IMG/VR virus record: IMGVR_UViG_3300048591_000147
Span: 186,001 to 250,000 of that record
Length of the DNA stretch: 64,000 bases
Strand: one strand, 5' to 3'
How positions within the stretch are numbered: the first letter of the stretch is position 1; each line of letters begins with the position of its first letter. Made by a program: the position numbers and the translations under genes. The notes under the pieces are model-generated. The model had not been told where the DNA came from. It did no database searches and saw nothing but the letters and a program-made list of their open reading frames with translations. Below, piece by piece: positions 1 through 64,000 of the stretch.

Positions 1-561
1 GATACCGCAGATTAACTGACGCGCGTGATCGTATCTAAAAGTTACAGAAATTTTAACAGCTTCGTTTGCAGCATAATCCACATCACCATAATCGATGTTC
101 TGGATGAATACACCTTCATAAGCCCATGATTCAACTGGAGTTGTATCACCATCCAACATTTCACAAATCATAGCAAATTTATAGTCTTCACCGCCTTGCG
201 CAGATGCCATTACACCACTTGGAGAACCAAACGGCGCTATGATAGTTTGCTGGCGCTCTAACTGATCTTGGAATATCTGTGAAACTCTACCACCAAGATC
301 TGATTCAAATGACCACACTGCTGCTGACCAGTTATGCTTACCAGCAATCCAAGCTCTCGAATTATAACGATGTAGTTCGATTTCTTCGAATTCTAATTTA
401 GGTCTGTCACCCTGTACGGCTTGAAGAGTTAAAATTTCACTCATATTACCATCACCCTGACCCCCTATGTTTAGGAATCGAACTTTCCACTTATATTTTG
501 TTTGTGGGTGTATAATACCACCCGCTGATGGTATTACGCCGAAATCCGCAAGTATTGCCAT
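1..561 (-). CDS. Tail tube protein (gp19-like), runs off the window edge
   Basis: Not in ORF track. ATG at 561 with GGAG SD; open frame MAILADFG...KYKWKVRF...DRPKLEFEEIELHRYNSRAWIAGKHNW...DYGDVDY...VTFRYDHARQ; downstream of the sheath gene. Confidence 0.85.
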   Translation of the reverse strand, partial: MAILADFGVIPSAGGIIHPQTKYKWKVRFLNIGGQGDGNMSEILTLQAVQGDRPKLEFEEIELHRYNSRAWIAGKHNWSAAVWSFESDLGGRVSQIFQDQLERQQTIIAPFGSPSGVMASAQGGEDYKFAMICEMLDGDTTPVESWAYEGVFIQNIDYGDVDYAANEAVKISVTFRYDHARQLICGI

Positions 562-674
562 TTGTTTAACTCCTTAAAGTCATATTAGTTATAAGTATTT
601 ATTAATTTGACCAAATAATTCAAACTTTTTTGTCATGTAATGAATAAATATAATAAACATGGACTTAACAAGAT

Positions 675-1415
675 ATGAGATTCAGTAAATTTCTAACAGA
701 GAAGGAAGAGGCGAATAATTTGTCTGCAAACGTGCTTATTATAATGCACCGGATATTCGCCGCAGTAGAACAAACACACATAGAGAAAAGTGACGGCATG
801 TGTGAGTTCAATATTGGTCAAGCCATAAAAGATAAAGATCTAAAATCGCTGAACATCGCCATAAAGAAAGGTCCAGCACCATCTGCAAAGTTTGCTGTAA
901 AAAGTGACGGAGATGACTATTATATTGTTATTGAGACTCCGAAATACGAAGAAAATCTAGAAAGGGAAGATATAATCGCGATTTTGGAAAGCGCTTCATT
1001 AAAAACTCCGCTACATGATGCAATAACACACTTCTTAAAATATGCAAGAGATGAATTTGATGAGAAGAACGTACCATCACACCACGAACAGAAAACAGAC
1101 GCTAACCAGAATGTTGAGCAAAAATATGATGCGCTAATTAAGACCGTAAAGAGTAGATTAGAAGATCATCATTCAGCGGCTGCCGAAATAGACAGACAAT
1201 CGAAACAGACGTCTAATGCCTTTAAGCAAGACAGTTTCAAAATGGCGTTGGAAAAATTGAAAGAAGAAACTCATGGAAAGGATTTTAAAGGATTCTTATC
1301 AATAGTTAATAAGTTACCAGAAGGTGGATTCATTAAAGAGTTGGAAGGTGACCTTAAGAAAAAGATCTTGAGTAGATTAGAAGACTACTACGAGCATTAT
1401 TTAAACAAGCAATAA
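675..1415 (+). CDS. Hypothetical protein, candidate internal head protein
   Basis: 246-aa ORF; ATAAATA at 644-650; N-terminus MRFSKFLTE resembles the T4 capsid-targeting sequence. Confidence 0.6.
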   Translation: MRFSKFLTEKEEANNLSANVLIIMHRIFAAVEQTHIEKSDGMCEFNIGQAIKDKDLKSLNIAIKKGPAPSAKFAVKSDGDDYYIVIETPKYEENLEREDIIAILESASLKTPLHDAITHFLKYARDEFDEKNVPSHHEQKTDANQNVEQKYDALIKTVKSRLEDHHSAAAEIDRQSKQTSNAFKQDSFKMALEKLKEETHGKDFKGFLSIVNKLPEGGFIKELEGDLKKKILSRLEDYYEHYLNKQ

Positions 1416-1442
1416 CGTCATAATTTTCATATGACAGACAAC

Positions 1443-1470
1443 AAAAAAGCTGGGTTTCCCCAGCTTTTTT
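1443..1470. terminator. Bidirectional intrinsic terminator
   Basis: AAAAAAGCTGGG-tttc-CCCAGCTTTTTT between convergent genes. Confidence 0.9.
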
Positions 1471-1494
1471 ATTTGTCTCTATTTCACTCAACGA

Positions 1495-3666
1495 TTAGTT
1501 GAAAGAGCTTCCAGTACGTGAAGTACCAATATTCGCGCCAGTATTAACCACACGAACTTTCACGTAGATGAATTCTATCGCCTTCACAGGTTTAATCGCG
1601 ATATCAACGTGTAACTCGTTGTTATCAATTGTGAAAGGTGTGTTGTTATCTGTGTCAATCAACACCGCGAAGTCATATAACGCTCTACGACCTATCAAAG
1701 TACCTAAGAATCCATCGCATGCAGCCTTGACAAGATCCCATGTGATTCTATCATTTGGTTCGAACAAGTATGCGAACAACGCTTTTCTTAACTGTCTCTT
1801 GATGAATTTGGTCAAACGAACCACATTGATTCTGTCTAATGCAGAGAATGCACCATACGTAGTTTTCTGACCCATGACCAAAATTCCTCGACCCGGAATA
1901 AATGAAATTGGGTTGATATTTTTTGGAAACTCATATAGATCATCTCGTGTTCCAGTATCTAGATATTCTGATACGAAAGTTGTTGGACCACCAAGTGTTC
2001 CAGAAGCATAACCAATGTCTGACAAGTGAGAACATGTTCCACGTTGTACACCAGCAGGAGCATACCATTCAGCCTGAACATCATCATTATACGCAAACAC
2101 ACGTAATGCTGTTGATCCGGCAGATGTCATGATGTTATTACCATCTATATTAGATGAAATGCCATGACCGTAGTGATATGCAATGTGTTGTTTTGTCTTT
2201 CTGGCTGGAGTTACCGCCCATTGTGCGATTGAGTTAGGACCAGTAGGTGGTTTGTCAAATGGGGTTTCACCTATGATGAAAACTTCATTGTTCATTGCAT
2301 CGTCTAATCTTAACAACTCATCGGCCAACTCTGGATAACCCGGAGCCAATGTTATGTTGTATTCGATCCATTCGTTTCTTGAACCATTGAATGGGTTGTT
2401 TACTGCTGCCTGAAGCGCTGTAACAATGGTTGCTCTACGAGCAGCATCGTTATCACCAAGCTTGGAGAATTCAACGAATTCTTTGGTGTTGTCAAACATG
2501 TCAGCCGCTGCTAGTAACAAACCTTCAGCGTCATCGGCAGAGAATTCAGTTGTTTCAGGGGTGCCTGAAGTCCAATCATCGATTATGCTGTATAGACCAT
2601 CATAGTCGCCTATGATATCAAAGTCGTTATAATCATCAGTGTAAATCGCCAATGAATCTGCGCCATAACCCGGTTTTGGATCTTCGATGCGGTCGAATAA
2701 GTTTAGTGATGCGAATAATGGTAATGTGCTTGACTGTCCGTCAGATACTATTGTCACTTCTGAAGTTGCACCTTCATATGTACTTGTGATCTTTATAGCA
2801 CCTTGAATTATTTCAGCTACTGCGTAACCTTCCATCACCACATTCATAGCATCAACCAAATCACCAAAGGTGATTATGTCTTCGCCGTTAAACTCAAATG
2901 ATGCGGTAAATGATGCTGCACTGTTGTCATCTTCTGGATCACCAACTATGTCTATAATAGCGCCATAAACTTGACCATCTTCGTAACCAGTAACGTCACC
3001 AGCCACCACAAATCCAGCGTAAGTTTCTGTTAGAACACGCTGATATGCTGGTTGAGGGTTTGTGTGATCAAGTAAGAAAGCATCACGGAATTCTGGTTTC
3101 TGGAACGAATATGATGAGAATACATCAGTTAATGCCTGATCTATCAATTCTTTCAATGTTGCTGCATCTACCTGTGTCTTGTAATCTGCCACGTCTGCTG
3201 GGAAAAAGTTGTTAACAGTGTTGTAAGTATCCAACCAATCCTGTACCAATTCATTCAAATAGTCGGCAGCCGCCTGAATCTTCTTAACCCATAAGGTCTT
3301 GATATCTGCTAAATCATCATTTAAATTTACATTAGCTCTGATAACATATGCTCTATTACCAATTTCTAAGAATTTATTTAGAGCGTCTAGACCATATTCG
3401 TTTCTAGCGTCACCGTGGTGAGGCTGACCAGTTGCTGATCTATGGAATTTTGGAACGCCATAAAGTTCTAGAGACTGTTTTAAGCTTGTAACAGTTCTCA
3501 TAACATTGTTTTCGTATGTTCCCACCGCTGGAGAAACACCATCAACTTGGAATTTTTCATCCGCTGTTGCAATAAAAATTAACGGTACGCAAGCGGCGCG
3601 CCCCGGAATATAGAACGATTCGTCAATGATTTGTACGTCAACGCCCGGACTGATTAAAGTTCCCAT
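1495..3666 (-). CDS. Tail sheath protein (gp18-like)
   Basis: N-terminal LISPGVDVQIIDES; C-terminal WYAPAGVQRG, INPI, GQKT, SALDRINVVRL, LFEPND, IKPVKAIEFIY. Confidence 0.95.
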   Translation of the reverse strand: MGTLISPGVDVQIIDESFYIPGRAACVPLIFIATADEKFQVDGVSPAVGTYENNVMRTVTSLKQSLELYGVPKFHRSATGQPHHGDARNEYGLDALNKFLEIGNRAYVIRANVNLNDDLADIKTLWVKKIQAAADYLNELVQDWLDTYNTVNNFFPADVADYKTQVDAATLKELIDQALTDVFSSYSFQKPEFRDAFLLDHTNPQPAYQRVLTETYAGFVVAGDVTGYEDGQVYGAIIDIVGDPEDDNSAASFTASFEFNGEDIITFGDLVDAMNVVMEGYAVAEIIQGAIKITSTYEGATSEVTIVSDGQSSTLPLFASLNLFDRIEDPKPGYGADSLAIYTDDYNDFDIIGDYDGLYSIIDDWTSGTPETTEFSADDAEGLLLAAADMFDNTKEFVEFSKLGDNDAARRATIVTALQAAVNNPFNGSRNEWIEYNITLAPGYPELADELLRLDDAMNNEVFIIGETPFDKPPTGPNSIAQWAVTPARKTKQHIAYHYGHGISSNIDGNNIMTSAGSTALRVFAYNDDVQAEWYAPAGVQRGTCSHLSDIGYASGTLGGPTTFVSEYLDTGTRDDLYEFPKNINPISFIPGRGILVMGQKTTYGAFSALDRINVVRLTKFIKRQLRKALFAYLFEPNDRITWDLVKAACDGFLGTLIGRRALYDFAVLIDTDNNTPFTIDNNELHVDIAIKPVKAIEFIYVKVRVVNTGANIGTSRTGSSFN

Positions 3667-3733
3667 CTGCTTCTCCTTAAAATAAAAAAGATGTTATAGT
3701 TATTTATTAAGGATGCAAAAAATATTATTAAAT

Positions 3734-4165
3734 CTATTTAAAATATCGTATTTGAGCAGCGTCAAAGTAAACTAAGAATTGGTGTGCCCCCTTGCCACCA
3801 TAATCAACCTCAGATGACATACTAGAGAGATCGCAATCTTTAGCGTATACATTAGATAGCGTTTTCATGTCTCCATCCAATAACTGTATCAAAAAGTCAT
3901 TATACCCATTAAACTCAGAATTCACATAATCTAGCACTTTATTGTCGATATCATCTTCCAATACAATTAGTAATGAGCCACCGCGCACAGCTTTAAAATA
4001 TTTACTATACAGGCATTTGTTTGTTTGTAGCGTTACTATATGACTCTGCTCCGTGACTTGATCTTCTATTGGTTGGGAGAAATCAATAGGTGTATTAAAA
4101 TGATTAATTTTGAATCTATATTCAGACTTTGGGCGGATTATTCCACTAATGTTTAACGATTCCAT
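3734..4165 (-). CDS. Tail tube-like paralog
   Basis: Shares motifs with the 1-561 tube protein (IIRPKSEYRF / IIHPQTKYKW; EDDID / ESDLG; LLDGD / MLDGD; VDY). Confidence 0.6.
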   Translation of the reverse strand: MESLNISGIIRPKSEYRFKINHFNTPIDFSQPIEDQVTEQSHIVTLQTNKCLYSKYFKAVRGGSLLIVLEDDIDNKVLDYVNSEFNGYNDFLIQLLDGDMKTLSNVYAKDCDLSSMSSEVDYGGKGAHQFLVYFDAAQIRYFK

Positions 4166-4208
4166 GCGTTGATGACCCTATTTTGTAGTTCTATTTATCA
4201 CGCAAAAG

Positions 4209-4238
4209 TTGACAGATATTACACACATGGGGTATCAT
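4209..4238 (+). promoter_or_regulatory. Sigma70-type promoter
   Basis: TTGACA-18 bp-TATCAT upstream of ORF 4270. Confidence 0.7.
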
Positions 4239-4269
4239 ACATTATCAATAAAAACTAGAGAGTAATGTT

Positions 4270-4767
4270 ATGAAGAGATTTAATGAGCAGTGGACCTTAG
4301 CGGTAGACTCCGATGGGGTGGTGGCACACTTTGAGAAAAAGGTTGCTGAGATCAACAAGATGGAATTCCATAAAATCCCAAGAGGGCGTCTATGGTCATC
4401 TATCGATGCGTATGACAAAAACGTGGAGCCATTCTTTGAGTCGTTGGATCTGATGCCAGATGCGATGGAACTAATGGACTTTATCACTGGCAACTTTATA
4501 AACTATTTCATCTTGACTGCGTGTGGTTACACTCCAAAGAACGCTGCGCAACAGAAGCGTAATTGGTATAAGCGCCGTTTTGGTGACATAATTGTTAAGC
4601 CGGTGCAAAGTAGCGAAGATAAGGCTAAGTTTGCAAACGCAAACACCATATTGATCGATGATAGAAGCAAGTCTATCGATCCATGGGTTCGCGCTGGTGG
4701 TATCGGCGTGTTGCATACGTCGGCTGCGGACAGCATCGCGCAGATCAAAAAGATCGTGGGGCTATAA
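4270..4767 (+). CDS. HAD-family 5'(3')-deoxyribonucleotidase-like protein
   Basis: DSDGV motif I, ILT motif II, ILIDDR motif IV, W..AGG.G. Confidence 0.85.
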   Translation: MKRFNEQWTLAVDSDGVVAHFEKKVAEINKMEFHKIPRGRLWSSIDAYDKNVEPFFESLDLMPDAMELMDFITGNFINYFILTACGYTPKNAAQQKRNWYKRRFGDIIVKPVQSSEDKAKFANANTILIDDRSKSIDPWVRAGGIGVLHTSAADSIAQIKKIVGL

Positions 4768-4781
4768 GCCCCACGTTTTTT
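4755..4781. terminator. Intrinsic terminator between convergent genes
   Basis: CGTGGGGCT-ata-AGCCCCACG-TTTTTT. Confidence 0.8.
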
Positions 4782-5238
4782 AACCTTGTAGTATGTATTG
4801 GTTACCAGATGTTGCTAAGTGCCAAGCGTCTGTGCCTATTTTTGTAGCAACAGCCCATGAATAATTTCCGTCTATGACAAAAGCGGTGTCTAATACGCCG
4901 TTTATTGAACCTCCTGCGTGAATTTCAAAGGATATTTCAGAAGTGTTTATATTAATAACTCTGCACTGAAATCCTATTGGTAGTGGAACCACGGCATTCT
5001 CTGGCAACGTTACATAAATGTGAGAGGATGTACCAGCATCCACATTACACCAGATATCAGTACCATTATCAGATGCGGCTAATGTAAAGTCAGCAGTTTT
5101 AACGGTGTAATTCAATATCTTTACATATTTCTTTACGTCATCAGTAGTGCCAGCTACGTTAGCACTGTCCTTAACTAATGGAAGCATTTCCGTACCATCT
5201 AACACACCAGCGGCTGGCATTACACTTATCTTTGACAT
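4780..5238 (-). CDS. Small virion/tail-fibre-associated protein
   Basis: KIS.MP...LDGTE.LP.V N-terminus and TADFTL...D.G...VTLP...GF...W beta-rich domain typical of fibre accessory proteins; late motif upstream. Confidence 0.55.
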   Translation of the reverse strand: MSKISVMPAAGVLDGTEMLPLVKDSANVAGTTDDVKKYVKILNYTVKTADFTLAASDNGTDIWCNVDAGTSSHIYVTLPENAVVPLPIGFQCRVININTSEISFEIHAGGSINGVLDTAFVIDGNYSWAVATKIGTDAWHLATSGNQYILQG

Positions 5239-5283
5239 TTTAATTCCTATTCAATGTTAATATATGTTATTTATCAAGTATGA

Positions 5284-8200
5284 TTATAGTTCCACTGCTG
5301 CTGGGCACACACCATCTACAAAGGTTGTAGTTCTTAGGACACCATTAGAAGGTGCTCTAACATTTTGGGTCGCTTGTAGCGCCACCCAAGAGGTTTTAAA
5401 GATGTCCGCATGTTCTCTTTTCAATGACATTGCCGCATGCAAAAATTCAAAGAATATCGCATTCACCTCATCTATCGTAAAATTGTTATAAATGTCATAC
5501 ATCATTAAAACTAATGATGCTTGATCTTCCATATTATAATTCTTAATGAATTCATTTATATCAACGTTTCTAAAATTGAACGTATTATTAACAAGTAATG
5601 AATTGATAATATATAATCCAAGATCCTTATCGATAAATGTCTGTTCTTCACCTAACCCAAATCGCGTGTCTGAGTTGTATAGTTGGTCATATATGAATCT
5701 ATTAATAGTAGGTATCACAACTTCTTGATTACCCTCTTCCGCGTCTGGATTCAAGTATACGACACCATTGACCACTCTCTTACCAATCAAAGACTCTGTT
5801 ATTCTATCCCACAAGAATGCGTCAATCTTGAATAATTGCTTCTCTCTGAATAGTTTCCACTCCCAATGCACATTTTTCAAATATAGTGGTGTGTATATTG
5901 AGTTTGGTCCCGGTAAATTATCACGTAGTGTGAAGTCACGCATAAATCTCAGAGAATATCTATCATCGTCTTTTACCGTGTTCTCTAAACCTTTCACAAC
6001 TAATTGGGTGTATCGATGTGGTAATTCGTATGCATCTTCATCAAACACTGTACCATAGATCAAACCATAACCAAATTCTGGCGTTCGTGGACCCTGTAAA
6101 ATCATATAAGGCGCAGGAATATTTCTTAACTGTTTAGCAGCCTCTTGCATATTCATATATGCGTCGCCAGTTATCGCGATCTTATTTGTTTTGTTTTTCA
6201 CCCAGAAATAGTACACGCTGAATTCTGCTCTAGAAACTGGGTCAATCTTGGTGGTAACTGAGTATGGGAACACCTTTTTATATTCTACACCAGCTTCTAA
6301 TTGCGCCATGGTTGGAGTCACAGCAACTTTTATCAAAGTTAGCATGTCTTGTGGTCTTGGTTTAGCTATTTGCCCGTCCAATTCAACACCATAACAGAAT
6401 TCACTTATGGTATCTGTATCTAGGTCCAGAGTGCCAGCGTACTTACCATTGATATAAGCGTCAACGACACCGTCAATTGCTGGGTTTGTCGGAACTGTAA
6501 ACTGCTGCACTAGCGCGACTATAAAGTCTTCTGTTACATCGACATGTTCTACCCATACTGGATCTTCGTCTGGGTCAGTCTCAGTATTCTTATATAGTTT
6601 ATAGTACGCTGAACCAGATCTTTTCTGATCCTGTAATAAATTGGTATTCTTGGCATCTTTCAGTACAGTCGCGTCCCATTCTGTTGGTGGCACCAATGAC
6701 TCTGTCCATTGATATAAATCTATGCTACCCCAATCGGCCATACTACCCCATTTTAGGATTCTTTCGTTTATATCTGTAAAGATTCTAGCATCATAGTATG
6801 GTATGTAAACCATTTTTGTTGTATCTGACCATACCGTAGATACTTTATCAGCGAGCCATGTAGTCTCAGTCTGAGATACATCCTCATAATTATACACCGC
6901 AACATCACTGTCATTTCTGATATCAATAATAGAATTGGCTACATGATAATGCTGTCCCAACGCTGGATGCCATAATTGGACTCTAGTCACAACGGTCCCC
7001 GCGCGCTTATCAATCAGCGTGGCAGGATTTTGCGCATCATAGTTATATGAAAGAATATAAACGGATAATCCATCTATAGTTCTTGGGTCTGCACCAGCAA
7101 TAGAGTTCATTTGTATCACTCTACCATTTATAAATGAATACTCATACCCTTCAGATAGCTGAACAGTTTCCTCTTTTACAGAATCCCAATATGATATGAT
7201 TACTTTGTCAGCGTGTACTGGTAGTCTCAATACTAATTTGTTATTGATAGACGCAATATCATTTTCAACATTATTCATTATGTTGATCACCTGACTGTCG
7301 AAATAGAATGAGGACTTAGGCTTCAGACTGAATAGCTGATCAGGTTGGTTCCACCATCTCGACAAATCGGTTAAACGCACTGGTTCGAACGTTTCATCTA
7401 ATACCGTATTGTCTGGAGTAACGAACTCAACACGCATTTCTTTTGTTGATACATCTCGCGTAAACAACTTCAATTCTGGATATATCTTCTCTTTATTATC
7501 ACCAAAACAACCAAGTCTATATGCCCAGAATTCATCCACATGTGCATCATCAAATACAGGCTGATTGACAAATGCTTTAATAGCATTATTTGTGCCCTTG
7601 TTCTGTATCATTCCTCTCCAGAACGCAAACTGTGTTTTGTCATTTATTTGTAGATCGTCCATATAATCTCTAGGACCATCATAACCGATAGACTTTCTAG
7701 CGCGTTCAATAATAGGTTTATTTTCTACTATCTTGTAAGTGTCATACAGATATCTGATATTCTCTACACTGTTTTCGATGTTATCAACCAATTTACCATC
7801 TTGTAGTACATAACCGCCAAGGTTTGGACGCAATGTGTACTTGTCTGATTTACTGAACTCGACATAGAATCTAGGAGTTCTAATCCCTAAGAAAGAATCG
7901 AAAATCATTGATCCATCTACTGAGATGTTATTGAATGTTAAGATATGTTCGTATGCATCTAGTAATAATTTGAAACCGGACATATTGACGATTTTCTGAT
8001 TTATCACCACACTGACTTGTTCAGTACCGTTGGTATTTTGTCTCTTAACATACTCAAAGTACTTTGCATTACTGTTTATAATATCTTTCAGCAATGAAAT
8101 CTTAGTTTCTTTATCTTGACGATACATCAATATGGAATCAATGTTTAATATATTTCCATTCTGATCATATATCTTAGGTGTTTCTGTAAAGTAGTAATCG

Positions 8201-11200
8201 GTTCTGTGGAATATATCACTGATTATGCCAAGGTCGTGGTGAACCCATACCATGTTCTTAACAGGGTTTATATCGTATGCTGGGTAATTAACAATATTGG
8301 TATATGACTGGATGTAGAACAATCCACTACCAGATGTCGTAATCGGAATCGCATTACCCTTTAATGCGTCATGCTTCGATACCGCTACCTGAAACTTAGT
8401 ATTAGTGGTGTTTCTAATTATATAATATGGTATATACTCTGATAGAGGATTATTAAATGGTTGTGGTAGCTCTGCATTACTATTCTTCAAGAATATGATC
8501 GGTGTGCCAGTAGCCCAACCAACAGTAGAATTGGATAGCTCCAAAGTATTATCCGATAAGTTAACAGAACATTGTAGTTTTAACTTGTTCTCTTGTTTGA
8601 TGGATTTTACTTGGTATGCCCAGTTTATGAATTTCTCAAGGTGCAACTGCCAATCGTTAGTTCTGCCAGTATCGGGATCGCTATTGTCCCCATCAGGATT
8701 CTTGAATTGAATTCCTTCATCATATAAGTATGACTCATATCCTTTAACGAAGTTGACAACACTCTGAATACCAGAAAGTTCTATTGGGAAGTTCTCAACG
8801 CGCACCGTGCGCTTATCATCTTCATAGACTCTCCATGGATATGTGGTGTTTGTACTTGCCAGTGCGTTGAAAGTTCTTTTTAATCTGCCGACAGAGTGAA
8901 TGCCATTGCCGACAGTCTGGATAGTTATAGCATTACCAAGACTTGCGGCACCAGCGTTTTTAGCTAACTTGAAAGAATAATCGTCTAGTCTGATTATGTA
9001 GTATGGAGTAAATAGATCTAACGGGGATGGTAACACACTACTAGAATCTAGGAAGATTTCTGTACCTGTTAACCATGTCGCTGGTAATGTTTTTGTGTCA
9101 TCAGAAATCAAATATCCATCCATGACACCGTCACTTATGCTGACGCTTTCATATACAAATATCTTGGTGGTCTGCGCTGTTATATCATACACACTATTTA
9201 ACACAATATAATCACCGTCATAGTTAGTACTATCTGCGATTTTAAATGTGCTTCTAGGTGAGAAAGTTCTCGTAACATTACCATACACTTCAAAAATTTT
9301 ATTAAATGTGTATGAAGACACTGAACTACTATGAATGACGAAGAAATCACTTACCGATGCGAACAAACCGGCATCGACAATACTAACGGCTGAAGCCCCA
9401 CCTATTGTGTTACTGATTATCTTCAGATTACCGTATTCTAGTATTGCTTCACCATATTCTGAAATTCTCTCATTGATCTCTGATAATAGAGCGCCCACAG
9501 TTTGAGCGTTGTAGCCCTTGATTATCAAATCCACAGTATTAATATTATCAAATTCTATACTAGCATAATAGGAGAAAGCAGTATTTGATAATTCGGTCTT
9601 CTTTGAATTAGTCAATGTCTGATTATAGTCAACTATCTGAAATCCTCTAGGCACAGTAATTGATGCTGTTTGTAATGGATATCTACCAACATCGCATATA
9701 TTGTTGAGCGTATCTACATAGAAGTCGAAGCACTCTGGGTCGTATAATGATATCGTTTTCACGGGTGTTAGTGAATCCAACTCTACTGTCCAGCCAATAC
9801 CATTATCTCTAGTCTTGCTATATTTGGATGGGACACTTAGTAATGTTGCCTGTAGCCCTACCATTGATTTGGAATCGAATGACTTCGTCTTGTTTATGGT
9901 TACATTAAAGTCTTTATCTGTTATGTCAAAGTTGTAGTTAAATACTGACAAATTATCAGTGTCTATCATACCACCGAACAAATAGGATAGCTTATGCTCC
10001 CATGTCTTCCAGATGGTTTTAAACGCTGACACTTCACCGTCAATGCTTGTGTATCTGATAAAGTATGCATACCATTGATTAATACCATTGGCCACATACA
10101 ATTGGTTATCAACTAGTTCACCGTGGAATGTTATTTCGCGATGGTTTCTAACTTTTTGTAATGTGCCGTCTATTTGTAGGCATGCAATAGTACAAAAGGT
10201 GGAATCAAATATCGCATTGAACACTTCAATTGGGTCTAATTTGAATGCTATGATTAGATCATCATAGTTTTTCCAAATACTTTTTTTCCACAACCATTCT
10301 ACCGTACCATGTTGCCCGAATTCGAAATCTAAATTAGGTGTCGTAACACCCTGATTCAAATTAATGTCAAAAAGCGTACGTATATTTGCATTTGTGGTGT
10401 TGGAGCTATTCCAATACGGTGGTAATAGATCATCTGGTGCATACCCATCATTAGTGTTCACAGAATCTATATTGACTGGTAGGAAATCAAATGTTGTATC
10501 TATCTGGCTGCTACCATTTGATGTATCGCCATTAGGTAGTAGATATCCACTTGGTACTATACCAGAAAGAATATTGGTCCACATGACAGAGTCCCAATAC
10601 CTATTGATCGACGCATTCGTGTTTACATATTCTGCATCCCACCACAACGGTTTATCGGTGTAACCCTGCAAAATCCAAGGTTGGTTGTTCGGATAAGCAG
10701 TTCCATACACATATTCGTATAATGCCTGCCAGCAACCAAATGTCGTATTGTCTTCAAGTCCGGTTACAGGGTGCTCTGGTATAGAAGTGTATGCGTAATT
10801 CCAAGTGAATGGGTCATTACTGTTAAACACTAAAGAATTCTTTAATGGATTAGTGATGTTATTAAGATTGATGAAATTATAGAACCGATCTTTTGCGAAT
10901 TCATCGTATCGGCCTAGTGTATTCACATCGTCAAAATTGTAACGATATTCATATGCTAGACAATCATTATATAACTTTAACTCGATATCTAGAATAAGAT
11001 TCGCCATTAATAGTTCTATATCAACTTTAAACCAAGTCAATGTCTCTGAAGACTTATAAATCTCTCTTGTTAGTGATTGCAAATCTGTTCTAACCAAAAT
11101 CTCACCAACATACGCAATATTGGGGAATGGTTCTGATGAAGCGTCCACTGTCTGGTACTGTGGGGATAGTTTCTTAATAATGGTTTCACGCTCTGCATTC

Positions 11201-14200
11201 AATAGACTAACTACTGAATGATGTCCGTCATGATGTACTATGACATAATTATCCAATTCATTTTTGAATTTATGTGGGTACGTCTTGTTGAAAATACCAA
11301 GACCAGCAGCACTGGTTATGAAGTTTTTAATTGATGTGTTTGTAGAGTCACCAAACCATTCAACATATTTGTCATTGTTTTCAAATTCGTCGATACAGTT
11401 TAACACGGTGTTATTGTTCAGGTCCGCTAATGTATTATTCGCAGATGATAAAATATCAATGTGTATTCTGTTCTTGAAAATTTCTTTAATATAGTTTATG
11501 GAAGAGTTGTAAGCGTTTGCTGCAAAATCCATAACATTTATCGGAGATCCACCATTAATAAACAACGCAGATACTAGGTTGTCTAACCCGCCGTTATGTT
11601 CTTTTATAGTACCACCAAGAATCTTATTAACATTGTCTAACAGATAATACTTACTGTTATTCTTTCCAAATAGCACGGACACTTCTTGAGCATCAATCAA
11701 ACTTGATACATGTCGCAATATCTCGCCACCACTAATCGTCTTTCTATTCTGATGTTCTATATTGTAGTACCAAGGATTTAATATATCCCATTGGTCTGAT
11801 ACTTTGACTGGAAGTGGTTTTTCCAAATTATTACCATGTTTCCAAACTGTTTCCAGTCTGTCTGTTAATAAATCATTATATGCATACAACGGTTGATCTT
11901 CGGACTGCAATAGGTTTTCAAATGTGAAGCCGCGCTTAATATAATCAAACACCATTCTTTTAAATGTGTATGGGCTAACTGGCATATCACTTGACTCAGC
12001 ATATTTGAATATTTCAGATGCTATGTCCGCTGGTGTTCCGTCACAATTGAAAATTTTAAATACTGGGTAAGAGTTTCTCGTAAATCTTTTCTGTTCTATC
12101 TTTCTAAGTCTTACTAGGTTGTACTTCTCATAGCCTGTCGGCGTATATATTAATACATCCCGTCTTCCGATATCTTCTAAGAAAGCTTCACCAACTTCTA
12201 TTCTAACAATATCATCTGTAGTCAATGTCACAGAATTATTAAACGTTATTCCTCCGACATAATCTGAGTTAATTAACGAACCATTATCAGTGAAATTGGC
12301 ATACTGGCGTACGCCATTGATATAGACTCTTATATCACCTTCTTGGTAATCGTCAAATAATACAATTTCTTGAAGACTCTCATGAAGTTCGATTGTTGCC
12401 CCAGACGTATTTGTTTTGATATTAAATTCTTGTGCAGTCAAGTATAAGTTTGAGTAGTAATCCCCCACACTGGAATATGATACAAAATCATTTACCATTG
12501 GATTTGGTGTCCAGTCATAACTAGACGCCACAATCTGTTTTACACCTTTAAATCTCCAATGATTCTCCGCATATCCCAACCAATCATCACCGAGACTTGT
12601 CTTGCTTGGACCTATTCTTGCGCCTATTGGTTTATCATTGATATCCGCTACATCATCCTTCAGATGTATCTTTGTCACGTAGCGTCCAGACGATGAATTC
12701 TTTACAAATTCGCAATAATCGATTGCATATACCCCATTATTTTCTGTAAAGTCCATGAACTTTAAACTAGAGCCCTCAATTGATGGTGTCAAATTACCAT
12801 ATTTTTCATTAAATACTACGGTGTAGTAATTCTCAAAATAGAATTCGTCGTCATCAGCAGTTAGCACTATATCATGCAACTCTAATAATTGTGGTTGCAC
12901 ATCTGTAGGTAAATACGAGTTATCACTAGTCTCTCTATAATCCCATTCATGTGATGCATATGAAGTATCAGATAATTCTACGAACGCATCAAATTCAATG
13001 ATAGGAATTTGCGCTCTTGATTTATCGGTGGTGTCACTTACCTGATCTTTATGTTCCCAGAAATTATTTGTATGCCAATCATCGTGTTGTGATATTTCGA
13101 TTAAGTGTTTGCCTCCAGTTAAACTTACGATATAACTAACGTTACGTACAACAACATTCCAAGAAGACCCGTCATACTGTAATAGTTCATCTTCCACACT
13201 GTCGTAGTATGTACTGTAAGGAGACGCTATTTGTGATTTGGTTAAAATGTTCTGTTTTCTGATTATCTTATAACTGATTGCAGAGTCACTCAAGAATCTG
13301 TTGTTAATGTTTAGGTTTAATTGTGTTCCGTATACTTCTAGTATTTCATAAATCCCAGTATACAGACCACTACTTATGATTACATAGTCGCCAGCGACAA
13401 CACCGCCCCCTATAAAATCTTGTAAACCATCGCTTAGTGTTTTTGTAGCTGCTAATACTTCCCCAGTACTAACAGTGTCTACTACCAATGCATTTTTAAA
13501 CCATATTTTTTCTAGATCTCTTAACGCCCATTCAGTATCAACGCTCACCGTAGTATTTCCAGTGGCGAAGAATTCTTTTTCTCCCTTCAACAGATATACT
13601 ATTGGAAGCAGATTTATGAACTGGCTTGGTGCTGTAAGGGTGCTTGGCAACCCTTCAACTGTGATGGTGGTTCTAAGACTCGCCGGATCGGAGTTAAATG
13701 CGCTTGATACACACTTCAATAAAATATCATTACTATCGAAGATACTAAACACATAACCCGGACAGAATAAATCAGTAACATTACCACTTACTGTTATAGT
13801 TGAGTCTACTAAATTGAAACCATTTATCACAACAGCCAATTTAGGATTACATACTCTTTTTATAATTCCAGTTAACGTTTCGGTAAATGTTAGCGTTGTT
13901 CTTCGAGAGCCACTATTGTAAAAGGTACTTGATATTTCTCGAACCACACCAGAACTCAATCCGTTAGTTATTTCGACATTCAATAAAATGTTATCACCAA
14001 CTGAGAATTGTGTAGTGAAATCACCGGCTATTTCAACGTATCCAATTGTATTGGGTAATGTTGACTCGTAGTGTGCATCATGTGATTGCACGACATTGAA
14101 TATGCTTTCCTGTGTCTGATTGAACCTAGAGGCAGAAAATTGGGAATAATTCTTTATCGTGATATAATCTACATCTATTTCCGGTCTTGTCCAGAAATAA

Positions 14201-14604
14201 TCTCTGTAGTTCATCAGCTTGTCTAAATTAATAGGAGGAACCCAATTAAATTCTAATAGCGCGCCCCATCTATCTAGACTTGGTATATCAACACCAATAG
14301 AATTCAACTTATCAACAAATTGTTCAAACGTCATGTATGAGTCTATGGAGCCAGTCTTCAAATGCGCAACTGGCTGCAATTGATTTACAGACCTGTATTC
14401 AGTAGGTTCATTTATTTTATATGACGCCACACTGGTAGTGTCTTCGTCGCCTATATTGCCGATATATCTAGTTAGTTCACTTTTAGACAGATATCTGTTA
14501 AACAGATTCTCGTTAATACTCTCCAATATCTTAGATTTATTAACGTTCGGTATTAGATTATTTAGATTAGTTCTTTTCTTAGAATAATCAGAGTTATTCG
14601 CCAT
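5284..14604 (-). CDS. Giant (~3100 aa) virion structural / baseplate protein (gp7-like position)
   Basis: Uninterrupted ORF after the gp6-like gene; ATG at 14604 with GAGG SD preferred over TTG 14622; motifs YRSVNQLQP, WVPPINLDKLMNYRDYFW, FWRGMIQNKGT, DEFWAYRLG. Confidence 0.8.
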   Translation of the reverse strand: MANNSDYSKKRTNLNNLIPNVNKSKILESINENLFNRYLSKSELTRYIGNIGDEDTTSVASYKINEPTEYRSVNQLQPVAHLKTGSIDSYMTFEQFVDKLNSIGVDIPSLDRWGALLEFNWVPPINLDKLMNYRDYFWTRPEIDVDYITIKNYSQFSASRFNQTQESIFNVVQSHDAHYESTLPNTIGYVEIAGDFTTQFSVGDNILLNVEITNGLSSGVVREISSTFYNSGSRRTTLTFTETLTGIIKRVCNPKLAVVINGFNLVDSTITVSGNVTDLFCPGYVFSIFDSNDILLKCVSSAFNSDPASLRTTITVEGLPSTLTAPSQFINLLPIVYLLKGEKEFFATGNTTVSVDTEWALRDLEKIWFKNALVVDTVSTGEVLAATKTLSDGLQDFIGGGVVAGDYVIISSGLYTGIYEILEVYGTQLNLNINNRFLSDSAISYKIIRKQNILTKSQIASPYSTYYDSVEDELLQYDGSSWNVVVRNVSYIVSLTGGKHLIEISQHDDWHTNNFWEHKDQVSDTTDKSRAQIPIIEFDAFVELSDTSYASHEWDYRETSDNSYLPTDVQPQLLELHDIVLTADDDEFYFENYYTVVFNEKYGNLTPSIEGSSLKFMDFTENNGVYAIDYCEFVKNSSSGRYVTKIHLKDDVADINDKPIGARIGPSKTSLGDDWLGYAENHWRFKGVKQIVASSYDWTPNPMVNDFVSYSSVGDYYSNLYLTAQEFNIKTNTSGATIELHESLQEIVLFDDYQEGDIRVYINGVRQYANFTDNGSLINSDYVGGITFNNSVTLTTDDIVRIEVGEAFLEDIGRRDVLIYTPTGYEKYNLVRLRKIEQKRFTRNSYPVFKIFNCDGTPADIASEIFKYAESSDMPVSPYTFKRMVFDYIKRGFTFENLLQSEDQPLYAYNDLLTDRLETVWKHGNNLEKPLPVKVSDQWDILNPWYYNIEHQNRKTISGGEILRHVSSLIDAQEVSVLFGKNNSKYYLLDNVNKILGGTIKEHNGGLDNLVSALFINGGSPINVMDFAANAYNSSINYIKEIFKNRIHIDILSSANNTLADLNNNTVLNCIDEFENNDKYVEWFGDSTNTSIKNFITSAAGLGIFNKTYPHKFKNELDNYVIVHHDGHHSVVSLLNAERETIIKKLSPQYQTVDASSEPFPNIAYVGEILVRTDLQSLTREIYKSSETLTWFKVDIELLMANLILDIELKLYNDCLAYEYRYNFDDVNTLGRYDEFAKDRFYNFINLNNITNPLKNSLVFNSNDPFTWNYAYTSIPEHPVTGLEDNTTFGCWQALYEYVYGTAYPNNQPWILQGYTDKPLWWDAEYVNTNASINRYWDSVMWTNILSGIVPSGYLLPNGDTSNGSSQIDTTFDFLPVNIDSVNTNDGYAPDDLLPPYWNSSNTTNANIRTLFDINLNQGVTTPNLDFEFGQHGTVEWLWKKSIWKNYDDLIIAFKLDPIEVFNAIFDSTFCTIACLQIDGTLQKVRNHREITFHGELVDNQLYVANGINQWYAYFIRYTSIDGEVSAFKTIWKTWEHKLSYLFGGMIDTDNLSVFNYNFDITDKDFNVTINKTKSFDSKSMVGLQATLLSVPSKYSKTRDNGIGWTVELDSLTPVKTISLYDPECFDFYVDTLNNICDVGRYPLQTASITVPRGFQIVDYNQTLTNSKKTELSNTAFSYYASIEFDNINTVDLIIKGYNAQTVGALLSEINERISEYGEAILEYGNLKIISNTIGGASAVSIVDAGLFASVSDFFVIHSSSVSSYTFNKIFEVYGNVTRTFSPRSTFKIADSTNYDGDYIVLNSVYDITAQTTKIFVYESVSISDGVMDGYLISDDTKTLPATWLTGTEIFLDSSSVLPSPLDLFTPYYIIRLDDYSFKLAKNAGAASLGNAITIQTVGNGIHSVGRLKRTFNALASTNTTYPWRVYEDDKRTVRVENFPIELSGIQSVVNFVKGYESYLYDEGIQFKNPDGDNSDPDTGRTNDWQLHLEKFINWAYQVKSIKQENKLKLQCSVNLSDNTLELSNSTVGWATGTPIIFLKNSNAELPQPFNNPLSEYIPYYIIRNTTNTKFQVAVSKHDALKGNAIPITTSGSGLFYIQSYTNIVNYPAYDINPVKNMVWVHHDLGIISDIFHRTDYYFTETPKIYDQNGNILNIDSILMYRQDKETKISLLKDIINSNAKYFEYVKRQNTNGTEQVSVVINQKIVNMSGFKLLLDAYEHILTFNNISVDGSMIFDSFLGIRTPRFYVEFSKSDKYTLRPNLGGYVLQDGKLVDNIENSVENIRYLYDTYKIVENKPIIERARKSIGYDGPRDYMDDLQINDKTQFAFWRGMIQNKGTNNAIKAFVNQPVFDDAHVDEFWAYRLGCFGDNKEKIYPELKLFTRDVSTKEMRVEFVTPDNTVLDETFEPVRLTDLSRWWNQPDQLFSLKPKSSFYFDSQVINIMNNVENDIASINNKLVLRLPVHADKVIISYWDSVKEETVQLSEGYEYSFINGRVIQMNSIAGADPRTIDGLSVYILSYNYDAQNPATLIDKRAGTVVTRVQLWHPALGQHYHVANSIIDIRNDSDVAVYNYEDVSQTETTWLADKVSTVWSDTTKMVYIPYYDARIFTDINERILKWGSMADWGSIDLYQWTESLVPPTEWDATVLKDAKNTNLLQDQKRSGSAYYKLYKNTETDPDEDPVWVEHVDVTEDFIVALVQQFTVPTNPAIDGVVDAYINGKYAGTLDLDTDTISEFCYGVELDGQIAKPRPQDMLTLIKVAVTPTMAQLEAGVEYKKVFPYSVTTKIDPVSRAEFSVYYFWVKNKTNKIAITGDAYMNMQEAAKQLRNIPAPYMILQGPRTPEFGYGLIYGTVFDEDAYELPHRYTQLVVKGLENTVKDDDRYSLRFMRDFTLRDNLPGPNSIYTPLYLKNVHWEWKLFREKQLFKIDAFLWDRITESLIGKRVVNGVVYLNPDAEEGNQEVVIPTINRFIYDQLYNSDTRFGLGEEQTFIDKDLGLYIINSLLVNNTFNFRNVDINEFIKNYNMEDQASLVLMMYDIYNNFTIDEVNAIFFEFLHAAMSLKREHADIFKTSWVALQATQNVRAPSNGVLRTTTFVDGVCPAAVEL

Positions 14605-14663
14605 AGTATCCTCAAATTTCAACTAAGATATTTATGCCGTTGTCCAAGCGTTAATTTAGGTCA

Positions 14664-17564
14664 TCATAGATTTTGTTTTAGTATGGTTGGCGTCAACGAT
14701 TGAACTATTTCTACATCATCAACTGATATTGATGGTTGGATTATTTCATCCTCTTTACAGAATACCTGCATCAGATCACCAAATATATGTTGTGGGCTTG
14801 TAGGAACCAATACAACAGAGTCCAATTCTACTGGTAATCTGTTATGAATGAAACTAGCTAGTGACGTGAAATAAAATGTCTGGTTAAACTCCCATTTATT
14901 TACATCAAAATATTCTTTTACGGCATCTACGATGACGGTCTTTATTTGATTATTGCTAAGTTTCTTATTAGGCGATCTAATTACTTTTATCTTAGCACGT
15001 AGGCTTGGAATTGCATGCTTACCGATGATTGGTTTTATCTTTCCGGGGTGCAAGATGATTGAATCTGAAATCATCTTATTGTCTAGAAATTTTGCGTAAT
15101 CCCCTCTTAATATAAATGTATTTGGTGGGACTGGTTTGTCAGCCGTCTTGTCAGCCAACCACAATTTGACAGCAGTATAATATCCTCTGGTCAATACGAA
15201 CATATCGATTATGTTGGATGGTGAAGGATCTACTAGATGATATCTAGGAGTTCTATGCAGCCATAAGAAATTTACAGCCTGCTTTCCGTTTTCTCTCTTC
15301 CACAATCCAGTCTCTTCGATCTGGTCGTTCTGATACGCAAGAATATTCTCAGCAGATGCTGTCATCCATACCCAAGGTGCCTGTGTCGTTTCTCTAGTAA
15401 AGTACACATAATCAGTAGCAGAGAATAGATACGGGAGATTGACTTGATCGGGTATGCCATCGTTATCATCATCGTTCGGTATTACTATCAGGTCGTGTAT
15501 GCTTTCTAGACCTGAATCATTACCTACATCTATAACATCTTGGCGAATAACTCTGAATGAATAATTTCGTGACAATGAACACGTAGATACGCCAGTGTTC
15601 GCGCTTAATATCACGATTGTGTCATAGTTAGTATTCAACGTATCATACGTAATAACTTTTCGATCATCGTTTGATATCCAAAATTTTAATTCATCACTAT
15701 GAACAACTAGTTGTTTTGTCTTGTATACGAGTTCCCAGTTATCTGCGTTACCTATCAATATAATGTCCGCACTACTTTCATCTAACGGGTCGCTGGAAAA
15801 TGTCCATACATCATTAGCTACCGAGTATGTCATGAATAGACTATCTGGTAGATTGTTTATTACGATCAATAGTCTAGCTTCTAGGTCTGCACGTTCTACT
15901 GGTGTGAAGTCTTTTCTAATTGCATTCGGCGATACGCCATCTAAAATACTCTTTACAAAATAATCTTCGGTATCAAATACCGGAATTACGTAGTTATCAA
16001 TCAGTGCGTCTATAGTATCTTCAAATCCGGTTATCTGGCTTTCATCTGGTAATTCAGAAGTCGATATCACTTGATGTTTACTACCAGATCTAAAATATAC
16101 GACAAGATCTTCACCAAACAGCTTTACATTTTCGTAATAATTACGCGGGTCATGCCAATACACATATTTTGAATCACCGGCGAATGTTCTATTGACAGCC
16201 TTCAATTTCAATATTGAGTTGTCTTGTAATAGAAACTCATTATAATCTTTTGCGTTGACCATTCGGTCTTGTGTAAAATATACAGACGGTGCTATTCTTC
16301 TAATACTTTCAATGTCTTCAGACGGTGCTGAATTTTGAATTGGATCTACCAACGAGAAGGTGAAAGATAAAGCCTGACGTTTCAATGACTTATCAGTGTA
16401 TTGTATTCTGCCTGCTAAGTTCTGCACAGCGCTCGTAGGCACAACAAATTCAGCATTGGCTGATACTCTGTACCATATATCAAAGGTGCCGTTAGGGATG
16501 TTGGCGAATTTACCATCACCGAAAATAAGCCTGAATCTATCTCTGTCTAATGTTTCTACTTCGAACTTATTTCTATTTGGATTTGTATTAAACACGATGT
16601 TCTGAGAATTTGCTAAATCAACCTCTTCCCATTCACCCTGTCTCACTATTGCATTTAGGTCGGTCCCAACAATTATATCGCCAGTATCTGGGTCAATATT
16701 GTTAAGCCAAACGTCAGAATTGTTACAATCATCAACTAATATATCTATTGTCTGATTTGGTGTTATGCCATCGAATGTTACTGTTTGTTTCTGTAGTGTG
16801 CCCTGTTTTGTGAATATGAAAAATCCGGTATTATCGGACGTGTCGCCCAGTCCATCACTGGCATACAAAATATTAAACTTCTGGTTCTTCTCTGGACGCT
16901 TCTCATACGGTCCATTCTCATTAAGCATCGAACTGACTAATTCGAAAGGTAATGACTCTGTTGAAATTGGGGCGGTGAATGGAATCACACCGTTTACCAA
17001 TTCGTCGTTATTGAACGAATATATTTCGAATAGTACGTCCTGCACCTGAATTCTATCAGATGCCAAAACACTACCAAAGGGTTGCTCTAAACCTTTATTC
17101 AAGATTAGTAAAAATTTCTCTTTCCAGTTGGAGTCTACGGGGTCATTCCAAGTAATGAATTTGTTGGAAATATCATTACCATTAGCATCAAAAAGCTTTT
17201 CTGATGTCGATATGGACTTGATCTTTACCAACCCCCTTGCCGGTATGTTTCTATACGCTTTATAACTTAGAAATTTAGCTAATCGAAGGATTGATTCTTT
17301 TCTATTGGCATCTGTTATAAAATTTTCGTGAGCATTTAGGTCTAAACGATATGCGACTAACTCACAGATGTAAGCAAACAATTCCAATACCATAATAAAT
17401 TCAGAGCTTTCTATGTAGTCTGAAAAGTCTTCTGGGTGATATATCTTTAAATAATCAAGTAGAGATTCTTTTATAGTTACATAATCCCACGCAGCAAAAT
17501 TGATATGCTGATAGGCTTCGTAAACTTTTTCCCAACTTTCGGCGCGGTTTATTTCTCTACTCAT
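14664..17564 (-). CDS. Baseplate wedge subunit (gp6-like)
   Basis: DYIESSEF, RLDLNAHENF, SILRLAKFLSY, LIFGDGKF..IP, EDIESIRRIAP..YFTQDRMVNAKDY. Confidence 0.9.
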   Translation of the reverse strand: MSREINRAESWEKVYEAYQHINFAAWDYVTIKESLLDYLKIYHPEDFSDYIESSEFIMVLELFAYICELVAYRLDLNAHENFITDANRKESILRLAKFLSYKAYRNIPARGLVKIKSISTSEKLFDANGNDISNKFITWNDPVDSNWKEKFLLILNKGLEQPFGSVLASDRIQVQDVLFEIYSFNNDELVNGVIPFTAPISTESLPFELVSSMLNENGPYEKRPEKNQKFNILYASDGLGDTSDNTGFFIFTKQGTLQKQTVTFDGITPNQTIDILVDDCNNSDVWLNNIDPDTGDIIVGTDLNAIVRQGEWEEVDLANSQNIVFNTNPNRNKFEVETLDRDRFRLIFGDGKFANIPNGTFDIWYRVSANAEFVVPTSAVQNLAGRIQYTDKSLKRQALSFTFSLVDPIQNSAPSEDIESIRRIAPSVYFTQDRMVNAKDYNEFLLQDNSILKLKAVNRTFAGDSKYVYWHDPRNYYENVKLFGEDLVVYFRSGSKHQVISTSELPDESQITGFEDTIDALIDNYVIPVFDTEDYFVKSILDGVSPNAIRKDFTPVERADLEARLLIVINNLPDSLFMTYSVANDVWTFSSDPLDESSADIILIGNADNWELVYKTKQLVVHSDELKFWISNDDRKVITYDTLNTNYDTIVILSANTGVSTCSLSRNYSFRVIRQDVIDVGNDSGLESIHDLIVIPNDDDNDGIPDQVNLPYLFSATDYVYFTRETTQAPWVWMTASAENILAYQNDQIEETGLWKRENGKQAVNFLWLHRTPRYHLVDPSPSNIIDMFVLTRGYYTAVKLWLADKTADKPVPPNTFILRGDYAKFLDNKMISDSIILHPGKIKPIIGKHAIPSLRAKIKVIRSPNKKLSNNQIKTVIVDAVKEYFDVNKWEFNQTFYFTSLASFIHNRLPVELDSVVLVPTSPQHIFGDLMQVFCKEDEIIQPSISVDDVEIVQSLTPTILKQNL

Positions 17565-17572
17565 TTTATTAT

Positions 17573-17950
17573 TTACCTGTCAAATTCAATGTGTATATCT
17601 AATGTATCTATTACGTTCAATTCTATGTATTGTAATTTCGCATATGCCAGTACTATATTTTCATCAAAGTCTGGCACAATTTGTAGATCTAATAGCTTAA
17701 CTCTGGGATCATATTTGATTATATCTTCCAAATCTCCGTAAATGGTCGCTAGTGATAGCTGATCTAATGGTTCGAACGGCATATCAGGTATTCTAGATCC
17801 AAAGGTCGCCATTTTTACTCTCTCACCGAATCGCGTGTAGATATGATTGGTTATATCCGCTTTGACGACTTCCACGTCTACCAATAAAAACGATTTGTTA
17901 TTTTCATAGTTTTTAAAGGAGAACCCTTTATAAATGTGACTTTTTTTCAT
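17573..17950 (-). CDS. Baseplate wedge subunit (gp25-like)
   Basis: TRFGERVKMATFGS, FEPLD, YDPRV. Confidence 0.9.
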   Translation of the reverse strand: MKKSHIYKGFSFKNYENNKSFLLVDVEVVKADITNHIYTRFGERVKMATFGSRIPDMPFEPLDQLSLATIYGDLEDIIKYDPRVKLLDLQIVPDFDENIVLAYAKLQYIELNVIDTLDIHIEFDR

Positions 17951-17976
17951 GAGAGACTCTTGTAGTTAATTTATAT

Positions 17977-18306
17977 TTATCTGCGCCACAGTTCGCCTCT
18001 TTCAATTACCTCATCACCCTCGACTCTACCAATTGGTTGCAATCCTGCTGGACTGGTCACATTATCATATTGATCGATGTGGTGAACATTCTTAGTATAT
18101 TCATCGTTCATACTGTTTGGTGGCGGTGATGTATCACCTTTCATGACTCTCGGCCATGGTTCATGTTCGGGCACGCGATTAGTCCACAGCGCTTGTCTGG
18201 CTACTGATAAACACGCCGTTTCTGCGTATTTAGGAGCGATTAATAAAGTGGCACCGGACATCGTGAAATCCGTGAATCCGCTTACAACTGATTGATTAAC
18301 TTCCAT
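17977..18306 (-). CDS. Small baseplate/spike-associated protein
   Basis: Own SD (AAGGA); directly follows the gp5-like gene; TNRVPEHEPW motif. Confidence 0.6.
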   Translation of the reverse strand: MEVNQSVVSGFTDFTMSGATLLIAPKYAETACLSVARQALWTNRVPEHEPWPRVMKGDTSPPPNSMNDEYTKNVHHIDQYDNVTSPAGLQPIGRVEGDEVIERGELWRR

Positions 18307-18320
18307 TTATATTCCTTTAA

Positions 18321-19883
18321 TTATACCGATTCAAGATATACGGCTGATATGTCTGGGTCGAACGGCTCTGGTGATTCTAGTACAGGGTCTGCGTTGGGTA
18401 TTAGAGTGGCCGTACCGTATGCTGCTATATTAATATCCGCTAGAATAGATTTTAAGTTCATTCCCTGTAATGATCCAATATCTAGTTTTCCGGTAAATGA
18501 ATGAATCTGGCCATTTCCAGTCGAAGCGATTAACATCGTACCTAATGATAATGTTTTACTATCACCATTGATTAACTCGTTCAAATCTCCAGTGACTGTT
18601 AAATTAAAGTCACCAGTATTAGTTACAATATTGATATCTTGTTGGACTTGTAGATAGGAAGATTCTCCGATAGTCTCACATTTCTTACCACCGATTTCGA
18701 AAAGAGAATTTTCAAATGATAACCAACGCATGTTTTTCTTAGTTATCAAGTGGAAGTCGTCTTCTGCTTGTATGCGTATTTCGCCATCATTTGGGGCTCC
18801 CGGTAAATTCTCTTGTCCGGTATTGTTCCCGGCATATAGATGAATGCCCTTTTTGGCATGAACTCTAAATGTTTCATCAGTGGTGATATTAATATCTTGT
18901 TTCGCATGCATTGATATTCTCTTATCTGAATACATACAAATATTCCCACTTGAATCCATTTCCACCCAAGATTTACCTTGATTGGTCATTATGTATATGC
19001 GCTCATTCGTATCATCTAATATTATTTGATGACCAGTGGCACTTCGCATTCTAAATCTACAATTAAACGCTCTATCATCCATTGACCATGAATGGAAGCC
19101 GGGACTAGAGAATCCATAAACTCTTGATGACAAGAATTCACCAAGATCCTTATATCCCGTCCAGTCGTAACCATGGGCACCCAATATTGGTTTTACCCAT
19201 CCATCCTGTTCAGCTTCTGAAATTTTATCATACTGTTGATCTAGATATGTCGTCTTCGTGTCATTAGGATTCTCACCAACATCCTCTCTTACGGCAGTTG
19301 CTTGATATTCTGCTCCACGAGTCTTCCATTCTCTAGAAGTTCTATCGTCTTTAAATGCTTTACTATAATTAGTATAGATTGGTTCAATTGGTTCGTTATC
19401 CGATGTCAGTGGGCCATCAGGTATTCCACCTTCACCCCATTTGAATCTACCGTGTAGCAGGGTGTGGGTTTCTTGATGTTCTGGTAAACATCCAAAATAA
19501 AAACGTCTTCTAGAATCTCCATCTAAACATCCTATTACAACATGCGCGCCCTGCTCTGGTATTGCCCACATACCATAATGAACTGCTCCGGTAGATTTCT
19601 CTGGTCCGACTTTTGCGCCTCGTGTGAACTTGTCATTCTTTATAGACCCGCCAAACGGTGACAAGTACGCACACCAAGGTAGATGTAACATCTTTTTAGG
19701 ATTATCACCGTATGCTGGGCAGAAAACTTGTACTCTACCCTGTTGTAATGGATCATCAGTATTGATCACAATTCCAACACTAGGATGGTTCAAGAATTTT
19801 TCATAATGTTCGCCTTTGGCGTCAATAGAGTTTATGGTATGAAACTCATTCAACATTTTTAATATCTGTTCATTTAGATTCAT
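18321..19883 (-). CDS. Baseplate central spike (gp5/VgrG-like)
   Basis: OB-fold DDPLQQGRVQV, YGMWAIP..GAHV, RSATGHQIILDD and beta-helix-like C-terminal half. Confidence 0.85.
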   Translation of the reverse strand: MNLNEQILKMLNEFHTINSIDAKGEHYEKFLNHPSVGIVINTDDPLQQGRVQVFCPAYGDNPKKMLHLPWCAYLSPFGGSIKNDKFTRGAKVGPEKSTGAVHYGMWAIPEQGAHVVIGCLDGDSRRRFYFGCLPEHQETHTLLHGRFKWGEGGIPDGPLTSDNEPIEPIYTNYSKAFKDDRTSREWKTRGAEYQATAVREDVGENPNDTKTTYLDQQYDKISEAEQDGWVKPILGAHGYDWTGYKDLGEFLSSRVYGFSSPGFHSWSMDDRAFNCRFRMRSATGHQIILDDTNERIYIMTNQGKSWVEMDSSGNICMYSDKRISMHAKQDINITTDETFRVHAKKGIHLYAGNNTGQENLPGAPNDGEIRIQAEDDFHLITKKNMRWLSFENSLFEIGGKKCETIGESSYLQVQQDINIVTNTGDFNLTVTGDLNELINGDSKTLSLGTMLIASTGNGQIHSFTGKLDIGSLQGMNLKSILADINIAAYGTATLIPNADPVLESPEPFDPDISAVYLESV

Positions 19884-19892
19884 TATGTTACC

Positions 19893-21695
19893 TTATGTGA
19901 AATCATCTATTCTTGCTAAGTGTAGTACCTGCACGAATTTACTACCGAAGAATGAGTTGGTTATCTTATGAGCATGATAATGTTTTTCATGATAAAATTT
20001 TGGACTAGCATTGTCATCATACTTACCCAATGTCGAACCTGCTGGGGCAATATAAACATTAACTTTCATATAAATGGGATATGTTTCCGGGAATTTGTAT
20101 AGTGCTGGATTATCTGGATCTCTATTCTTGACCTTCCATGGGTTTCTACATAAATCACTGTATAAGTTTGGGTTGCCATGTATTTCCATGACGCTGTCAG
20201 TGGTTTGCGGCATTTTGTATGGTGATAGACTATAATCTATTTTAGCCGCTTCAGACGCATGTTCCAGTCCGTAGTTCTTCGGATCTGACAAACCTCTAAC
20301 ACCAGAGAACAAAGATTTGAAATATTTTTTCTGTGGTATTCGTTCAAATGTTATTTGTTCTCTATTACCATAGACTACTTCAGCCTCATCTTCTTGTACA
20401 ATATCTTCTAATATCCCATAATCAATATCTGATGTCGTATATATTTCTATAAATGTTTGGTCAACATCTTCGGCACCGGGTTTGTTGATGGTAAATTCTA
20501 ATACCTTATCAACAACGCTCTTGCCCGGCCCTGTATCGGTGCCAGAGGAATTCTTTGCAACTTCTGCTTGGTTAACTACGACGAAGACGTCATATTTACC
20601 TCCACATCTTCTACAAATGGTCAAAGATGTTTTCCATGTAGCTTCTGGTGCCAACATTCCAGCCTGTTTTGACAACTTCATTATAAAGTCTATAGCAGTT
20701 ACTATATTCTTACCCGGTGGAATGTTTAATGACCTAATACCGTTTTTATCTTGTGCTTGTTCCGGCTGTTCCCATGGCATGTTTCTATTATCAATATCAA
20801 ACTGAAGGTTTCCGCTTAATCCTAAAATATAATCTATCGGTAGCTCATCACCCTTCTTCTGTACGACTTCTTCGATTTTTTTAACGTATCCCGGAGTTCT
20901 TACTCTGTCTAGCCATTCTTGTAACTGTCTTTTATGTGCAAATCGCTGCTCTTTTAGTTCTAATTCAAAAGCGTCAAGAACCTCTTGTAGAGTTTTCATC
21001 GGCTTGCTTTTTTCCATTCTCTTGAGTCTCGCCTCTGCTTTCAAAGCATCTTCTGCTACTCTGGTGAGAATCTCTGCGTTTGGAGCCTCTGGTTTTGGAA
21101 TCTCTTTATGTAAGGCACCATCTTTATGTGTTATTGTCATCTGATGAATACCAGAAAAACACGGTAGCTGTCCAAATGTATTATACGTTGCCATGAAATT
21201 CATATCGAACAGATGCGTCTTCCTAGACCCTAACTTATATGTTAGATCATTCGTATGGAATATAAGAGGTTTCATGAACAATATATCATCAGTGCCGTCA
21301 CGCTTTCTACAAACAAATGCCGTTCTAAGCCAATAGGTAAGGTGTGTAACACTCATTTCGAATGTCGCAGCAGCCTTAGCCAGTAACATCACAAACTCAC
21401 CAGCAACTTGTGATGACACTTGCAATGTACCCGTTAATGCTGTGGTTGTAGTTGAAATTGGACTGAAATAGCTAAATGTCCAGTCCAATTTGTTTACTGA
21501 ATACAGTGGATCTTCTAACTCGTTTATTAGAATAACATTTTTTCCACAATAAGACTTTGGAAGTGCATCACCTACTTTTCCAACCATAGAAGGTACTTTG
21601 GTTTTGCATGCCGATTCAGTAAACTCAAACGCAACTAACAAATGTTTTATTGAATAGCCTTCATAATCATCTAGCGGATTTTTTGGTTCAGACAT
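19893..21695 (-). CDS. Baseplate hub protein (gp27-like position)
   Basis: NPLDDY..YS N-terminus, MEIHGNP, F.Q.L C-terminus; between gp53-like and gp5-like genes. Confidence 0.6.
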   Translation of the reverse strand: MSEPKNPLDDYEGYSIKHLLVAFEFTESACKTKVPSMVGKVGDALPKSYCGKNVILINELEDPLYSVNKLDWTFSYFSPISTTTTALTGTLQVSSQVAGEFVMLLAKAAATFEMSVTHLTYWLRTAFVCRKRDGTDDILFMKPLIFHTNDLTYKLGSRKTHLFDMNFMATYNTFGQLPCFSGIHQMTITHKDGALHKEIPKPEAPNAEILTRVAEDALKAEARLKRMEKSKPMKTLQEVLDAFELELKEQRFAHKRQLQEWLDRVRTPGYVKKIEEVVQKKGDELPIDYILGLSGNLQFDIDNRNMPWEQPEQAQDKNGIRSLNIPPGKNIVTAIDFIMKLSKQAGMLAPEATWKTSLTICRRCGGKYDVFVVVNQAEVAKNSSGTDTGPGKSVVDKVLEFTINKPGAEDVDQTFIEIYTTSDIDYGILEDIVQEDEAEVVYGNREQITFERIPQKKYFKSLFSGVRGLSDPKNYGLEHASEAAKIDYSLSPYKMPQTTDSVMEIHGNPNLYSDLCRNPWKVKNRDPDNPALYKFPETYPIYMKVNVYIAPAGSTLGKYDDNASPKFYHEKHYHAHKITNSFFGSKFVQVLHLARIDDFT

Positions 21696-22047
21696 CTAAT
21701 ATTCTCAAGTTGTTGGTCATTATATCTCCGATTATTCTCATTCTATTAGGCATTATGATTGTTGCACCAGTTACAAACTCTTCATTGACATCTACAATAT
21801 TATTGTATTGTAGAATTACCCATTCGAAATCTGCCCTACCATATACATCATACGCCAATAGGTCTGGTCTTCGATCATATACTGCTATTAGCGATTTAAT
21901 CACTATATCATTAAACTGATTTTCTTTCAAGTCTAATTGCTCCCACCATCCTAACCTGTTTGCAAAGACTTCTGTGTTTCCACCCTGAACATATCTTGAG
22001 TAGTTCTTGAATGTGGATGATTTTCTAGAGTATAGCTTATATTTCAT
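21688..22047 (-). CDS. Baseplate wedge protein (gp53/LysM-like)
   Basis: RPDLLAYDVYG...WVILQYNNI.D...G..I..P. Confidence 0.85.
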   Translation of the reverse strand: MKYKLYSRKSSTFKNYSRYVQGGNTEVFANRLGWWEQLDLKENQFNDIVIKSLIAVYDRRPDLLAYDVYGRADFEWVILQYNNIVDVNEEFVTGATIIMPNRMRIIGDIMTNNLRILDV

Positions 22048-22050
22048 ATT

Positions 22051-22731
22051 TTACCACCATGGTAGATTTCCTTGACTGAAACTGATTATATCAAAATTAG
22101 CAAAGTCCGCTATTGTATGTATTTCTTTCAATGTCATGCTAACTGGCCATATTATAGGAATGTCAGTATTATTAGTTGCTTTTATATAATCTACTTCGTC
22201 ATTCAATTCTATATTTAAAGATTGTAATACGACTGGTATTCCCCTAAATGTGTTTCCGTACCCGAATAAGTGTAATACCTCTGGCTCTGCCACATAAAGA
22301 TTTCTACCACCTTCTATAAATGGCATTCTCCAACTTCTCAATAAATTAACATATCGGAATGTTCTATCTGCTTCTTTTTTTGTTCTAGATATAAACTTTG
22401 CATTTATACTAAAAGTTCTTGAAGGTGATCCCATATATGTCAATATTGACGCTGGTGCTCTATTATCTGATATTTCTGACCAATTTGAATTGGCAGACTC
22501 TTGAATCTGTGGAGTTGCGTGAAATTTAACCGTATTGTCATTATTAAAATCACCATCTTCTGGACCGCCACCATTAGTGGTCCCCGCAGCAACGCCACTT
22601 TGTGATGTTGCTGCACTCTCGCTTCTCACGTCACCCTGCGCCGCATCTTGAAATGAAAATCTAGATGCGGCAGCCTCGGAACCTGAGTTTTTCTTTACTT
22701 TGAGCATTACTCTATTTTCGTAATCTGCCAT
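22051..22731 (-). CDS. Baseplate / tail-tube initiator-like protein
   Basis: Position; F.ATP.I.ES, P..LHL.GYG, P.VL.SL, IP....VS.TL.E motifs of tube-fold initiators. Confidence 0.6.
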   Translation of the reverse strand: MADYENRVMLKVKKNSGSEAAASRFSFQDAAQGDVRSESAATSQSGVAAGTTNGGGPEDGDFNNDNTVKFHATPQIQESANSNWSEISDNRAPASILTYMGSPSRTFSINAKFISRTKKEADRTFRYVNLLRSWRMPFIEGGRNLYVAEPEVLHLFGYGNTFRGIPVVLQSLNIELNDEVDYIKATNNTDIPIIWPVSMTLKEIHTIADFANFDIISFSQGNLPWW

Positions 22732-22843
22732 TAATAATCATCCGATTTAATATGTTCAAATATTTAGAGGTTATACAGGTTCGTTGATTTCATACAAAAA
22801 CACACTTCATAAATAGCTCATACAACATAAACAAGGACAATTT

Positions 22844-23797
22844 ATGACTCCAGAACAATTCAAGGAAAGTATAAAAAGTGGAAGGCTTATTACAGATACT
22901 CCAGACGAAGTAACAAAAGAAGAGATAGTCGTACAACCAACAATTGACACCCCAATCCTAAAAACAGAAAAACCAAAATCAGACAAAATCAATCCGTTAC
23001 TAAAAAAAATACAGCGCATTCCCGGTGAAACATTCAAATTGCCTAGTCGAGGTATCTTTTATAAAAATGACGAACTAGATGAAGATGTGGTTGATGGTGA
23101 GGTTGTTATATTTCCAATGACTGGATATGATGAGTTATTGTTCAAATCACCGGATGCACTATTCCAAGGCACTGCGATAGAAAACGTTATTAGGCGCTGC
23201 GTACCAGCGATTAAGAACCCATTGGCATTATCTGCGAATGATATTGACTTTCTACTTACCTGTATAAGAAAAGTTACTTATGGTGAAAACATCACCATTA
23301 AGTTCAACTGTTATTCTGAAAAATGTAAAGAAAAGAATGTAGAGCGTGAATATGATGTATCTTTGTTGAAATTCATCTCACAAAGTAAACAGATCACACA
23401 GAATGAAATTGATAAACTTACATTCGTATTAGGCGACTTATATACTGTTAAGTTACGTCCAGCGAAGATGATCGACCTTATTGGAATATATCAGAATAGC
23501 ATTCCAGAATATGATGATAAGTTCGAAGCTCAATATACCAATCATGTGAAAGTATTGGTTTCTATTATAGAAAGTGTTGATGACGTTGATGATAAAGATA
23601 ACATTATTGAATGGATTAATGCGCTTCCGGCAAACATGGCTGATAATTTACTGAAGCAGATTCACAATTTAAACAGTTGGGGTGTGGAGTTCAAATATTC
23701 CATCACTTGTAAGGACTGTAAGAAGGCAATGGAAGTTACAACTCCAATGAACCCATTACATTTTTTTATGAAACCCTCCGACTTCGTGACCCCGTAA
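22844..23797 (+). CDS. gp26-like baseplate hub assembly protein / tail assembly chaperone
   Basis: KLPSRG.FY, PMTGYDE..FKSPDAL..G, DIDFLL..IR..TYG, two Cys pairs, C-terminal ..FF. Confidence 0.8.
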   Translation: MTPEQFKESIKSGRLITDTPDEVTKEEIVVQPTIDTPILKTEKPKSDKINPLLKKIQRIPGETFKLPSRGIFYKNDELDEDVVDGEVVIFPMTGYDELLFKSPDALFQGTAIENVIRRCVPAIKNPLALSANDIDFLLTCIRKVTYGENITIKFNCYSEKCKEKNVEREYDVSLLKFISQSKQITQNEIDKLTFVLGDLYTVKLRPAKMIDLIGIYQNSIPEYDDKFEAQYTNHVKVLVSIIESVDDVDDKDNIIEWINALPANMADNLLKQIHNLNSWGVEFKYSITCKDCKKAMEVTTPMNPLHFFMKPSDFVTP

Positions 23798-23808
23798 AAA
23801 CACAACAG

Positions 23809-24003
23809 ATGTTCAGGGATTTGGAGGGACAGGCGACAAGACTTATCGACAGTTTTGTTGAACTATCATTTTACATGCGTGGCAGTGTTCAATATGAAGA
23901 TTTCTTTAATATAACACCAGCCGAACGATCTAGAATGTTTGATTTTGTATCAAAACGGCTGGAGCCAGAAATGAAGAAACATATGCAAGTGTGTGTATAC
24001 TAA
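23809..24003 (+). CDS. gp51-like baseplate assembly protein (possibly made as a -1 frameshift fusion)
   Basis: LSFYMRGSVQYED..N.TP.ER motif; no visible SD; its frame is open back to a T7 run at 23761. Confidence 0.7.
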   Translation: MFRDLEGQATRLIDSFVELSFYMRGSVQYEDFFNITPAERSRMFDFVSKRLEPEMKKHMQVCVY

Positions 24004-24004
24004 A

Positions 24005-24679
24005 ATGACTACTATAACCATAGATCCATCCATATCATGCACTGCCATGGTAATAGACGACAAAAAATTTATATTTACTAATAAATCATACGCATCCACC
24101 AAAACAGGACTGAATAAATGGTTTACAAAGTGTAGTGATTACATACATTATGAGATTCTGGATGACCTTCCGAAGTGTGATGACTATTCCGTATCAGAAA
24201 TTGAAAAGATAAAGCGATATAAATCTATCGCTACATCTATTCTGGGGACCATCACCAAAAATATAAAGTCAAGCCATACTTTGAAAATATATATTGAGGG
24301 TTACAGCTATTCTTCTATAGCTGGCCCCATTATAGACTTGGTTACCCTTGGCACATTGATCCGGGATAAATGCATTAGTATTGCAGATGAAGTCATTATA
24401 GTATCGCCAAAAACTTTAAAGATTGAAACCTGTAAGTTCGCATATGCGCCGATACAAGTTAAAAAGAAGACAGAATATCGAAATAATAGTGGAGTATCGG
24501 GTGGTAAATTTACCAAAACTGAAATGTGTCAGTCACTTCTTGATAGTAAACTAGATTGTGAATGGGTGACCTTTCTCAGAGATAATAAAGAAGAGATTCT
24601 TAAAAACAAGTCAATTCCAAAACCAATAGAAGATATTAATGATGCTAAATTAATGTTTGAGATCTTTAAAGATAAATAA
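24005..24679 (+). CDS. RuvC-like / RNase H-fold nuclease (candidate Holliday junction resolvase)
   Basis: ITIDPS...TA, IEGYSY, VSPKTLK, TK.EM, DINDA acidic tetrad; ATG 24005 preferred. Confidence 0.7.
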   Translation: MTTITIDPSISCTAMVIDDKKFIFTNKSYASTKTGLNKWFTKCSDYIHYEILDDLPKCDDYSVSEIEKIKRYKSIATSILGTITKNIKSSHTLKIYIEGYSYSSIAGPIIDLVTLGTLIRDKCISIADEVIIVSPKTLKIETCKFAYAPIQVKKKTEYRNNSGVSGGKFTKTEMCQSLLDSKLDCEWVTFLRDNKEEILKNKSIPKPIEDINDAKLMFEIFKDK

Positions 24680-24700
24680 TAAGAAATACGGAATTGAAAA

Positions 24701-25948
24701 ATGCTAACAAAATTTTATAGACTAAATGAAGCTCTAGAAGGTGCTGATGCCACTGCTATCAACAACCAAATCATAGATGCAATAAAGGCTACTGGATATT
24801 CTGGTACTCCATCTCAGCAATGGATTGCAGGCGCTATCAGAGCGCTTCAGAAATCTACCAGCGAACATAAACATCTTGTTAGTATGTTACACAAATACGA
24901 ACGTCTTCCACCAGACGAGCAGTTAGAATTTGGTAAAAAATTTAGTGTGCCAACCGCAAAGAATATCAGAGCGTTGTATAAAGTATTAGCAGATAACAAC
25001 TTAATTGATGCCGTAAAGAAAGAGACTGGTGAAATAGTATATAATTGGCCATCCAGTGAAGATGGTAATGATTTCAAAGGTAAGACTGACGTACTTAGCG
25101 AAATATCACGTTTAGTGGTAGCATCAAACGCTGAAAAGAATAAGAATAATGATGTCTTCGACAAGACTAAAAAAGAGATTCGTAGAGCGGATCAGTTAGT
25201 CAATGATGACGAAGAGGCTAAATTACGCGCCAACGGATATGGGAAGATATTTGACGTATTGCAATCCATGTCAGAAAGTGATATTAAGGGTGTTAGCTAC
25301 ATCACAAAAGTGCGCGAATATGCTAAGAAACATAAAACAAATTATTCACAGATACTAAAACAGCAGTTAGAGCGCGGTGGTAAAATTACTACCAGCTTAC
25401 ATAATTTCGGTTTTATCAACGATGACGGTAAACTTAACAACGAACTGATATCTTCGTTCTTTAAACTATTTAATAGTGACCCTCGTCTAGTGTTCAAGAT
25501 AAACAAAAATGCAAAAACATTATATGATATGTTAGAGAAAGCATCTGCTGATCAAGCATATGTCGATAATGACACTGCCAGAGAGTTGCAAGGTTCTGGC
25601 GAGGAACAACAAGCTACCCAATTGATGTCCCAGCTAACGCAGAAAGATATTGATGCTATAACAAGAAATCAAGTGTTCCCAGAAAGATTCAAGAAAATGG
25701 GACTATTGGATTCTCGTGGTAGAACTAATAAAGTGTATGCAGCTTTACAGGTAATGTTAAAGCGAAAAGCCAGTAGTTTGGGTGATGTTGTACAAGGAAC
25801 GAAGGATAGAACTGGTAGAGATGAAAAAACTGGTAGACTAGAACCGTCGCATCCAACTAATACGGGTGACACACATGCTAGGAAGCTTGATGACATCAAT
25901 AGACGTATTCAACAATTCTCACAGTTTAACAAGTCAAAACAGGCTTGA
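24701..25948 (+). CDS. Hypothetical late protein, candidate internal head protein
   Basis: 415-aa ORF; ATAAATA at 24672; N-terminus MLTKFYRLNE. Confidence 0.55.
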   Translation: MLTKFYRLNEALEGADATAINNQIIDAIKATGYSGTPSQQWIAGAIRALQKSTSEHKHLVSMLHKYERLPPDEQLEFGKKFSVPTAKNIRALYKVLADNNLIDAVKKETGEIVYNWPSSEDGNDFKGKTDVLSEISRLVVASNAEKNKNNDVFDKTKKEIRRADQLVNDDEEAKLRANGYGKIFDVLQSMSESDIKGVSYITKVREYAKKHKTNYSQILKQQLERGGKITTSLHNFGFINDDGKLNNELISSFFKLFNSDPRLVFKINKNAKTLYDMLEKASADQAYVDNDTARELQGSGEEQQATQLMSQLTQKDIDAITRNQVFPERFKKMGLLDSRGRTNKVYAALQVMLKRKASSLGDVVQGTKDRTGRDEKTGRLEPSHPTNTGDTHARKLDDINRRIQQFSQFNKSKQA

Positions 25949-25973
25949 CATACTCTATATACTGTAGTAGTAT
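25945..25973 (+). promoter_or_regulatory. Sigma70-type promoter facing a non-coding region
   Basis: TTGACA-17 bp-TAGTAT. Confidence 0.7.
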
Positions 25974-25979
25974 CCCACA

Positions 25980-26265
25980 AAATTTGGTAATATTGAAACG
26001 GTTGCGTTGAGGTTAATAACCAAGACCGAAGAGTTACTAGACATTAAGGAATATGTCTAGTTCAAAAAGCTCAAAGATCGTTGTAGATGAATTTAATATG
26101 TGAAAGCTTTTCGATATTAAGCGTTATATTAAATGATATGATCTACTAAAACAATGTGAAGCACCTTAGCTTCATGTTCCGTAATTGGCGCAATGCCATT
26201 TTGCGGCTCCGTTAATGGCAAGGTTATGGCTGGGTTTTGGACTGGGTGTCTTTCCCGATTTGCAT
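25980..26265 (+). ncRNA. Candidate structured non-coding RNA
   Basis: No ORF on the + strand; several inverted repeats (ACTAGACAT/ATGTCTAGT, GTAGAT/ATCTAC, TGAAGC/GCTTCA, TGCCATT/AATGGCA) downstream of a promoter. Confidence 0.4.
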
Positions 26266-26402
26266 ATAATTAATATTATAGCTTCTAAAAGATGGGGGGA
26301 AATCTTATCTTTTGGATTATGGCTTTTAGATAATGAATAATAAATCAAAAGCAAAAATACGAGCGAATGCGAGTATTTTTGTGCGAAGCACATAATTAAA
26401 TA

Positions 26403-26452
26403 ATGGCTTTAATTATATGGAAAAATTTTTTAATTATGGCTTTAATTATATG
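26403..26452. repeat. 17-bp direct repeat ATGGCTTTAATTATATG (x2) in an AT-rich tract
   Basis: Copies at 26403-26419 and 26436-26452. Confidence 0.9.
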
Positions 26453-26476
26453 CGTTTTTGTAAACAAATAAAGCAA

Positions 26477-26505
26477 TTGACAAAACGACAAATAAATGCT
26501 AAGAT
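26477..26505 (+). promoter_or_regulatory. Sigma70-type promoter for the helicase
   Basis: TTGACA-17 bp-TAAGAT. Confidence 0.7.
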
Positions 26506-26540
26506 TTTCTGGCTTTTTCATTCAAAAGGACCGAACACAC

Positions 26541-28139
26541 ATGTCAATTTTAAACCACTGGCCATTTAAACATTCACCACCACGTCAAACACAAATTGAT
26601 GTGCTTAAATGGGTAGAAGCATTACCAGAAAAAATTCGCTTCATTATTTGTGAAGTGCCAGTAGGTGGTGGTAAATCTCCTATTGCATTAACTATTAGCG
26701 CTTGGCTAAATGGACCAGTAGGTAATTCATTTATTCTAACACCACAGAAAATATTACAAAAGCAATATGAGGATTCATTTCCAGACAAGACCTTTGGGTT
26801 CTATGGGAAATCGAATTATGAATGCACTTTGAAAGGTACTAATTGTGAAATTGGTGATCTTATAAAGCCAAGGTGTGGAAGCACTTTGTGCCCCCACAAG
26901 TGCGCTTACGAAAGCGCACTCGAATCAAGTAATTTAATTATAAACTATTCATTAGCAATTACTTATCGATTGACTCCAGCAGATCTGATGAAGCGCAGAT
27001 CATTAATTGTATTTGATGAATGCCATAATCTGGAGAAGCAATTGATTGATATCTTTGGCGTCTTCATCTCTGAGAAGGCATGTAGGAAATATCTGTGCAA
27101 ATATAAAAAGCCGAAGAACTTGGTAGAAGGCTATAATTTCATTAAAGATGATTATAAAAACGCCATAATCTCCTACATCGCCAATAGGCAGATATATGTA
27201 GATGAAATAACCAATAACATGAATAATGGCCGTAAGGTCAGTAAAGATGAGGTCATGGCGATAGATGAATTGGACAAAACCAAGAAGCACCTGTTGATGA
27301 TCAATTTCTTGTTAGATAAAAAACAGGAAGACTTCGTCAATGATCACGTATTGATTGAACATGCCGAATCATTCGAAATAAAGGAATTATACGCAAAGAA
27401 CATCTTCAGCAACTTCTTCAACACAGTTGCCGATAAATTTCTATTCATGTCATCCACCATTCTGGATAAGGATGAATTTTGCCATGACTTGGGAATTCCA
27501 TTGGATCAAGTCGCATTCATTTCCACCCAATCGGAATTCGAGGTAGAAAACAGACAGGTGGTATTCAAACCATGCGCAAAAATGACCTATGGCTGGGAAA
27601 ACCGAGAAGCAGACAAGAACAAAATGCTGACATCGATTAAAACGCTCTGTAACGATGTTCATGACGAACACAACGGAGTTATCCATGCAGGTAGCTATCA
27701 GGTCGCTATGTGGCTTGTGAAGGCACTGGAGGGCAAGATACCGCATCGGATATACCACCACAATTCGGATGCAGAAATGAAGCGCGAGCAAGTCATTAAA
27801 GAATTCCAATCAGATGACTACAATGGGCCGAAAATATTGATCAGTCCATCAGTAACAGAGGGCTTGGATTTGAAAGATGATTTGGGTCGGTTTGGCATCA
27901 TTGCGAAAACACCATATCCATATCTGGGCGATGCTTGGGTTAAACGTCGTGCAGAAATAAGCCAGAAATGGTATATGCTACAAGCAATGAAAACCATCAT
28001 CCAGTCATCAGGGCGTGTGGTTAGATCAAAGGAAGATTGGGGCGTTACGTACATATTGGATGATTCATTCACCGCATTATATAATAGGATGCGAATGTAT
28101 ACACCGCAATGGTGGGTAGACTCTCTAGTCTATATGTAA
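26541..28139 (+). CDS. DinG/Rad3-family SF2 helicase
   Basis: PR..Q Q-motif, PVGGGKS, DECH, MSST, EGLDL, QSSGRVVRS; Cys cluster; ATG 26541 follows AAGGA. Confidence 0.9.
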   Translation: MSILNHWPFKHSPPRQTQIDVLKWVEALPEKIRFIICEVPVGGGKSPIALTISAWLNGPVGNSFILTPQKILQKQYEDSFPDKTFGFYGKSNYECTLKGTNCEIGDLIKPRCGSTLCPHKCAYESALESSNLIINYSLAITYRLTPADLMKRRSLIVFDECHNLEKQLIDIFGVFISEKACRKYLCKYKKPKNLVEGYNFIKDDYKNAIISYIANRQIYVDEITNNMNNGRKVSKDEVMAIDELDKTKKHLLMINFLLDKKQEDFVNDHVLIEHAESFEIKELYAKNIFSNFFNTVADKFLFMSSTILDKDEFCHDLGIPLDQVAFISTQSEFEVENRQVVFKPCAKMTYGWENREADKNKMLTSIKTLCNDVHDEHNGVIHAGSYQVAMWLVKALEGKIPHRIYHHNSDAEMKREQVIKEFQSDDYNGPKILISPSVTEGLDLKDDLGRFGIIAKTPYPYLGDAWVKRRAEISQKWYMLQAMKTIIQSSGRVVRSKEDWGVTYILDDSFTALYNRMRMYTPQWWVDSLVYM

Positions 28140-28140
28140 G

Positions 28141-28168
28141 AAAAAAGGGGCCAACTGGCCCCTTTTTT
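28141..28168. terminator. Bidirectional intrinsic terminator
   Basis: AAAAAAGGGGCCA-ac-TGGCCCCTTTTTT. Confidence 0.9.
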
Positions 28169-30350
28169 ATTCTACTGTTATCGTAGAAAATCCATTTTTG
28201 TATTGGATCTCCAGACGTCTTGAGAACATGGCCGAAGCTTCATCTCTGTGGGAGATTACGAACAGGGATAATTTCTGTTCCTCGGCAATATCTTTAATCA
28301 ATTTAGCCGCTAATTGAACGCCAGTATTACCAAGTCCAACGTCCAAACACTCGTCCAACATACAGAAATTGACATTACCATGTCTATATTGTAATACATC
28401 TCTGAATGCGAAACATAGCGCCAAGTTTATTCGAGCCTTCTGACCTGAAGATAATTGATTGTACTCTAGTTCCGTATCAAATTGTTTAATTTGCGCGGAC
28501 ATGTTTTCCATGAACGATACCTTATGCGGTAAACCCATCTTCTCCAAGTAAATCTTTAAACGAGTATTAAGCAATGGTAGGTTCTTTTGTAGCAGACTCT
28601 TACGAATGAATGAGTCTTTCTTGGTCAATAACTTTACAAGGAAGTCCTGATGTTCCATGAGTTTTACTAACTCATCCAATTCTTTCTCTTTAGTCTCTGG
28701 CAACTTCATGGCTTTCATCTGATTAAGTGATTCGGTGTGTGGATTAACTCTTGTTTTTTCCACTCTTAGTTGCTTATTTAAAGAATCCAACTCACTCTGT
28801 TTTTGAATCATCTGTCTTTCAGAATCGAACTTCAACTCCTGTCTATTCGAGTCTAATACAAACTGAAGAGAGGCCAATTTTACATTGTTCTGTTCTATCC
28901 CATCCGTTTCTAAAAACAATTCTTCACATGTAAATGGATTTTCAGCTTGTTTGGCTTGCTCCAATAACCTTCTATTATTGTCCAAGGTCGCCTTCATCGT
29001 ATTCAATTGATTTGATGTAAATCTACATTTCTTCTTCATTTCAATTAATTGAAATGTTTGCTCTTGGTATTTTTTCGAGATGCTTTGTTCTAAACCCTGT
29101 TGGGCATTGATTTCTTCCTTGAGAGTTTCTTGAATGGAACATATTTCAGAATGTTTCTTCTTTGCATCGGCAAAGTTCTGCTGACAGTACGGACACTCAT
29201 TGGTTGCAAGTTTTTTCAATTCATTATCGTTCTTTGAAAACAATTTACTCTTTTCATGCAATAGAATGCTAGCAGCGTCTAACTGGCGCTTCAATTCTGC
29301 GGTTTCTACATCAAGTGCATTCAGATATTCTAATTGTCTAAACTCAGCATCGAAGTCGAAGCTATCGAATTCTTGAACTTTTTTGGTCAGGTCGATAAGA
29401 TTTTTAGCATTGGTGTCCGACCAATTTTTGCTTAGTGCCATGGTTTTATTATAGTTATCAATAACTTGCGCCAATTTTATATTATCTTGTTTCGTTGATA
29501 ATATTTCATTTTCTGTCTGTTTTATTCTATCAAACAACAACTCCTGTTTTTTGAAGTCTATGGTGGATAGTAAGTTTATATTGGTCTGGATATCTTGAAC
29601 CGTTCGCTTCTGTTCAGCCACCCACTCTTTACTCCGAGCGGTAAGGCTGGTTATCTGTTGATTTATTCTATTATGTTCTGCGACTATATTATCATTGATA
29701 AGCTTCTCTTGCTCGAATAGCTTCTTGTTGTCTTTCAATAAGTCTTTCAACATATCTGCTTTTTCGGACACTTCAGTGTATCCAAACAATTCTTCTAGAA
29801 TGGCGATCTGATTAGCGTCATTTTGTGACGATGATGGTAATGATAGAAATGGCATGTGTGTAGCCGAGAACACCACAATTCTGGAAAACACTTCGAACGG
29901 CTTTCCAATCAACTTGACAATCGCTTTGTTGAAATTGCCTATACTATCTGGCGCAAACTCATTGGCCGCATCAAACTCCCACTTATCATTACCGTGTCTG
30001 AATATTTTGACACCGTCACCACCAAGCTGTTTGTTCTTTCTGAATCGCGTTATTTTATATCTAACACCATCAATTGATAAGTATAATGATACCAACATAT
30101 CCTTTTTATTGATGTTATTGATTAATTTATCTTTGGAAACGTCCGACAAAACTTTGTCGTATAGCGCAAAACAGATGGCATTCAAGATTGAACTCTTACC
30201 AGAACCATTAGAGTCTGATCCGTCAGAAGACGCTGTAAAGTTCTTACCCACTATCAAGGTGGGTGTAGGTGTTGATAAATCAACCTTAGTTAGGTTATTA
30301 CCATACGAGAGGAAGTTGCTCATCTCTAAATGTGAAAATACTATGTCCAT
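28167..30350 (-). CDS. Recombination endonuclease ATPase subunit (gp46/SbcC/Rad50)
   Basis: NFLSYG, NGSGKSS Walker A, CPYC hook, LSSGQ signature, LDE Walker B, ISH. Confidence 0.95.
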   Translation of the reverse strand: MDIVFSHLEMSNFLSYGNNLTKVDLSTPTPTLIVGKNFTASSDGSDSNGSGKSSILNAICFALYDKVLSDVSKDKLINNINKKDMLVSLYLSIDGVRYKITRFRKNKQLGGDGVKIFRHGNDKWEFDAANEFAPDSIGNFNKAIVKLIGKPFEVFSRIVVFSATHMPFLSLPSSSQNDANQIAILEELFGYTEVSEKADMLKDLLKDNKKLFEQEKLINDNIVAEHNRINQQITSLTARSKEWVAEQKRTVQDIQTNINLLSTIDFKKQELLFDRIKQTENEILSTKQDNIKLAQVIDNYNKTMALSKNWSDTNAKNLIDLTKKVQEFDSFDFDAEFRQLEYLNALDVETAELKRQLDAASILLHEKSKLFSKNDNELKKLATNECPYCQQNFADAKKKHSEICSIQETLKEEINAQQGLEQSISKKYQEQTFQLIEMKKKCRFTSNQLNTMKATLDNNRRLLEQAKQAENPFTCEELFLETDGIEQNNVKLASLQFVLDSNRQELKFDSERQMIQKQSELDSLNKQLRVEKTRVNPHTESLNQMKAMKLPETKEKELDELVKLMEHQDFLVKLLTKKDSFIRKSLLQKNLPLLNTRLKIYLEKMGLPHKVSFMENMSAQIKQFDTELEYNQLSSGQKARINLALCFAFRDVLQYRHGNVNFCMLDECLDVGLGNTGVQLAAKLIKDIAEEQKLSLFVISHRDEASAMFSRRLEIQYKNGFSTITVE

Positions 30351-31393
30351 TACTTTAATCCCTCGTATATTTTAACTAACAACTCTTTATCCATTTTCTC
30401 GGAAACGATTTGCATCAGCATTGATTTGATCAATTCGTGTGTAGACTGAGTGTCTAATTGCTCTTCATTTAGTTCTGTATTTTCTAGTACTTCCTGTTTC
30501 TCTTGCGTTTCATTAAAAAACAGTTCTCGTAGCTTATATGATTCTATAAGAATATTACGTAATTCTATGCTTTCTGAGTAACTGATCTCAACGTCAACAG
30601 TGCATCGCACTCTTGCACCAGATAATAGGATGTCACCATCCTCTAACGCATCACTGAGTTTGCATGTGATGTACTTAGGACAGTCTGGCCAATCAATGAA
30701 CTCCAGTGCATTTGTTTCAAAGTTGTATATGGCCATGCCCCTAGCGTTGTCATTAGCATCAGAAAAATCCATGGGGAATGTATTACCAATATAATGTATA
30801 TTGTCTGCTTCCTGTCTTTTATGGAAATGACCAGAGAAAACACGTTTTTGTTTTTTGAAAAATTTCTTATGGTCCAGACCGTGAGTCGAGATAGAATGCT
30901 CGCCTGTTAATATAAACCCTGCCAAATCCAAGTGCCCTAGTGCGACAGGAACTTTTTCATGTTTCAGCAACTCGGCATTTTCATTCTCATAGATGTATGG
31001 AATCAATAACACCGAATTGTGTACGTTTGTCAGTACTGTAATGTCGTTGATGACATTGAAGTTTGATAAGTGCTCAAATATTTCAGTGTTGAATACATCT
31101 CTATTGTTTCTATTATGTAGATCATGGTTGCCGACAATGAAATATATTGGAAGACCAAGACTGTTTAATTTCTTGGCGCATCTGTTTGAGTATTGTAATG
31201 TCAGCCCATTGATGGATGATCGATGCTCGTACCAATCACCCAAGAAATATATGTGATCTATTGATTTGTCTTTCTTGACCTGTTCACAGAACCAATCTAC
31301 ATAGTTCACACAGTCGGTGTTGTGCTCTTCACTGTTGTTGCGCCTCCCCAAGTGAATATCCGTAAACATCGCGGCTTTTTTAAGTTTATTCAT
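30350..31393 (-). CDS. Recombination endonuclease nuclease subunit (gp47/SbcD/Mre11)
   Basis: DIHLG, LGD, GNHD, SGHFH. Confidence 0.95.
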   Translation of the reverse strand: MNKLKKAAMFTDIHLGRRNNSEEHNTDCVNYVDWFCEQVKKDKSIDHIYFLGDWYEHRSSINGLTLQYSNRCAKKLNSLGLPIYFIVGNHDLHNRNNRDVFNTEIFEHLSNFNVINDITVLTNVHNSVLLIPYIYENENAELLKHEKVPVALGHLDLAGFILTGEHSISTHGLDHKKFFKKQKRVFSGHFHKRQEADNIHYIGNTFPMDFSDANDNARGMAIYNFETNALEFIDWPDCPKYITCKLSDALEDGDILLSGARVRCTVDVEISYSESIELRNILIESYKLRELFFNETQEKQEVLENTELNEEQLDTQSTHELIKSMLMQIVSEKMDKELLVKIYEGLK

Positions 31394-31991
31394 TTACTTC
31401 CTGTTCCTTCTCTACGTCTGGTTCAATTATATCTTCATTGACACCTTCAGGCAACACGATGAATAACTTATCATCCAATTCATCGACTGCATCAGTATTG
31501 GGATCGTTGAAAAATAATACATCAGATTCGGTGTCACTTGAATCTTCGAACCCTACAATAAAGTTATCTCTACCGACTCTTTCCATCTCTAATAATTCCA
31601 TGAATGAAGGATTCAATCCTAAATCTTTCTTCACGGCTTTCTTGGTGTCTTGTGCCTTTTTCTCTGAGTTACCATATTGGTAAAAGGCGTGTCGTAGAAT
31701 TTGCGTAAAGTACGCGAACGGATTTTTTGATTTTTCTGGGTTGAAAGACTTCCATACTTTGACGACAGTTAAAAGGCCGAATGCCTGCATGTCTTCTTCG
31801 TGTGAGAACACGTTGGAATAGTCTGGGTGTTTCGCGTATCGTTTACATAAAACCATTATCATCTTACCAAGTTCATTCGTCATTCTATTTTGCGCATGAC
31901 TCAGTTCGATCTCTTTCATCAGGTCCGCATTGTTTAAATAGTTCTTCGGTTTCTTCTTTTTCACTATCTCTGTCATATTGATTAGCTCCAT
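31386..31991 (-). CDS. Late-transcription sigma factor (gp55-like)
   Basis: NYLNN, FNPEKSKNPFAYFTQI...AF; adjacent to gp47/46 as in T4. Confidence 0.9.
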   Translation of the reverse strand: MELINMTEIVKKKKPKNYLNNADLMKEIELSHAQNRMTNELGKMIMVLCKRYAKHPDYSNVFSHEEDMQAFGLLTVVKVWKSFNPEKSKNPFAYFTQILRHAFYQYGNSEKKAQDTKKAVKKDLGLNPSFMELLEMERVGRDNFIVGFEDSSDTESDVLFFNDPNTDAVDELDDKLFIVLPEGVNEDIIEPDVEKEQEVNE

Positions 31992-32065
31992 TTGCAGTTT
32001 AGTATAACAATAAAATCTATAAAGATCAAATCATAAATATGCATAATTAATGGGATTTGTATTTA

Positions 32066-35000
32066 ATGGACTTTAACGATAAAGATATTTTGAAAAAACT
32101 AATGGAGGCAGTTACTAAGCTTGCTGGTAATAGTCAATATTCAAGACCATCGGCTAACTCAGGGTCTTCAGCAGAAGACGCTTTAGAAAAATATCAAAAG
32201 TTTCTAGTTGAAGAAACTACGCTGGCCGGAAAATATCAAAAAGCATTCTCCAATGGGTTATTTAGAACCTTGGCCGGTTTACCAAAAACATTGAACAAGG
32301 TTTATGATCAGATCGAAGCTGACTTGCGCACCAATAATGACGCCATAAACAAGATACAGAAGCAAACAATAGAAAGTGTTAAAGCTCACAAACTGAATAA
32401 TAAAGAGATAACTAAACTAGCTCTGGAGACTGGTAAGATATCTGACGATATTAGCAAACACTCTAAAGCTGTTGGTGTTAATACTGCATTACAAAAACTT
32501 TCTAATGAGAAATTGAAGAACGCTACAGAAAAGCATAATGCCGCATTATCAGAACAGGCCAGCTTGATAAAGAAGCGATCAGAAGCAACTCATAAAATGC
32601 TTAAAGAAACCCTAGCCGATGAACTTAAAAAAATCGGGAGCGTGTTAAAACAGTCTGCCGCCGATCTTAAAGAATCAAGTGATGATGACGCAGAGATAAG
32701 ACGGAAAATATCAGAAAGTGCTAATGAGCTTCGTGACTCCCTTGATTTGATATCAAATAGTAAAATATTTGATAATCTTGATAAGCATGATCAGGATGCT
32801 ATAAAAGATTTTATAAAGAGTGGTTCAGTTGAAATGACTGACGCTGTTGTATCAGCGATGAAGAAATTTGAAGAGATGTCGCCAGCTATCCAAAATACTT
32901 TGAAATCATTGGTTAATAAATCGGTAGAACATATTAGAACTGGTGTTAGTGACATATCATCAAAATTGCACCGTGCCGGCGCAATGGCAGTTGTGTCTGG
33001 CAAGGGTATTTTAGATTCATATAGAGCACAATTAAGTGCTAACTTGATTGAATCAACGCCAACTTCCATTATGGGATATGGTATGGATGCCGGTGAACAA
33101 GCAGATATAATTAAAGGGTTTGCAAGAGAAATAGCATCAATCAGTGGCACTAATAATATGTCAAAGGCATATAACGAGAGTGTTACGTTATCCGATTTAC
33201 ATGACACCGCTAAATTGTATGGGTTGACTGGTAAAGCTGCACAAGAATTAGCTTTACAAAGCGTTCGGACTGTTAATCAAATGGGTGCTGGTACGTCTGG
33301 CACAAGTACATCCACCACTGCTAAAGCACTTATGCAGCAAATGTCGTCATCTGCGGCTTATTTACAAACTGATAAAGCGGCTTTTGCTCAAGACACTATA
33401 AACGAGTTACAGAGTGGCATATATGATAGTGAGATTACTCGCCTACGCATGCAAGGAAAAACTGGTGCCGATCTTTCCAAAAACATGATACAAAACATAA
33501 CTGCACTTAAAGGGAACACGGTACAATTAGGATTTAGTAATTCGTATGCGCAACAATTATTACAAAATTCCATGAATGCCAAATTCGGTGGACTTAGTGA
33601 ACTCATTAATCGTAAAGTGGCCTCTGGGATGGGCGGCCAAATAATACCAAATATGCTTGGTGGCAACGTTGCTAAAGAAAAGATGGATGCTTTTAGAAAA
33701 TATCAAGAGGGTGGTGGGTTCTCGGCACTAAAAACTCCTGAAGAACAAACTGCATATTTACAGCTTACACAAGATTTTGCTACGGCATATAACAAGGCAT
33801 ATGAAGCCAGTAATAATGCACCCGCTAACAGCATCGAAAAACGAGAAGCTGATAGTAAATTGATGGCGCTTGGTGCACAAATAGAAATATTACGTGCAAG
33901 AAACATTGACATGGCATCTCCAGAAACAATGTCAGCAGCGCTAAGATCGGGATTTGTACAAGAATCTATAACCAATCAAACTACTAAAGATTTTAGTCCA
34001 GTGGTAAACGTAAATAAAGAATCCGTGGCTGCTGCTGGAAGTATTGAGAGTTTTAACAATACTATGGGAGTATTTGAACAGCGATTCCTTGAATTATCAG
34101 AATGGGCAAGAGGTATTGCCAACAATCCATTTGGAAATCTAGCTGGAGCGGCAATTGGTGGTATTGGTAGTATGGTCGGTAGTGCTGTTGGTACTGGACT
34201 TACAATGTGGTTAATGGGAGCCGGTGGAGTTGCAGCGACAGCAGCTATAGGCACTGTAGTTGCAGGCGCATTAACAATTACAGGAATCGTGGCAGCAGTT
34301 GGTTTAGTAGCGTATTCAGTAGATACAATATTTGATTCTTTTAAAACACTGTTGAAATGGTATGGAGAGGACAGAACAAGAGAAGAAGAAGAGAGAAAAA
34401 GAGTTGCGGCAAGATATGAAGCAAGTAAAGCTAGAGAGGCATCAGGGCAGCCAGCAGTTCTTGGAGATATGTATAGAAAAGTATTCGAAGAGGCTACCGG
34501 AAAAACGCTTACTAAAGATGATGATTTTAGTTATGATGGTAAGGGTAGAATGACATATAATGGTGAAGTTGTCAGTGATGCAGATAGAATAAAGGTAGAA
34601 AATCTTGCGTATTCCAAACAAATTGCAAAAACTGGTAATAGCGACAGATTAACAGGTGCTCCATTAGAACAGCGTTCCAGAATATTAAGAGAAGAAGAGG
34701 CAGCATACCGTAATTGGAGAACTAAAGAAGTAACTCCTGTTATGCCATCTGGCGCACAGCGAACTGGCGGTAGAGGAAAAGCATTAACACCTGTAGCGCC
34801 CATGGTTAACCCAACACCTACCGCCGTTCCATCACCTATATCTAGTTCCGCACCATCAACACCAACTATTGCGCCGCAAACCTCTGCCATCGCAAACACA
34901 TCAGGCTTGACAGATGTACAAGCTAGCTTAGTAAACTCGTTGGCATCACAAGGCATAACAGACCCAAATAAAGTTTCTAATATATTGGCACAGGTAGAAG

Positions 35001-35737
35001 GTGAATCAAAATTTGTGCCGAAGAGTGAGAATATGAATTATTCCGCACAGCGACTAATGGAAGTGTTTCCATCACACTTCTCATCACTTGCGGATGCACA
35101 ATCAGTAGTAGATCAGGGTCAGGAAGCAATAGGTAATAGAGTTTATGGTGGTAGAAACGGTAACGCTCAGAATGAAGGATATAAGTATAGAGGAAGAGGA
35201 TTTATACAATTATCAAACAAAGATAATTATGAGATGTTCGGAAAAATAATAGGCGAAGATTTAGTAAATAATCCAGATCTAGCGAACGATCCTGTTATCG
35301 CGTCAAAGATAATGGCAGCCTATTTCAAACAACGGGAAAACACTGGTAAATATGATTTAACAGATATCAATTCCACAGGAAAGGCAGTTGGTTATGCAAC
35401 TGGTCCGAAAGAGACTGCCCATCGTGCCTCAATCGCAGAACAATTTAAGAGTAAACTAAGTCTTCAGTCAAATGTGACAGGATCTATCAATAGCAATCTT
35501 GCAAATCCCGCTAATAATCCAGTCACCATGTGGAGCATGATCGCTAATACATTGTCAACTGGTAATTCTGCATTGGTAAGCGGTATAGATAAGCTTAACG
35601 ATGGCATACAAACTAATAATAAATTAACTGGCATAACTGCTGCAAACACAAATCCAGAATTGAATCGCAAACCAGCTACGGAAAACGAGCAAAAGCCTTC
35701 TTACCGAGCGGGTAATAGACAAGTAGCCGCGACATAA
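32066..35737 (+). CDS. Tape-measure-like protein with C-terminal GH19 lysozyme/chitinase domain
   Basis: Long helical Ala-rich body, hydrophobic Gly/Ala segment, Pro/Thr linker, then ILAQ..GES, ENMNYSA.RL, VYGGRNGN, YRGRGFIQLS.KDNY; start 32057 (TTG) or 32066 (ATG). Confidence 0.8.
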   Translation: MDFNDKDILKKLMEAVTKLAGNSQYSRPSANSGSSAEDALEKYQKFLVEETTLAGKYQKAFSNGLFRTLAGLPKTLNKVYDQIEADLRTNNDAINKIQKQTIESVKAHKLNNKEITKLALETGKISDDISKHSKAVGVNTALQKLSNEKLKNATEKHNAALSEQASLIKKRSEATHKMLKETLADELKKIGSVLKQSAADLKESSDDDAEIRRKISESANELRDSLDLISNSKIFDNLDKHDQDAIKDFIKSGSVEMTDAVVSAMKKFEEMSPAIQNTLKSLVNKSVEHIRTGVSDISSKLHRAGAMAVVSGKGILDSYRAQLSANLIESTPTSIMGYGMDAGEQADIIKGFAREIASISGTNNMSKAYNESVTLSDLHDTAKLYGLTGKAAQELALQSVRTVNQMGAGTSGTSTSTTAKALMQQMSSSAAYLQTDKAAFAQDTINELQSGIYDSEITRLRMQGKTGADLSKNMIQNITALKGNTVQLGFSNSYAQQLLQNSMNAKFGGLSELINRKVASGMGGQIIPNMLGGNVAKEKMDAFRKYQEGGGFSALKTPEEQTAYLQLTQDFATAYNKAYEASNNAPANSIEKREADSKLMALGAQIEILRARNIDMASPETMSAALRSGFVQESITNQTTKDFSPVVNVNKESVAAAGSIESFNNTMGVFEQRFLELSEWARGIANNPFGNLAGAAIGGIGSMVGSAVGTGLTMWLMGAGGVAATAAIGTVVAGALTITGIVAAVGLVAYSVDTIFDSFKTLLKWYGEDRTREEEERKRVAARYEASKAREASGQPAVLGDMYRKVFEEATGKTLTKDDDFSYDGKGRMTYNGEVVSDADRIKVENLAYSKQIAKTGNSDRLTGAPLEQRSRILREEEAAYRNWRTKEVTPVMPSGAQRTGGRGKALTPVAPMVNPTPTAVPSPISSSAPSTPTIAPQTSAIANTSGLTDVQASLVNSLASQGITDPNKVSNILAQVEGESKFVPKSENMNYSAQRLMEVFPSHFSSLADAQSVVDQGQEAIGNRVYGGRNGNAQNEGYKYRGRGFIQLSNKDNYEMFGKIIGEDLVNNPDLANDPVIASKIMAAYFKQRENTGKYDLTDINSTGKAVGYATGPKETAHRASIAEQFKSKLSLQSNVTGSINSNLANPANNPVTMWSMIANTLSTGNSALVSGIDKLNDGIQTNNKLTGITAANTNPELNRKPATENEQKPSYRAGNRQVAAT

Positions 35738-35799
35738 CAAAAAAGACGCTAATAAAAAGAAGCAATAAATAACAACAATAAGAGTATTGAGAAATATAA

Positions 35800-37542
35800 A
35801 TGGCATTAAGTAAATTCTATAAAATGATAACCCCTGCTTCGCCAACTACTCCAGTTGGTGACAATCAGGATCTAAGCGGAGTTGGAGGGTTATATGGAAA
35901 TTATGCGTGGTATCATAGAATCATAGCCGGTTCTTCCAGCAGAATCACAAGATATCGTGAATATGATCTAATGGATAATGATATTGACGTTAACGTTTGT
36001 CTGGATTTAATGGCTGAAGAAATCACGGGCAACAATATCAAAGGTGAGCTACCGCTTAAATTAGAGATTGTTACAGGGCAAGAGCAATATGTAGCACCAC
36101 GAGTAGTAGTGACGCTAAACGCCGCATTAAGAACTTGGTGTACGATCCATGACTGGCATTCTAAATTATTTTCTATTGCTAGAAATACTATAAAATATGG
36201 TGACACGTTCTTTCTAAAACCAAAACATAAACAGAAATCTTTCATTTATGTTAACACTAAGAATGTGTTGGGCGCTATTGTAAGAGAGGATGATATAACT
36301 GATGTGCGTGGTTGGCAGATCAGAATGGACTCTAATGCTGTTAATGGCCCTGCTGGATCATATGGCACGGGTGGTGATAGTACTATTGGAGATGGTATTG
36401 TAGAATATGACATCAAAGATATCATAAGATTCTCTTTGTATCAGGAAACAGACGAAGAGGCACCGTTTGGTAAGTCTGTATTACATCCAATCTATAAGAC
36501 TTTCAAACAGAAAGAGTTGTTAGAAGATGCCATTCTAATCTATAGAATACAAAGAGCACCAGAAAAAAGAGCGTTTTATATTGACGTTGGTAATATGCAT
36601 CCCGGTCAACGTGCGAAGCATATGGAATCCATCAAAGCTGAAATCAAACAAAAGAAGATTCCTAGTTATGGCGGCGGTGCGTCACAGATAGAAAGTGTTT
36701 ATAACCCAATGTCACAGCAAGAGGACTTTTGGTTCCCTATGCGTGCAGACGGTAGTGGATCAAGAGTAGAAGTATTACCTGCTGGTCAGAATCTAGGGTC
36801 TTTAGAAGATTTAATGTACTTCTACAATAAAATCTTCAGAGGTCTAAGAATTCCAAGATCGTTTGTCGATCCAACGTCAGAGGGTGGTGGCGTAGCTAAT
36901 GATGGTAAGGTTGGTATAGCGTATATACAAGAAGTCAAATTTTCGTTGTATATGGAACGATTACAGCGTTGTTTAGAAAAGACATTTGATAAAGAGTTCA
37001 AAGATTTTATTAAATTAAACGGCATCAACGTTGACACAACAATTTTCAAAATTACATTACCACCACCATCAAATTATGAAGCATCGCGTAAGCAGATGAT
37101 GGATGCAGACCTATTGGCCAATTACAGTACTGTTTCTGGAATACAAGAAATTTCTAAACGATTCGGATTGGTTAAGTATGGACAATGGACAGAAGCGGAT
37201 TTGAAGATGAATGAAAGACTATTACGCCAAGAAAAGGGTTTAAATCCTGATGGCGATGATCGTGACCTACCTAAACTTTATAATCCAGAACAAGCTGAGT
37301 TAGGCGGATTTGAAGGTGGATTTGGTGGGGGCGGCGGTAGCTTTGCTGGAGGCGGCGGTGATATTCCAGATTTAGACGGTGGTGATGATGGAACTGGCGA
37401 AGGTGGTGAAACCGGGGTAACTGGTGAAGGTGGTTTACCAGAATTAGGTGGTAATGTTGGTGGAAAACCTAATGCACCAGCTAATGCTAATCAGAAAGGC
37501 GCTCCACAAAACAGTAAGCCAGCAGCAGGCAAAACCAAATAA
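35800..37542 (+). CDS. Portal protein (gp20-like)
   Basis: LLEDAILIYRIQRAPEKRAFYIDVGNM, EDFWFP, LPAGQNLG, L.IP. Confidence 0.95.
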   Translation: MALSKFYKMITPASPTTPVGDNQDLSGVGGLYGNYAWYHRIIAGSSSRITRYREYDLMDNDIDVNVCLDLMAEEITGNNIKGELPLKLEIVTGQEQYVAPRVVVTLNAALRTWCTIHDWHSKLFSIARNTIKYGDTFFLKPKHKQKSFIYVNTKNVLGAIVREDDITDVRGWQIRMDSNAVNGPAGSYGTGGDSTIGDGIVEYDIKDIIRFSLYQETDEEAPFGKSVLHPIYKTFKQKELLEDAILIYRIQRAPEKRAFYIDVGNMHPGQRAKHMESIKAEIKQKKIPSYGGGASQIESVYNPMSQQEDFWFPMRADGSGSRVEVLPAGQNLGSLEDLMYFYNKIFRGLRIPRSFVDPTSEGGGVANDGKVGIAYIQEVKFSLYMERLQRCLEKTFDKEFKDFIKLNGINVDTTIFKITLPPPSNYEASRKQMMDADLLANYSTVSGIQEISKRFGLVKYGQWTEADLKMNERLLRQEKGLNPDGDDRDLPKLYNPEQAELGGFEGGFGGGGGSFAGGGGDIPDLDGGDDGTGEGGETGVTGEGGLPELGGNVGGKPNAPANANQKGAPQNSKPAAGKTK

Positions 37543-37600
37543 TATTTCAAAAAAATATGATATGCATAAATATTAATAATATTTCTTAGTGAGGATAAAC

Positions 37601-38032
37601 ATGAGATACTTAAAATTATTTTTAGAACATTTTCTAGAAGGCGATGAAAAGGGTGCAAAGAAAGCGCTTCGAAATGCTTTATTTGAAAAGCAGTCAAAAC
37701 TAATCAATGAAACTGATGAAGAAGATGACGATAAATCCGAAAAGGAAGAATCCGATTCAAAGGATGATAAGCCATCTAAGGGTGATAAGAAAGATGACGA
37801 TAAATCCGATAAGAAAGACAAGAAGTCGGATAAGAAAGATGACGATAAAGACGATGATAAAGACGATGACAAAGATGACGACAAGTCTGACAAGAAAGAT
37901 AAGAAATCTGACGATAAAGACGATGACGACAAAAAGTCTGACGATAAGAAAGAAGATGACGACGATGATGATAAGTCAGACGACGACAAACCTTCCAAAT
38001 TCGAATTCTTCAAAAAGAAGAAAAAGAAATAA
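37601..38032 (+). CDS. Lys/Asp low-complexity protein (prohead core gp67-like position)
   Basis: GAGG SD before ATG 37601; ~95 residues of K/D/S repeats; directly after the portal. Confidence 0.7.
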   Translation: MRYLKLFLEHFLEGDEKGAKKALRNALFEKQSKLINETDEEDDDKSEKEESDSKDDKPSKGDKKDDDKSDKKDKKSDKKDDDKDDDKDDDKDDDKSDKKDKKSDDKDDDDKKSDDKKEDDDDDDKSDDDKPSKFEFFKKKKKK

Positions 38033-38211
38033 TGAAACACTCTTTTATACAGTATATCAATGAGCAGTTCGTCACCATGGCCGATGTAGTCGATAAGGAC
38101 TGTGACGGCTGTTCAGAGAAAGATAGTGCAAAAAAGAGAAAGAAATTTAAGAAGCAATTCCATAATGCGAATCTACTTAAATATATACAACAACATAACG
38201 TAGCACAATAA
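38032..38211 (+). CDS. 59-aa late protein (not in ORF track)
   Basis: ATG overlaps upstream TAA; MKHSFIQYINEQ...CDGC...HNVAQ*. Confidence 0.65.
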   Translation: MKHSFIQYINEQFVTMADVVDKDCDGCSEKDSAKKRKKFKKQFHNANLLKYIQQHNVAQ

Positions 38212-38222
38212 CGGAGATCGTC

Positions 38223-38609
38223 ATGAACAACGAACATTTAAACAAATTTATAGATGGTGTAATTAATAGTAACGATGACGATGTATCCGCATCAGCACAT
38301 CAATTCGCCTTAGAAAAAGTTAAGTCCATTGTAGCAGAGTTTAAAAGCGCTAAATTAAACAAATTACATGAATCGCTACAGGCAGTATTACTAGAATATA
38401 ATGAGAAGACTGGTTATAACATAGAAATTAGCCATTCTGGTGAGGTTATTATAAATGGTACGGTAGTTGGTAAAGTCCAATACGATATGAACGATTTTGA
38501 CTCTGGTGTTAGCTTCGTAGCCGCTGACGGTCGTTTTTCAAGAGAATTTACGACAGTGGAAGAACTAACAGCTTGGCTTGGACGTTCATATGGGGGTAAA
38601 GGTAAATGA
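38223..38609 (+). CDS. Hypothetical prohead-associated protein
   Basis: GGAG SD; overlaps the gp21 start. Confidence 0.7.
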   Translation: MNNEHLNKFIDGVINSNDDDVSASAHQFALEKVKSIVAEFKSAKLNKLHESLQAVLLEYNEKTGYNIEISHSGEVIINGTVVGKVQYDMNDFDSGVSFVAADGRFSREFTTVEELTAWLGRSYGGKGK

Positions 38610-39232
38610 AGAATCAATTATTGATAGAAGAATATTCTAATAACGAGTCTGTTATAGTATGTGAGGCTAGTGAAGATTCTAAGAATTTATTCTTAAAAGG
38701 CATCTTCATGCAGGCAGACGTACAGAACAGAAACAAAAGAATATACCCTTTACATGAAATGTGTCAGGCGGTAGCGTCAGCTAACAGAATGATCGCTGAA
38801 AATGGCGGTATATTCGGAGAGGCAGACCATCCAAATACATTGAATATTAATATCGACCGAATATCACATGTCATAACAGAATTGTATATGGATGGGAGCA
38901 ACGCGATAGGAAAGGCTAAAATTTTAGACACACCAATGGGCAAGATCGTGAAAGAATTGACTAAAACTGGTGTTAAAATTGGCGTTTCCAGTAGAGGAAC
39001 TGGTCAGGTAAATGAAGAGGGATTAGTTAGTGGGTTTAATATTGTATCAGTGGATGTAGTTGTAAACCCTAGTGCAATTGGTGCTACTCCGACTTCCATA
39101 TATGAAAATCTACAATCATATAAAAAGAATGAGCGAATAATTACATTGGCGGAATCATTACAGACTGATAAGGCGGCACAAAAGTATTTCACTAGAGAAA
39201 TTGATGCGTTCTTGAAATCGTTGCTTAAGTAA
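38606..39232 (+). CDS. Prohead protease (gp21-like)
   Basis: GIFMQAD..NRN.RIYP, GEADHP, SHVI, TPMG, GVSSRGTG, D.V..PS. Confidence 0.95.
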   Translation: MKNQLLIEEYSNNESVIVCEASEDSKNLFLKGIFMQADVQNRNKRIYPLHEMCQAVASANRMIAENGGIFGEADHPNTLNINIDRISHVITELYMDGSNAIGKAKILDTPMGKIVKELTKTGVKIGVSSRGTGQVNEEGLVSGFNIVSVDVVVNPSAIGATPTSIYENLQSYKKNERIITLAESLQTDKAAQKYFTREIDAFLKSLLK

Positions 39233-39253
39233 AGTAAGTAAATTGTATAGAAC

Positions 39254-39280
39254 AAAAAAGGCGCATAAAGCGCCTTTTTT
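39254..39280. terminator. Bidirectional intrinsic terminator
   Basis: AAAAAAGGCGC-ataaa-GCGCCTTTTTT. Confidence 0.9.
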
Positions 39281-39298
39281 GTTTGTTGTGAAATGATA

Positions 39299-39667
39299 TC
39301 AGAATCGCAATTCGTCATCACCGCCATCGTCATTGAAAGACTGTGGCTCATTTTTCAATTTCTTGTTTGAAGCGGATGTAGCAGAGGATAGAGCAGCAAT
39401 TTCTGGTGCTAGACCGTTTAATTCATTATAGATGTCAACCATCTTTTCACCAGAATCAGTGACGTCACCAAGATATACTAAGCCTAAACTTTCTAGTTCA
39501 TCTATGGTGCGCTTTGTATTAGCTGAAACGGTGTCATACGAAATTGCACCAGAGTACAGCTTGGCCAATACCGATTTCTGGATATCACTTAGATCACCAT
39601 ATGAGATGGTTTCCGAGCCTACTCCAGCTACATTTTGTGATTCATTTACAAGATGTTGAATTTTCAT
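39299..39667 (-). CDS. Hypothetical late protein
   Basis: GGAG SD; TATAAATA on minus strand at 39695-39702; L..LGLV...VT..G winged-helix-like segment. Confidence 0.65.
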   Translation of the reverse strand: MKIQHLVNESQNVAGVGSETISYGDLSDIQKSVLAKLYSGAISYDTVSANTKRTIDELESLGLVYLGDVTDSGEKMVDIYNELNGLAPEIAALSSATSASNKKLKNEPQSFNDDGGDDELRF

Positions 39668-39707
39668 TTATGTTACTCCATGTTAGGTTAATGATATTTA
39701 TAACTAA

Positions 39708-39736
39708 TTGACAATTTTATCGTGTTGGTCTATCAT
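39708..39736 (+). promoter_or_regulatory. Sigma70-type promoter
   Basis: TTGACA-17 bp-TATCAT. Confidence 0.8.
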
Positions 39737-39762
39737 ATACTAAATTAATAAAGGATCTAGCA

Positions 39763-40143
39763 ATGGTTAAACAGGTGATCATAGTACGCAAAGATTTGAA
39801 CATGCGCAAGGGCAAGATGTGCGCGCAGGTAGCACATGCATCAATGGCGTTCATGTCTAAGATGATTGCACTTCACACTCAAACGAAGTTACCTATTATT
39901 TTATCCCAAGAAGTGGATGAGTGGATCAGCAAATCTTTTGCAAAGATCGTGGTAGGCGTAGACTCAGAACAAGAATTAAAAGAACTCATAGATATAGCTA
40001 TGAGTTCTGATGTTATGGTGTCACCAATAGTAGATAGTGGCGCTACTGAATTTCATAATGTTCCTACTTTGACGTGTGCTGCAATCGGTCCAGACCATGA
40101 TTTTATCTTGGATAAGATATCTGGACATTTAAAATTATTATGA
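39763..40143 (+). CDS. pth2: Peptidyl-tRNA hydrolase, Pth2 family
   Basis: KQVIIVRKDLNMRKGKMCAQVAHAS, KIVV, DSGATE, T.TC.AIGP, L.LL C-terminus. Confidence 0.95.
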   Translation: MVKQVIIVRKDLNMRKGKMCAQVAHASMAFMSKMIALHTQTKLPIILSQEVDEWISKSFAKIVVGVDSEQELKELIDIAMSSDVMVSPIVDSGATEFHNVPTLTCAAIGPDHDFILDKISGHLKLL

Positions 40144-40153
40144 GGAAAATGAG

Positions 40154-40675
40154 ATGTACTTTTGTAATACTGAGTTAGTGTCTGTCGATAGGAAATCTCC
40201 TACGGAAAACAGTCAAGAGTTGGTAAGGATTGAAGGGTATGATGCGGTCTTTAGTTTGAATAGATCGAAATCAATGGATGCGATGTTTACACAATTTTAT
40301 AAACTATTAAAGGTTAACAACAGAATCATTAATAGTAGTTTCGCATTCTTCAATCAGGATCTAGAAGTCATAAGAAATAGATTGATAGAAGATACGGGTA
40401 TTAAACCAAATAGGCTAATATATTCTGACTTACAGTGTTATGAGAAAGTTTGGAATGGTAGAGAACCGTCACGATTCTATGAACATAAAATATTGGTTAA
40501 CGCTGAGTCATCGAATGAGTTTGTGGTATGTTCGTATTCAGCAGTTTGTACCATTGGTACACTCATAGAATATAACGTCAAGCGGGATGAATGGGTTTTC
40601 AAAGAACCCGATTACATAGACAAAAAATATAAGAAATCGCATTACAATTACTATTACGGGATAAAATTTTCATGA
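40154..40675 (+). CDS. Hypothetical protein
   Basis: 173-aa ORF with GAGG SD, within an operon. Confidence 0.65.
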   Translation: MYFCNTELVSVDRKSPTENSQELVRIEGYDAVFSLNRSKSMDAMFTQFYKLLKVNNRIINSSFAFFNQDLEVIRNRLIEDTGIKPNRLIYSDLQCYEKVWNGREPSRFYEHKILVNAESSNEFVVCSYSAVCTIGTLIEYNVKRDEWVFKEPDYIDKKYKKSHYNYYYGIKFS

Positions 40676-40956
40676 GCGACAATATAACAGCATTAGGTAG
40701 ACATATTTTAATTGAGAAGATAGAAAATGAGGTAGAATCCAAAACCATTATAGCTATTCCAGATAAGGTTAATGTCGATTCATACGCATTTGCTAAGGTG
40801 GTATCTGCCTCAGAAGGATATTATGATAAGAATGATAAGTACGTTAAGATGAGTGTCAAAGCTGGTGACATCATTGTGTACAAAGAAGAGTCGGCGTTAA
40901 AAGTTGACAAACGCTTATTTCTGATAGAAGAGCATATATTTGCAATAGTCAACTAA
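40672..40956 (+). CDS. GroES-like co-chaperonin (functional analogue of T4 gp31)
   Basis: I.ALG.HILIE, IIAIPD, AKVVS..EG, MSVKAGD, E.HIFAIV. Confidence 0.8.
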   Translation: MSDNITALGRHILIEKIENEVESKTIIAIPDKVNVDSYAFAKVVSASEGYYDKNDKYVKMSVKAGDIIVYKEESALKVDKRLFLIEEHIFAIVN

Positions 40957-40957
40957 T

Positions 40958-40984
40958 AAAAAACCCCTCGAAAGAGGGGTTTTT
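40958..40984. terminator. Bidirectional intrinsic terminator
   Basis: AAAAAACCCCTC-gaaa-GAGGGGTTTTT. Confidence 0.9.
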
Positions 40985-40987
40985 GTT

Positions 40988-41410
40988 TTACGCCATCCCA
41001 CGTTGTGGAGGCTGTTGAACTGGACGCTGTTGTTGTTGTTGTGGCTGTACTGGAGGTTGACCCTGACCAGCATCATCTGCACCGGCGCTATCTTCCAACT
41101 TTTTCTGAATAAAATTGAACAATGAGCGAATCTTGTTTAAGTTGCCCATAATCTTTCTACGGTGTAAAACTCTGCTGTCACCCGGTGGTAGTTTATTGGT
41201 CAAACCTAATCCGCGTCTAGCCGCGTCTAATCGTTTTGCTAATTGTTCCATAGCGGTATCAAGATCTGGGTCTAAATCGTCTGTGACACCTTCTACAAGC
41301 GCTAGATTATAGCTGAATTGCATTGTGTGAAATGCCTCGTCAAATTTATTAAGTTGCTTTTCTAAAGCGTCCATGATACCATTATGTATTGTTTCTTGGA
41401 TAAATTTCAT
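40988..41410 (-). CDS. Hypothetical late protein with Gln/Pro-rich tail
   Basis: AGGAG SD; ATAAATA on minus strand at 41444-41450. Confidence 0.7.
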   Translation of the reverse strand: MKFIQETIHNGIMDALEKQLNKFDEAFHTMQFSYNLALVEGVTDDLDPDLDTAMEQLAKRLDAARRGLGLTNKLPPGDSRVLHRRKIMGNLNKIRSLFNFIQKKLEDSAGADDAGQGQPPVQPQQQQQRPVQQPPQRGMA

Positions 41411-41476
41411 TACAGTAAACTCCTAAGTTTAAGTTATTTACTATATTTATCAAAAATAAAATTGCAGGAATATAAA

Positions 41477-41656
41477 ATGCCGATATTTACATATGTTTGT
41501 GAAAAATGCTGTGAAAAAGAAGATAGGTTGGTAAGTCAGGCTGAGCGCGAGACACAATTATGCGAACAGTGCCAAAGTAAAATGCAAGAATTGTTTCCAG
41601 ACTCTTTCAATTTTTCATTGAAGGGCAACTGGTACAAGAATACTAAATCATATTAA
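41477..41656 (+). CDS. FmdB-family zinc-ribbon protein
   Basis: MPIFTYVCEKC...CEQC...F.LKG.WY; AGGA SD before ATG 41477. Confidence 0.85.
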   Translation: MPIFTYVCEKCCEKEDRLVSQAERETQLCEQCQSKMQELFPDSFNFSLKGNWYKNTKSY

Positions 41657-41681
41657 ATAATAAAAACAAGGAGTTACAACA

Positions 41682-42653
41682 ATGACATTTCCATTTTCAT
41701 CGCTTTTCGCTACACCATCACCGAGTTACAGACCAATAATGCAAGACGCTCTGGATGCACTAGAGCGGGGGGAAGAAGTAAATCTAAAAATACCGTTCGA
41801 TGATACCAACGAAATTTTTCAAAGAATAGATAATGTTGAATATTTGGCTTGCACATTTGATGAAATTGATCCTGATGATCCAAGACATCATAACACGGTT
41901 ATAACACCAAAACTAAAAGAGTTTTTGAATGCTAGACGACAGTGGTGTAGATTTGGTCTAAGAAATTTTAGGCTATTAACTCATATTGGTAGTTCAAGAT
42001 TGTTAGAAACGATCGAACCTGACAGACTTTCTGCCGCATATGCTCTCGCAACTCCACAAATGATTTATGAGGTAATTGATACTAGCGAGGTTGGTGATAT
42101 CGCCATTAAGTTGATCGAAACTAATGAGCTATTTAAAGATGTATTAATATCTACCATCAAAATACATTCCGAGCCTACAACTTGGGTGGACGCTGATGGA
42201 AATAAAAGTAGCAGATTGAGCGCATATCTTCTAATTTACGGATATAATATTACAAAATCTCAGCGATTGTCGCCTGAAGTAGATGGGCTATCAGTACCAC
42301 ATGTAGTGACAGTAGATTGCCGTGTCCCGACATTTTCAATAAAGAACCAAATAAAATTTGATGGTTCGCGTGCAGACTTTCGCTTTTCGTGGGATAGTAA
42401 ACGATTATACATATGCAAAACATTGATAAACAAGAACGTTGATCTGGATGTTCTATCCAACAGTGTAAAAGATTATATTGACAATAATGACTATGTTCTA
42501 ATAGAAAGTTGTATAATATTGCGCAATATAAGTCTGGACGGGACCGAAGATTTAATAATAGTTGGCAAATATGTGTGCCCGGAACGCAGTAGAAATACCA
42601 TTAACAGAGACATAGAGGCAATAATGGATAATCTTTTAATAACCCATGAATAA
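41682..42653 (+). CDS. Hypothetical protein
   Basis: 323-aa ORF with AAGGAG SD. Confidence 0.7.
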   Translation: MTFPFSSLFATPSPSYRPIMQDALDALERGEEVNLKIPFDDTNEIFQRIDNVEYLACTFDEIDPDDPRHHNTVITPKLKEFLNARRQWCRFGLRNFRLLTHIGSSRLLETIEPDRLSAAYALATPQMIYEVIDTSEVGDIAIKLIETNELFKDVLISTIKIHSEPTTWVDADGNKSSRLSAYLLIYGYNITKSQRLSPEVDGLSVPHVVTVDCRVPTFSIKNQIKFDGSRADFRFSWDSKRLYICKTLINKNVDLDVLSNSVKDYIDNNDYVLIESCIILRNISLDGTEDLIIVGKYVCPERSRNTINRDIEAIMDNLLITHE

Positions 42654-43188
42654 ATTCTTCTGTGGCGTTGGCTCAAGGGAAACACCCGACTATATTTGTC
42701 GGGTGTTTACGTATATTTCACAAGAACTGTGCGGGCGTGGATACACACTTAGGTCTGGCGGTGCCGATGGTGCAGATTTGGCGTTTGAAAATGGAGCGCG
42801 CTATAAACAAATATGGTTGCCATGGACTGGATTTAATAAGAGTAAATCTCAGTTCATTTTTCATAGAGATTTGGCCGTCCCACACTTAGCAGGTATAATA
42901 GATACTGCTCACTGGAATAGATTGTCTGAAGGTGGAAGAAAATTACATAGTAGAAATGTACATCAAGTATTAGGCGATCTACGTGGTGAGCCTTATAGTG
43001 AGTTTGTATTATGTTGGACAGAGAATGCCCAAACCATCGGTGGGACTGCCACCGCAATTAAACTTGCAAAGAAATTCGGGATACCTGTGTTCAATTTTGG
43101 TAAATGTAAAACATCGTTTGACGCGATGGAATATTGGGATCAGGTTAAGATGTTTATGGAGCTACATGAAAATCCAACTGATAGTTGA
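42646..43188 (+). CDS. SLOG/DprA-like nucleotide-binding protein
   Basis: GVGSRETP, LRSGGADGAD.AFE, RNVHQVLG, GGT..AI..A....IPVFN. Confidence 0.85.
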   Translation: MNKFFCGVGSRETPDYICRVFTYISQELCGRGYTLRSGGADGADLAFENGARYKQIWLPWTGFNKSKSQFIFHRDLAVPHLAGIIDTAHWNRLSEGGRKLHSRNVHQVLGDLRGEPYSEFVLCWTENAQTIGGTATAIKLAKKFGIPVFNFGKCKTSFDAMEYWDQVKMFMELHENPTDS

Positions 43189-43510
43189 TGACATCCTCGT
43201 CGGATATGCAGAATTTAGCAAACAGACTAACGTAAATCGTTACTTATACTGCATCCCAGATAATTGTATGAAGCGACCAATATATTTACAACTGTTACGC
43301 ATAAGGCCGGAATATAGGCGCATGGGATATTCAACTAAACTAATTGAACTCATAAAGAAATATGCGGATGATAATAATATGGTGATATGCTTAGATGCTG
43401 AGCCACTGGACAAGACAACCCACCCTGCGGTACTATATAAAATCTATAAGAATAATGGATTCGTCTATTGTAGAGATAATTCATATACATACGGAATAAC
43501 TCATGAGTAA
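43166..43510 (+). CDS. GNAT-family acetyltransferase
   Basis: IRPEYRRMGYST motif A, Y..NGF motif B; GGAG SD before ATG 43166. Confidence 0.8.
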   Translation: MKIQLIVDDILVGYAEFSKQTNVNRYLYCIPDNCMKRPIYLQLLRIRPEYRRMGYSTKLIELIKKYADDNNMVICLDAEPLDKTTHPAVLYKIYKNNGFVYCRDNSYTYGITHE

Positions 43511-43703
43511 AATAATAATAAAAATATTAACCGTGTTACAAACCGTTTGTATATTATTAATCTTACCTTCACCTATTGTCATGGTGATAGTCAAGCTATT
43601 CACTACATACAGTGTACTCCCGATAATTAAAGTTGTAATTGGATTAATCGCCTGTTCTATAGGACTTTCATACACTGCCAAAATCATTGATGAAATCGAT
43701 TGA
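43503..43703 (+). CDS. Small membrane protein
   Basis: Two hydrophobic segments; overlaps upstream stop. Confidence 0.6.
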   Translation: MSKIIIKILTVLQTVCILLILPSPIVMVIVKLFTTYSVLPIIKVVIGLIACSIGLSYTAKIIDEID

Positions 43704-43728
43704 CAAGATTTTTTAGGGCATATATACT
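43700..43728 (+). promoter_or_regulatory. Sigma70-type promoter
   Basis: TTGACA-17 bp-TATACT. Confidence 0.8.
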
Positions 43729-43757
43729 TACTCAACAATCACAAAAGGATAAATTAA

Positions 43758-44450
43758 ATGATTAATAAATTTTTGAACTTAACAGCAGTCGTGACATTAG
43801 CCTTGGCTTCATCAGTCTCTGTAGCATCAGAGAGTAACTCCACTGCGGTCTTACGCGCAGGGTCAGACTTCATTTATCGTGGTCAGGATTTAACAGGCTC
43901 ACAGGGGACAGTAGGTTTAGGGTTATTGTTTGACAATGTAGTGTGGGACGGTGTGTATGTATCAGGTGATTTTGACACAGTAGAAGTAACGCCATTGAAT
44001 GACAACACACAGGTTCGCACCGATTTTCAGGTTGGTTATGGTAACGTCTGGAATGACTTTACATATTCAGCATCCTTGGCCCGTGTGTTGAATCCAGTTA
44101 GCTATGCTGCTGACTATACTGAGTTTCGTGCGCGAGGTCAGTATTCAATCGCATATGTAGAAGTTGGGCAAGGACTATCCAATGATATCAACACTGATAC
44201 ATACTTTGCGGTTGGCGTAGAAGGTCGTCCATTTTCCGATAAACTGTTGTTAGGTACATCAACCAGTTTTATTAGTTATGATGGCGATGCTTATGGTGCT
44301 TCTAACGTGGAGTGGAACAACTTCCAAGTCTACGCAAGCTACGATCTGTGGCGTGAGTTGGACGTCAATGCAGGTTTCTCACTTGGTGGTGACCAGCCAC
44401 TAGTTGGAGTTGACGATCATGCTTGGGTAGGCGCTTCATACACATTCTAA
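43758..44450 (+). CDS. Outer-membrane beta-barrel protein (TIGR02001/Gcw_chp, TorF-like)
   Basis: Signal peptide, SDFIYRGQDLT motif, amphipathic strands, C-terminal VGASYTF beta-signal. Confidence 0.8.
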   Translation: MINKFLNLTAVVTLALASSVSVASESNSTAVLRAGSDFIYRGQDLTGSQGTVGLGLLFDNVVWDGVYVSGDFDTVEVTPLNDNTQVRTDFQVGYGNVWNDFTYSASLARVLNPVSYAADYTEFRARGQYSIAYVEVGQGLSNDINTDTYFAVGVEGRPFSDKLLLGTSTSFISYDGDAYGASNVEWNNFQVYASYDLWRELDVNAGFSLGGDQPLVGVDDHAWVGASYTF

Positions 44451-44467
44451 TGGATGTTTAAGTTGTG

Positions 44468-44495
44468 AGAAAAGGCCGCATTCGCGGCCTTTTCT
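44468..44495 (+). terminator. Intrinsic terminator
   Basis: AGAAAAGGCCGC-attc-GCGGCCTTTTCT. Confidence 0.85.
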
Positions 44496-44497
44496 AT

Positions 44498-44526
44498 TTG
44501 ACAATATATAGAATATGATGTATGCT
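44498..44526 (+). promoter_or_regulatory. Sigma70-type promoter (ORF plus tRNA cluster)
   Basis: TTGACA-17 bp-TATGCT with extended -10 TG. Confidence 0.75.
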
Positions 44527-44545
44527 GCTGACAGAGGGATTAAAC

Positions 44546-44983
44546 ATGGCAAATTATAAAATAACCACAGGTAGCTATCCAGTTGATGATGTCAACTATA
44601 AAGACACTTTTAGTAAAATTTTAGATATTACTAAATTAATTTATGAAAAAACTGAAAAATTGCGCCAATTGCAGATAATTCAGGATCGTGTGGAAGATGA
44701 ATTGGCAAATACTAGAGATTCTATTAGTGATACGCAAAAAGAATTAGACGACTGTATTAAACAACGCGATGAATTGGAAGGCAGGGAAAAAGGACGTGGA
44801 GTGTGGGTTCCACTACCAGTACCAACCAGCCCGCCAACCCCATTTAACCCATACGTGCCGTATGTACCGTATATGCCATACGCTATGCATAATAAATGTG
44901 AGGTTTGTGGCATTGACTTCTCATCAGCGATGGGGTATTGTTGCAGCAACATGAATTGTCCTATACCAAGAGCAACGTGTTGA
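44546..44983 (+). CDS. Coiled-coil protein with Pro/Tyr linker and Cys-rich (Zn-binding) C-terminus
   Basis: GAGG SD before ATG 44546; CEVC...CC...CP. Confidence 0.7.
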   Translation: MANYKITTGSYPVDDVNYKDTFSKILDITKLIYEKTEKLRQLQIIQDRVEDELANTRDSISDTQKELDDCIKQRDELEGREKGRGVWVPLPVPTSPPTPFNPYVPYVPYMPYAMHNKCEVCGIDFSSAMGYCCSNMNCPIPRATC

Positions 44984-45016
44984 TTGCACTACGGCAACAC
45001 TAAATAGATTTAATAT

Positions 45017-45108
45017 GGATAGGTGGGGGAGAGGTTTAACCCATCCTGTTGCTAACTGGGCGAGTCGCCTAAAAAACGGCTCCGTGGGTTCGAATCCCAC
45101 CCTATCCG
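45017..45108 (+). tRNA. tRNA-Ser(GCT), no encoded CCA
   Basis: GGATAGG/CCTATCC acceptor, TT-GCT-AA loop, long variable arm, GGTTCGAATCC. Confidence 0.9.
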
Positions 45109-45114
45109 AAAATT

Positions 45115-45190
45115 GGTAATGTAGCTTAACTGGTAGAGCAGAAGTTTCATAAACTTTTAGATGTTGGTTCGATTCCAATCATTACCACCA
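45115..45190 (+). tRNA. tRNA with CAT anticodon (Met or lysidine Ile2)
   Basis: GGTAATG/CATTACC acceptor, TT-CAT-AA loop, GGTTCGATTCC, ACCA end. Confidence 0.9.
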
Positions 45191-45197
45191 AATTTTG

Positions 45198-45494
45198 ATG
45201 ATAAAAATGAACGATAATTCTTTTGCATATTTCAATTTAACACTTGAGTTGTTTCGGGCAAGACGTAATCCAAATTACACGGAAGAACGACTAGAACAAA
45301 TTGAAAATTTTTTGTGTGATGAAATGGATGTCGCATGGTATCAGACACCTGATGAAGATGATTTTAATATACGCTCATTAGTTCAATATCTGATTGCACA
45401 AGATAATCCGAATGTTTTTATAAATAAAGAAAAGCAATGGATAGTTGGCAGAGAGGACTATAGCACCAACTTGGAAAGTTGGAGATCGCCCTAA
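45198..45494 (+). CDS. Hypothetical protein within the tRNA cluster (3' end overlaps a tRNA)
   Basis: Protein-like ORF; start uncertain, no clear SD. Confidence 0.45.
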   Translation: MIKMNDNSFAYFNLTLELFRARRNPNYTEERLEQIENFLCDEMDVAWYQTPDEDDFNIRSLVQYLIAQDNPNVFINKEKQWIVGREDYSTNLESWRSP

Positions 45495-45530
45495 ACAAGT
45501 GGTCCGTAGGTTCGAATCCTACACTATCCG
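45439..45530 (+). tRNA. tRNA-Ser(GGA), no encoded CCA
   Basis: GGATAGT/ACTATCC acceptor, CCAAC-TT-GGA-AA-GTTGG, long variable arm, GGTTCGAATCC. Confidence 0.9.
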
Positions 45531-45537
45531 AAAATAT

Positions 45538-45612
45538 GGCGATGAAGCCCAATGGTTAGGCGTCTGACTCTGAATCAGATTTTACTGGGTTCGATTCCTA
45601 GCATCGCTGCCA
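45538..45612 (+). tRNA. tRNA-Gln(CTG)
   Basis: GGCGATG/CATCGCT acceptor, TCTGA-CT-CTG-AA-TCAGA, GGTTCGATTCC, GCCA end. Confidence 0.9.
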
Positions 45613-45614
45613 AT

Positions 45615-45643
45615 AAAAAAGCCCGTCACTTGACGGGCTTTTT
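45615..45643 (+). terminator. Intrinsic terminator after the tRNA cluster
   Basis: AAAAAAGCCCGTCA-ct-TGACGGGCTTTTT. Confidence 0.9.
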
Positions 45644-45689
45644 CGTTTGTGTGATCATATCACTCTAACCGTTACAAGAGAGTTAACTA

Positions 45690-45917
45690 ATGAATTTTTG
45701 TTTGAAGTGGACATTCCCTAACAGTAATAGGGCGGTTTTTGTAGGTGAAGATGGTATAGAAAAGGTAATGCCACTTAATATATTGTATCAAATAATTCCA
45801 TTCATCCAAGTAGGAGATTGCGGAACCATCATAGACAACAATGGCAGACCAAAGTTTATTCTAGTAACCGAAGATCAAGTCGAGTACCCTTTACAACTAA
45901 CCCATGATGTAGTATAG
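45690..45917 (+). CDS. Hypothetical protein
   Basis: 75-aa ORF with purine-rich SD. Confidence 0.55.
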   Translation: MNFCLKWTFPNSNRAVFVGEDGIEKVMPLNILYQIIPFIQVGDCGTIIDNNGRPKFILVTEDQVEYPLQLTHDVV

Positions 45918-45945
45918 TTACATCACCAAATAAGAGAGAAATTTT

Positions 45946-53527: not shown

Positions 53528-54931
53528 ATGAATGAAAATCAAATATTAGGTGAAGGCTGGCAGGAAACTAAGAGTGCCCTTCTTGAAGGTCTATCACAAT
53601 CAAAAAGAGAAATCACAGAAAAGGTTCTAGATAATACACGTTTGTATTTAACTGGTGGATTAACTGAAACTGCTGCTGCTGGTGCGATTGTTGCAAATGA
53701 CATTGCAGGCTTCCGTAAGACTCTATTACCGTTGATTCGCCGTATTATCCCCGGTACTATTGCTACAGAAATCGTCGGTGTTCAGCCAATGTCTGGCCCA
53801 GTAGCTCAAGTGTTTTCAATGAAATACACTTATGGCGAAGATATGACTCATGATCCATCTCGTTCTCAGTTCGGCGGATTTAATATCTCTGCTGGCGACG
53901 AAGCGTTTGGTAATGCTAGCCCAATTCGTCAGTTTTATGCTGGTAATACTGGTGCTGCACAAGATGCAGGTGCTTCTGGTATAGGTTACACTGGTGCACA
54001 ACCAACTGATATCGATGCAGCTACTGCTGACGGTGCAGGTTGGGGAGCAACATTAGATTCAACTACTTATACTTCCGGTACTACATTGTACGGTGAAGCT
54101 GTTGGTGGTAGTCTGTACGGTGGTTCCGGTTCCTTCCTAGAAGGTTCTGCTGGTCGTAAGATGGGCCTACAGTTGAAATCTCAGGCTGTTGAAGCCAAGA
54201 GCCGTAAACTACAGGCTGGTTGGACAATCGAAGCGATGCAGGATGCGAGAAACATGCATGGTATCAATATCGAAAATGAAATGACTAAAGCCTTATCCGC
54301 TGAAATCGTTCAGGAAATCGACGCTGAAATCATCAATGATCTATTAGCATTGGCTGGTACTTTGAGAACTTTCGATTTCGCAGCAACTTCAGCACCTAAC
54401 TATGCTCCGGCATTCGTTGGTGATCGTTTCTCACACGTTGGTGTAAGAATCGGTGAAGTAGCGAACGTTATCGCACGTAAGACTCGTAGAGGTCCGGGTA
54501 ATTTCGTGGTTGTTTCACCAATGATCGTGTCTGTTCTACAGACTGCTGCTAAGGCTGTATTCGCACCAGCGGTTGAAGGTTCATTCAAGGGTCCAAACAA
54601 CAACATGTTGGTTGGTACTTTAAACGGTTCTATCAAGGTTTATTCATACTTGTGGAATCAGGCTGAACCGGGTTCTTCAGACCCAGCAGGATCTGACAAG
54701 ATTCTAGTTGGTTTGAAATCAGGTAATGGTGAAACTGATGCAGGTTATTTCTACTGCCCATATGTGCCTGTAATGAGCAGCGGAGTTGTTGTTAACCCTG
54801 TTACAATGCAGCCAGTGGTTGGTTTGATGACTCGCTACGGTAAAGCAACATTCACTGATCCTACCATTTCACTAGGTAACTCATCAGATTACTACGGACG
54901 TGTTAACGTTGTTAACCTAGAGTTCGTGTAA
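53528..54931 (+). CDS. Major capsid protein (gp23-like)
   Basis: GVQPMSGP, VEAKSRKLQAGWTIEAMQD, EIDAEII, TRRGPGN, DAGYFYCPYVP, MTRYG. Confidence 0.97.
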   Translation: MNENQILGEGWQETKSALLEGLSQSKREITEKVLDNTRLYLTGGLTETAAAGAIVANDIAGFRKTLLPLIRRIIPGTIATEIVGVQPMSGPVAQVFSMKYTYGEDMTHDPSRSQFGGFNISAGDEAFGNASPIRQFYAGNTGAAQDAGASGIGYTGAQPTDIDAATADGAGWGATLDSTTYTSGTTLYGEAVGGSLYGGSGSFLEGSAGRKMGLQLKSQAVEAKSRKLQAGWTIEAMQDARNMHGINIENEMTKALSAEIVQEIDAEIINDLLALAGTLRTFDFAATSAPNYAPAFVGDRFSHVGVRIGEVANVIARKTRRGPGNFVVVSPMIVSVLQTAAKAVFAPAVEGSFKGPNNNMLVGTLNGSIKVYSYLWNQAEPGSSDPAGSDKILVGLKSGNGETDAGYFYCPYVPVMSSGVVVNPVTMQPVVGLMTRYGKATFTDPTISLGNSSDYYGRVNVVNLEFV

Positions 54932-54955
54932 TAATATCGTAAAAAGAGGTAAAAC

Positions 54956-54983
54956 AAAAAGGGGACCGTATGGTCCCCTTTTT
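54956..54983 (+). terminator. Intrinsic terminator after the capsid gene
   Basis: AAAAAGGGGACC-gtat-GGTCCCCTTTTT. Confidence 0.9.
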
Positions 54984-55028
54984 CATTTGTGGAAATAAAA
55001 ATATAAATATGTAAAAAGACCTAATTAA

Positions 55029-55664
55029 ATGAAAAGATTTATTCAATATCTCCAAGAAGCACCATTACCAGAAGATTGGGATGCTGCGATATATTCAGAA
55101 AGAGTCCCATTCGCTCAACGTATAAGATACGCTAAAGCAAAAGCCAAACAACTTGGTGCAGGTTCATCAAGAGTCGCATTCGAGATTCCATACCAAGGCA
55201 GACGAACGGTATTAAAAATTGCCAAGAATAATAAAGGCATGGCACAAAATGCTGAAGAGGCATCAGCGTTATCCGATTGGTATCTGAAGGGGCTAAATCT
55301 AACAATCCCATTAATAGATTATGACGAACAAACTGACAGTCCAACATGGATTCATACGGAGTTTGCTACCAAGGCTAAAAATTCTGATTTTAAGAAAGCT
55401 ACTGGTGCACCACTATATGATTTTGTTATGTACTGTGTTAGACAAAGCGGAAGAGAGCGTAGCGGTAGTAATAAACCAGAAGATTATGGGATAGATCCAG
55501 ATAGCGAATTGGTCCAGAACTTTACAGATTACGTAGGTAACTATACACATCATCCGTGGGTGGAATATACTAATTTAAGAAATTGGGGGATTTATCAGGG
55601 TAATCCAGTAATAATCGATATTGGGCTAACTCAAGATATATGGAATGATCATTATAAACGTTGA
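55029..55664 (+). CDS. Protein-kinase-fold late protein
   Basis: LGAGSSRVAF Gly loop, VLKIA, QNAEE, NWG, VIIDIGL; TATAAATA at 55002. Confidence 0.65.
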   Translation: MKRFIQYLQEAPLPEDWDAAIYSERVPFAQRIRYAKAKAKQLGAGSSRVAFEIPYQGRRTVLKIAKNNKGMAQNAEEASALSDWYLKGLNLTIPLIDYDEQTDSPTWIHTEFATKAKNSDFKKATGAPLYDFVMYCVRQSGRERSGSNKPEDYGIDPDSELVQNFTDYVGNYTHHPWVEYTNLRNWGIYQGNPVIIDIGLTQDIWNDHYKR

Positions 55665-55701
55665 TCAATAAATACTACTATAAGAACAACGAGGAATATT
55701 A

Positions 55702-56130
55702 ATGAGTTTCATAGTACTAGAGCGGTTTGCATACACACCATTTGGCACATTCGGTAGATTGGTCTACAACGACTTCAGAGCGTTTTCTGTTGAACTGCCA
55801 TGGGCCGATAACAAACCTAGAGTATCATGCATCCCAGAGGGCAAATACACGGTTAAGTGGTACGATTCACCAACGTTTGGCAAGACGTTAGCAGTGATTG
55901 GTGACACAGTTAGTTTATTTCCTAATAATACACATCAACGGTCAGCAATTCTATTCCACAAAGCAAACACAATGGATGACTTATTGGGATGTATAGGATT
56001 GGGTAAATCATTAGGATACATAAATGGTAAGTGGGCAGTTACGAGTAGTACGCCAGCCATTACAGAATTTTTAAATCTGAAAATACCTGATAACACCACA
56101 TTATTCATTAAACAATTTTTAATCTCATAA
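55702..56130 (+). CDS. DUF5675-family protein (L,D-peptidase-like; candidate endolysin)
   Basis: T.G.L, ELPW.DN...SCIPEG.Y, ILFHKAN....LGCI.LG. Confidence 0.8.
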   Translation: MSFIVLERFAYTPFGTFGRLVYNDFRAFSVELPWADNKPRVSCIPEGKYTVKWYDSPTFGKTLAVIGDTVSLFPNNTHQRSAILFHKANTMDDLLGCIGLGKSLGYINGKWAVTSSTPAITEFLNLKIPDNTTLFIKQFLIS

Positions 56131-56147
56131 ATAATTATATAATTACT

Positions 56148-56471
56148 ATGGAATCTAAAATGCGTTTATCATTCTCGGAATATGTAGAGTCAAAAAACAT
56201 TTTAAAAATGGCAGTGGAAGACGCTCCGAAACATATGCAAGTGTTTAACGTCACCAAATATTGCAAGATACCAGTGCATGAAGATATCAAATCTAATTCC
56301 AAAGCATATGTTGGATTAAAGCCCAAAGACTCTGTCCAAGTGATATGGGAAACACACGAACAACAAATGATCGTAAGGTATATAATAATCAACGAAGAAT
56401 ACAATTATTTCCCCACATGGACGAATAAAAAGTTTTGCAACTGGTTGACCCTCAACTGTAAAGTCATATAA
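56148..56471 (+). CDS. Hypothetical late protein
   Basis: ATAAATA at 56127; MRLSFSEYVE near the N-terminus. Confidence 0.65.
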   Translation: MESKMRLSFSEYVESKNILKMAVEDAPKHMQVFNVTKYCKIPVHEDIKSNSKAYVGLKPKDSVQVIWETHEQQMIVRYIIINEEYNYFPTWTNKKFCNWLTLNCKVI

Positions 56472-56520
56472 TACCTGAAATTAATTACCTATTAAATAAA
56501 TAGTTAAAAGGTGATTTTTC

Positions 56521-57171
56521 ATGGAAAATATTTTAAATTTCGTAGTATCTTATGGATGGGGTGCTTTTTTAATTATATGTGTTTTCTTTATGACATACGT
56601 ATTAGTATTTAAAGATAAAGTACTTCAAGATGTGTTTACTAAAGAGCGCGTGGATTCCGATATAAAATTCCATTCGTTCTTTCGCCACGCTCAATACCGT
56701 ATGATGGTTGAGCTTCCAGCGTTAACATTATGTCCAGACAAACCAGTGAAACAGGGGATGTTTATCGACCTGTTACAGGTGGCGACTAAGTGCACGTATG
56801 ATACGTGTCTGAACGTTGTTAGCATGGACATGTCTCATTGGGATTCAAATAGATGGGCTAGTGAGATTTCCACTGCGATGGCCAACAACTTTAAGTCGTG
56901 GAATGACCAAGCTACCAAGATGTCTATACCACCAATCGTCATTAATAAATTTATGGTATGGTGTACTCCAACTATAACAATGGTGGGTGAATATATAACC
57001 GCTTTGGCAGATTCCAAGATATATAGTGACAATCTAACCAGAACAAATACACTATTACTGATAATGAATCTATTATTGATTAATATTATTACTGATGCAG
57101 AGAGAACATTGCGAGATATCAATGGTGACCTTGACGGTGTGCTATATAAAGGTGAACCGATAGAGCATTGA
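56521..57171 (+). CDS. Membrane-anchored protein (candidate holin)
   Basis: Single N-terminal TM helix plus soluble domain; late motif at 56496. Confidence 0.55.
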   Translation: MENILNFVVSYGWGAFLIICVFFMTYVLVFKDKVLQDVFTKERVDSDIKFHSFFRHAQYRMMVELPALTLCPDKPVKQGMFIDLLQVATKCTYDTCLNVVSMDMSHWDSNRWASEISTAMANNFKSWNDQATKMSIPPIVINKFMVWCTPTITMVGEYITALADSKIYSDNLTRTNTLLLIMNLLLINIITDAERTLRDINGDLDGVLYKGEPIEH

Positions 57172-57209
57172 TCGGATAAATATTATTACTCAAAATAAGG
57201 TTGAAATAG

Positions 57210-60128
57210 ATGGGCGTATATGATGGATTTGCTGATTCACCAAATCAGATAATAAAAGAAGGCCGCGAGATTACTATTAATTTCGAGAGAGGCGCTAACA
57301 ATACCGGAATTGTTACATGGAATGTCCCAGCACCGGCTGCCGGATGTGGTAGTGATGCACCGGGTACATATGACGGTATCGTTATTACTGTAAGTAGTGG
57401 TCCAGCTAATTATCTAAGTACATCGCCAAAAGATAGTTTTTATTATTCTTATGATCCAACTGTCGATCCTAATTTACACAGTGCGGATAAACTTGACACG
57501 GCAATGGTCATTGGTGCGTTTTATCATGATAGAACAACTACTAGATTAGTAATTAATGATGTACAACAGCGAACACCATATTACATTTCTGGTTATGCAG
57601 TGGATAAAGTCGGCAGATACCACAGAGAGGGGGTGCACGCATATTCTTTACCAACTGGTGAACAAGAGATCGGTACACCAGATATAAAGGCATATCATGA
57701 TGTAGTTATCGATGTAGTGGGTGGTATAAGACCCTCGCTAAAGACTGGACTGCCTCACAGAAACTTCAACGAAAAACTCAACATCAATGATGTTGAATAC
57801 AGTATAACTGTGAATGGATCTGAAGCTATTACATATGCGGAATTAGTGAAGACAATAAACAAGAAGATCGCTCTGTTGGAAAACCCAATATTAAGTGCGC
57901 CATATCCTTTTGCTGGTGATTTGTATTTAGACAAAGCTAACAAAAAATTACATAGATGGACGGGGTTGACACATGAAGAGGTTCCATTAACAGTCTCTAT
58001 AACCGATCCATCTATACCAGCTATCGGTACGTATTGGACAGATAAGGACGATGGTATTTTATACCTATATGACTCTTCTGGATGGGTTGTAGTTGACACT
58101 ATTAATTTCTCTGCACAGCCAGACCAATTAGCATGTGGTCAGGTATGGTTTGATGGCGTTGACGCATGGCAGTGGGATGGTAATCATTGGTGTAAGCTAT
58201 GTGTTTATAACCAGATTAGAAATCCTTTACTACCACCATTACTAACATGTAATACTTATTGGTTCGATTCTGATGGACAATTATTTTACAGATGGAATGT
58301 AAATGTAAAAAAATGGGATGAAAAATTAATAATTCTTTCAGACAAAGATCCCAACACCCTAAACACTGGCGATTTCTGGTTCAACGAAACAGAAAGTAAG
58401 GTTTATGAATATGTTGGCGCGGCATGGGGGTTATTAACATCCATAAAATACGCTGAAAGAAACTCAGAAGGTGAACTAGATAATCCCGGCGTCAATGTAT
58501 TCTGGTTCATACCATCAGAAAGTTTATTGTTTAGAAGAGACAACGAAGATTTGGAATGGATCGAACAACCATTTACGTCATATCCTACAGACCCGCTAGA
58601 TAGAAAATCATGTGATATGTGGTGGAATACCACAAGCACCAATGACATTTATGCGTGGGATGAACTTAACTCACAATGGGTTAATGTAGAAGAGTTTTTT
58701 AATCAGCCAATCGATCCTATGATTGCGCCGACATTACCAGCGTGCGCTGTTTGGTATAACCCATCTAATAATACGATTAAAATTGTAAAAGATTCTCGCT
58801 GTGACGATATAAAATATATATCACACTCACACGATCCAGATAATTTACCATTAGGATCTGTTTGGTTTGATGGTGTGTTGTATTTTGTGTATGACGGTAG
58901 AGACTGGGTACGCATCAATCCTATTCAAAGTAATGAAGATCCATTTCAGGTGGATGTTGGCGAATACTGGTACAACCCTAACACACAAATTCTTTATATT
59001 TGGGATGGGCTTGTATGGTCTGTGGTAACACCAAAATATGTTCCAGTGACACCATTAGTTAATACTTTGTGGTATAATTTGATTGATGAAAAATTATATA
59101 CATGGACTGGTACTAGATGGGCAGAAAAGTTATCATTGGGATATGTTGAATTGATCCCAGCTACCAAAAAAGACGGTCGTTCAATACTTAAATTCTTAAC
59201 CAGAGATGCTGGCTGTCAATATGGTATTTTTGTCGTACAAGAGAATGACGATTTATTATCTAATTTAACGCAGAATGTAATTTATTATGAGCCTGTAGAA
59301 GGCGGTTCTGGGTTAGTTGCTGGGCCAACGTATTCACAACTTGGTATAGGCGATGATGGTTCTCCAGATGAAAGAAGAGATTTACACAACATAATTCGCA
59401 GTTTCCTTGGGGCTGGTTCCGTGAAAGTTGAATTGAAGAAAGACGATATCGACCAATGTATTAATAATGCATTAAGAGAGCTTAGAAAATATTCTGGCGC
59501 GGCATATAAGCGCGGCTTTTTCTTCTTAGATTTGAAGAGAAACCAACAGACGTATATATTAACTAATAAATGCGTAGGATTTAATAAAATAGTTGATGTA
59601 TTAAACACCCATAGAATGCGTGCAGGCTGGTTGCGGACATCTAATATGGGTCAAGATGTGTTTGCGTATGCAGCGCTACAACAACTTTATTCTCTCGGCA
59701 CGTTTGATATATTGACTTTTCATTTAGTTTCAGCGTACATTGAAGAACTTGAAACATTGTTCGCTTCAAAAATATTGTTCAATTGGGACGAACGTACCAG
59801 AGAATTAAAGTTGTATCAGATGGTCGCACAGAATGAAAGAATATTGATTGATGCTACTCTGGAGCGTACTGAACAAGAGTTATTAGTTGATAGAGAAACA
59901 GGCTTATGGATTCAGCGCTGGGCGGTAGCAGAAGCTAAGCAGATATTGTCTCAGATCAGAGGCAAGTTCCAAACTCTTCCGGGACCAAGTGGAAGTACCA
60001 CACTGAACAGTCAGGAATTAATAACACAAGCAGAATCAGAGAAACAGGAATTGCGAGCAATGTTGTTGGATAACTCAATGCAAAATATTGACGATTATGG
60101 TGCGGCAGTACATTTGGTGATAGGATAA
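57210..60128 (+). CDS. Neck protein (gp13-like) with a large N-terminal Trp-rich repeat extension
   Basis: C-terminal LGA..VKVEL, A.AK..L..IRGKF..LPGP.G...LN..EL; repeated G..W.D...LY.W...W units. Confidence 0.85.
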   Translation: MGVYDGFADSPNQIIKEGREITINFERGANNTGIVTWNVPAPAAGCGSDAPGTYDGIVITVSSGPANYLSTSPKDSFYYSYDPTVDPNLHSADKLDTAMVIGAFYHDRTTTRLVINDVQQRTPYYISGYAVDKVGRYHREGVHAYSLPTGEQEIGTPDIKAYHDVVIDVVGGIRPSLKTGLPHRNFNEKLNINDVEYSITVNGSEAITYAELVKTINKKIALLENPILSAPYPFAGDLYLDKANKKLHRWTGLTHEEVPLTVSITDPSIPAIGTYWTDKDDGILYLYDSSGWVVVDTINFSAQPDQLACGQVWFDGVDAWQWDGNHWCKLCVYNQIRNPLLPPLLTCNTYWFDSDGQLFYRWNVNVKKWDEKLIILSDKDPNTLNTGDFWFNETESKVYEYVGAAWGLLTSIKYAERNSEGELDNPGVNVFWFIPSESLLFRRDNEDLEWIEQPFTSYPTDPLDRKSCDMWWNTTSTNDIYAWDELNSQWVNVEEFFNQPIDPMIAPTLPACAVWYNPSNNTIKIVKDSRCDDIKYISHSHDPDNLPLGSVWFDGVLYFVYDGRDWVRINPIQSNEDPFQVDVGEYWYNPNTQILYIWDGLVWSVVTPKYVPVTPLVNTLWYNLIDEKLYTWTGTRWAEKLSLGYVELIPATKKDGRSILKFLTRDAGCQYGIFVVQENDDLLSNLTQNVIYYEPVEGGSGLVAGPTYSQLGIGDDGSPDERRDLHNIIRSFLGAGSVKVELKKDDIDQCINNALRELRKYSGAAYKRGFFFLDLKRNQQTYILTNKCVGFNKIVDVLNTHRMRAGWLRTSNMGQDVFAYAALQQLYSLGTFDILTFHLVSAYIEELETLFASKILFNWDERTRELKLYQMVAQNERILIDATLERTEQELLVDRETGLWIQRWAVAEAKQILSQIRGKFQTLPGPSGSTTLNSQELITQAESEKQELRAMLLDNSMQNIDDYGAAVHLVIG

Positions 60129-60131
60129 TTT

Positions 60132-61868
60132 ATGAGTGATTGCACTACTTGTAACATCCCGCTTGTAGCGACTTTACCGAAGTCTGGTGCTGATTGTGGC
60201 GTAGTTAATGAAGATCCATTAACTACGCCGGGTAATTGCACGCTTGACGAAAATGGCAAACCAGTTACAACCACACCACCGACTTCCTCTGGTAATAATA
60301 GTTGTATTACAACGGCGAATGGTGTGGTTTGCCCGCCTAACAATCTTTGCACCATCTTTGACATATCACAAGGTCCAGAATCATGTTTGATCTCTTCAGT
60401 AATTGAAGAGAGTTTGAACATTGGTGGGGCAGATATAAACGTATACAAATTGCTGGGTGTTCATGAACAGGGCTCATTAATTGATCAAGTTGGTACTGGT
60501 GCCGCCATTGCTAGTAGTTATCTCGGCGGATATGAACCAATCAACGCATTTGATAAGTACATAACAGAATGGCGATCAGCAGAATTTGGTGATGCAGTTA
60601 TAGCAAAATCGTACATCGGGTATGATTTTGGACCTATTAGAATGGAGAATGGTAGACTGCGTTATGGTATAGACACATACGTTAAAAAAGACGTTGCCAC
60701 AATAAAGATCAAGCAAGAATGTTCTACGAATAGAGTTACAAGAGCTAGACTAGAACGTTCAAATGACGGCATCGAATGGTTTGGCGCATCAATTGTGTCA
60801 TTACCAGACTGCGATGGATTGGTAACGATTTCAGTTAGACGTACAGTACCATCAAGATGGTGGAGATTACGCCCGATCACATTCAAGGGTGGAGCAAATG
60901 ATTATTGGGCGGTGCAAGCATTACAATTGATTGATTACGAAGAGACTCATATTTACAATATACAAGACAGAATTCTTTTAGAAAATAGAGATATAGAATA
61001 TGCGTTGGCACCAATCAAGATGAAGGCGCAATATACACCACCAGACGTCCGTAGCACATCCTCTAAATGGGGTATGTTGTTCGATGAGAATGAGTTTTCA
61101 ATTGAGGTATCGTTCAATCAAGCAGTTGCTAGATTGGGGCGACCTTTTGTTATTGGCGACATATTAGAACTGCCAAGCGAAACACAATACACATCAGAGA
61201 TGCGCCCCGTGTTGAAATATTTGGAAGTTGAAAGTGTGGGTTGGAGCGTTAACGGCTATACGCCAAATTGGAAACCTACCATACAAATGTTAATCTGTAA
61301 GCCAGCTTTAGCAACTCAGGAAACTCAGGACATCTTCGGTAAATTAACTCAAACCATTGACACATCTGGACTGTCTGATATATTTGATGGTAGTAATACG
61401 AAGTATCAAGATATTGCTAATATATCACAGACCATAAAAGCTGATGCTAATACAATGGTCCCAGAAGAAGGAATTGATTACTCTGAGGTTTCCGTTCTTT
61501 CCAAAGAACTATTAGAGTATAGTAAGAGCCATCCATTTATGAATCTGGAGAAGCTTGGTCGTAATAGACATCCTTTAGGGGTTGACGCAATGCCACCAAA
61601 TGGTGCACCATATACACAAGGTGATGCGTTTCCAGATACGCCAGTAAATGGCGATTATCATAGATTAACATACACGCAATTAGGTAACAACATAGCGGCA
61701 AGGTTGCACAGATGGTCATCGGCAAAAAGGCAGTGGATTTACTTAGAACAAGACAGTAGATCTCAGATAAAGAACGCCAGAACGGTCGTTGAAGAATTCA
61801 AGGCACCATCGTTATTCAAATCTAAAGCGGTATCTACGTCTGAAGTGGATGAAAACGTAAAGCCGTAA
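60132..61868 (+). CDS. Neck / head-closure protein (gp14-like) with an inserted discoidin-like domain
   Basis: E.LNIGG..INVYKLLG, IQD.ILLENRD..Y, LGRP..IGDILELP; insert AFD...TEW...YIGYDFG...LERSNDG..W...RWWRL. Confidence 0.75.
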   Translation: MSDCTTCNIPLVATLPKSGADCGVVNEDPLTTPGNCTLDENGKPVTTTPPTSSGNNSCITTANGVVCPPNNLCTIFDISQGPESCLISSVIEESLNIGGADINVYKLLGVHEQGSLIDQVGTGAAIASSYLGGYEPINAFDKYITEWRSAEFGDAVIAKSYIGYDFGPIRMENGRLRYGIDTYVKKDVATIKIKQECSTNRVTRARLERSNDGIEWFGASIVSLPDCDGLVTISVRRTVPSRWWRLRPITFKGGANDYWAVQALQLIDYEETHIYNIQDRILLENRDIEYALAPIKMKAQYTPPDVRSTSSKWGMLFDENEFSIEVSFNQAVARLGRPFVIGDILELPSETQYTSEMRPVLKYLEVESVGWSVNGYTPNWKPTIQMLICKPALATQETQDIFGKLTQTIDTSGLSDIFDGSNTKYQDIANISQTIKADANTMVPEEGIDYSEVSVLSKELLEYSKSHPFMNLEKLGRNRHPLGVDAMPPNGAPYTQGDAFPDTPVNGDYHRLTYTQLGNNIAARLHRWSSAKRQWIYLEQDSRSQIKNARTVVEEFKAPSLFKSKAVSTSEVDENVKP

Positions 61869-61883
61869 CACTCAAGGGGCTAA

Positions 61884-63320
61884 ATGAATATAAAAGAAGA
61901 GAAAATGATCATCCAATACTTATTGGGGTCAAATGATGTGTTTTCTAGATGTATCGCGATAGTTGAACCGGCGTATTTTCATCACACACTAACACCTATT
62001 GTAGCATTTATAAAAAGTTATTACGAAAAATACAATTCTATAGTACCTATAGAAATATTACACGCTAAGTACGACGAAACCTTTCTCATCAAAGAGACTG
62101 CTAGGGGCGAGTACAAGTTTGCATGTGATACGATAGAACTATTCTGTAAACAGCAAGCGTGCGTAAATGCGGTCATGGATTCAATGCCAGAAGTCGAAAA
62201 GGGCAATGTCTCGGTGTTGTATGATAGAGTGATGAAAGCCGTTTCAATCGGTTTGTCTGTTGATCTTGGTTATGACGTTTTTAAAGACTCGGAAAAGATC
62301 TTCGATAAACTTATGAATAGCGCGAAACCATATACAACTGGTATCAAAGCGCTGGACGATAGAATAGCCGGTGGAGGATACAGAAAACAACTAACGTTGT
62401 TCTCAGCTAACTCTGGTGGTGGTAAATCAGTTGTCCTAACCAATCTAGGCGTCAATTACGCTCTACAAGGGCTCTCAGTGCTTTATCTATCGCTAGAGCT
62501 ACCAGAAGATCAGATCTTCCTTAGAGCCGCTTCTATGCTGTCTGGCATAGCAATCAAGACATGGCGCGATAGCATACCACAGTACGTATCATCTTTATTA
62601 CGTAATAGGAATGAAGGTGCTGGCGACTTTATGATAAAGCGCATAAAAGGTGATGCTTGTACCAACGACATCAGGTCTTATATCAAACAATATGAATTAG
62701 AGTTTGGAAAAGTCCCTGACGTGTTGATCGTAGACTATGTGGATAAAATGTCTCCAAATGGAGGAAAGAAACAGATGTCGATTTCCGAACAAGACAAAGA
62801 AAAAACTGAACAACTGGCTGAACTAATATTTGACCTAGACATGATAGGTTTCTCAGCTTCACAGCAGAATAGAGAAGCAATCGGTAATGGTGCACCAACG
62901 CAAGGCGTAATTGCTGGTGGTCTTACGAAGGTGAATACGGTTGACAACTACATCTCAATCTTTATGCCTGAAGATATGAAGCTAAAAGGCGAAATGTTAT
63001 TTTTCTTCCTCAAGACAAGATACTCAGATGGTGTCGGTGAACAAGCTCTACTGAAATACAATTCGTCTACGTTGAAGATTACAGACCTTTCTGGGCCAAT
63101 GACATTGAAGTCAACCCTGAAGGATAGAAAGCGCCAAATAGAAGAGTTGATTTTTGATGGACTTGTCAATAATGGTAGTGTAGAATATGCAGAGAATAAT
63201 CCTATAGTGAAAGAGATTCTTTTCGCAGAATCACCAGAAGTGGTGATTGACGAGTCAATCCCGATATTTAAATCTATATTGGATGATGCATTCGGTATTG
63301 AAGATCAGGTTAGTATTTAA
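61884..63320 (+). CDS. Replicative DNA helicase (gp41/DnaB-like)
   Basis: TTGIKALD...GG, ANSGGGKS, LYLSLEL, IVDYVD, SASQ.NR, LKTR. Confidence 0.95.
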   Translation: MNIKEEKMIIQYLLGSNDVFSRCIAIVEPAYFHHTLTPIVAFIKSYYEKYNSIVPIEILHAKYDETFLIKETARGEYKFACDTIELFCKQQACVNAVMDSMPEVEKGNVSVLYDRVMKAVSIGLSVDLGYDVFKDSEKIFDKLMNSAKPYTTGIKALDDRIAGGGYRKQLTLFSANSGGGKSVVLTNLGVNYALQGLSVLYLSLELPEDQIFLRAASMLSGIAIKTWRDSIPQYVSSLLRNRNEGAGDFMIKRIKGDACTNDIRSYIKQYELEFGKVPDVLIVDYVDKMSPNGGKKQMSISEQDKEKTEQLAELIFDLDMIGFSASQQNREAIGNGAPTQGVIAGGLTKVNTVDNYISIFMPEDMKLKGEMLFFFLKTRYSDGVGEQALLKYNSSTLKITDLSGPMTLKSTLKDRKRQIEELIFDGLVNNGSVEYAENNPIVKEILFAESPEVVIDESIPIFKSILDDAFGIEDQVSI

Positions 63321-63328
63321 GGAGTAAT

Positions 63329-63586
63329 ATGATGTTAGATGTAGAAAAAACAAAGTTCTTGGTGTTAAATGGAAAAAATGTAGCCATTGAAGATTTTCCA
63401 AAAAAGATTCGACAAGAAATTGATCTCTTTGATGACATAAAGACAGATCTGCGAGATGCTGAAAAGCGGGTTAGAATTCTCGTATTAGCGTTAACTGCGC
63501 AAAATTCCAAGGTCGGTCAATTGATTGAACAGTATACGAAATCTTCGGAAGCACCTATATCACCAGCGGCAGAACGAGATGTTTAA
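63329..63586 (+). CDS. Hypothetical protein
   Basis: AAGGAG SD; short coiled coil. Confidence 0.7.
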   Translation: MMLDVEKTKFLVLNGKNVAIEDFPKKIRQEIDLFDDIKTDLRDAEKRVRILVLALTAQNSKVGQLIEQYTKSSEAPISPAAERDV

Positions 63587-63818
63587 TAGGGACGTTTGCC
63601 TCTCATCGTATAGGTCGTACTGCCAGTTTTATATTAAGCAAAGGGGATACCTTGCTGATATGGCAAATGTGCCCGTCGATGACGTAGAATTAATAAATCA
63701 TTTACATCAAAGATTGCTTACATTTAAGGCATGGTTCGAAACTCATTATGATTATGCTAAGTTTCCTGACGAGTGGAATGACATAGCAGACATAAAATTT
63801 GGTCCAATAAATATCTAA
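63579..63818 (+). CDS. Hypothetical protein
   Basis: ATG 63579 overlapping the upstream gene; MFNRDVCLSS... Confidence 0.55.
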   Translation: MFNRDVCLSSYRSYCQFYIKQRGYLADMANVPVDDVELINHLHQRLLTFKAWFETHYDYAKFPDEWNDIADIKFGPINI

Positions 63819-63833
63819 ACAATTGGACAAATC

Positions 63834-64000
63834 ATGAATAAGAAAAACGTTACAATACAAACGGATCACCCTTTAGAATCATTTCTTGGAATAGAAGACA
63901 ATTCTACGCTAATGACTCATACTGAAAGGCAACAACAAGACCTTGTTGTTTCTGACTTGTATGACGACAAGGACTGCGATATAGAAGAACAAATATCAGA
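63834..64000 (+). CDS. Late gene, truncated by the window end
   Basis: ATAAATA at 63807; open frame MNKKNVTIQTDHPLESFLGIE... Confidence 0.6.
   Translation, partial: MNKKNVTIQTDHPLESFLGIEDNSTLMTHTERQQQDLVVSDLYDDKDCDIEEQIS

What the first reader, a model, noticed from the sequence alone, without database searches (positions are those of the whole stretch)
675..56471. Dispersed family of late proteins with a T4-like capsid-targeting N-terminus
Seen: unrelated late genes begin MRFSKFLTE (675), MLTKFYRLNE (24701), MRYLKLFLE (37601), MKHSFIQYINE (38032), MKIQHLVNE (39667, -), MKFIQE (41410, -), MKRFIQYLQE (55029) and MRLSFSEYVE (56160). Known: T4 internal proteins carry a ~10-residue MKTYQEFIAE-type leader that directs them into the prohead and is cut after Glu by gp21. 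Inference: up to eight uncharacterised proteins are packaged and may be ejected as early host-takeover or anti-defence cargo.
Basis: partly seen in the sequence, partly recalled or inferred. Interest (0 to 1): 0.65.

Follow-up and report, generated by a model that had tools for sequence, protein, structure and literature searches.

The report
Capsid-address tags on late phage proteins
In this uncultured 315-kb jumbo phage with a T4-type head, a set of otherwise unrelated late proteins begin with a 6-11-residue tag ending in hydrophobic-x-Glu, the cut site of the phage's own T4-type head protease, so most are probably loaded into the young capsid and trimmed there as in phage T4: a known mechanism in a new lineage.

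Summary
All eight N-termini are present as quoted. The window belongs to a 314,956-bp IMG/VR jumbo phage related to Xanthomonas phage XacN1. It carries a T4 gp21-family prohead protease, a gp23-type capsid protein, a gp55-type late sigma factor and a T4-like late promoter word (ATAAATA).

The loose motif is no commoner at N-termini than inside proteins. In late genes of this phage and five relatives, though, hydrophobic-x-Glu ends at residues 8-10 in 24.8% of late gene families against 7.2% of other families (p=3.5e-13). Control positions show no difference. The capsid protein keeps an invariant L-x-E|TAAAGA site where T4 gp23 is cut. The protease and the gp67-like core protein carry the same kind of leader.

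Family alignments support the tag for 55029 (a kinase-like fold) and 41410. Fewer homologs support it for 24701, 39667 and 675. Genes 37601 and 38032 look like head-core proteins (T4 gp67/gp68 position), not cargo. Gene 56160 fails: its Glu is not conserved.

Cleavage and packaging are well-supported inferences. Ejection and anti-defence roles are untested. This is a new member of the known T4 capsid-targeting/propeptide system.

The parts
675..1415 (+). Late gene (246 aa), unknown function. Leader MRFSKFLTE|K, with Phe3, Phe6, Leu7 and Glu9 at P7/P4/P3/P1. ATAAATA lies at 644-650.
   Evidence: Orthologs keep the site: MKRFASFLLE|K (G001) and MRSFKQYILNE|Y (G003); it is lost in G002. Close homologs are identical in the leader. 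No family match. The gene is divergent from the tail sheath gene at 1495-3666. Moderately supported.
24701..25948 (+). Late gene (415 aa, net charge +11), unknown function. Leader MLTKFYRLNE|A. ATAAATA lies at 24672-24678.
   Evidence: Five further homologs keep M-[LI]-x-x-F-[YF]-x-[LI]-x-E followed by A or S (MLTKFYRIDE|A, MLKRFYRIDE|A, MLKKFYRIDE|A, MIKNFFRLDE|A, MITNFYLIE|S). The next ~15 residues and most of the protein diverge, down to 25% identity. Well supported.
37601..38032 (+). Prohead-core protein analogous to T4 gp67 (143 aa). Leader MRYLKLFLE|H, further hydrophobic-x-E sites at residues 13, 29 and 37, then a long Asp/Lys/Ser low-complexity tail. ATAAATA lies at 37566-37572.
   Evidence: It sits between portal (35800-37542) and protease, as gp67 does in T4. 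T4 gp67 has the same layout: MEGLIE|A, a helical ~45 aa...FLIE|G, then an acidic tail. The G001 ortholog reads MKYLNLFVE|H. No BLAST similarity to gp67.
38032..38211 (+). Small basic protein (59 aa, net charge +4) with leader MKHSFIQYINE|Q. It has no promoter word of its own and its start codon overlaps the stop codon of 37601. It occupies the gp68-like position.
   Evidence: The G001 homolog reads ...IKFSTFLE|QKYVG. Weak PHROG 19794 match, function unknown.
38606..39232 (+). Prohead maturation protease of the T4 gp21 family (Peptidase S77). Its own N-terminus is MKNQLLIE|E.
   Evidence: PF03420 86 bits; PHROG 207, E=1.4e-60; N-terminus. T4 gp21 begins MNEPQLLIE|T, the 'LIE-9' site discussed in PMC9026906.
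39299..39667 (-). Late gene (122 aa, acidic), unknown function. Leader MKIQHLVNE|S. ATAAATA lies at 39695-39701 on the minus strand.
   Evidence: Orthologs read MKIQHLLNE|V, MRIEILLNE|T and MRIDTLLNE|T. MKIQN-type leaders recur on late proteins of about the same size in G002 and G003; orthology was not tested. Supported.
40988..41410 (-). Late gene (140 aa), member of a widespread phage family with a basic ...AARRGLGL.NKL... core. Short leader MKFIQE|T. ATAAATA lies at 41444-41450 on the minus strand.
   Evidence: There are 171 cluster representatives. Of 123 with 90-200 aa, 96 have hydrophobic-x-E ending at residues 5-12, although the leaders differ in sequence and length. No profile similarity to T4 gp68. 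Well supported.
52547..53485 (+). Scaffold (gp22-like) coiled-coil acidic protein (312 aa) with 26 hydrophobic-x-E sites. The C-terminus ends ...ELQKLAGIVN.
   Evidence: Position directly upstream of the capsid gene; composition and sites; PHROG 10922; C-terminal motif.
53528..54931 (+). Major capsid protein (gp23 family). Predicted maturation cut after Glu47 (GGLTE|TAAAGA). It also has MNENQILGE|G at residue 9.
   Evidence: PF07068 326 bits. In an alignment of 83 non-identical N-terminal regions, the site column was read from the printed rows (not counted) as [LIVMF]-x-E followed by [TSAE]AA.G, at the position of the T4 gp23 cut.
55029..55664 (+). Late gene (211 aa) with a minimal protein-kinase-like fold. 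Leader MKRFIQYLQE|APLPEDWD. ATAAATA lies at 55003-55009.
   Evidence: The family has 469 homologs. Leu8 and Glu10 are at least 90% conserved, while the rest of the leader varies in sequence and length. The AF2 model with an alignment has pLDDT 92.9, but 52 for residues 1-10. The top 50 listed Foldseek matches in PDB are all kinases or aminoglycoside phosphotransferases. K63, E77 and D197 are invariant; D179 and N185 are at least 90% conserved. The XacN1 homolog ORF170 (MKQVRLSQFLSE|APLPDDWD) lies behind a GATAAATAC word. Well supported as a leader.
56160..56471 (+). Late gene (103 aa) of a family conserved near the capsid gene. MRLSFSEYVE|S is probably part of the fold, not a cleavable leader.
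   Evidence: In 47 distinct orthologs Glu10 is kept in only 19 (Asp 13, Asn 5, Gln 4) and Glu7 in 29. Phe5, Tyr8, Lys12 and Leu15 are nearly invariant. In T4, Asp at P1 blocks processing.
31386..31976 (-). Late sigma factor (T4 gp55 family). This supports reading ATAAATA as a T4-type late promoter.
   Evidence: PHROG 234, E=2e-25. The ATAAATA-containing 8-mers are about 9-13-fold enriched in the 70 nt upstream of genes.

Best explanation
Most of these N-termini are short propeptides that work like the T4 capsid-targeting sequences and head-protein propeptides.

Proposed mechanism:
1. The proteins are made late from gp55-type promoters.
2. An amphipathic leader of 6-11 residues has hydrophobic residues at P7, P4 and P3 and Glu at P1. 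It lets the protein join the scaffold/core of the assembling prohead.
3. The phage's gp21-family protease then cuts after the Glu. The same step trims the capsid protein after Glu47 and degrades the scaffold and the gp67-like core protein.
4. The mature proteins are left inside the head with the DNA.

Shown here:
- The protease, capsid, scaffold and late-sigma genes are present.
- The leaders exist.
- They show late-gene-specific and position-specific enrichment.
- The cut motif is conserved in the capsid protein and in the two large cargo families (55029, 41410), and in the few homologs found for three smaller ones.
- The kinase-like protein's leader has low model confidence, as expected for a segment outside the fold.

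Inferred from T4:
- The leader targets the protein into the head.
- The protease cuts it.
- The cargo stays in the head.

Speculative: the cargo is ejected and acts early in the host.

Of the eight, 24701, 39667, 41410, 55029 and (less surely) 675 are candidate cargo. Genes 37601 and 38032 are core components. Gene 56160 probably does not belong.
For: - Protease PF03420 at 38606-39232.
- Capsid site L-x-E|TAAAGA at the T4 gp23 cut position across 83 relatives.
- Protease N-terminus MKNQLLIE matches T4 MNEPQLLIE. T4 gp22, gp24, gp67, gp68, Alt and IPII/III all show the same N-terminal pattern under the same scan.
- Hydrophobic-x-E ends at residues 8-10 in 24.8% of late families against 7.2% of others (p=3.5e-13); control windows are flat.
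- The full T4-like pattern (hydrophobic at P7, P4, P3; Glu at P1) ends at residues 8-11 in 29 late genes, where 4.9 are expected.
- P1' is Ala/Ser/Thr in 41% against 19% at internal sites.
- 55029 family: Leu8 and Glu10 conserved, the rest of the leader variable, leader pLDDT 52 against about 97 for the domain.
- 41410 family: 96/123 representatives carry an N-terminal site.
- 24701 family: the leader is the best-conserved N-terminal segment at 25-50% overall identity.
- Late promoter word and gp55 homolog.
- T4 biology from PMC9026906 and PMC12373910.
Against: - There are no protein-level data. Nothing shows that any of these proteins is in a virion or is cut.
- The motif is short, so about 30% of individual late-gene hits are expected by chance.
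- The leaders share a pattern, not a near-identical sequence as T4 IPI-III do.
- The cargo candidates are mostly neutral or acidic proteins of 12-47 kDa, unlike the small basic T4 IPs.
- A conserved L-x-E next to a conserved PLPDDWD block in the 55029 family could be structural.
- Some flagged late genes are baseplate or tail proteins that a head protease should not meet, for example 22844 MTPEQFKE.
- Leader-bearing late genes do not evolve faster than other late genes.
- The complex prediction gave no verdict.
Confidence: 0.6

Rival explanations
1. Chance and composition. In an AT-rich genome many proteins start M-K/R followed by hydrophobic residues and a Glu. On this view the eight are an eye-picked subset with no shared function.
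For: The loose motif is equally frequent at N-termini and at internal offsets: 83/544 against 81/539. The [LIVFY][NQ]E sub-pattern is close to my hand-estimated expectation. T4 itself shows many non-substrate proteins matching the loose pattern. 56160 fails the conservation test.
Against: The peak is position-specific at residues 8-10, and only in late genes and families (p=3e-10 and 3.5e-13), with flat control windows. The full pattern is six-fold above expectation. There is a P1' Ala/Ser/Thr bias. Leu-x-Glu is conserved within variable leaders in families of 120 and 123 sequences.
Confidence: 0.1
2. The leader is a real, selected N-terminal amphipathic helix of late proteins, but it is not a protease substrate or capsid address. 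It could be a docking element for a chaperone (the phage encodes GroES), an oligomerisation helix, or a feature tied to translation of short-leader late mRNAs.
For: The hydrophobic periodicity (P7, P4, P3) fits a helix. A GroES gene sits among the head genes at 40672-40956. The late 5' leaders are very short, with the promoter word 25-40 nt from the ATG. The 56160 family shows that a conserved N-terminal helix of this look can be part of a fold.
Against: This view does not explain several findings. The invariant residues are the P3 hydrophobic and the P1 Glu, which are the T4 gp21 determinants. The proven T4 substrates' counterparts here (protease and gp67-like protein, and the capsid protein at Glu47) carry such sites. 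P1' favours small residues. The 55029 leader is modelled with low confidence.
Confidence: 0.15
3. The sites are cut by the head protease, but the proteins are assembly factors or scaffold-like core parts that are degraded and expelled. On this view they are not stable cargo and are not ejected into the host.
For: 37601 has four sites and a gp67-like layout. 38032 sits in the gp68 position. A 489-aa late protein at genome 182647-184116 is coiled-coil, acidic and Gln-rich, like a scaffold. In T4, gp22, gp67 and gp68 fragments mostly leave the head.
Against: 55029 is a compact, enzyme-like domain with a single N-terminal site. 24701 has a conserved single leader site. T4 Alt and IPs with the same layout stay in the head and are ejected.
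Confidence: 0.15

Closest known systems
T4 internal proteins IPI, IPII, IPIII and their capsid-targeting sequence (MKTYQEFIAE)
   Same: A short N-terminal leader sits on otherwise unrelated late proteins. Hydrophobic residues are at P7, P4 and P3 and Glu is at P1, ending near residue 10. A gp21-family protease is encoded in the same genome. Some genes lie away from the head cluster, embedded in non-late regions with their own late promoters.
   Different: The leaders here share only a pattern (commonly M-K-[ILV]-x-x-[ILV]-[LIV]-x-E), not a near-identical decapeptide. The proteins are larger and mostly not basic. There is no homology to any T4 IP. No evidence of packaging or ejection.
T4 Alt, gp24, gp21, gp22, gp67 and gp68 N-terminal propeptides cut at L/I-x-E
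   Same: The T4 head and core proteins start with such sites: MELITELFDE, MAKINELLRE, MNEPQLLIE, MLKEQLIAE, MEGLIE, MLLIPE. Here the protease (MKNQLLIE) and the gp67-like 37601 do so too. The scaffold's first site is at residue 16 and the gp24-like vertex protein's at residue 16. The order portal, small core genes, protease is kept. An enzyme (Alt in T4; a kinase-like protein here) carries the tag.
   Different: The head cluster is split: about 13 kb of other genes lie between protease and scaffold. 37601 and 41410 show no detectable sequence or profile similarity to gp67 or gp68. The capsid propeptide is about 47 residues instead of 65.
phiKZ / SPN3US / 201phi2-1 giant-phage head maturation (gp175/gp245 proteases, inner-body and ejection proteins)
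   Same: These are jumbo phages whose diverged gp21-like protease cuts many head proteins after Glu in a three-residue motif. Many processed proteins are ejected.
   Different: Those phages use S/A/G-x-E, with long multi-site propeptides and a different, more diverged protease. Here the protease scores above the Pfam gp21 threshold and the motif is the T4-type hydrophobic-x-E with very short leaders.

Membership tests
T4-type capsid-targeting / gp21-processed head proteins | The genome encodes a gp21-family (Peptidase S77/U9) prohead protease | tested here: met
   PF03420 86 bits, above the 27-bit cut-off, at window 38606-39232. PHROG 207 head maturation protease, E=1.4e-60.
T4-type capsid-targeting / gp21-processed head proteins | Protease specificity is hydrophobic(L/I)-x-Glu, seen at the capsid protein maturation site | tested here: met
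   By sequence only. In the alignment of 83 capsid N-terminal regions the site column reads [LIVMF]-x-E then [TSAE]AA.G, as inspected in the printed rows. G000 has LTE47|TAAAGA, at the place of the T4 gp23 cut. Biochemical specificity was not testable.
T4-type capsid-targeting / gp21-processed head proteins | A 7-19-residue N-terminal leader ending in hydrophobic-x-Glu on mutually unrelated proteins | tested here: met
   The eight N-termini have no mutual similarity. The positional peak at residues 8-10 is in late families only.
T4-type capsid-targeting / gp21-processed head proteins | The leader keeps the T4 targeting positions (residues 4 and 7 = P7, P4) and processing positions (8 and 10 = P3, P1) | tested here: met
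   Met for 675, 37601, 38032, 39667 and 55029. Partly met for 41410. Not met for 24701 (P4 Arg, P7 Lys) or 56160. For the class: 29 observed against 4.9 expected. T4 positions are from PMC9026906.
T4-type capsid-targeting / gp21-processed head proteins | Late expression together with head genes | tested here: met
   By promoter word only. ATAAATA lies 26-40 nt upstream of seven of the eight. A gp55 homolog is present. No transcript data.
T4-type capsid-targeting / gp21-processed head proteins | P1 Glu conserved among orthologs (Asp blocks processing in T4) | tested here: met
   Met for 55029 (at least 90% of 92), 24701 (6/6), 39667 (4/4) and 41410 (96/123). Mostly met for 675 (3/4). Not met for 56160 (19/47).
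T4-type capsid-targeting / gp21-processed head proteins | Protein present in virions with a mature N-terminus starting after the Glu | not testable with these tools
   The XacN1 virion proteome paper gives no per-protein table in the held text.
T4-type capsid-targeting / gp21-processed head proteins | The leader is necessary and sufficient for packaging | not testable with these tools
   This needs leader-reporter fusions in a cultured relative.
T4 internal proteins (IP) in the narrow sense | Small (8-20 kDa), strongly basic, abundant DNA-associated proteins ejected with the DNA; anti-restriction function | tested here: not met
   Size and charge: only 38032 (59 aa, net charge +4) is small and basic. 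The others are 122-415 aa with net charge -10 to +11. Ejection and function were not testable. No homology to T4 IPs.
Protein kinase-like superfamily (for 55029 only) | Bilobal kinase fold with beta-3 Lys, alpha-C Glu, catalytic Asp/Asn and a metal-binding Asp-x-Gly | tested here: met
   AF2 pLDDT 92.9. The top 50 listed Foldseek PDB matches are kinases or APH, with probability 0.99-1.00 but TM only about 0.3-0.44. K63, E77, D197 and G199 are invariant; D179 and N185 are at least 90% conserved. Assigning these residues to the catalytic roles is my reading of the sequence and was not tested. Activity and substrate are unknown. No Pfam match.

The most novel reading that the evidence does not exclude
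XacN1-like jumbo phages may use a degenerate 'M-K-hydrophobic-x-x-hydrophobic-hydrophobic-x-E' address tag to load a dozen or more diverse, lineage-specific proteins per genome into the capsid. A second tag may copy the scaffold's C-terminal K-L-A-G-I motif. The cargo would include a minimal protein kinase and a possible HExxH metalloprotease, delivered with the DNA as first-strike effectors. If so, the tag would be a sequence-only predictor of injected effectors in uncultured giant phages.
Probability: 0.3. Interest if true: 0.7.

Novelty: new member of a known kind. Interest (0 to 1): 0.5.

Why it matters
Proteins that travel inside a phage head reach the host before any phage gene is expressed. 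In T4 they include the inhibitors of type IV restriction (Ip1-3) and the RNA-polymerase modifier Alt.

If the tag is valid here, two things follow:
- A simple N-terminal scan restricted to late genes would nominate such first-strike proteins in uncultured jumbo phages, where almost every gene is of unknown function.
- It would point to an unusual cargo, a 200-residue kinase-like enzyme with hundreds of homologs in environmental phages.

The work also shows that the T4 head-maturation logic has survived in a lineage whose capsid protein aligns with T4-group phage records only in the under-60% identity band. That logic is the protease family, the hydrophobic-x-Glu rule, the roughly 10-residue leaders and a gp67-like core protein.

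Tried and rejected
- Megablast of 12.5 kb of the window against phage records: no match.
- PHROGs, Pfam and NCBIfam on the eight proteins: no informative family. There were only PHROG 4301 and 19794 (unknown function) and sub-threshold hits.
- The same searches for ten leader-bearing proteins outside the window: only an HTH domain in the 89-aa protein at genome 2910.
- One search was a mistyped reference and gave nothing.
- Single-sequence AF2 of 55029: unusable, pLDDT 38. It was repeated with an alignment.
- Complex prediction of protease with 55029: no verdict, score 0.00. This is not evidence either way.
- Profile comparison of the 41410 family with T4 gp68 and BLASTP of 37601 with T4 gp67: no similarity. 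The gp67/gp68 assignment therefore rests on position and layout only.
- XacN1 paper and supplement: the virion proteome is in a figure that is not held, and ORF170 appears only in the gene list.
- Test restricted to families present in at least 3 genomes: too few leader families to be informative, 6 against 5 controls.
- Cross-genome PSSM scan: enriched (15 against 3.8 expected), but confounded because the model learns the initiator Met. It was not used as main evidence.
- Idea that leader genes evolve faster than other late genes: not seen, median identity 45% against 48%.
- T4 as a statistical positive control: the known substrates are recovered, but with only 30 promoter-flagged genes the enrichment is not significant.
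- ESM Atlas on 24701: nothing usable. On the HExxH protein: only weak metallopeptidase-like leads.
- Sequencing-run and read-laying tools were not used, because expression data would not test cleavage.

Full report
WHAT THE WINDOW IS

The window is bases 186001-250000 of a 314,956-bp IMG/VR virus record with direct terminal repeats. No phage record matches it at the DNA level.

Its major capsid protein (window 53528-54931) belongs to the T4 gp23 family: PF07068, 326 bits. It is 59-65% identical to the capsid proteins of Stenotrophomonas phages CM1/RAS14 and Xanthomonas phages XacN1 and Xoo-sp13. It is more distantly related to Rak2-, PA5oct- and Atu_ph07-like jumbo phages.

The window holds a T4-like morphogenesis region:
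- tail sheath, 1495-3666 (-)
- baseplate wedge and hub genes, 14664-23797
- gp46/47-like nuclease and a helicase
- a gp55-type late sigma factor, 31386-31976 (-)
- portal, 35800-37542
- a gp21-family prohead protease, 38606-39232 (PF03420, 86 bits)
- GroES, 40672-40956
- four tRNA genes, 45016-45612
- a scaffold-like protein, 52547-53485
- the capsid gene
- a head-tail adaptor, 57210-60128

THE OBSERVATION

They have no significant similarity to each other. What is shared is a leader, not a protein family.

The word ATAAATA resembles the T4 late promoter TATAAATA. The 8-mers containing it are about 9-13-fold enriched in the 70 nt upstream of genes. It lies 26-40 nt upstream of seven of the eight start codons. 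Gene 38032 directly follows 37601. Together with the gp55 homolog, this supports calling them late genes.

IS IT MORE THAN CHANCE?

The loose pattern (M, 2-8 residues, hydrophobic, any residue, Glu) is not enriched. It occurs in 83 of 544 N-termini and in 81 of 539 windows taken 15 residues further in.

I fetched five complete or near-complete relatives (306-364 kb). I then asked where hydrophobic-x-Glu ends along the protein, separately for genes with and without the late-promoter word.
- Late genes show a sharp peak at residues 8, 9 and 10 (5.3, 6.7 and 5.3%), against about 2.4% at every other position and in non-late genes.
- Summed over residues 8-10: 77/450 late genes against 192/2640 others, p=3e-10.
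- Counting each homology cluster once: 52/210 late families (24.8%) against 133/1841 (7.2%), p=3.5e-13. Windows 5-7, 11-13, 18-20, 28-30 and 38-40 show no difference.
- Two hydrophobics followed by x-Glu, ending exactly at residue 9, occur in 5.3% of late genes against a 0.75% background.
- The residue after the Glu is Ala, Ser or Thr in 41% of cases against 19% at internal sites.
- Hydrophobic residues at P7, P4 and P3 with Glu at P1 is the spacing of Tyr4, Phe7, Ile8 and Glu10 in the T4 sequence MKTYQEFIAE. This full pattern ends at residues 8-11 in 29 late genes, where 4.9 are expected.

The excess is about 37 families over six genomes, or roughly six per genome. By the same numbers about 30% of single hits are chance.

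DOES THE PROTEASE CUT AT SUCH SITES?

This cannot be shown by computation, but three findings point that way.
- In an alignment of 83 non-identical capsid N-terminal regions, every row I inspected shows [LIVMF]-x-Glu followed by [TSAE]-A-A-x-G. G000 has LTE47|TAAAGA, where T4 gp23 is cut.
- The protease itself begins MKNQLLIE. This mirrors T4 gp21 MNEPQLLIE, the 'LIE-9' site discussed in PMC9026906.
- The same scan on the T4 genome recovers the known substrates: IPII/IPIII MKTYQEFIAE|A, gp67 MEGLIE|A, gp68 MLLIPE|T, gp22 MLKEQLIAE|A, gp24 MAKINELLRE|S and Alt MELITELFDE|D.

The T4 rules come from PMC9026906. They are: the L/I-x-E motif, 7-19-residue propeptides, targeting by residues 4 and 7, processing by residues 8 and 10, and Asp at residue 10 blocking the cut.

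THE EIGHT, ONE BY ONE

55029 (211 aa) is the best case.
- It has 469 homologs. In alignments of 92-120 of them the leader varies in sequence and length, yet Leu8 and Glu10 are at least 90% conserved. They are followed by A/T/S/M and an invariant PLPDDWD-type block.
- With that alignment AlphaFold gives pLDDT 92.9 for the domain but 52 for residues 1-10.
- The fold is protein-kinase-like. The top 50 listed Foldseek matches in the PDB are all kinases or aminoglycoside phosphotransferases. Lys63, Glu77 and Asp197 are invariant, and Asp179 and Asn185 are nearly so.
- Its XacN1 homolog (ORF170, MKQVRLSQFLSE|APLPDDWD) sits in a two-gene unit behind a GATAAATAC word, although it is surrounded by metabolic genes on the other strand.

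41410 (140 aa) belongs to a family of 171 cluster representatives. Of 123 with 90-200 residues, 96 have hydrophobic-x-Glu ending at residues 5-12, on leaders as different as MSLLRE, MHNIDNLLLE and MKLSNILKE.

24701 (415 aa) has five further homologs down to 25% identity. All keep M-[LI]-x-x-F-[YF]-x-[LI]-x-E followed by Ala or Ser, while the next residues diverge.

39667 keeps L-[LV]-N-E in all four orthologs found.

675 keeps the site in two of three distant orthologs.

37601 and 38032 lie between portal and protease, where T4 has genes 67 and 68.
- 37601 has the gp67 layout: a leader, a helical 40 residues with further cut sites, then a long Asp/Lys-rich tail. It has no measurable similarity to gp67.
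- 38032 is a 59-residue basic protein.
- These two are better read as prohead-core parts than as cargo.

56160 fails. In 47 distinct orthologs Glu10 is kept in 19 (Asp in 13) and Glu7 in 29. Phe5, Tyr8, Lys12 and Leu15 are almost invariant. That is the signature of a structural helix, not of a cut site.

BEYOND THE WINDOW

The same leaders occur on other late genes of the genome.
- A run of plus-strand genes at 132345-137378 (MLLNE, MKIFDLLNE, MKFTQFLINNMLVE, MKLEHVYNE, MIKFLE) is interleaved with minus-strand genes. Four of the five have their own promoter word, and the 136254 gene overlaps the end of its neighbour. One of them carries an HELAH motif.
- A 489-residue scaffold-like protein lies at 182647-184116 (MSLLKEIIKE|MAAGG). 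It is conserved in three relatives.
- There are also several small proteins.

This scattering of late genes within non-late regions is what T4 does with ipI-III and alt.

MECHANISM AND CONFIDENCE

The best-supported reading is the T4 one. Late synthesis is followed by leader-mediated entry into the scaffold core, a cut after Glu by the gp21-type protease, and retention in the filled head.

I put 0.6 on 'most of these are head-protease-processed prohead proteins'. I put less on the leader being the targeting signal itself. I put about 0.25 on ejection with an early function.

Rivals:
- pure chance, refuted for the class but possible for single genes
- a selected N-terminal helix with another role
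- cut-and-discarded assembly factors

No protein-level evidence exists, and a complex prediction gave no verdict.

COMPARISON AND NOVELTY

The system matches T4 in these respects:
- protease family
- cut rule
- leader length and pattern
- late timing
- gene order at the portal-protease junction

It differs in having degenerate rather than near-identical leaders and larger, non-basic cargo with no homology to T4 IPs. It also has a split head cluster and a shorter capsid propeptide.

CTS-like leaders on variable proteins are already described for T-even phages (PMC9026906, PMC12373910). I found no report for the XacN1-like lineage.

I rate the finding a new member of a known kind, of moderate interest. 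The value lies in the late-gene positional test as a predictor of packaged proteins and in the tagged kinase-like enzyme.

Noticed in passing
window 53450-53485 (scaffold C-terminus) and genome 275667-276575 (locus L241:7667-8575): The scaffold ends ...ELQKLAGIVN. A 302-aa late protein begins MNNLQELQKLAGIDITE, sharing 8 identical residues. The [RK]-L-A-G-[IL] word recurs at scaffold C-termini in G003 and G005. It also occurs at residues 8-13 of this protein's apparent counterparts in G001-G004 (homology confirmed only for G001), and in some 41410-family N-termini. This may be a second, scaffold-mimicking capsid address.
   Followed up: partly
window 55029-55664: The tagged 211-aa protein is a minimal protein-kinase-like fold with a complete set of catalytic-type residues. 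It has hundreds of homologs in environmental phage contigs. In relative G002 it is fused to a GNAT acetyltransferase domain (P0059, 344 aa). Its substrate is unknown.
   Followed up: partly
genome 132345-137378 (locus L238:2345-7378), outside the window: Five plus-strand genes with leader-like N-termini are interleaved with minus-strand genes. Four have their own late-promoter word. The 303-aa one (135346-136257) has an HELAH motif and weak structural resemblance to M48/SprT/YgjP-type metallopeptidases.
   Followed up: partly
genome 182647-184116 (-), locus L239:2647-4116: A 489-aa late protein begins MSLLKEIIKE|MAAGGAIGAG. It has coiled-coil, acidic Gly/Asp/Glu/Met-rich and Gln/Asn-repeat segments. 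The leader is conserved in G001-G003. It may be a second scaffold or internal head protein.
   Followed up: no
window 5284-14604 (-): A single 3106-aa late ORF lies next to the baseplate genes. It was not annotated here.
   Followed up: no
window 32066-35737 (+): A 1223-aa late protein just upstream of the portal gene has an endolysin-like domain at residues 936-1105. It may be a virion-borne cell-wall hydrolase.
   Followed up: no
window 40672-40956 (+) and 45016-45612 (+): A GroES co-chaperonin gene sits among the head genes. A block of four tRNA genes (Ser-GCT, Met, Ser-GGA, Gln) lies between protease and scaffold.
   Followed up: no
genome 23158, 33438, 47537, 96024, 118987 (outside the window): Several genes whose N-termini (M.YT.Y..TN...) resemble those of GIY-YIG homing endonucleases carry the ATAAATA word about 30 nt upstream. 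This rests on resemblance from memory; no family search was run. The late-promoter word is thus not confined to structural genes.
   Followed up: no
T4 record AF158101, 18966-19130 (-), locus L244: T4 gene 61.1 (54 aa) begins MKTFKEFIKE|D, much like the IP leaders, although it lies in an early region. It was seen in the positive-control scan.
   Followed up: no

What the first reader, a model, noticed from the sequence alone, without database searches (positions are those of the whole stretch)
23755..24003. Candidate programmed -1 frameshift fusing the gp26-like and gp51-like genes
Seen: near its end the gp26-like frame reads CAT TTT TTT ATG, a T-TTT-TTT slippery heptamer (23761-23767) in the correct X XXY YYZ phase. 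The -1 frame is open from there (FFYETLRLRDPVKTQQ) into the ATG of the 64-aa ORF at 23809, which has no SD. Known: lambda-type tail assembly chaperones G/GT are made this way, whereas T4 gp26 and gp51 are annotated as separate genes. Inference: this phage makes a short and a long product, suggesting the gp26/gp51 pair are G/GT-equivalent chaperones.
Basis: partly seen in the sequence, partly recalled or inferred. Interest (0 to 1): 0.7.

Follow-up and report, generated by a model that had tools for sequence, protein, structure and literature searches.

The report
Frameshifted tail chaperone gene, jumbo phage
A jumbo phage's gp26-like baseplate-hub gene carries a conserved slippery T-run that most likely lets ribosomes slip back one base to make a short and a long tail-assembly chaperone from one gene; T4 makes the same pair from two genes (26 and 51), and this arrangement was already described for T4-like phages in 2022.

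Summary
T7 lies at 23761-23767 in X XXY YYZ phase near the end of a 317-aa PF12322 (T4 gp26/gp51 family) ORF. The -1 frame is open from there to 24003.

- An in-phase T TTT TTY heptamer with a 57-82-aa open -1 extension is present in about 136 related loci: jumbo phages, cyanomyoviruses, Pootjesviridae and some Straboviridae. The one exception has C CCT TTA instead.
- The codon before Phe-Phe always ends in T, whatever the amino acid.
- PA5oct has no start codon anywhere in its extension.
- Genomes with the slip site have one PF12322 gene. T4 has two (26 and 51) and no slip site.
- T4 gp51 is a gp26-like domain plus a C-terminal tail, and that tail is homologous to the -1 extension.
- An AlphaFold model gives the three known tail-assembly-chaperone structures as its only PDB matches with Z of 5 or more.

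Correction: the 64-aa ORF matches only the tail of gp51, and T4 genes 26 and 51 are divergent, not tandem.

Two open papers cite Vladimirov, Gautam and Davidson (Virology 2022) for this same concept in T4-like phages. The window is therefore a new, unannotated member of a known kind. No protein-level evidence exists.

The parts
22844..23797 (+). Zero-frame ORF, 317 aa: the short product (TAC-N, gp26-like). Residues about 51-155 and 185-284 are modelled as two tandem tail-assembly-chaperone-like domains. Conserved Cys pairs lie at C156/C161 and C289/C292.
   Evidence: ORF. PF12322 T4_baseplate, E 1.8e-16, 60.9 bits against a cut-off of 24.5, aa 105-308 matching profile positions 38-218 of 219; phrog_150 baseplate hub. 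AF2 model with pLDDT 80.6, top PDB matches 3klu, 2ob9 and 3fgx; conserved Cys.
23761..23767 (+). Slippery heptamer T TTT TTT in X XXY YYZ phase. The zero-frame codons TTT TTT encode F307 and F308.
   Evidence: Conserved as T TTT TTY in relatives. Codon test.
23767..24003 (+). The -1 frame extension: 78 codons plus the TAA stop. Joined to residues 1-308 it gives the predicted 386-aa long product (TAC-NC, gp51-like). It is modelled as helical, with helices at extension residues 9-36 and 51-71.
   Evidence: lengths. (conservation). (homology to the gp51 tail). (model, pLDDT 75.8).
23767..23797 (+). Overlap zone, read in both frames. The zero frame gives MKPSDFVTP then stop. The -1 frame gives YETLRLRDPV...
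   Evidence: In relatives the zero-frame tail varies from 1 to 21 codons, while the -1 frame is conserved from the slip site onward.
23809..24003 (+). It is the distal part of the -1 extension and is probably not an independent gene.
   Evidence: No Pfam or PHROG hit. Homologues follow gp26-like genes in Xoo-sp13, XacN1, RsoM2USA and Atu_ph07. Start-codon survey.
23774..23781 (+). 5' arm (CCCUCCGA) of a predicted stem that starts 6 nt after the heptamer. It is a candidate frameshift stimulator with weak support.
   Evidence: MFE -18.5 kcal/mol, z -1.6. Both arms are invariant in five close relatives, but there is no covariation to test.
23821..23828 (+). 3' arm (UUGGAGGG) of the same predicted stem.

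Best explanation
This is a programmed -1 ribosomal frameshift in the tail-assembly-chaperone (TAC) gene of a 315-kb T4-related jumbo phage.

Most ribosomes read the gp26-like ORF to its stop at 23797 and make a 317-aa protein (TAC-N). A minority slip back one base. This happens when tRNA-Phe occupies both the P site (UUU, 23762-64) and the A site (UUU, 23765-67), so that both re-pair on 23761-66. Those ribosomes continue with UAU at 23767 and read 78 further codons. The result is a 386-aa protein (TAC-NC) with the same first 308 residues plus a helical C-terminal domain. The '64-aa ORF' is the distal part of that domain.

T4 itself makes the same two forms from two paralogous genes, 26 (short) and 51 (long).

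Shown here: the signal, its phase, its conservation and synonymous constraint, the homology of the extension to the gp51 tail, the gene-copy pattern, and the TAC-like fold.

Inferred by analogy with lambda G/GT and from the T4 literature: the short form coats the tape-measure protein, the extra domain of the long form recruits tube or hub components, neither form stays in the virion, and the long form is the minor product.
For: (1) Signal and phase.

(2) Conservation. 18 of 18 GenBank jumbo-phage loci carry it, including a 595-kb uncultured phage. So do 30 of 31 IMG/VR loci, 5 of 5 close relatives, S-WAM1, OLIVR5 and LPCS28, and 79 of 79 evaluable cyanophage-like loci. In each the in-phase T TTT TTY lies 6-66 nt before the zero-frame stop and the -1 extension is 57-82 aa where it is complete. 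The single exception, L029, has lost the T-run but has an in-phase C CCT TTA four codons upstream with a 79-aa extension.

(3) Synonymous constraint in 23 representatives at 70% aa identity or less. The preceding codon is always NNT although it encodes ten different amino acids. The first Phe codon is always TTT. The joint probability under each ORF's own codon usage is about 1e-17, without phylogenetic correction.

(4) Independent initiation cannot explain the family. PA5oct has no ATG, GTG or TTG in its 73-codon extension. The first start codon is at codon 48 in RsoM2USA and at codon 31 in RaK2. The -1 frame residues are conserved from the slip site onward.

(5) Gene copies. One PF12322 gene is found in the window's complete genome and in RaK2, PA5oct, Atu_ph07, XacN1, S-WAM1, OLIVR5 and LPCS28. 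T4 has two. T4 and six other gp26 loci with the T4-type layout (five with an annotated divergent gene upstream, four of these called gp51; gene 25 downstream) have Glu (GAA/GAG) before Phe-Phe and no canonical heptamer.

(6) Homology. T4 gp51 aa 1-201 match PF12322. The extension profile against the gp51-tail profile gives E 4e-5 and score 26.8, while 60 column shuffles gave 10.2 +/- 2.2 with a maximum of 18. The full trans-frame alignment against the gp51 alignment is collinear to gp51's C-terminus (E 3.7e-6, 215 columns). The cyanophage extension against the gp51 tail gives E 8e-7.

(7) Fold. In a Foldseek-independent search of 48,161 PDB chains, the only three matches with Z of 5 or more are 3klu, 2ob9 and 3fgx (Z 6.9, 6.1, 5.5). 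They fall on two separate halves of the model. PMC9603447 describes all three as phage tail assembly chaperones.

(8) Literature. Leiman et al. 2010 list gp26 and gp51 as hub assembly chaperones and say gp51 is absent from the particle. Vladimirov et al. 2022, as cited, identified the T4-like TAC genes.
Against: - There is no protein or RNA evidence for the long product in any of these phages.
- Phe-Phe is conserved at the protein level even in T-even gp26, which does not frameshift, so part of the T-run conservation is protein-driven.
- No stimulatory RNA structure is conserved across the family. Mean z is -1.5, only 8 of 23 representatives fall below -2, and the RaK2 group has none.
- From my own knowledge, U UUU UUY is not among the most efficient heptamers in E. 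coli.
- In this window the gene is not flanked by tube and tape-measure genes as classical TAC genes are.
- The fold Z-scores are below 8, the range the tool calls middling.
- The N-domain profile alignments are noisy, with off-register hits at similar scores.
Confidence: 0.86

Rival explanations
1. Transcriptional slippage. RNA polymerase stutters on the T-run and adds one U to a fraction of transcripts, which then encode the same fusion in a single frame.
For: The window and its nearest relatives have T7 to T9 runs. A T8 transcript would give exactly the same 386-aa product. Nothing in the DNA sequence alone separates the two mechanisms.
Against: 16 of 23 representatives and 79 of 79 cyanophage-like loci have only six T followed by C. 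From general knowledge of bacterial RNA polymerase slippage, that is shorter than the runs that slip efficiently. The run is phase-locked as X XXY YYZ in every lineage. L029 replaces it with a non-homopolymeric heptamer, C CCT TTA.
Confidence: 0.08
2. Two ordinary genes. The 64-aa ORF is translated from its own ATG at 23809, and the T-run is only a by-product of a conserved Phe-Phe motif.
For: An ATG exists at 23809. Most GenBank records annotate a small separate ORF here. Phe-Phe is also conserved in T-even gp26. Weak SD use in this genome means that the lack of an SD is not evidence against initiation.
Against: PA5oct has no start codon in its extension, and start codons are late in RsoM2USA, RaK2 and L036. 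The -1 frame residues upstream of any start codon are conserved. The preceding codon is always NNT and the first Phe codon always TTT. Two-gene phages use a non-slippery coding of the same motif. The trans-frame product aligns collinearly with the contiguous gp51 protein.
Confidence: 0.04
3. Homopolymer assembly error. The true genome has T8 and a single 386-aa gene.
For: Homopolymers are error-prone on some sequencing platforms.
Against: Seven independent contigs keep T7. The same frame relation is seen in about 136 loci from isolates and metagenomes, most of them with a T6C heptamer.
Confidence: 0.01

Closest known systems
TAC-N/TAC-NC genes of T4-like phages (Vladimirov, Gautam & Davidson, Virology 2022, 566:9-15). 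Known to me only through its title and its citations in PMC10885494 and PMC12846349.
   Same: The protein family is the same (gp26/gp51, PF12322). There is a short and a long form. [quoted passage not shown] T4-type phages instead carry a short gene plus a long fused gene.
   Different: The paper is not held in the library, so I could not check whether it covers the RaK2 / XacN1 / PA5oct / Atu_ph07-type jumbo phages or the tandem two-domain fold. In the window the protein is longer (317 aa against 208 in T4), with an N-terminal extension and inserts.
Lambda gpG/gpGT and the conserved tail-chaperone frameshift (Levin et al. 1993; Xu, Hendrix & Duda 2004; cited from my own knowledge).
   Same: [quoted passage not shown] The fold is TAC-like (HK97 gp10, 2ob9).
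   Different: The heptamer differs (T TTT TTY against G GGA AAG). The N-terminal part appears to be two TAC-fold domains with Cys pairs rather than one. In this window the gene is not between the tube and tape-measure genes. There is no sequence similarity to gpG.
T4 gp26 and gp51 (hub assembly chaperones; Leiman et al. 2010, PMC3004832).
   Same: The zero-frame product corresponds to gp26 and the trans-frame product to gp51. The shared motif is ...FF then (x)xLL..P[DE]E[IV]...Y...M.P.ER...
   Different: T4 encodes them as two divergent paralogous genes without a slip site (GAG TTC TTT GAG). T4 gp51's tail is about 48 aa against 78 aa here.

Membership tests
PF12322 T4_baseplate (gp26/gp51 family) | Match to the Pfam HMM above the gathering score | tested here: met
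   60.9 bits against a cut-off of 24.5, E 1.8e-16. One search gives the same locus in the whole genome at 61.6 bits.
Frameshifted tail assembly chaperone pair (lambda G/GT type) | [quoted passage not shown] | tested here: met
   T TTT TTT at 23761-23767, 30 nt before the end of the zero-frame stop.
Frameshifted tail assembly chaperone pair (lambda G/GT type) | Heptamer and open -1 frame conserved in diverged relatives | tested here: met
   about 136 loci. One locus has an alternative heptamer. Codon-level constraint.
Frameshifted tail assembly chaperone pair (lambda G/GT type) | TAC fold of the shared N-terminal part | tested here: met
   the only PDB matches with Z of 5 or more are the TAC structures 3klu, 2ob9 and 3fgx (Z 6.9, 6.1, 5.5). 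The next is 4.4 and rank 50 is 2.7. Caveat: Z is below 8, and the match rests on a predicted model (pLDDT 80.6).
Frameshifted tail assembly chaperone pair (lambda G/GT type) | Gene lies between the tail tube gene and the tape-measure gene | tested here: not met
   The neighbours are divergent baseplate genes upstream (226 aa, gp53-like, 600 aa, gp5-like, gp25-like, gp6-like) and a RuvC-like gene downstream. In LPCS28 and OLIVR5 the gene does follow tube or tube-initiator genes.
Frameshifted tail assembly chaperone pair (lambda G/GT type) | Both products made, with the long form in the minority. Both needed for tail assembly and absent from virions. | not testable with these tools
   This needs proteomics and genetics. 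For T4, Leiman et al. 2010 report that gp51 is required but absent from the particle.
Frameshifted tail assembly chaperone pair (lambda G/GT type) | Short form binds the tape-measure protein and the C-domain of the long form binds the tube protein | not tested
   Complex prediction was not used. The tube and tape-measure genes of this phage were not identified in the window.
T4 gp51 (long form) | PF12322 domain followed by the gp51-type C-terminal tail | tested here: met
   The extension against the gp51 tail gives E 4e-5 (shuffles reach at most 18 against 26.8). The full trans-frame alignment is collinear to gp51's end (E 3.7e-6). The newer Pfam model PF28602, which is listed on gp51 homologues, is not in the local library, so that HMM could not be run.

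The most novel reading that the evidence does not exclude
The -1 frameshift may be the ancestral and nearly universal way in which the whole T4-related supergroup makes its two chaperone forms. That supergroup runs from cyanomyoviruses to jumbo and 595-kb 'mega' phages. On this reading the T-even two-gene state (26 + 51) arose later by duplication and loss of the slip site. The chaperone would also be an unusual tandem of two TAC-fold domains with Cys pairs. If the 2022 paper did not cover the jumbo clades or the tandem fold, these points are new. They would also give an annotation rule for hundreds of genomes in which the long form is missing.
Probability: 0.35. Interest if true: 0.5.

Novelty: new member of a known kind. 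Interest (0 to 1): 0.35.

Why it matters
The finding confirms a recoding event that current annotation misses. None of the 20 GenBank records inspected here that carry the slip site (17 jumbo phages plus S-WAM1, OLIVR5 and LPCS28) annotates a frameshift. Five of them (RsoM2USA, RaK2, PA5oct, S-WAM1, LPCS28) do not annotate the downstream frame at all. One record labels the gene a metal-transporting ATPase.

It extends the gp26/gp51 tail-chaperone frameshift to jumbo phages. It also supplies a natural experiment, one gene with a slip site against two genes without one, that supports the view of T4 gp26 and gp51 as the short and long chaperone forms.

The practical value is better phage annotation, and targets for re-searching existing virion and infected-cell proteomes.

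Tried and rejected
- The search for related loci with the broad alignments A1 and A4 failed because no block was conserved enough. With the window protein alone it found nothing. Narrower alignments worked.
- A megablast of the locus against phage records found nothing.
- An HMM built from T-even gp51 sequences was too narrow to score the jumbo proteins usefully.
- hhalign of the zero-frame alignment, or of a control fusion with the extension reversed, gave off-register matches at scores of 40-42. The N-domain score alone is therefore not evidence. I relied on the extension-only comparison with shuffle controls.
- Foldseek E-values against the PDB were all non-significant, and AlphaFold DB/Swiss-Prot gave only Hsp33 noise.
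- PF28602 is not in the local Pfam copy.
- The big-database search with the extension found only three near-identical 64-aa ORFs with no Pfam label.
- The Virology 2022 paper is not held.
- I rejected the 'no SD' argument as uninformative in this genome.
- A family-wide stimulatory RNA structure was sought and not found.

Full report
**What is in the sequence**

Window 23761-23767 is a run of seven T. It lies in the ORF 22844..23797 (317 aa), and the zero-frame codons are CA|T TTT TTT ATG. The run is therefore a T TTT TTT heptamer in X XXY YYZ phase, covering F307 and F308.

After a -1 slip the next codon is TAT at 23767. That frame is open for 78 codons to the TAA at 24001-24003. It passes through the ATG at 23809 that heads the 64-aa ORF. 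The predicted products are a 317-aa short form and a 386-aa long form made of 308 + 78 residues.

The T7 length is real.
- A contig from run X1 spans 23564-23826 without a difference.
- A variant contig from run X5 spans 23602-23801 with six substitutions and no gap.
- Five contigs of 84-95% identical relatives, from five other samples, have the same CATTTTTTTATG.

T7/A7 runs are depleted about threefold in the window: 12 against 36 +/- 9 in shuffles. The window is part of a complete 314,956-bp virus record with terminal repeats.

**What the genes are**

The 317-aa protein matches Pfam PF12322 T4_baseplate (E 1.8e-16, 60.9 bits). The match ends at residue 308, which is the slip site. It also matches PHROG 150, baseplate hub. 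The 64-aa ORF has no family hit.

The upstream neighbours on the other strand are baseplate genes. Downstream come a RuvC-like gene, a helicase, SbcCD, a late sigma factor and the portal gene.

**Conservation**

tblastn with the 64-aa ORF finds syntenic homologues behind gp26-like genes in the jumbo phages Xoo-sp13, XacN1, RsoM2USA and Atu_ph07. I fetched 18 GenBank jumbo-phage loci and 31 IMG/VR loci.
- Every GenBank locus has an in-phase T TTT TTY 6-66 nt before the zero-frame stop and a -1 extension of 70-82 aa. This includes a 595-kb uncultured phage.
- Thirty of the 31 IMG/VR loci do too.
- The exception, L029, has lost the T-run (CTC TTT TCC). It carries an in-phase C CCT TTA four codons upstream, with a 79-aa open -1 frame.

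The feature is not confined to jumbo phages.
- Synechococcus phage S-WAM1 (Kyanoviridae), Agrobacterium phage OLIVR5 (Pootjesviridae) and Cronobacter phage LPCS28 (Straboviridae) have it.
- So do 79 of 79 evaluable cyanophage-like contigs. In all of them T TTT TTC lies exactly one codon before the stop, and the extensions are 62-68 aa.

**Is this more than a conserved Phe-Phe?**

I compared 23 representatives that share 70% protein identity or less.
- The codon before Phe-Phe always ends in T, although it encodes Ser, His, Ala, Asn, Thr, Val, Asp, Tyr, Arg or Gly.
- The first Phe codon is always TTT.
- The second is TTC (16 cases) or TTT (7 cases).
- Under each ORF's own codon usage the joint probability is about 1e-17. 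This has no phylogenetic correction, so it is an upper bound on significance.

The -1 frame amino acids are conserved from the slip site onward, upstream of any start codon. Examples are R.KLL.S.PEEI in the RaK2 group and R[IV]AL[LM]H in cyanophages.

Start codons do not support a separate gene. PA5oct has no ATG, GTG or TTG anywhere in its 73-codon extension. The first start codon is at codon 48 in RsoM2USA and at codon 31 in RaK2. The zero-frame tail after Phe-Phe varies from 1 to 21 codons.

**Relation to T4**

In T4, gene 26 is followed by gene 25, and gene 51 is transcribed divergently. The picture of a 'gp51 gene behind gp26' is therefore not the T4 arrangement.

However, T4 gp51 residues 1-201 match the same Pfam family as gp26 (E 3.9e-52 and 8.8e-64). 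gp51 carries a further 48-aa tail. T4 gp26 ends ...EFFELL, encoded as GAG TTC TTT GAG, which is not slippery.

The -1 extension is homologous to the gp51 tail.
- The extension profile against the gp51-tail profile gives E 4e-5 to 7e-5 and score 26.8. Sixty column shuffles gave 10.2 +/- 2.2, with a maximum of 18.
- The cyanophage extension against the gp51 tail gives E 8e-7. By BLASTP against T4 gp51 residues 207-244 it gives E 3e-5.
- An alignment of full trans-frame products, built in a script, aligns collinearly with gp51 across the junction to gp51's C-terminus (E 3.7e-6, 215 columns).

The gene counts fit this picture.
- One PF12322 gene is found in the window's genome and in RaK2, PA5oct, Atu_ph07, XacN1, S-WAM1, OLIVR5 and LPCS28.
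- T4 has two.
- Five further Straboviridae have the T4-type layout, with a divergent upstream gene that four of the five records annotate as gp51 and with gene 25 downstream. Together with one IMG/VR relative they have Glu (GAA/GAG) before Phe-Phe and no canonical heptamer.

**Fold**

An AlphaFold2 model of the 317-aa protein has mean pLDDT 80.6 and pTM 0.74. Foldseek found no significant hit. Its first hit was nevertheless the HK97 tail assembly chaperone 2ob9, and its eleventh was YqbN 3klu.

A Foldseek-independent VIA-align search of 48,161 chains gave three matches with Z of 5 or more:
- 3klu, Z 6.9, on model residues 185-279;
- 2ob9, Z 6.1, on residues 61-147;
- 3fgx, Z 5.5, on residues 51-155.

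The next match is at Z 4.4 and rank 50 is at 2.7. PMC9603447 describes these three entries as phage tail assembly chaperones. The protein therefore looks like two tandem TAC-fold domains. That would also explain the off-register profile hits seen. The Z-scores are in the tool's 'middling' range, so this is supportive rather than conclusive.

The extension alone is modelled as helical, with mean pLDDT 75.8.

**Mechanism**

The phase-locked X XXY YYZ heptamer, the prevalence of T6C over long homopolymers, and the replacement heptamer in L029 all favour tandem tRNA-Phe slippage on the ribosome over transcriptional slippage. Slippage by the polymerase cannot be excluded for the T7-T9 lineages, which include this window.

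In many lineages the zero-frame stop lies one or two codons after the slip site.

A stem often begins 6-8 nt downstream. In the window it pairs 23774-23781 with 23821-23828, and both arms are invariant in five close relatives. This stem is not conserved across the family: mean z is -1.5, and the RaK2 group has none.

The efficiency of the shift and the ratio of the two products are unknown.

**Function**

By homology to T4 gp26/gp51, the two products are hub or tail assembly chaperones. Leiman et al. 2010 (PMC3004832) report that gp51 is required but absent from the particle. The roles of the two forms are inferred by analogy with lambda G/GT, supported by the TAC-like fold. They have not been shown.

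**Prior knowledge**

My searches on gp26, gp51 and frameshift found no open paper that reports this directly.

Two open papers, however, cite Vladimirov, Gautam & Davidson (Virology 2022, 566:9-15).
- The PRFect paper says that some T4-like phages carry a short TAC gene and a longer fused gene instead of frameshifting.
- The phage Adele paper refers to poly-T slippery sequences in 'TAC-N genes of T4-like phages'.

The 2022 paper itself is not held. The concept is therefore published. The window adds a member from the jumbo-phage branch. I cannot tell whether the clade-wide survey and the tandem-fold observation made here go beyond that paper.

**Verdict**

The mechanism is a programmed -1 ribosomal frameshift, with confidence of about 0.86. 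The novelty class is a new member of a known kind, and the interest is moderate to low.

Noticed in passing
window 23002-23008 (+): A second in-phase slippery heptamer, A AAA AAA (Leu-Lys-Lys, residues 53-55), lies in the same gp26-like ORF inside an A8 run. By my reading, the -1 frame closes after six codons. It is probably incidental, because the Lys-Lys is not conserved in relatives.
   Followed up: partly
L029:2340-2360 (IMGVR_UViG_3300002055_000003): This is the only relative without the T-run (Leu-Phe encoded as CTC TTT). It has an in-phase C CCT TTA four codons upstream and a 79-aa open -1 frame. That could be a relocated slip site or a metagenome assembly error.
   Followed up: partly
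L013 (Yersinia phage fHe-Yen9-04, NC_042116) 1878-2753: The gp26-like gene is annotated in RefSeq as 'Lead, cadmium, zinc and mercury transporting ATPase'. This is evidently a misannotation, probably triggered by the Cys pairs.
   Followed up: no
L003 (RsoM2USA), L006 (PA5oct), L012 (RaK2), L063 (S-WAM1), L065 (LPCS28): In these GenBank records the -1 extension is not annotated at all and appears as an 'intergenic' gap of 160-360 nt. In OLIVR5 (L064) a 46-aa ATG-started piece of it is annotated 'baseplate hub assembly catalyst'.
   Followed up: yes
window 22844-23797, model mb293760391da: The protein looks internally duplicated. Two TAC-like domains (about residues 51-155 and 185-284) are each followed by a conserved Cys pair (C156/C161 and C289/C292). 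Profile alignments also hit off-register, with the C-half of the jumbo protein on the N-half of gp51.
   Followed up: partly
fold search, rank 4: ORF19 of the Vibrio cholerae PICI-like element (5ir0) is the next-best structural match (Z 4.4, model residues 189-284). This hints that this satellite protein may have a TAC-like fold.
   Followed up: no
window, several gene starts: Many genes of this phage (helicase 26496, late sigma factor 31991, RuvC-like 24005) have no recognisable Shine-Dalgarno motif. SD presence or absence is a poor guide to gene starts in this genome.
   Followed up: partly
window 5284-14622 (-): A very large ORF of 3112 aa lies downstream of the gp6-like baseplate wedge gene in the same transcription direction. 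It was not examined.
   Followed up: no
window 24001-24007: The stop of the -1 extension (TAA, 24001-24003) lies inside the listed GTG-started RuvC-like ORF (23993..24679) and just before its ATG at 24005. The chaperone and the resolvase-like gene are therefore tightly packed.
   Followed up: no
whole window: T7/A7 homopolymers are about threefold rarer than in dinucleotide-preserving shuffles (12 against 36 +/- 9).
   Followed up: yes

Follow-up and report, generated by a model that had tools for sequence, protein, structure and literature searches.

A large structured non-coding RNA encoded upstream of a helicase gene in jumbo phages

Results

The locus and its features

The DNA analyzed was a 64,000-nucleotide stretch (the window) of the uncultivated jumbo phage record IMGVR_UViG_3300048591_000147, positions 186,001 to 250,000. 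Within it, a gap of 592 nt, the longest in the window without tRNAs, separates a 415-aa ORF from the start codon of a DinG/XPD-like helicase gene. The phage is T4-related, with a gp20 portal, a gp55-like sigma and gp46/47. The first part of the gap encodes a roughly 260-base, intricately folded non-coding RNA, which is followed by a 3' extension, a polypurine tract, an AT-rich repeat-bearing stretch, a terminator-like hairpin and a promoter for the helicase (Table 1).

Table 1. Coordinates of the features of the gap and its flanks, in positions of the window
Feature	Coordinates	Strand	Description
Gap	25949-26540		592 nt, between the 415-aa ORF and the helicase ATG
Sigma70-type promoter	25945-25973	+	-35 TTGACA (25945-25950), 17-nt spacer, -10 TAGTAT (25968-25973); inferred start about 25979-25981
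RNA core	25979-26238	+	Five-way junction (P1, P2 domain, P5 domain, P7, P8)
P1	25979-25988 with 26229-26238	+	Closing helix
PK1	25990-25996 with 26111-26117	+	Pseudoknot, AUAUUGA with P5b loop UCGAUAU
P2 domain	25998-26081	+	P2, P2a, P3, outer and inner P4
P2	25998-26003 with 26076-26081	+	
P3	26011-26014 with 26018-26021	+	GGTT/AACC
Outer P4	26031-26034 with 26069-26072	+	GAG..CTC
Inner P4	26036-26044 with 26053-26061	+	ACTAGACAT/ATGTCTAGT
PK2	26045-26049 with 26164-26168	+	Kissing loop, P4 loop UAAGG with P7 loop CCUUA
P5 domain	26083-26146	+	P5, P5a, P5b
P5	26083-26088 with 26141-26146	+	GTAGAT/ATCTAC
P5a	26091-26099 with 26126-26134	+	ATTTAATAT/ATATTAAAT
P5b	26106-26109 with 26119-26122	+	Near-invariant 9-nt loop that forms PK1
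P7	26153-26161 with 26170-26178	+	Includes TGAAGC/GCTTCA
P8	26179-26184 with 26201-26206	+	Inner UGGC/GCCA stem, GCAA loop
3' extension	26243-26280	+	P9, a pyrimidine tract and P11
P9	26243-26246 with 26254-26257	+	UGGG with CCCG
P11	26265-26270 with 26275-26280	+	A/U hairpin
Polypurine motif	26285-26299	+	A-rich stretch followed by G6 (26294-26299)
AT-rich stretch	26317-26452	+	TTATGGCTTT-like 10-mers at 26317, 26401, 26434 and 26507; 24-nt repeats at 26396-26419 and 26429-26452
Terminator-like hairpin	26352-26381	+	A-run, stem, tandem G·A/A·G pairs, short stem, loop, U5
Mini-hairpin	26381-26391	+	GTGCGAAGCAC
Helicase promoter	26477-26505	+	TTGACA-17-TAAGAT, TG upstream of the -10 box
Helicase ORF	26541-28139	+	DinG/XPD-like

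Each of the two promoters matches 10 of 12 consensus positions. Such matches are no commoner here than in shuffled sequence (6 found, 5.8 expected), so the weight of the upstream promoter comes from its conservation, with the -35 box, spacing and -10 box kept in register in eight related loci (designated L004, L005, L011, L020, L021, L022, L023 and L024). Nearly all members of the family have a sigma70-type or extended -10 promoter just upstream of the helicase, which argues that the RNA is a separate transcription unit.

Covariation supports the fold

The core folds into a five-way junction locked by two tertiary pairings, a pseudoknot (PK1) and a kissing loop (PK2). Compensatory changes were already present in 19 of 67 pairs with only four sequences. 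In a tool-independent MAFFT alignment of nine sequences, 95.1% of cells pair, against 35–43% when the partners are slid, and 37 of 82 pairs change on both sides, against 3–11 pairs for the slid controls, with 0 of 500 shuffles reaching this. The window contains 12 G·U pairs, five of them in P1, that would be A·C mismatches on the other strand and show that the + strand is the folded one. Folding energy alone is only modestly better than shuffles and does not distinguish the strands (z = −2.20 on the + strand and −2.44 on the − strand).

Within the core, exchanges of C-G/G-C/A-U and A-U/U-A/C-G in P2 leave 100% of cells paired, all nine inner P4 pairs covary, and all nine P7 pairs covary in an alignment of 23 sequences. 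The P5 domain contains the 21-mer AGCTTTTCGATATTAAGCGTT, invariant in the near clade. P8 is CCGUAA/UUGCGG in the window, CCACAA/UUGUGG in L011 and CCAUG/CAUGG in L004. PK1 pairs in 91.5% of cells in 23 sequences despite its absence from the covariance model (see below), and eight segment/loop variants co-vary (e.g., AAUUCUG/CAGAAUU, AAUCUCG/CGAGAUU, AACGUUG/CGACGUU and AAUCCUG/CAGGGUU). PK2 is the weakest of the named pairings, with 76–80% of cells paired, though L024 has CAGG/CCUG, L004 has AGGUU/AACCU, and L023, which lacks the whole P3-P4 arm, also lacks CCU in the P7 loop.

The first-pass annotation, made from the sequence alone, had proposed a promoter-driven, ORF-free structured RNA, a reading that is strongly supported here. 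Five of its six helices (P3, P4, P5, P5a and part of P7) are confirmed by covariation. The sixth, TGCCATT/AATGGCA, is not supported, as TGCCATT lies in a clade-specific hairpin (P8, CCGTAA/TTGCGG enclosing TGGC-GCAA-GCCA) that is replaced by a shorter, different hairpin in relatives, while AATGGCA stays. The annotation missed P1 and both tertiary pairings, and the folded RNA extends beyond its end at 26265, as P11 covaries (UAUAAU/AUUAUA in the window, UAUGAU/AUCAUA in L021, AUUCAA/UUGAAU in L004 and CAACAAU/AUUGUUG in L023).

Distribution of the RNA family

A covariance model (R1) scores the window at 282 bits (E 3e-71), and the RNA is a single copy in the 315-kb genome. The model found 15 more divergent members at E from 1e-18 to 1e-4, all on the + strand upstream of the helicase, and two more (L025 and L026) were added with a PK1 descriptor. 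The family occurs in at least 25 related phages of a clade of T4-related jumbo phages, in every member found between a poorly conserved 340–470-aa ORF and the DinG/XPD-like helicase gene, though this census rests on R1 and a hand-made PK1 descriptor and about 55 of the 80 helicase loci remain unclassified. An exact 19-mer scan of metagenome contigs gave nine loci, of which only L011 was a true relative and the rest were chance matches. No match was found by blastn of the gap and of three divergent members against 50,697 phage records, nor by tblastn of the 415-aa ORF, and no cultured member was found in these searches. Interestingly, the syntenic gap of the cultured phages XacN1, RAS14 and Xoo-sp13 holds a different conserved structured block with the same G-run, though R1 does not detect the XacN1 or RAS14 element even with filters off.

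The RNA matches no catalogued family among the 4227 models of Rfam 15 (including GOLLD, ROOL, HEARO, riboswitches, RNase P, 6S, tmRNA and group I/II introns). The whole window gave only four tRNAs elsewhere, the region 25800-26650 at E up to 10 gave one chance hit at 15 bits against a threshold of 70, and 19 related loci gave no hit. ARAGORN found no tRNA or tmRNA gene in 25800-26600. The main text of a 2023 catalogue of candidate structured RNAs in IMG/VR mentions no helicase-associated motif (PMC10690425), although its supplementary tables of unnamed candidates were not compared. The gap does not appear to be protein-coding; the only frames are 51 aa (+) and 73 aa (−), relatives differ by 10-, 4-, 3- and 1-nt indels with compensatory substitutions in helices, and the small ORFs predicted by gene callers differ in place and length between relatives. 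A small ORF starting at the AUG just before the G run was also rejected, as the AUG is ACG in L030, L031 and L034 and the frames differ.

Elements downstream of the core

Almost every member examined has a polypurine motif of the form AAAAAAU-GGGGG-A-GGGAG or AAC-GGGGG-UA-GGG-UA-GG (L026 has only G4/G3 runs), and XacN1, RAS14 and Xoo-sp13 carry a purine tract ending in G6. The tract can pair with pyrimidine tracts on either side, but this is statistically weak; pairing with the upstream tract has a consistent position, while its energy is no better than shuffles. An intramolecular G-quadruplex was rejected as a general feature because the window clade has a single G6 run.

The stretch from the G run to the helicase has a GC content of 0.29, against about 0.38 for the genome, and ATTATGGCTTT occurs nowhere else in the genome. 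Related loci carry repeats of different sequence at the same place (four copies in L031, five in L071 and four in L034). Six of 23 loci have four or more copies, while shuffles never exceed three, but the mean best copy number is 2.8 against 1.9 in shuffles and some members have none, such that the enrichment is modest and not universal. The terminator-like hairpin (−12.8 kcal/mol, z = −2.55) follows a pattern, stem-C-GA-RC-loop-GY-GA-G-stem and a U-run, that recurs in most members (L022, L023, L024, L032, L041, L045–L048, L064, L071 and L073), though termination itself is inferred. The long-range inverted repeat GCATATAATTAA/TTAATTATATGC was rejected as an RNA helix, as relatives covary within the local hairpin instead. 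The mini-hairpin is unique in the genome, with matching GCGAAGC-type mini-hairpins in L004, L025, L026 and L047.

Evidence for expression is weak. One metatranscriptome yields a single 242-nt contig at 25993-26234, the core alone and its only contig on 3.5 kb, but the contigs come from runs chosen because they share words with this stretch and cannot show ends, strand or level.

Discussion

The core belongs to a previously uncatalogued family of large, tertiary-structured non-coding RNA. Large RNAs with conserved tertiary structure are rare, and almost all that have been characterized turned out to be ribozymes, riboswitches or RNP scaffolds. The transcript is inferred to start at its own promoter, which is sigma70-type in this clade, to run through the 3' extension and the polypurine motif, and probably to end at the G·A-bulged hairpin, giving about 400 nt in total.

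The function of the RNA is not shown. The leading reading, held tentatively at a probability of roughly 0.35, is that the locus is a transcription-primed replication origin of the T4 oriE/oriF type; the first-pass annotation had likewise suggested an R-loop primer transcript for an adjacent ori-like tract, which is neither shown nor excluded. In this scenario, the G-cluster of the nascent RNA would nucleate a stable RNA-DNA hybrid (R-loop) that opens the AT-rich stretch and supplies a primer, the folded 5' domain would keep the upstream RNA off the template or recruit a phage factor, and the alternative pyrimidine partners of the G tract would set whether the hybrid forms. The adjacent DinG-like helicase would be suited to remove such hybrids, as DinG-family helicases act on R-loops and G-rich structures (PMC10530614, PMC10400533). 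The promoter, the AT-rich repeats and the polypurine motif fit this reading, as does the position of the locus, 3 kb from the strand switch at 22731/22844 and from the local minimum of cumulative GC skew at about 209–210 kb of the genome, although the skew minimum coincides with the switch of gene orientation and is not independent evidence. However, no replication data exist for any member, a primer transcript is not known to need a conserved five-way junction with two tertiary pairings, and several divergent members appear to have a late-type TATAAATA motif upstream instead of a sigma70 promoter, which fits an early origin poorly, although T4 oriC may depend on a late promoter (PMC3016281). 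It is a tentative possibility that the RNA is a new class forming an integral part of a viral replication origin, with its folding, perhaps sensing a factor, gating origin firing in jumbo phages, or alternatively a new ribozyme or RNP RNA class specific to these phages.

Nearly as likely as the origin is a free-standing, trans-acting RNA, such as the RNA subunit of a ribonucleoprotein, a ribozyme or a decoy for a host factor, with its position next to the helicase merely reflecting conserved gene order. The size and tertiary complexity, the near-invariant junction and loop nucleotides, the paired 5' and 3' ends, the promoter and terminator-like hairpin, and the metatranscriptome contig limited to the core suit such a molecule, and the change of promoter type between members is easier to accept for a trans-acting product than for an origin. 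Yet no partner has been identified, and the predicted AF2 structure of the upstream ORF (pLDDT 72.8) gave no significant fold match, only MarR-type winged-helix, RTP and ROQ hits with E above 0.1. Further, this reading does not explain why the polypurine motif is the most widely conserved primary sequence of the region, and position and orientation next to the helicase are strictly kept in every member found. That constancy would suit a cis-regulatory leader of the helicase, either a riboswitch or a protein-binding operator, in which ligand- or protein-dependent folding of the core decides between the mutually exclusive pairings of the pyrimidine tract (P9 or the G run) and the terminator hairpin. 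Such a leader is unlikely, as the terminator-like hairpin lies about 110 nt after P1, the helicase start is 300–730 nt away and has its own promoter in nearly all members, and no Rfam riboswitch matches. The near-equal fold z-scores of the two strands, the AT-rich sequence and the GCGAAGC-type mini-hairpins, a type that may form stable DNA hairpins, might instead point to DNA-level elements, including cruciforms, hairpins of a displaced strand or protein-binding palindromes, or to chance inverted repeats. This is already largely refuted, because G·U pairs, through which many covarying positions pass, are meaningless for duplex DNA, cruciforms do not explain the covariation of long-range P1 and of the loop-to-single-strand pseudoknot, the promoter is conserved in register, and chance is excluded by the slid-partner and shuffle controls.

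Among known systems, GOLLD and ROOL also appear to be large, complex, strongly covarying RNAs of phage or prophage genomes and metagenomes with unknown biochemical function, but their Rfam models do not match at any threshold, and the RNA described here is smaller (about 260-nt core, 320–400-nt transcript), has a different architecture and has the helicase as a fixed genomic neighbor. Lysine and cobalamin riboswitch aptamers probably share a P1-closed multi-way junction, a loop-loop kissing interaction and conserved junction nucleotides, whereas here there is no adjacent expression platform. The ColE1 RNA II primer and the mitochondrial LSP transcript with the CSB II G-run offer a possible parallel, as promoter-driven untranslated RNAs whose folding and G-rich element govern a persistent hybrid used as primer, and G5-A-G3-type runs may resemble CSB II. 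There is, however, no sequence or structural homology, no antisense RNA I-like partner was seen, RNA II consists of stem-loops without the covarying pseudoknot and kissing loop, and with its single G6 run in the window clade a hybrid quadruplex is not generally possible.

In T4, oriE has an early promoter plus iterons, oriF and oriG have a promoter plus an AT-rich unwinding element with a persistent R-loop, active origins sit at transcriptional divergence points with compositional shifts, and the UvsW helicase removes origin R-loops (PMC3016281). The locus described here shares a promoter whose transcript would enter an AT-rich stretch, a position near a transcriptional divergence point and a compositional shift, and a genome-encoded helicase that can act on R-loops, though one that is DinG/XPD-like and not UvsW. 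The T4 origins share no sequence motif and their RNAs have no known conserved tertiary fold, while here a 260-nt pseudoknotted domain and a conserved G-cluster motif are the defining features.

Genomic context and the intergenic gap

The 314,956-bp IMG/VR virus record has direct terminal repeats, is estimated to be complete, and its genes mark a T4-related jumbo myovirus, with a T4-type portal, a gp55-like late sigma factor, gp46/47-like SbcCD, and a T4 baseplate-hub protein. The window also contains a very large ORF of 3112 aa amongst the tail and structural genes, a cluster of four tRNA genes, two of them 92 nt long, which suggests a long variable arm, and a 1226-aa protein with a C-terminal glycoside hydrolase 19/endolysin-like domain that is probably a virion-associated lysin. 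Based on the helicase, the nearest cultured relatives are the Stenotrophomonas phages CM1 and RAS14 and the Xanthomonas phages XacN1 and Xoo-sp13 (47-48% amino-acid identity), and sequencing runs that share words with the locus are wastewater and freshwater metagenomes.

The 592-nt gap lies between a 415-aa ORF and a DinG/XPD-like helicase. The ORF has no Pfam or PHROG match and keeps its position in all relatives but diverges fast, sharing 18-38% amino-acid identity with its homologues. Its AF2 model (pLDDT 72.8) is helical with three beta-hairpins and a basic, disordered tail, and gives only weak fold hits (E above 0.1) to MarR-type winged-helix proteins, the replication terminator protein, and the ROQ domain. 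The two promoter-like sites of the region are as described in the first-pass annotation, though such sites are as frequent in shuffled sequence and their weight comes from conservation. The minimum-free-energy fold of 25975-26265 is only modestly better than shuffles, and equally so on both strands (z = -2.20 and -2.44), such that thermodynamics alone would not have settled whether the region encodes a structured RNA.

Features of the RNA locus and its surroundings (window positions unless a locus is named)
Feature	Position	Strand	Remark
3112-aa ORF	5284-14622	-	
Late-promoter-like motif NATAAATA	upstream of 22844, 32057, 35800, 52547, 55029, 55702, 56148, 57210	+	
Late-promoter-like motif NATAAATA	upstream of 3666, 4165, 5238, 14622, 17950	-	
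Strand switch	22731/22844		
415-aa ORF	24701-25948	+	
Promoter-like site	25945-25973		
Intergenic gap	25949-26540		592 nt
P1	25979-25988 with 26229-26238	+	closes the junction
PK1 (pseudoknot)	25990-25996 with 26111-26117	+	segment right after P1 with P5b loop
PK2 (kissing loop)	26045-26049 with 26164-26168	+	P4 loop UAAGG with P7 loop CCUUA
A/U hairpin	26265-26280		
Polypurine motif	26285-26299		A-rich, then G-run
Terminator-like hairpin	26352-26381		-12.8 kcal/mol, z = -2.55
Mini-hairpin	26381-26391		GCGAAGC-type
Proximal promoter of the helicase	26477-26505		
Helicase	starts at 26541		DinG/XPD-like
gp55-like sigma factor	31386-31991		
1226-aa protein	32057-35737	+	
tRNA cluster	45017-45609	+	four genes
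Syntenic gap, XacN1 (locus L027)	2757-3440		
Syntenic gap, RAS14 (locus L028)	2630-3449		
Syntenic gap, Xoo-sp13 (locus L109)	444-1140		
Small ORF called in gap, relative L020	2188-2418		
Small ORF called in gap, relative L021	2668-2859		
Small ORF called in gap, relative L022	2595-2795		
Small ORF called in gap, relative L024	1737-1883		

Covariation and architecture of the RNA

Nine distinct near relatives, all with the same gene order and a gap of 530-700 nt, were obtained by protein-guided retrieval from IMG/VR, exact-word scans of the viral contigs and of the metagenome contigs, and look-ups of helicase homologues. The gap is far better conserved than the upstream ORF and changes by compensatory substitutions. 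Small ORFs (48-76 aa) placed inside the gap of four relatives by the gene callers of the source collections differ in position and length and overlap the structured RNA or its 3' extension, and so are probably spurious. With only four sequences, RNAalifold already identified 19 of 67 pairs with double changes. A manually constructed structure was then counted on an ordinary MAFFT alignment of the nine sequences, in which 95.1% of cells form standard pairs, compared to 35-43% when the 3' partners are slid by 1-3 columns, and 37 of 82 pairs carry double changes, compared to 3-11 for the slid controls. None of 500 shuffles reached any of the five measures. Twelve of the pairs in the window are G·U, five of them in P1, so only the + strand folds, in agreement with the direction of the promoter. 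A purely DNA-level (e.g., palindrome) or chance explanation is essentially excluded.

Helix P1 closes a junction from which four elements radiate, the P2 domain (P2, P2a, P3, and outer and inner P4), the P5 domain (P5, P5a, and P5b), P7, and P8. The single-stranded segment right after P1 pairs with the near-invariant loop of P5b to form a pseudoknot (PK1), while the P4 and P7 loops pair as a kissing loop (PK2). Interestingly, the relative L023, which lacks the P3-P4 arm, also lacks the CCU in its P7 loop. Of the six helices proposed in the first-pass annotation, five are right, while TGCCATT/AATGGCA is not supported, as those bases belong to the clade-specific hairpin P8.

Extent of the family

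A covariance model of the nested pairs (R1) identified 15 further, much more divergent members (26-80 bits; E from 1e-18 to 1e-4) amongst 76 IMG/VR loci fetched with a helicase profile, all on the helicase strand and 350-730 nt upstream of the helicase. In the resulting 23-sequence alignment, 65 of 78 pairs show double changes, though this alignment is fitted to the model and the nested pairs are therefore biased towards it. PK1, however, is not in the model and still pairs in 91.5% of cells, through eight different sequence variants. A simple PK1 descriptor also recovers the element in two more distant loci, L025 and L026, the former of which R1 scores only weakly (E = 0.019). The RNA is single-copy in its genome, matches no Rfam family in the window or in 19 related loci, and is not a tRNA or tmRNA. 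No cultured phage record contains a member detectable by blastn.

The syntenic gap of the cultured relatives XacN1, RAS14, and Xoo-sp13 holds a different conserved block of about 330 nt, unannotated in all three records, with clear compensatory changes (GGTAC/GTACC against GGTGT/ACACC; ACGGACA/TGTCCGT against GCATAAG/CTTATGC), a C6 tract, and a purine tract ending in G6. R1 does not detect this block, which is either a second structured RNA or a very diverged homologue.

Collectively, these results describe a real and well-supported family of large pseudoknotted non-coding RNA in uncultivated T4-related jumbo phages. The family is uncatalogued, though it may be among the unnamed candidates of a 2023 catalogue of structured RNAs from IMG/VR (PMC10690425). 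The first-pass annotation, which had proposed a promoter-driven, ORF-free candidate novel structured RNA, stands in its observation and its primary interpretation.

Sequence downstream of the core and expression

Folded, covarying RNA continues past position 26265, where the first-pass annotation had ended the candidate. A small hairpin sits next to a pyrimidine tract and is followed by an A/U hairpin that covaries as UAUAAU/AUUAUA, UAUGAU/AUCAUA, AUUCAA/UUGAAU, and CAACAAU/AUUGUUG. The polypurine motif that comes next is the most widely conserved primary sequence of the whole region. Divergent members whose cores share little sequence with the window almost all carry AAAAAAU-GGGGG-A-GGGAG or AAC-GGGGG-UA-GGG-UA-GG, and the cultured relatives carry the purine tract ending in G6. 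The motif can pair with pyrimidine tracts on either side, but these pairings are not better than shuffles. About 55 nt further on is a terminator-like hairpin with an unusual pattern of tandem G·A/A·G pairs, followed by a U-run, that recurs in most members, which suggests a recognised motif rather than a plain terminator. GCGAAGC-type mini-hairpins recur just after it (in the window and in L004, L025, L026, and L047, loci of relatives), followed in the window by AT-rich repeats and the helicase's own promoter. A proximal promoter of this kind is present in nearly all members, and the RNA is therefore treated as a separate transcription unit.

A motif, NATAAATA, similar to the T4 late promoter TATAAATA, precedes many structural genes in the window, which fits the presence of the gp55-like sigma factor. 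Several divergent members of the RNA family (L045, L046, L048, L049, L041, and L073) have this motif 40-55 nt upstream of the RNA instead of a sigma70-type promoter.

Evidence for expression is limited to assembled contigs. In one wastewater metatranscriptome (X20), the only contig on a 3.5-kb stretch is a 242-nt piece at 25993-26234, the core of a 91%-identical relative, while in another (X10) contigs cover the flanking genes too and one ends at 26297, in the G run. As these runs were chosen because they share words with this very stretch, and contigs show neither ends nor strand, this is only weak support for an abundant core RNA.

Possible roles and comparison with known systems

Although none of these data show function, the leading testable hypothesis, held at a probability of about 0.35, is that the RNA is an origin or primer transcript. 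Supporting features include the promoter, the G-cluster, which likely favours R-loop initiation, the AT-rich stretch with repeats that differ in sequence between members, the position 3 kb from the strand switch and from the local minimum of cumulative GC skew, and the adjacent DinG-like helicase. These features parallel those reported for T4 (PMC3016281), where oriE has an early promoter plus iterons, oriF and oriG have a promoter plus an AT-rich unwinding element and a persistent R-loop, active origins sit at transcriptional divergence points with compositional shifts, and UvsW removes origin R-loops. However, primer RNAs are not known to need such a fold, several members have a late-type TATAAATA motif upstream, the repeats are only modestly enriched and not universal, and the skew minimum is confounded with gene orientation.

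A trans-acting RNA, RNP, or ribozyme is almost as plausible, if equally tentative, and is favoured by the complexity of the fold, the near-invariant junction bases, the paired ends, and the variable promoter class. This reading leaves the conserved polypurine motif and the strict linkage to the helicase unexplained, and no partner has been identified, with only the weak winged-helix-like hits for the model of the upstream ORF. Given that the RNA appears to be transcribed separately from the helicase, a role as a leader or riboswitch of that gene is unlikely.

The RNA is not an established member of any of the known systems with which it can be compared; all Rfam models fail, and whether it belongs to the transcription-primed origins is open. 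If it is an origin or primer transcript, it works most like T4 oriE/oriF or the ColE1 RNA II system, and if it is a trans-acting RNA, RNP, or ribozyme, it resembles orphan large phage RNAs such as GOLLD and ROOL.

What the first reader, a model, noticed from the sequence alone, without database searches (positions are those of the whole stretch)
55002..55664. Kinase-fold protein with a capsid-targeting leader directly after the major capsid gene
Seen: late promoter, MKRFIQYLQE leader, Gly loop GAGSSR, VLK lysine, helix-C-type Glu (NAEE), EYTNLRNWG catalytic-loop region and DIG in place of DFG. No Asp is visible at the usual catalytic position. Inference: a virion-packaged kinase or pseudokinase delivered with the DNA, able to act before phage gene expression.
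Basis: partly seen in the sequence, partly recalled or inferred. Interest (0 to 1): 0.6.

Follow-up and report, generated by a model that had tools for sequence, protein, structure and literature searches.

The report
Minimal phage kinase with capsid-targeting leader
A jumbo phage gene just after the capsid gene encodes a stripped-down kinase-fold enzyme from a large, unnamed phage-only family, and its short leader and late promoter suggest, without proving, that it is packed into the phage head like the T4 internal proteins and injected with the DNA.

Summary
ORF 55029..55664 (211 aa) lies after a gp23-type capsid gene and a strong hairpin, 19 nt downstream of TATAAATA.

- **Fold.** A confident AlphaFold model (pLDDT 92) matches only kinase-like folds: protein kinases, RIO, Bud32, Ark1 and APH.
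- **Active-site residues.** Across 71 relatives the Gly-loop, the beta3 Lys, the helix-C Glu, the N-W-G Asn and the DxG Asp are invariant or nearly so. The catalytic-loop acidic residue is Asp in 65 and Glu in 6, and this protein has Glu. A dead pseudokinase is therefore unlikely.
- **Truncation.** The chain ends 14 residues after DxG, so most of the C-lobe is missing.
- **Family.** No Pfam model hits it. The family is large (1142 cluster representatives) and almost entirely viral.
- **Packaging (indirect evidence only).**
  - The first 10 residues mirror the T4 IPII/IPIII capsid-targeting sequence at its functional positions 4, 7, 8 and 10.
  - The leader's L/I-x-E is conserved family-wide.
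  - Complete genomes with a family member all encode a gp21-type protease.
  - The phage has a gp55-type late sigma factor.
  - ATAAATA precedes 44% of homologues, against 10% of neighbouring ORFs.
  - Relatives are fused to GNAT and ART-PolyVal domains.
- **Weaknesses.** The position next to the capsid gene is not conserved, and no virion proteomics exists.

The packaged-effector reading is plausible but unproven.

The parts
54956..54983 (.). Hairpin (12-bp stem, 4-nt loop, T-run) ending the capsid transcript. It separates the capsid gene from the target.
   Evidence: terminator-like site; -19.5 kcal/mol, z -3.70, 0 of 200 shuffles fold as well.
55002..55009 (+). TATAAATA, a T4-type late-promoter motif 19 nt upstream of the ATG.
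   Evidence: Core ATAAATA is the top 7-mer upstream of ORFs (72/442 vs 3 expected). 23 of 35 genomic TATAAATA copies are intergenic, most of them 19-36 nt before a start. A gp55-like sigma factor is encoded.
55029..55664 (+). ORF of 211 aa: minimal kinase-like protein, member of an unnamed phage family (phrog_4301, unknown function).
   Evidence: dN/dS 0.07.
55029..55058 (+). Residues 1-10, MKRFIQYLQE: a leader resembling the T4 capsid-targeting sequence, with a candidate gp21-type cleavage site L-x-E before Ala11.
   Evidence: T4 IPII/IPIII start MKTYQEFIAE then A. Family P1 = E in 200/200, P3 = L/I in 191/200, P4 and P7 mostly hydrophobic. Residues 1-7 have pLDDT < 50.
55059..55148 (+). Residues 11-40: family-specific N-terminal module (PLPxDWD, then a helix carrying F28, Y34, A35) packed on the N-lobe.
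   Evidence: P12 invariant; P14, W17, F28, Y34, A35 present in at least 90%. Block pLDDT is 90-97.
55155..55172 (+). Gly-rich loop, G43-A-G45-S-S-R48.
   Evidence: G45 and R48 invariant, G43 70/71. Weak profile hit of residues 40-83 to the kinase domain of BREX PglW (E 0.006).
55215..55217 (+). K63, equivalent of the beta3 (VAIK) lysine.
   Evidence: 71/71; lies in strand 58-65 of the model.
55257..55259 (+). E77, equivalent of the helix-C glutamate.
   Evidence: 71/71; lies in helix 68-82 of the model.
55563..55589 (+). Catalytic-loop region E179-x5-N185-W-G. The family has D/E-x5-N-W-G, one residue longer than the canonical D-x4-N.
   Evidence: Position 179: D 65, E 6. N185 70/71; W186 and G187 71/71. 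The distant relatives RaK2 gp356 and CBB_444 have D-x4-N.
55617..55625 (+). D197-I-G199, equivalent of DFG. The protein ends 12 residues after G199.
   Evidence: D197 and G199 71/71. Only one short helix (202-209) follows.
53528..54931 (+). Context: gp23-type major capsid protein, with L-T-E (45-47) upstream of the conserved core, as in T4 gp23.
   Evidence: PF07068, 7.5e-97; alignment to T4 gp23.
52547..53485 (+). Context: 312-aa ORF immediately upstream of the capsid gene. Its size and position suggest the gp22-type scaffold, which is my inference.
   Evidence: phrog_10922, function unknown; the role is inferred from position only.
38606..39232 (+). Context: gp21-type prohead protease (Peptidase_S77), the enzyme that would remove the leader.
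   Evidence: PF03420, E 2.3e-24.
31386..31991 (-). Context: gp55-type late sigma factor.
   Evidence: T4 gp55 vs own genome, E 2.8e-7; phrog_234, late sigma transcription factor, 2e-25.

Best explanation
The gene encodes a minimal phosphotransferase of the protein-kinase-like fold. It has an N-lobe and a C-lobe cut back to the catalytic and Mg-binding loops.

My proposed sequence of events:
1. The gene is transcribed late from its own T4-type promoter.
2. Its 10-residue amphipathic leader targets the protein to the scaffolding core of the prohead.
3. The gp21-type protease removes the leader after Glu10.
4. The mature enzyme (residues 11-211) travels in the head with the DNA.
5. It enters the next host at injection and modifies host targets, most likely proteins, before any phage gene is expressed.

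What is shown: the fold, conservation of the active-site residues, leader conservation, the promoter motif, the protease and sigma factor in the genome, and the domain fusions in relatives.

What is inferred: enzyme activity, the substrate, packaging, cleavage and delivery.
For: **Fold**
- AF2 gives pLDDT 92.2 and pTM 0.88.
- The Foldseek PDB hits listed are almost all kinases or kinase-like enzymes: Src, ULK1, HPK1, APH(4), ArkI, Bud32.
- VIA-align over 48,161 chains gives ULK4 Z 7.5, Ark1 7.0, Bud32 6.3 and RIO1 6.3. 49 of the top 50 are kinase-like.
- BFVD hits include annotated phage and giant-virus kinases.
- Weak profile hits, all at the Gly-loop to helix-C region, go to Pkinase, YrbL, PglW and PrkT.

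**Active site**
- K63, E77, D197 and G199 are 71/71, N185 is 70/71, and position 179 is always D or E.

**Leader**
- It matches T4 IPII/IPIII at residues 4, 7, 8 and 10, the positions reported to direct targeting and processing (PMC9026906).
- In the 200 stand-alone family members whose leader could be located by its E-x-P-x-P-x-x-W/F motif, P3 is L/I in 191. P1 is Glu in all 200, but the locating pattern requires that Glu, so only the 71/71 alignment count is independent evidence for it. P4 and P7 are mostly hydrophobic and leader length is 8-21.
- The leader is disordered in the model. It is a low-confidence linker in a GNAT fusion (residues 110-136, pLDDT < 50).

**Machinery**
- The S77 protease is in this genome, in XacN1 and in Slickus01.
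- It is in 8 of 10 large contigs that carry a homologue. The two without it are 51% and 32% complete.

**Late expression**
- A gp55-like sigma factor is encoded.
- ATAAATA is 24-fold enriched upstream of ORFs.
- It lies at -21 to -29 of the gene or its operon in 5 of 5 other contexts.
- It precedes 19 of 43 unique viral loci, against 10% of neighbouring ORFs (p 9e-9).

**Effector company**
- GNAT is fused in at least 9 of 64 long relatives.
- ART-PolyVal is fused in 2, the best at E 4.6e-25. These are the protein-modifying domains of injected polyvalent proteins (PMC5512222).

**In-genome pattern**
- 20 ORFs start with a similar leader, against 9 +/- 3 in shuffles. 9 of the 20 also carry ATAAATA upstream (p 0.002).
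Against: - No virion proteome covers any leader-bearing member. ORF170 does not appear in the main text of the XacN1 paper, and the one supplement held lists it only as a predicted ORF with no proteomics column.
- The neighbourhood is not conserved. In XacN1 and other phages the gene sits among nucleotide-metabolism and NAD-related genes: NT5C, SIR2, GNAT, AAA_33, dCMP deaminase.
- The hydrophobic-x-E motif is kept at internal domain junctions of fusion proteins. It could be a structural cap of the domain rather than a cleavage site.
- This protein has Glu where the family usually has Asp, and the acidic residue sits one position further from the Asn than in canonical kinases.
- Fold-match scores are moderate (Z <= 7.5, TM about 0.4).
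- The best-matching small kinases include an RNA kinase (Ark1) and small-molecule kinases (APH), so a protein substrate is not established.
- The ribosome-binding site is weak.
- I could not inspect model coordinates, so active-site geometry is unchecked.
Confidence: 0.42

Rival explanations
1. A late-expressed kinase that stays in the cytoplasm and is not packaged. It modifies host or phage proteins late in infection, for example in assembly, lysis timing or superinfection control. On this reading the N-terminal hydrophobic-x-E segment is simply the start of the folded domain.
For: - The fold and active-site evidence is the same as for the best explanation.
- The gene is often far from head genes.
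- The hydrophobic-x-E motif is retained inside fusion proteins.
- The leaderless distant relative RaK2 gp356 is absent from the RaK2 virion proteome.
Against: - The leader is disordered in two models, yet its P1, P3, P4 and P7 pattern is conserved and matches the T4 targeting sequence.
- The family co-occurs with the gp21-type protease in all complete genomes tested.
- Relatives are fused to ART-PolyVal.
Confidence: 0.25
2. A kinase of a non-protein substrate, packaged or not. The substrate could be RNA or tRNA, as for the archaeal 2'-kinase Ark1, or a nucleotide or other small molecule, as for the aminoglycoside kinases that occur fused to GNAT acetyltransferases.
For: - Ark1/ArkI and APH enzymes are among the best structural matches.
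- The C-lobe platform that binds protein substrates in canonical kinases is missing.
- Fusions or neighbours include AAA_33 P-loop kinase, dCMP deaminase and NT5C.
- tRNA- and translation-related genes lie upstream in this window.
Against: - Z scores for Ark1 and APH are tied with those for protein kinases.
- The helical substrate-binding subdomain of APH enzymes is also absent.
- The fusion partners GNAT and ART-PolyVal are read as protein modifiers in polyvalent proteins.
- No sequence-level link to any of these families exists.
Confidence: 0.2
3. A catalytically dead pseudokinase that acts by binding, either as a decoy or as a structural internal head protein.
For: - This protein and its closest relatives have Glu instead of Asp at position 179, with non-canonical spacing to the Asn.
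- The C-lobe is truncated.
Against: - Lys63, Glu77, Asn185, Asp197 and the Gly-loop are invariant or nearly so across more than 70 diverse members. Position 179 is never non-acidic.
- Purifying selection is strong (dN/dS 0.07).
Confidence: 0.08

Closest known systems
T4 internal proteins IPII/IPIII (also IPI and Alt): head-packaged, gp21-processed, injected proteins with a capsid-targeting sequence
   Same: - A 10-residue N-terminal leader M-K-x-aromatic-x-x-aromatic-[I/L]-x-E followed by Ala (compared).
- A gp21-type protease and a gp55-type late system in the genome.
- A gene that need not lie in the head module.
   Different: - The cargo is a kinase-like enzyme, not a small basic protein or an ADP-ribosyltransferase.
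- Packaging and cleavage are not demonstrated here.
- Leader length varies from 8 to 21 residues in the family.
Kinase-PolyVal (Pfam PF18762): C-lobe-less Ser/Thr/Tyr-type kinase domains of polyvalent proteins (Iyer et al. 2017, PMC5512222)
   Same: - Phage-borne, with loss of the C-terminal kinase subdomain and retained ATP-binding and phosphotransfer residues.
- Occurs with ART and GNAT domains, and stand-alone versions exist.
- A Kinase-PolyVal cluster appears among the feature-space neighbours (score 0.93).
   Different: - None of the 71 family members scanned matches PF18762, even at E <= 1.
- The described signature (Glu before strand 2, His...Asp with an insert) is not evident here.
- That family is reported from Verrucomicrobia-Chlamydia and Bacteroidetes (pro)phages, whereas this one is from T4-core jumbo and large myoviruses.
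Phage T7 protein kinase gp0.7 (T7K)
   Same: A phage kinase-fold enzyme that acts on host proteins. T7K has recently been shown to disarm host defences by phosphorylation (PMC13645617). T7-like kinases appear among the structural neighbours.
   Different: - No detectable sequence relationship (hhalign probability 1%).
- T7K is an early gene product made after injection, is larger, and carries a C-terminal shut-off/DNA-binding domain and a DPV motif.
Minimal atypical kinases: Bud32, RIO1/2 and archaeal RNA kinase Ark1/ArkI
   Same: Best structural matches of similar small size, lacking an activation segment (Z 6-7).
   Different: - Sequence identity is only 12-18% and there are no profile hits.
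- Different catalytic-loop spacing (D/E-x5-N).
- A unique PLPxDWD N-terminal module and a phage-only distribution.

Membership tests
Protein kinase-like (PKL) fold superfamily | Bilobal kinase fold: five-stranded N-lobe with helix C, hinge, catalytic loop and Mg-binding loop | tested here: met
   The AF2 model (pLDDT 92.2) matches almost only kinase-like chains. Foldseek E is about 5e-4 to 3e-3. VIA-align Z is 7.5-5.5 and 49 of the top 50 are kinase-like. The scores are moderate.
Protein kinase-like (PKL) fold superfamily | Conserved Gly-rich loop, beta3 Lys, helix-C Glu and DFG-type Asp, in that order | tested here: met
   G43xG45, K63, E77 and D197xG199 are invariant or nearly so in 71 sequences, and lie in the expected secondary-structure elements.
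Protein kinase-like (PKL) fold superfamily | Catalytic loop with Asp and an Asn five residues later (D-x4-N) | tested here: inconclusive
   The family has D/E-x5-N-W-G and this protein has Glu179. The distant relatives RaK2 gp356 and CBB_444 have D-x4-N. Geometry could not be inspected.
Protein kinase-like (PKL) fold superfamily | Significant match to a curated kinase-clan profile (Pkinase, RIO1, APH, Kdo, YrbL and others) | tested here: not met
   The target has no Pfam hit at E <= 0.1. Family members give only sub-threshold hits: Pkinase 0.002-0.007, YrbL 0.001, APH_6_hur 0.065. hhalign against E. coli YrbL gives probability 0.6%.
Kinase-PolyVal (PF18762) | Match to the family profile | tested here: not met
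   0 of 71 members match at E <= 1. There is only a feature-space neighbour at 0.93.
Kinase-PolyVal (PF18762) | Loss of the C-terminal kinase subdomain with catalytic residues retained | tested here: met
   The chain ends 12 residues after G199, with one short helix following. The description of the family is from PMC5512222.
Kinase-PolyVal (PF18762) | Signature residues: Glu before strand 2, Gln in the last N-lobe strand, an insert between catalytic His and Asp | tested here: inconclusive
   No conserved His precedes position 179. Position 109 in the last N-lobe strand is His 63 / Gln 6. No family alignment was available for a direct comparison.
T4-type capsid-targeted internal head proteins | N-terminal targeting sequence of about 10 residues, with determinants at positions 4 and 7 (targeting) and 8 and 10 (processing) | tested here: met
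   The target has F4, Y7, L8, E10 and T4 IPII/IPIII have Y4, F7, I8, E10. The roles of these positions are from PMC9026906.
T4-type capsid-targeted internal head proteins | gp21-type prohead protease in the same genome | tested here: met
   Peptidase_S77 at window 38606..39232. It is also in XacN1, Slickus01 and 8 of 10 large contigs carrying homologues.
T4-type capsid-targeted internal head proteins | Late transcription | tested here: inconclusive
   The evidence is at motif level only: TATAAATA at -19, genome-wide enrichment of ATAAATA, a gp55-like sigma factor, and the motif upstream of 19 of 43 homologues. No RNA data.
T4-type capsid-targeted internal head proteins | Physical presence in the virion, with the leader removed | not testable with these tools
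T7 kinase family (gp0.7; PF27024) | Sequence or profile similarity to T7 gp0.7 | tested here: not met
   hhalign of the family profile against T7 gp0.7 gives probability 1%. No Pfam hit.
Polyvalent proteins | Large multidomain polypeptide combining several effector domains | tested here: not met
   This protein is a single domain of 211 aa. Relatives are fused to GNAT (at least 9 of 64), ART-PolyVal (2), DUF6934 (3), AAA_33 (1) and dCMP deaminase (1).

The most novel reading that the evidence does not exclude
This family is a widespread class of ready-made effector kinases. The T4-type capsid-targeting system loads them into the heads of jumbo and large T4-core phages and injects them with the DNA. 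They would phosphorylate host targets, such as defence or translation proteins, before any phage gene is expressed. That would be a pre-loaded counterpart of the T7 kinase strategy, and a new enzymatic cargo class for the capsid-targeting pathway.
Probability: 0.3. Interest if true: 0.8.

Novelty: new variant of a known kind. Interest (0 to 1): 0.6.

Why it matters
Injected phage proteins act in the minutes when the phage genome is most exposed to host defence. The only well-studied enzymatic cargo of the T4-type targeting route is the ADP-ribosyltransferase Alt.

A phage kinase, T7K, was recently shown to disarm many defences, but it must first be synthesised. A kinase delivered pre-made would close that gap.

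The family is large (1142 cluster representatives at 50% identity), almost entirely viral, unnamed and absent from Pfam. One characterised member would therefore annotate many jumbo-phage genes. Its very small kinase core is also of structural interest.

The claim is directly testable in cultured phages that carry homologues: XacN1, Xoo-sp13 and the Alishewanella phages.

Tried and rejected
**Searches that found nothing**
- Nucleotide search of the region against isolated phages: no match.
- Sequence and profile searches against PDB sequences: only a spurious repeat-protein hit to the PLP motif.
- Pfam, NCBIfam and PHROGs give no function for the target.
- hhalign of the family profile against T7 gp0.7 and E. 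coli YrbL: no relationship.
- No member matches Kinase-PolyVal or Phage_T7_kinase in Pfam.

**Neighbour analysis**
- The 268-aa gene directly upstream in a 79% relative is not homologous to the 268-aa HD-domain gene in this window.
- Immediate neighbours in five contexts share no family.

**Virion proteomics**
- XacN1 ORF170 does not appear in the paper's main text, and the one supplement held lists it only as a predicted ORF with no proteomics column.
- RaK2 gp356 is absent from the virion list, but it is a leaderless distant relative.
- CBB_444 is not mentioned in the main text of the CBB paper.

- The search for related loci with the 71-sequence alignment failed for lack of a conserved stretch. 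A 12-sequence alignment worked.

**Statistical note**
- The full 8-mer TATAAATA is not enriched in the window. Only the positional analysis of the 7-mer core is informative.

**Not used**
Full report
**What is there**

The window is part of a complete 314,956-bp phage genome with direct terminal repeats and 39% GC. Its core is T4-like:
- gp23-type major capsid protein at 53528..54931 (PF07068, E 7.5e-97);
- portal at 35800..37542;
- gp21-type prohead protease at 38606..39232 (PF03420);
- gp55-type late sigma factor at 31386..31991 on the minus strand;
- a large gp13-like neck protein at 57210..60128.

The finding is ORF 55029..55664 (+), 211 aa. A strong hairpin at 54956..54983 ends the capsid transcript (-19.5 kcal/mol, z -3.7). 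TATAAATA lies at 55002..55009, 19 nt before the ATG. The gene is under strong purifying selection, with dN/dS of 0.07 against an 85% homologue.

**Is the promoter call justified?**

The 8-mer alone is not enriched in the window (4 found, 8 expected), but the positional evidence is strong.
- Of 35 genomic copies, 23 are intergenic although only 14% of the genome is intergenic. Most lie 19-36 nt upstream of a start on the same strand.
- The 7-mer core ATAAATA is by far the most enriched word at -45..-8 of ORFs: 72 of 442 ORFs, against 3 expected.
- The phage encodes a gp55-type sigma factor, so a T4-type late promoter is a reasonable reading.
- The motif travels with the gene family. It lies at -21 to -29 of the gene, or of the first gene of its two-gene operon, in all five other contexts first examined: XacN1, Slickus01 and three metagenomic phages.
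- In 43 unique viral loci it precedes 19 homologues (44%), against 10% of the other ORFs in the same loci (binomial p 9e-9).

No RNA data were examined, so late expression remains motif-level inference.

**The protein**

No Pfam or PDB sequence match exists. PHROGs places it in phrog_4301, function unknown.

The family is large:
- 469 clusters at 90% identity in the word-indexed search;
- 1142 representatives at 50% identity with E <= 1e-3 in the exhaustive search;
- Atlas clusters that are 98-100% viral.

Named isolates with clear homologues are Xanthomonas phages XacN1 (ORF170, 52%) and Xoo-sp13, and Alishewanella phages Slickus01 and Slicko01. None has a functional name.

More distant relatives are found by profile in three phages:
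- Rhodothermus phage RM378 (hhalign 98.7%);
- Klebsiella phage RaK2 (gp356);
- Pectobacterium phage CBB (CBB_444).

**Fold**

An AlphaFold2 model built on 71 homologues is confident (pLDDT 92.2, pTM 0.88). Only residues 1-7 fall below 50.
- The Foldseek PDB hits listed are almost all protein kinases or kinase-like enzymes: Src, ULK1, HPK1, APH(4)-Ia, ArkI, Bud32. E is about 5e-4 to 3e-3 and TM about 0.4.
- An independent alignment against 48,161 representative chains gives ULK4 Z 7.5, Ark1 RNA kinase 7.0, Bud32 6.3 and RIO1 6.3. 49 of the top 50 are kinase-like, and the other is the related SAICAR synthetase fold.
- Viral models that match include annotated T7-like and giant-virus kinases.
- The scores are moderate, but the unanimity and the motif order make the fold assignment secure.
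- Weak profile hits in family members all fall on the Gly-loop to helix-C segment: Pkinase 0.002, YrbL 0.001, PglW 0.006, PrkT 0.007.

**Active site**

In the 71-sequence alignment the following are invariant or nearly so:
- G43-x-G45-S-S-R48 (Gly-loop);
- K63 (beta3);
- E77 (helix C);
- N185-W-G;
- D197-x-G199.

Six residues before the Asn there is always an acidic residue: Asp in 65 sequences and Glu in 6. This protein and its closest relatives have Glu179.

The spacing is one residue longer than the canonical D-x4-N. The distant leaderless relatives in RaK2 and CBB keep the canonical spacing.

The chain ends 12 residues after G199, so the activation segment and helices F-I are absent. This is a minimal kinase core.

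Conservation of every nucleotide- and metal-binding residue argues for an active enzyme rather than a pseudokinase. I could not inspect coordinates, and activity is untested.

Other invariant polar residues (R48, Q73, D97, and the N-terminal PLPxDWD module) are specific to the family and remain unexplained.

**The leader**

I read the T4 IPII and IPIII N-termini from the T4 record. Both begin MKTYQEFIAE followed by Ala. The target begins MKRFIQYLQE followed by Ala.

A review of the T4 work states that the first 10 residues of IPIII suffice for head incorporation. Targeting depends mainly on residues 4 and 7, and processing on residues 8 and 10 (PMC9026906). The target has aromatic residues at 4 and 7, Leu at 8 and Glu at 10.

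Across the family (unless stated):
- 200 stand-alone members were located by their E-x-P-x-P-x-x-W/F motif. Leader length varies from 8 to 21 residues and the leader sequence drifts.
- P3 is Leu or Ile in 191 of the 200, and P4 and P7 are mostly Phe, Leu, Ile or Tyr.
- P1 is Glu in all 200, but the locating pattern requires that Glu. The independent evidence for it is the alignment, where E10 is 71/71.

T4 gp23 and this phage's capsid protein both carry L-T-E upstream of the conserved core. This is consistent with the same L-x-E protease specificity, which is my inference.

The leader is not part of the confident fold. It is disordered in the target model. In a GNAT-kinase fusion the equivalent segment is a low-confidence linker (residues 110-136, pLDDT < 50).

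The gp21-type protease is present in every complete genome tested that carries a family member:
- this genome, XacN1 and Slickus01;
- four metagenomic genomes at least 90% complete.

It is present in 8 of 10 large contigs. The two without it are 51% and 32% complete.

Within this genome, 20 ORFs begin with a similar leader, against 9 +/- 3 in shuffles. Nine of the 20 also carry the late motif upstream (hypergeometric p 0.002). One of these lies right beside the protease gene.

**What weakens the packaging idea**

- The position after the capsid gene is not conserved. In a 79% relative three genes intervene. In XacN1, Slickus01 and two other phages the gene lies among non-structural genes: 5'-nucleotidase, GNAT, SIR2, AAA_33 kinase, dCMP deaminase, macro domain.
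- The hydrophobic-x-E motif is also kept at internal junctions in fusion proteins. This fits either inter-domain processing or a structural role.
- No virion proteome covers a leader-bearing member.
- The leaderless RaK2 relative is absent from the RaK2 virion list. That fits leader-dependent packaging but proves nothing.

**Company the domain keeps**

Of 64 longer relatives:
- at least 9 carry an N-terminal GNAT acetyltransferase;
- 3 carry DUF6934;
- 2 carry a C-terminal ART-PolyVal ADP-ribosyltransferase (best E 4.6e-25);
- single cases carry AAA_33 or a dCMP deaminase.

Tandem duplications also occur.

Iyer et al. describe ART, GNAT and a C-lobe-less kinase as the protein-modifying domains of polyvalent proteins, which are injected with phage or plasmid DNA (PMC5512222). 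This family is not that kinase by profile: 0 of 71 members match PF18762. It shares the truncated design and the partner domains.

**Most likely mechanism and rivals**

I judge the fold assignment at about 0.9 and catalytic competence at about 0.65. The full chain (late synthesis, leader-directed entry into the prohead, cleavage after Glu10, injection, early action on host targets) I put at about 0.4.

The rivals are:
- the same enzyme acting in the cytoplasm late in infection (0.25);
- a kinase of RNA, nucleotides or other small molecules, suggested by the Ark1 and APH matches and the nucleotide-metabolism neighbours (0.2);
- a pseudokinase (0.08).

**Novelty**

Injected enzymatic cargo (Alt), capsid-targeting leaders, phage kinases (T7K; PMC13645617) and truncated kinases in polyvalent proteins are all known. 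I found no description of this large, unnamed, phage-only family of minimal kinases, nor of its family-wide T4-type leader and late promoter. I therefore rate it a new variant of a known kind. It has clear experiments available in cultured relatives.

Noticed in passing
window 39299..39667 (-), with TATAAATA at 39695..39702 (-): A 122-aa ORF directly beside the prohead protease gene. It starts with a leader of the same type (MKIQHLVNE, then SQN) and has a perfect late-promoter motif upstream. It has no PHROG match. It is a candidate small prohead-core or internal protein, like T4 gp67/gp68.
   Followed up: partly
whole genome (G000); e.g. window 675..1415 (+): 20 ORFs begin with a capsid-targeting-like leader (hydrophobic at P7 and P4, L/I/V at P3, Glu at P1), against 9 +/- 3 in shuffles. 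9 of them also have ATAAATA upstream. This is a possible set of packaged proteins.
   Followed up: partly
window 48786..51010 (+): A run of translation- and RNA-type auxiliary genes just upstream of the head module: an RF-1-domain protein (ArfB-like, E 9e-5), a 198-aa class-II aminoacyl-tRNA-synthetase-core-like fragment (E 0.005, weak), and an HD-domain protein of 268 aa.
   Followed up: no
window 5284..14622 (-) and 32057..35737 (+): Two very large ORFs, of 3112 aa and 1226 aa. Neither was analysed.
   Followed up: no
window 51385..51999 (+): A 204-aa ORF with a signal-peptide-like N-terminus, a faint CAP/SCP-domain hit (E 0.09) and TATAAATA upstream at 51351.
   Followed up: no
window 55665..57209: The stretch between the capsid gene and the neck gene is a variable region. 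In a 79% relative it holds five extra genes, two of them on the opposite strand, around the kinase gene. DUF5675 and the following small genes are conserved.
   Followed up: partly
L015, L079, L081-L083 (Rhodothermus phage RM378): Four regions of RM378 match the family profile; two of them lie within Rm378p120, so they represent up to three loci. In Rm378p120 the N-W-G Asn is replaced by Gln.
   Followed up: no
L036, L051, L060, L066, L072, L073 (viral contigs): Several fusion proteins share an unannotated N-terminal domain ending in a conserved HDQTKAGAGFWDKHRG segment just before the kinase domain. This may be the DUF6934 partner seen.
   Followed up: no
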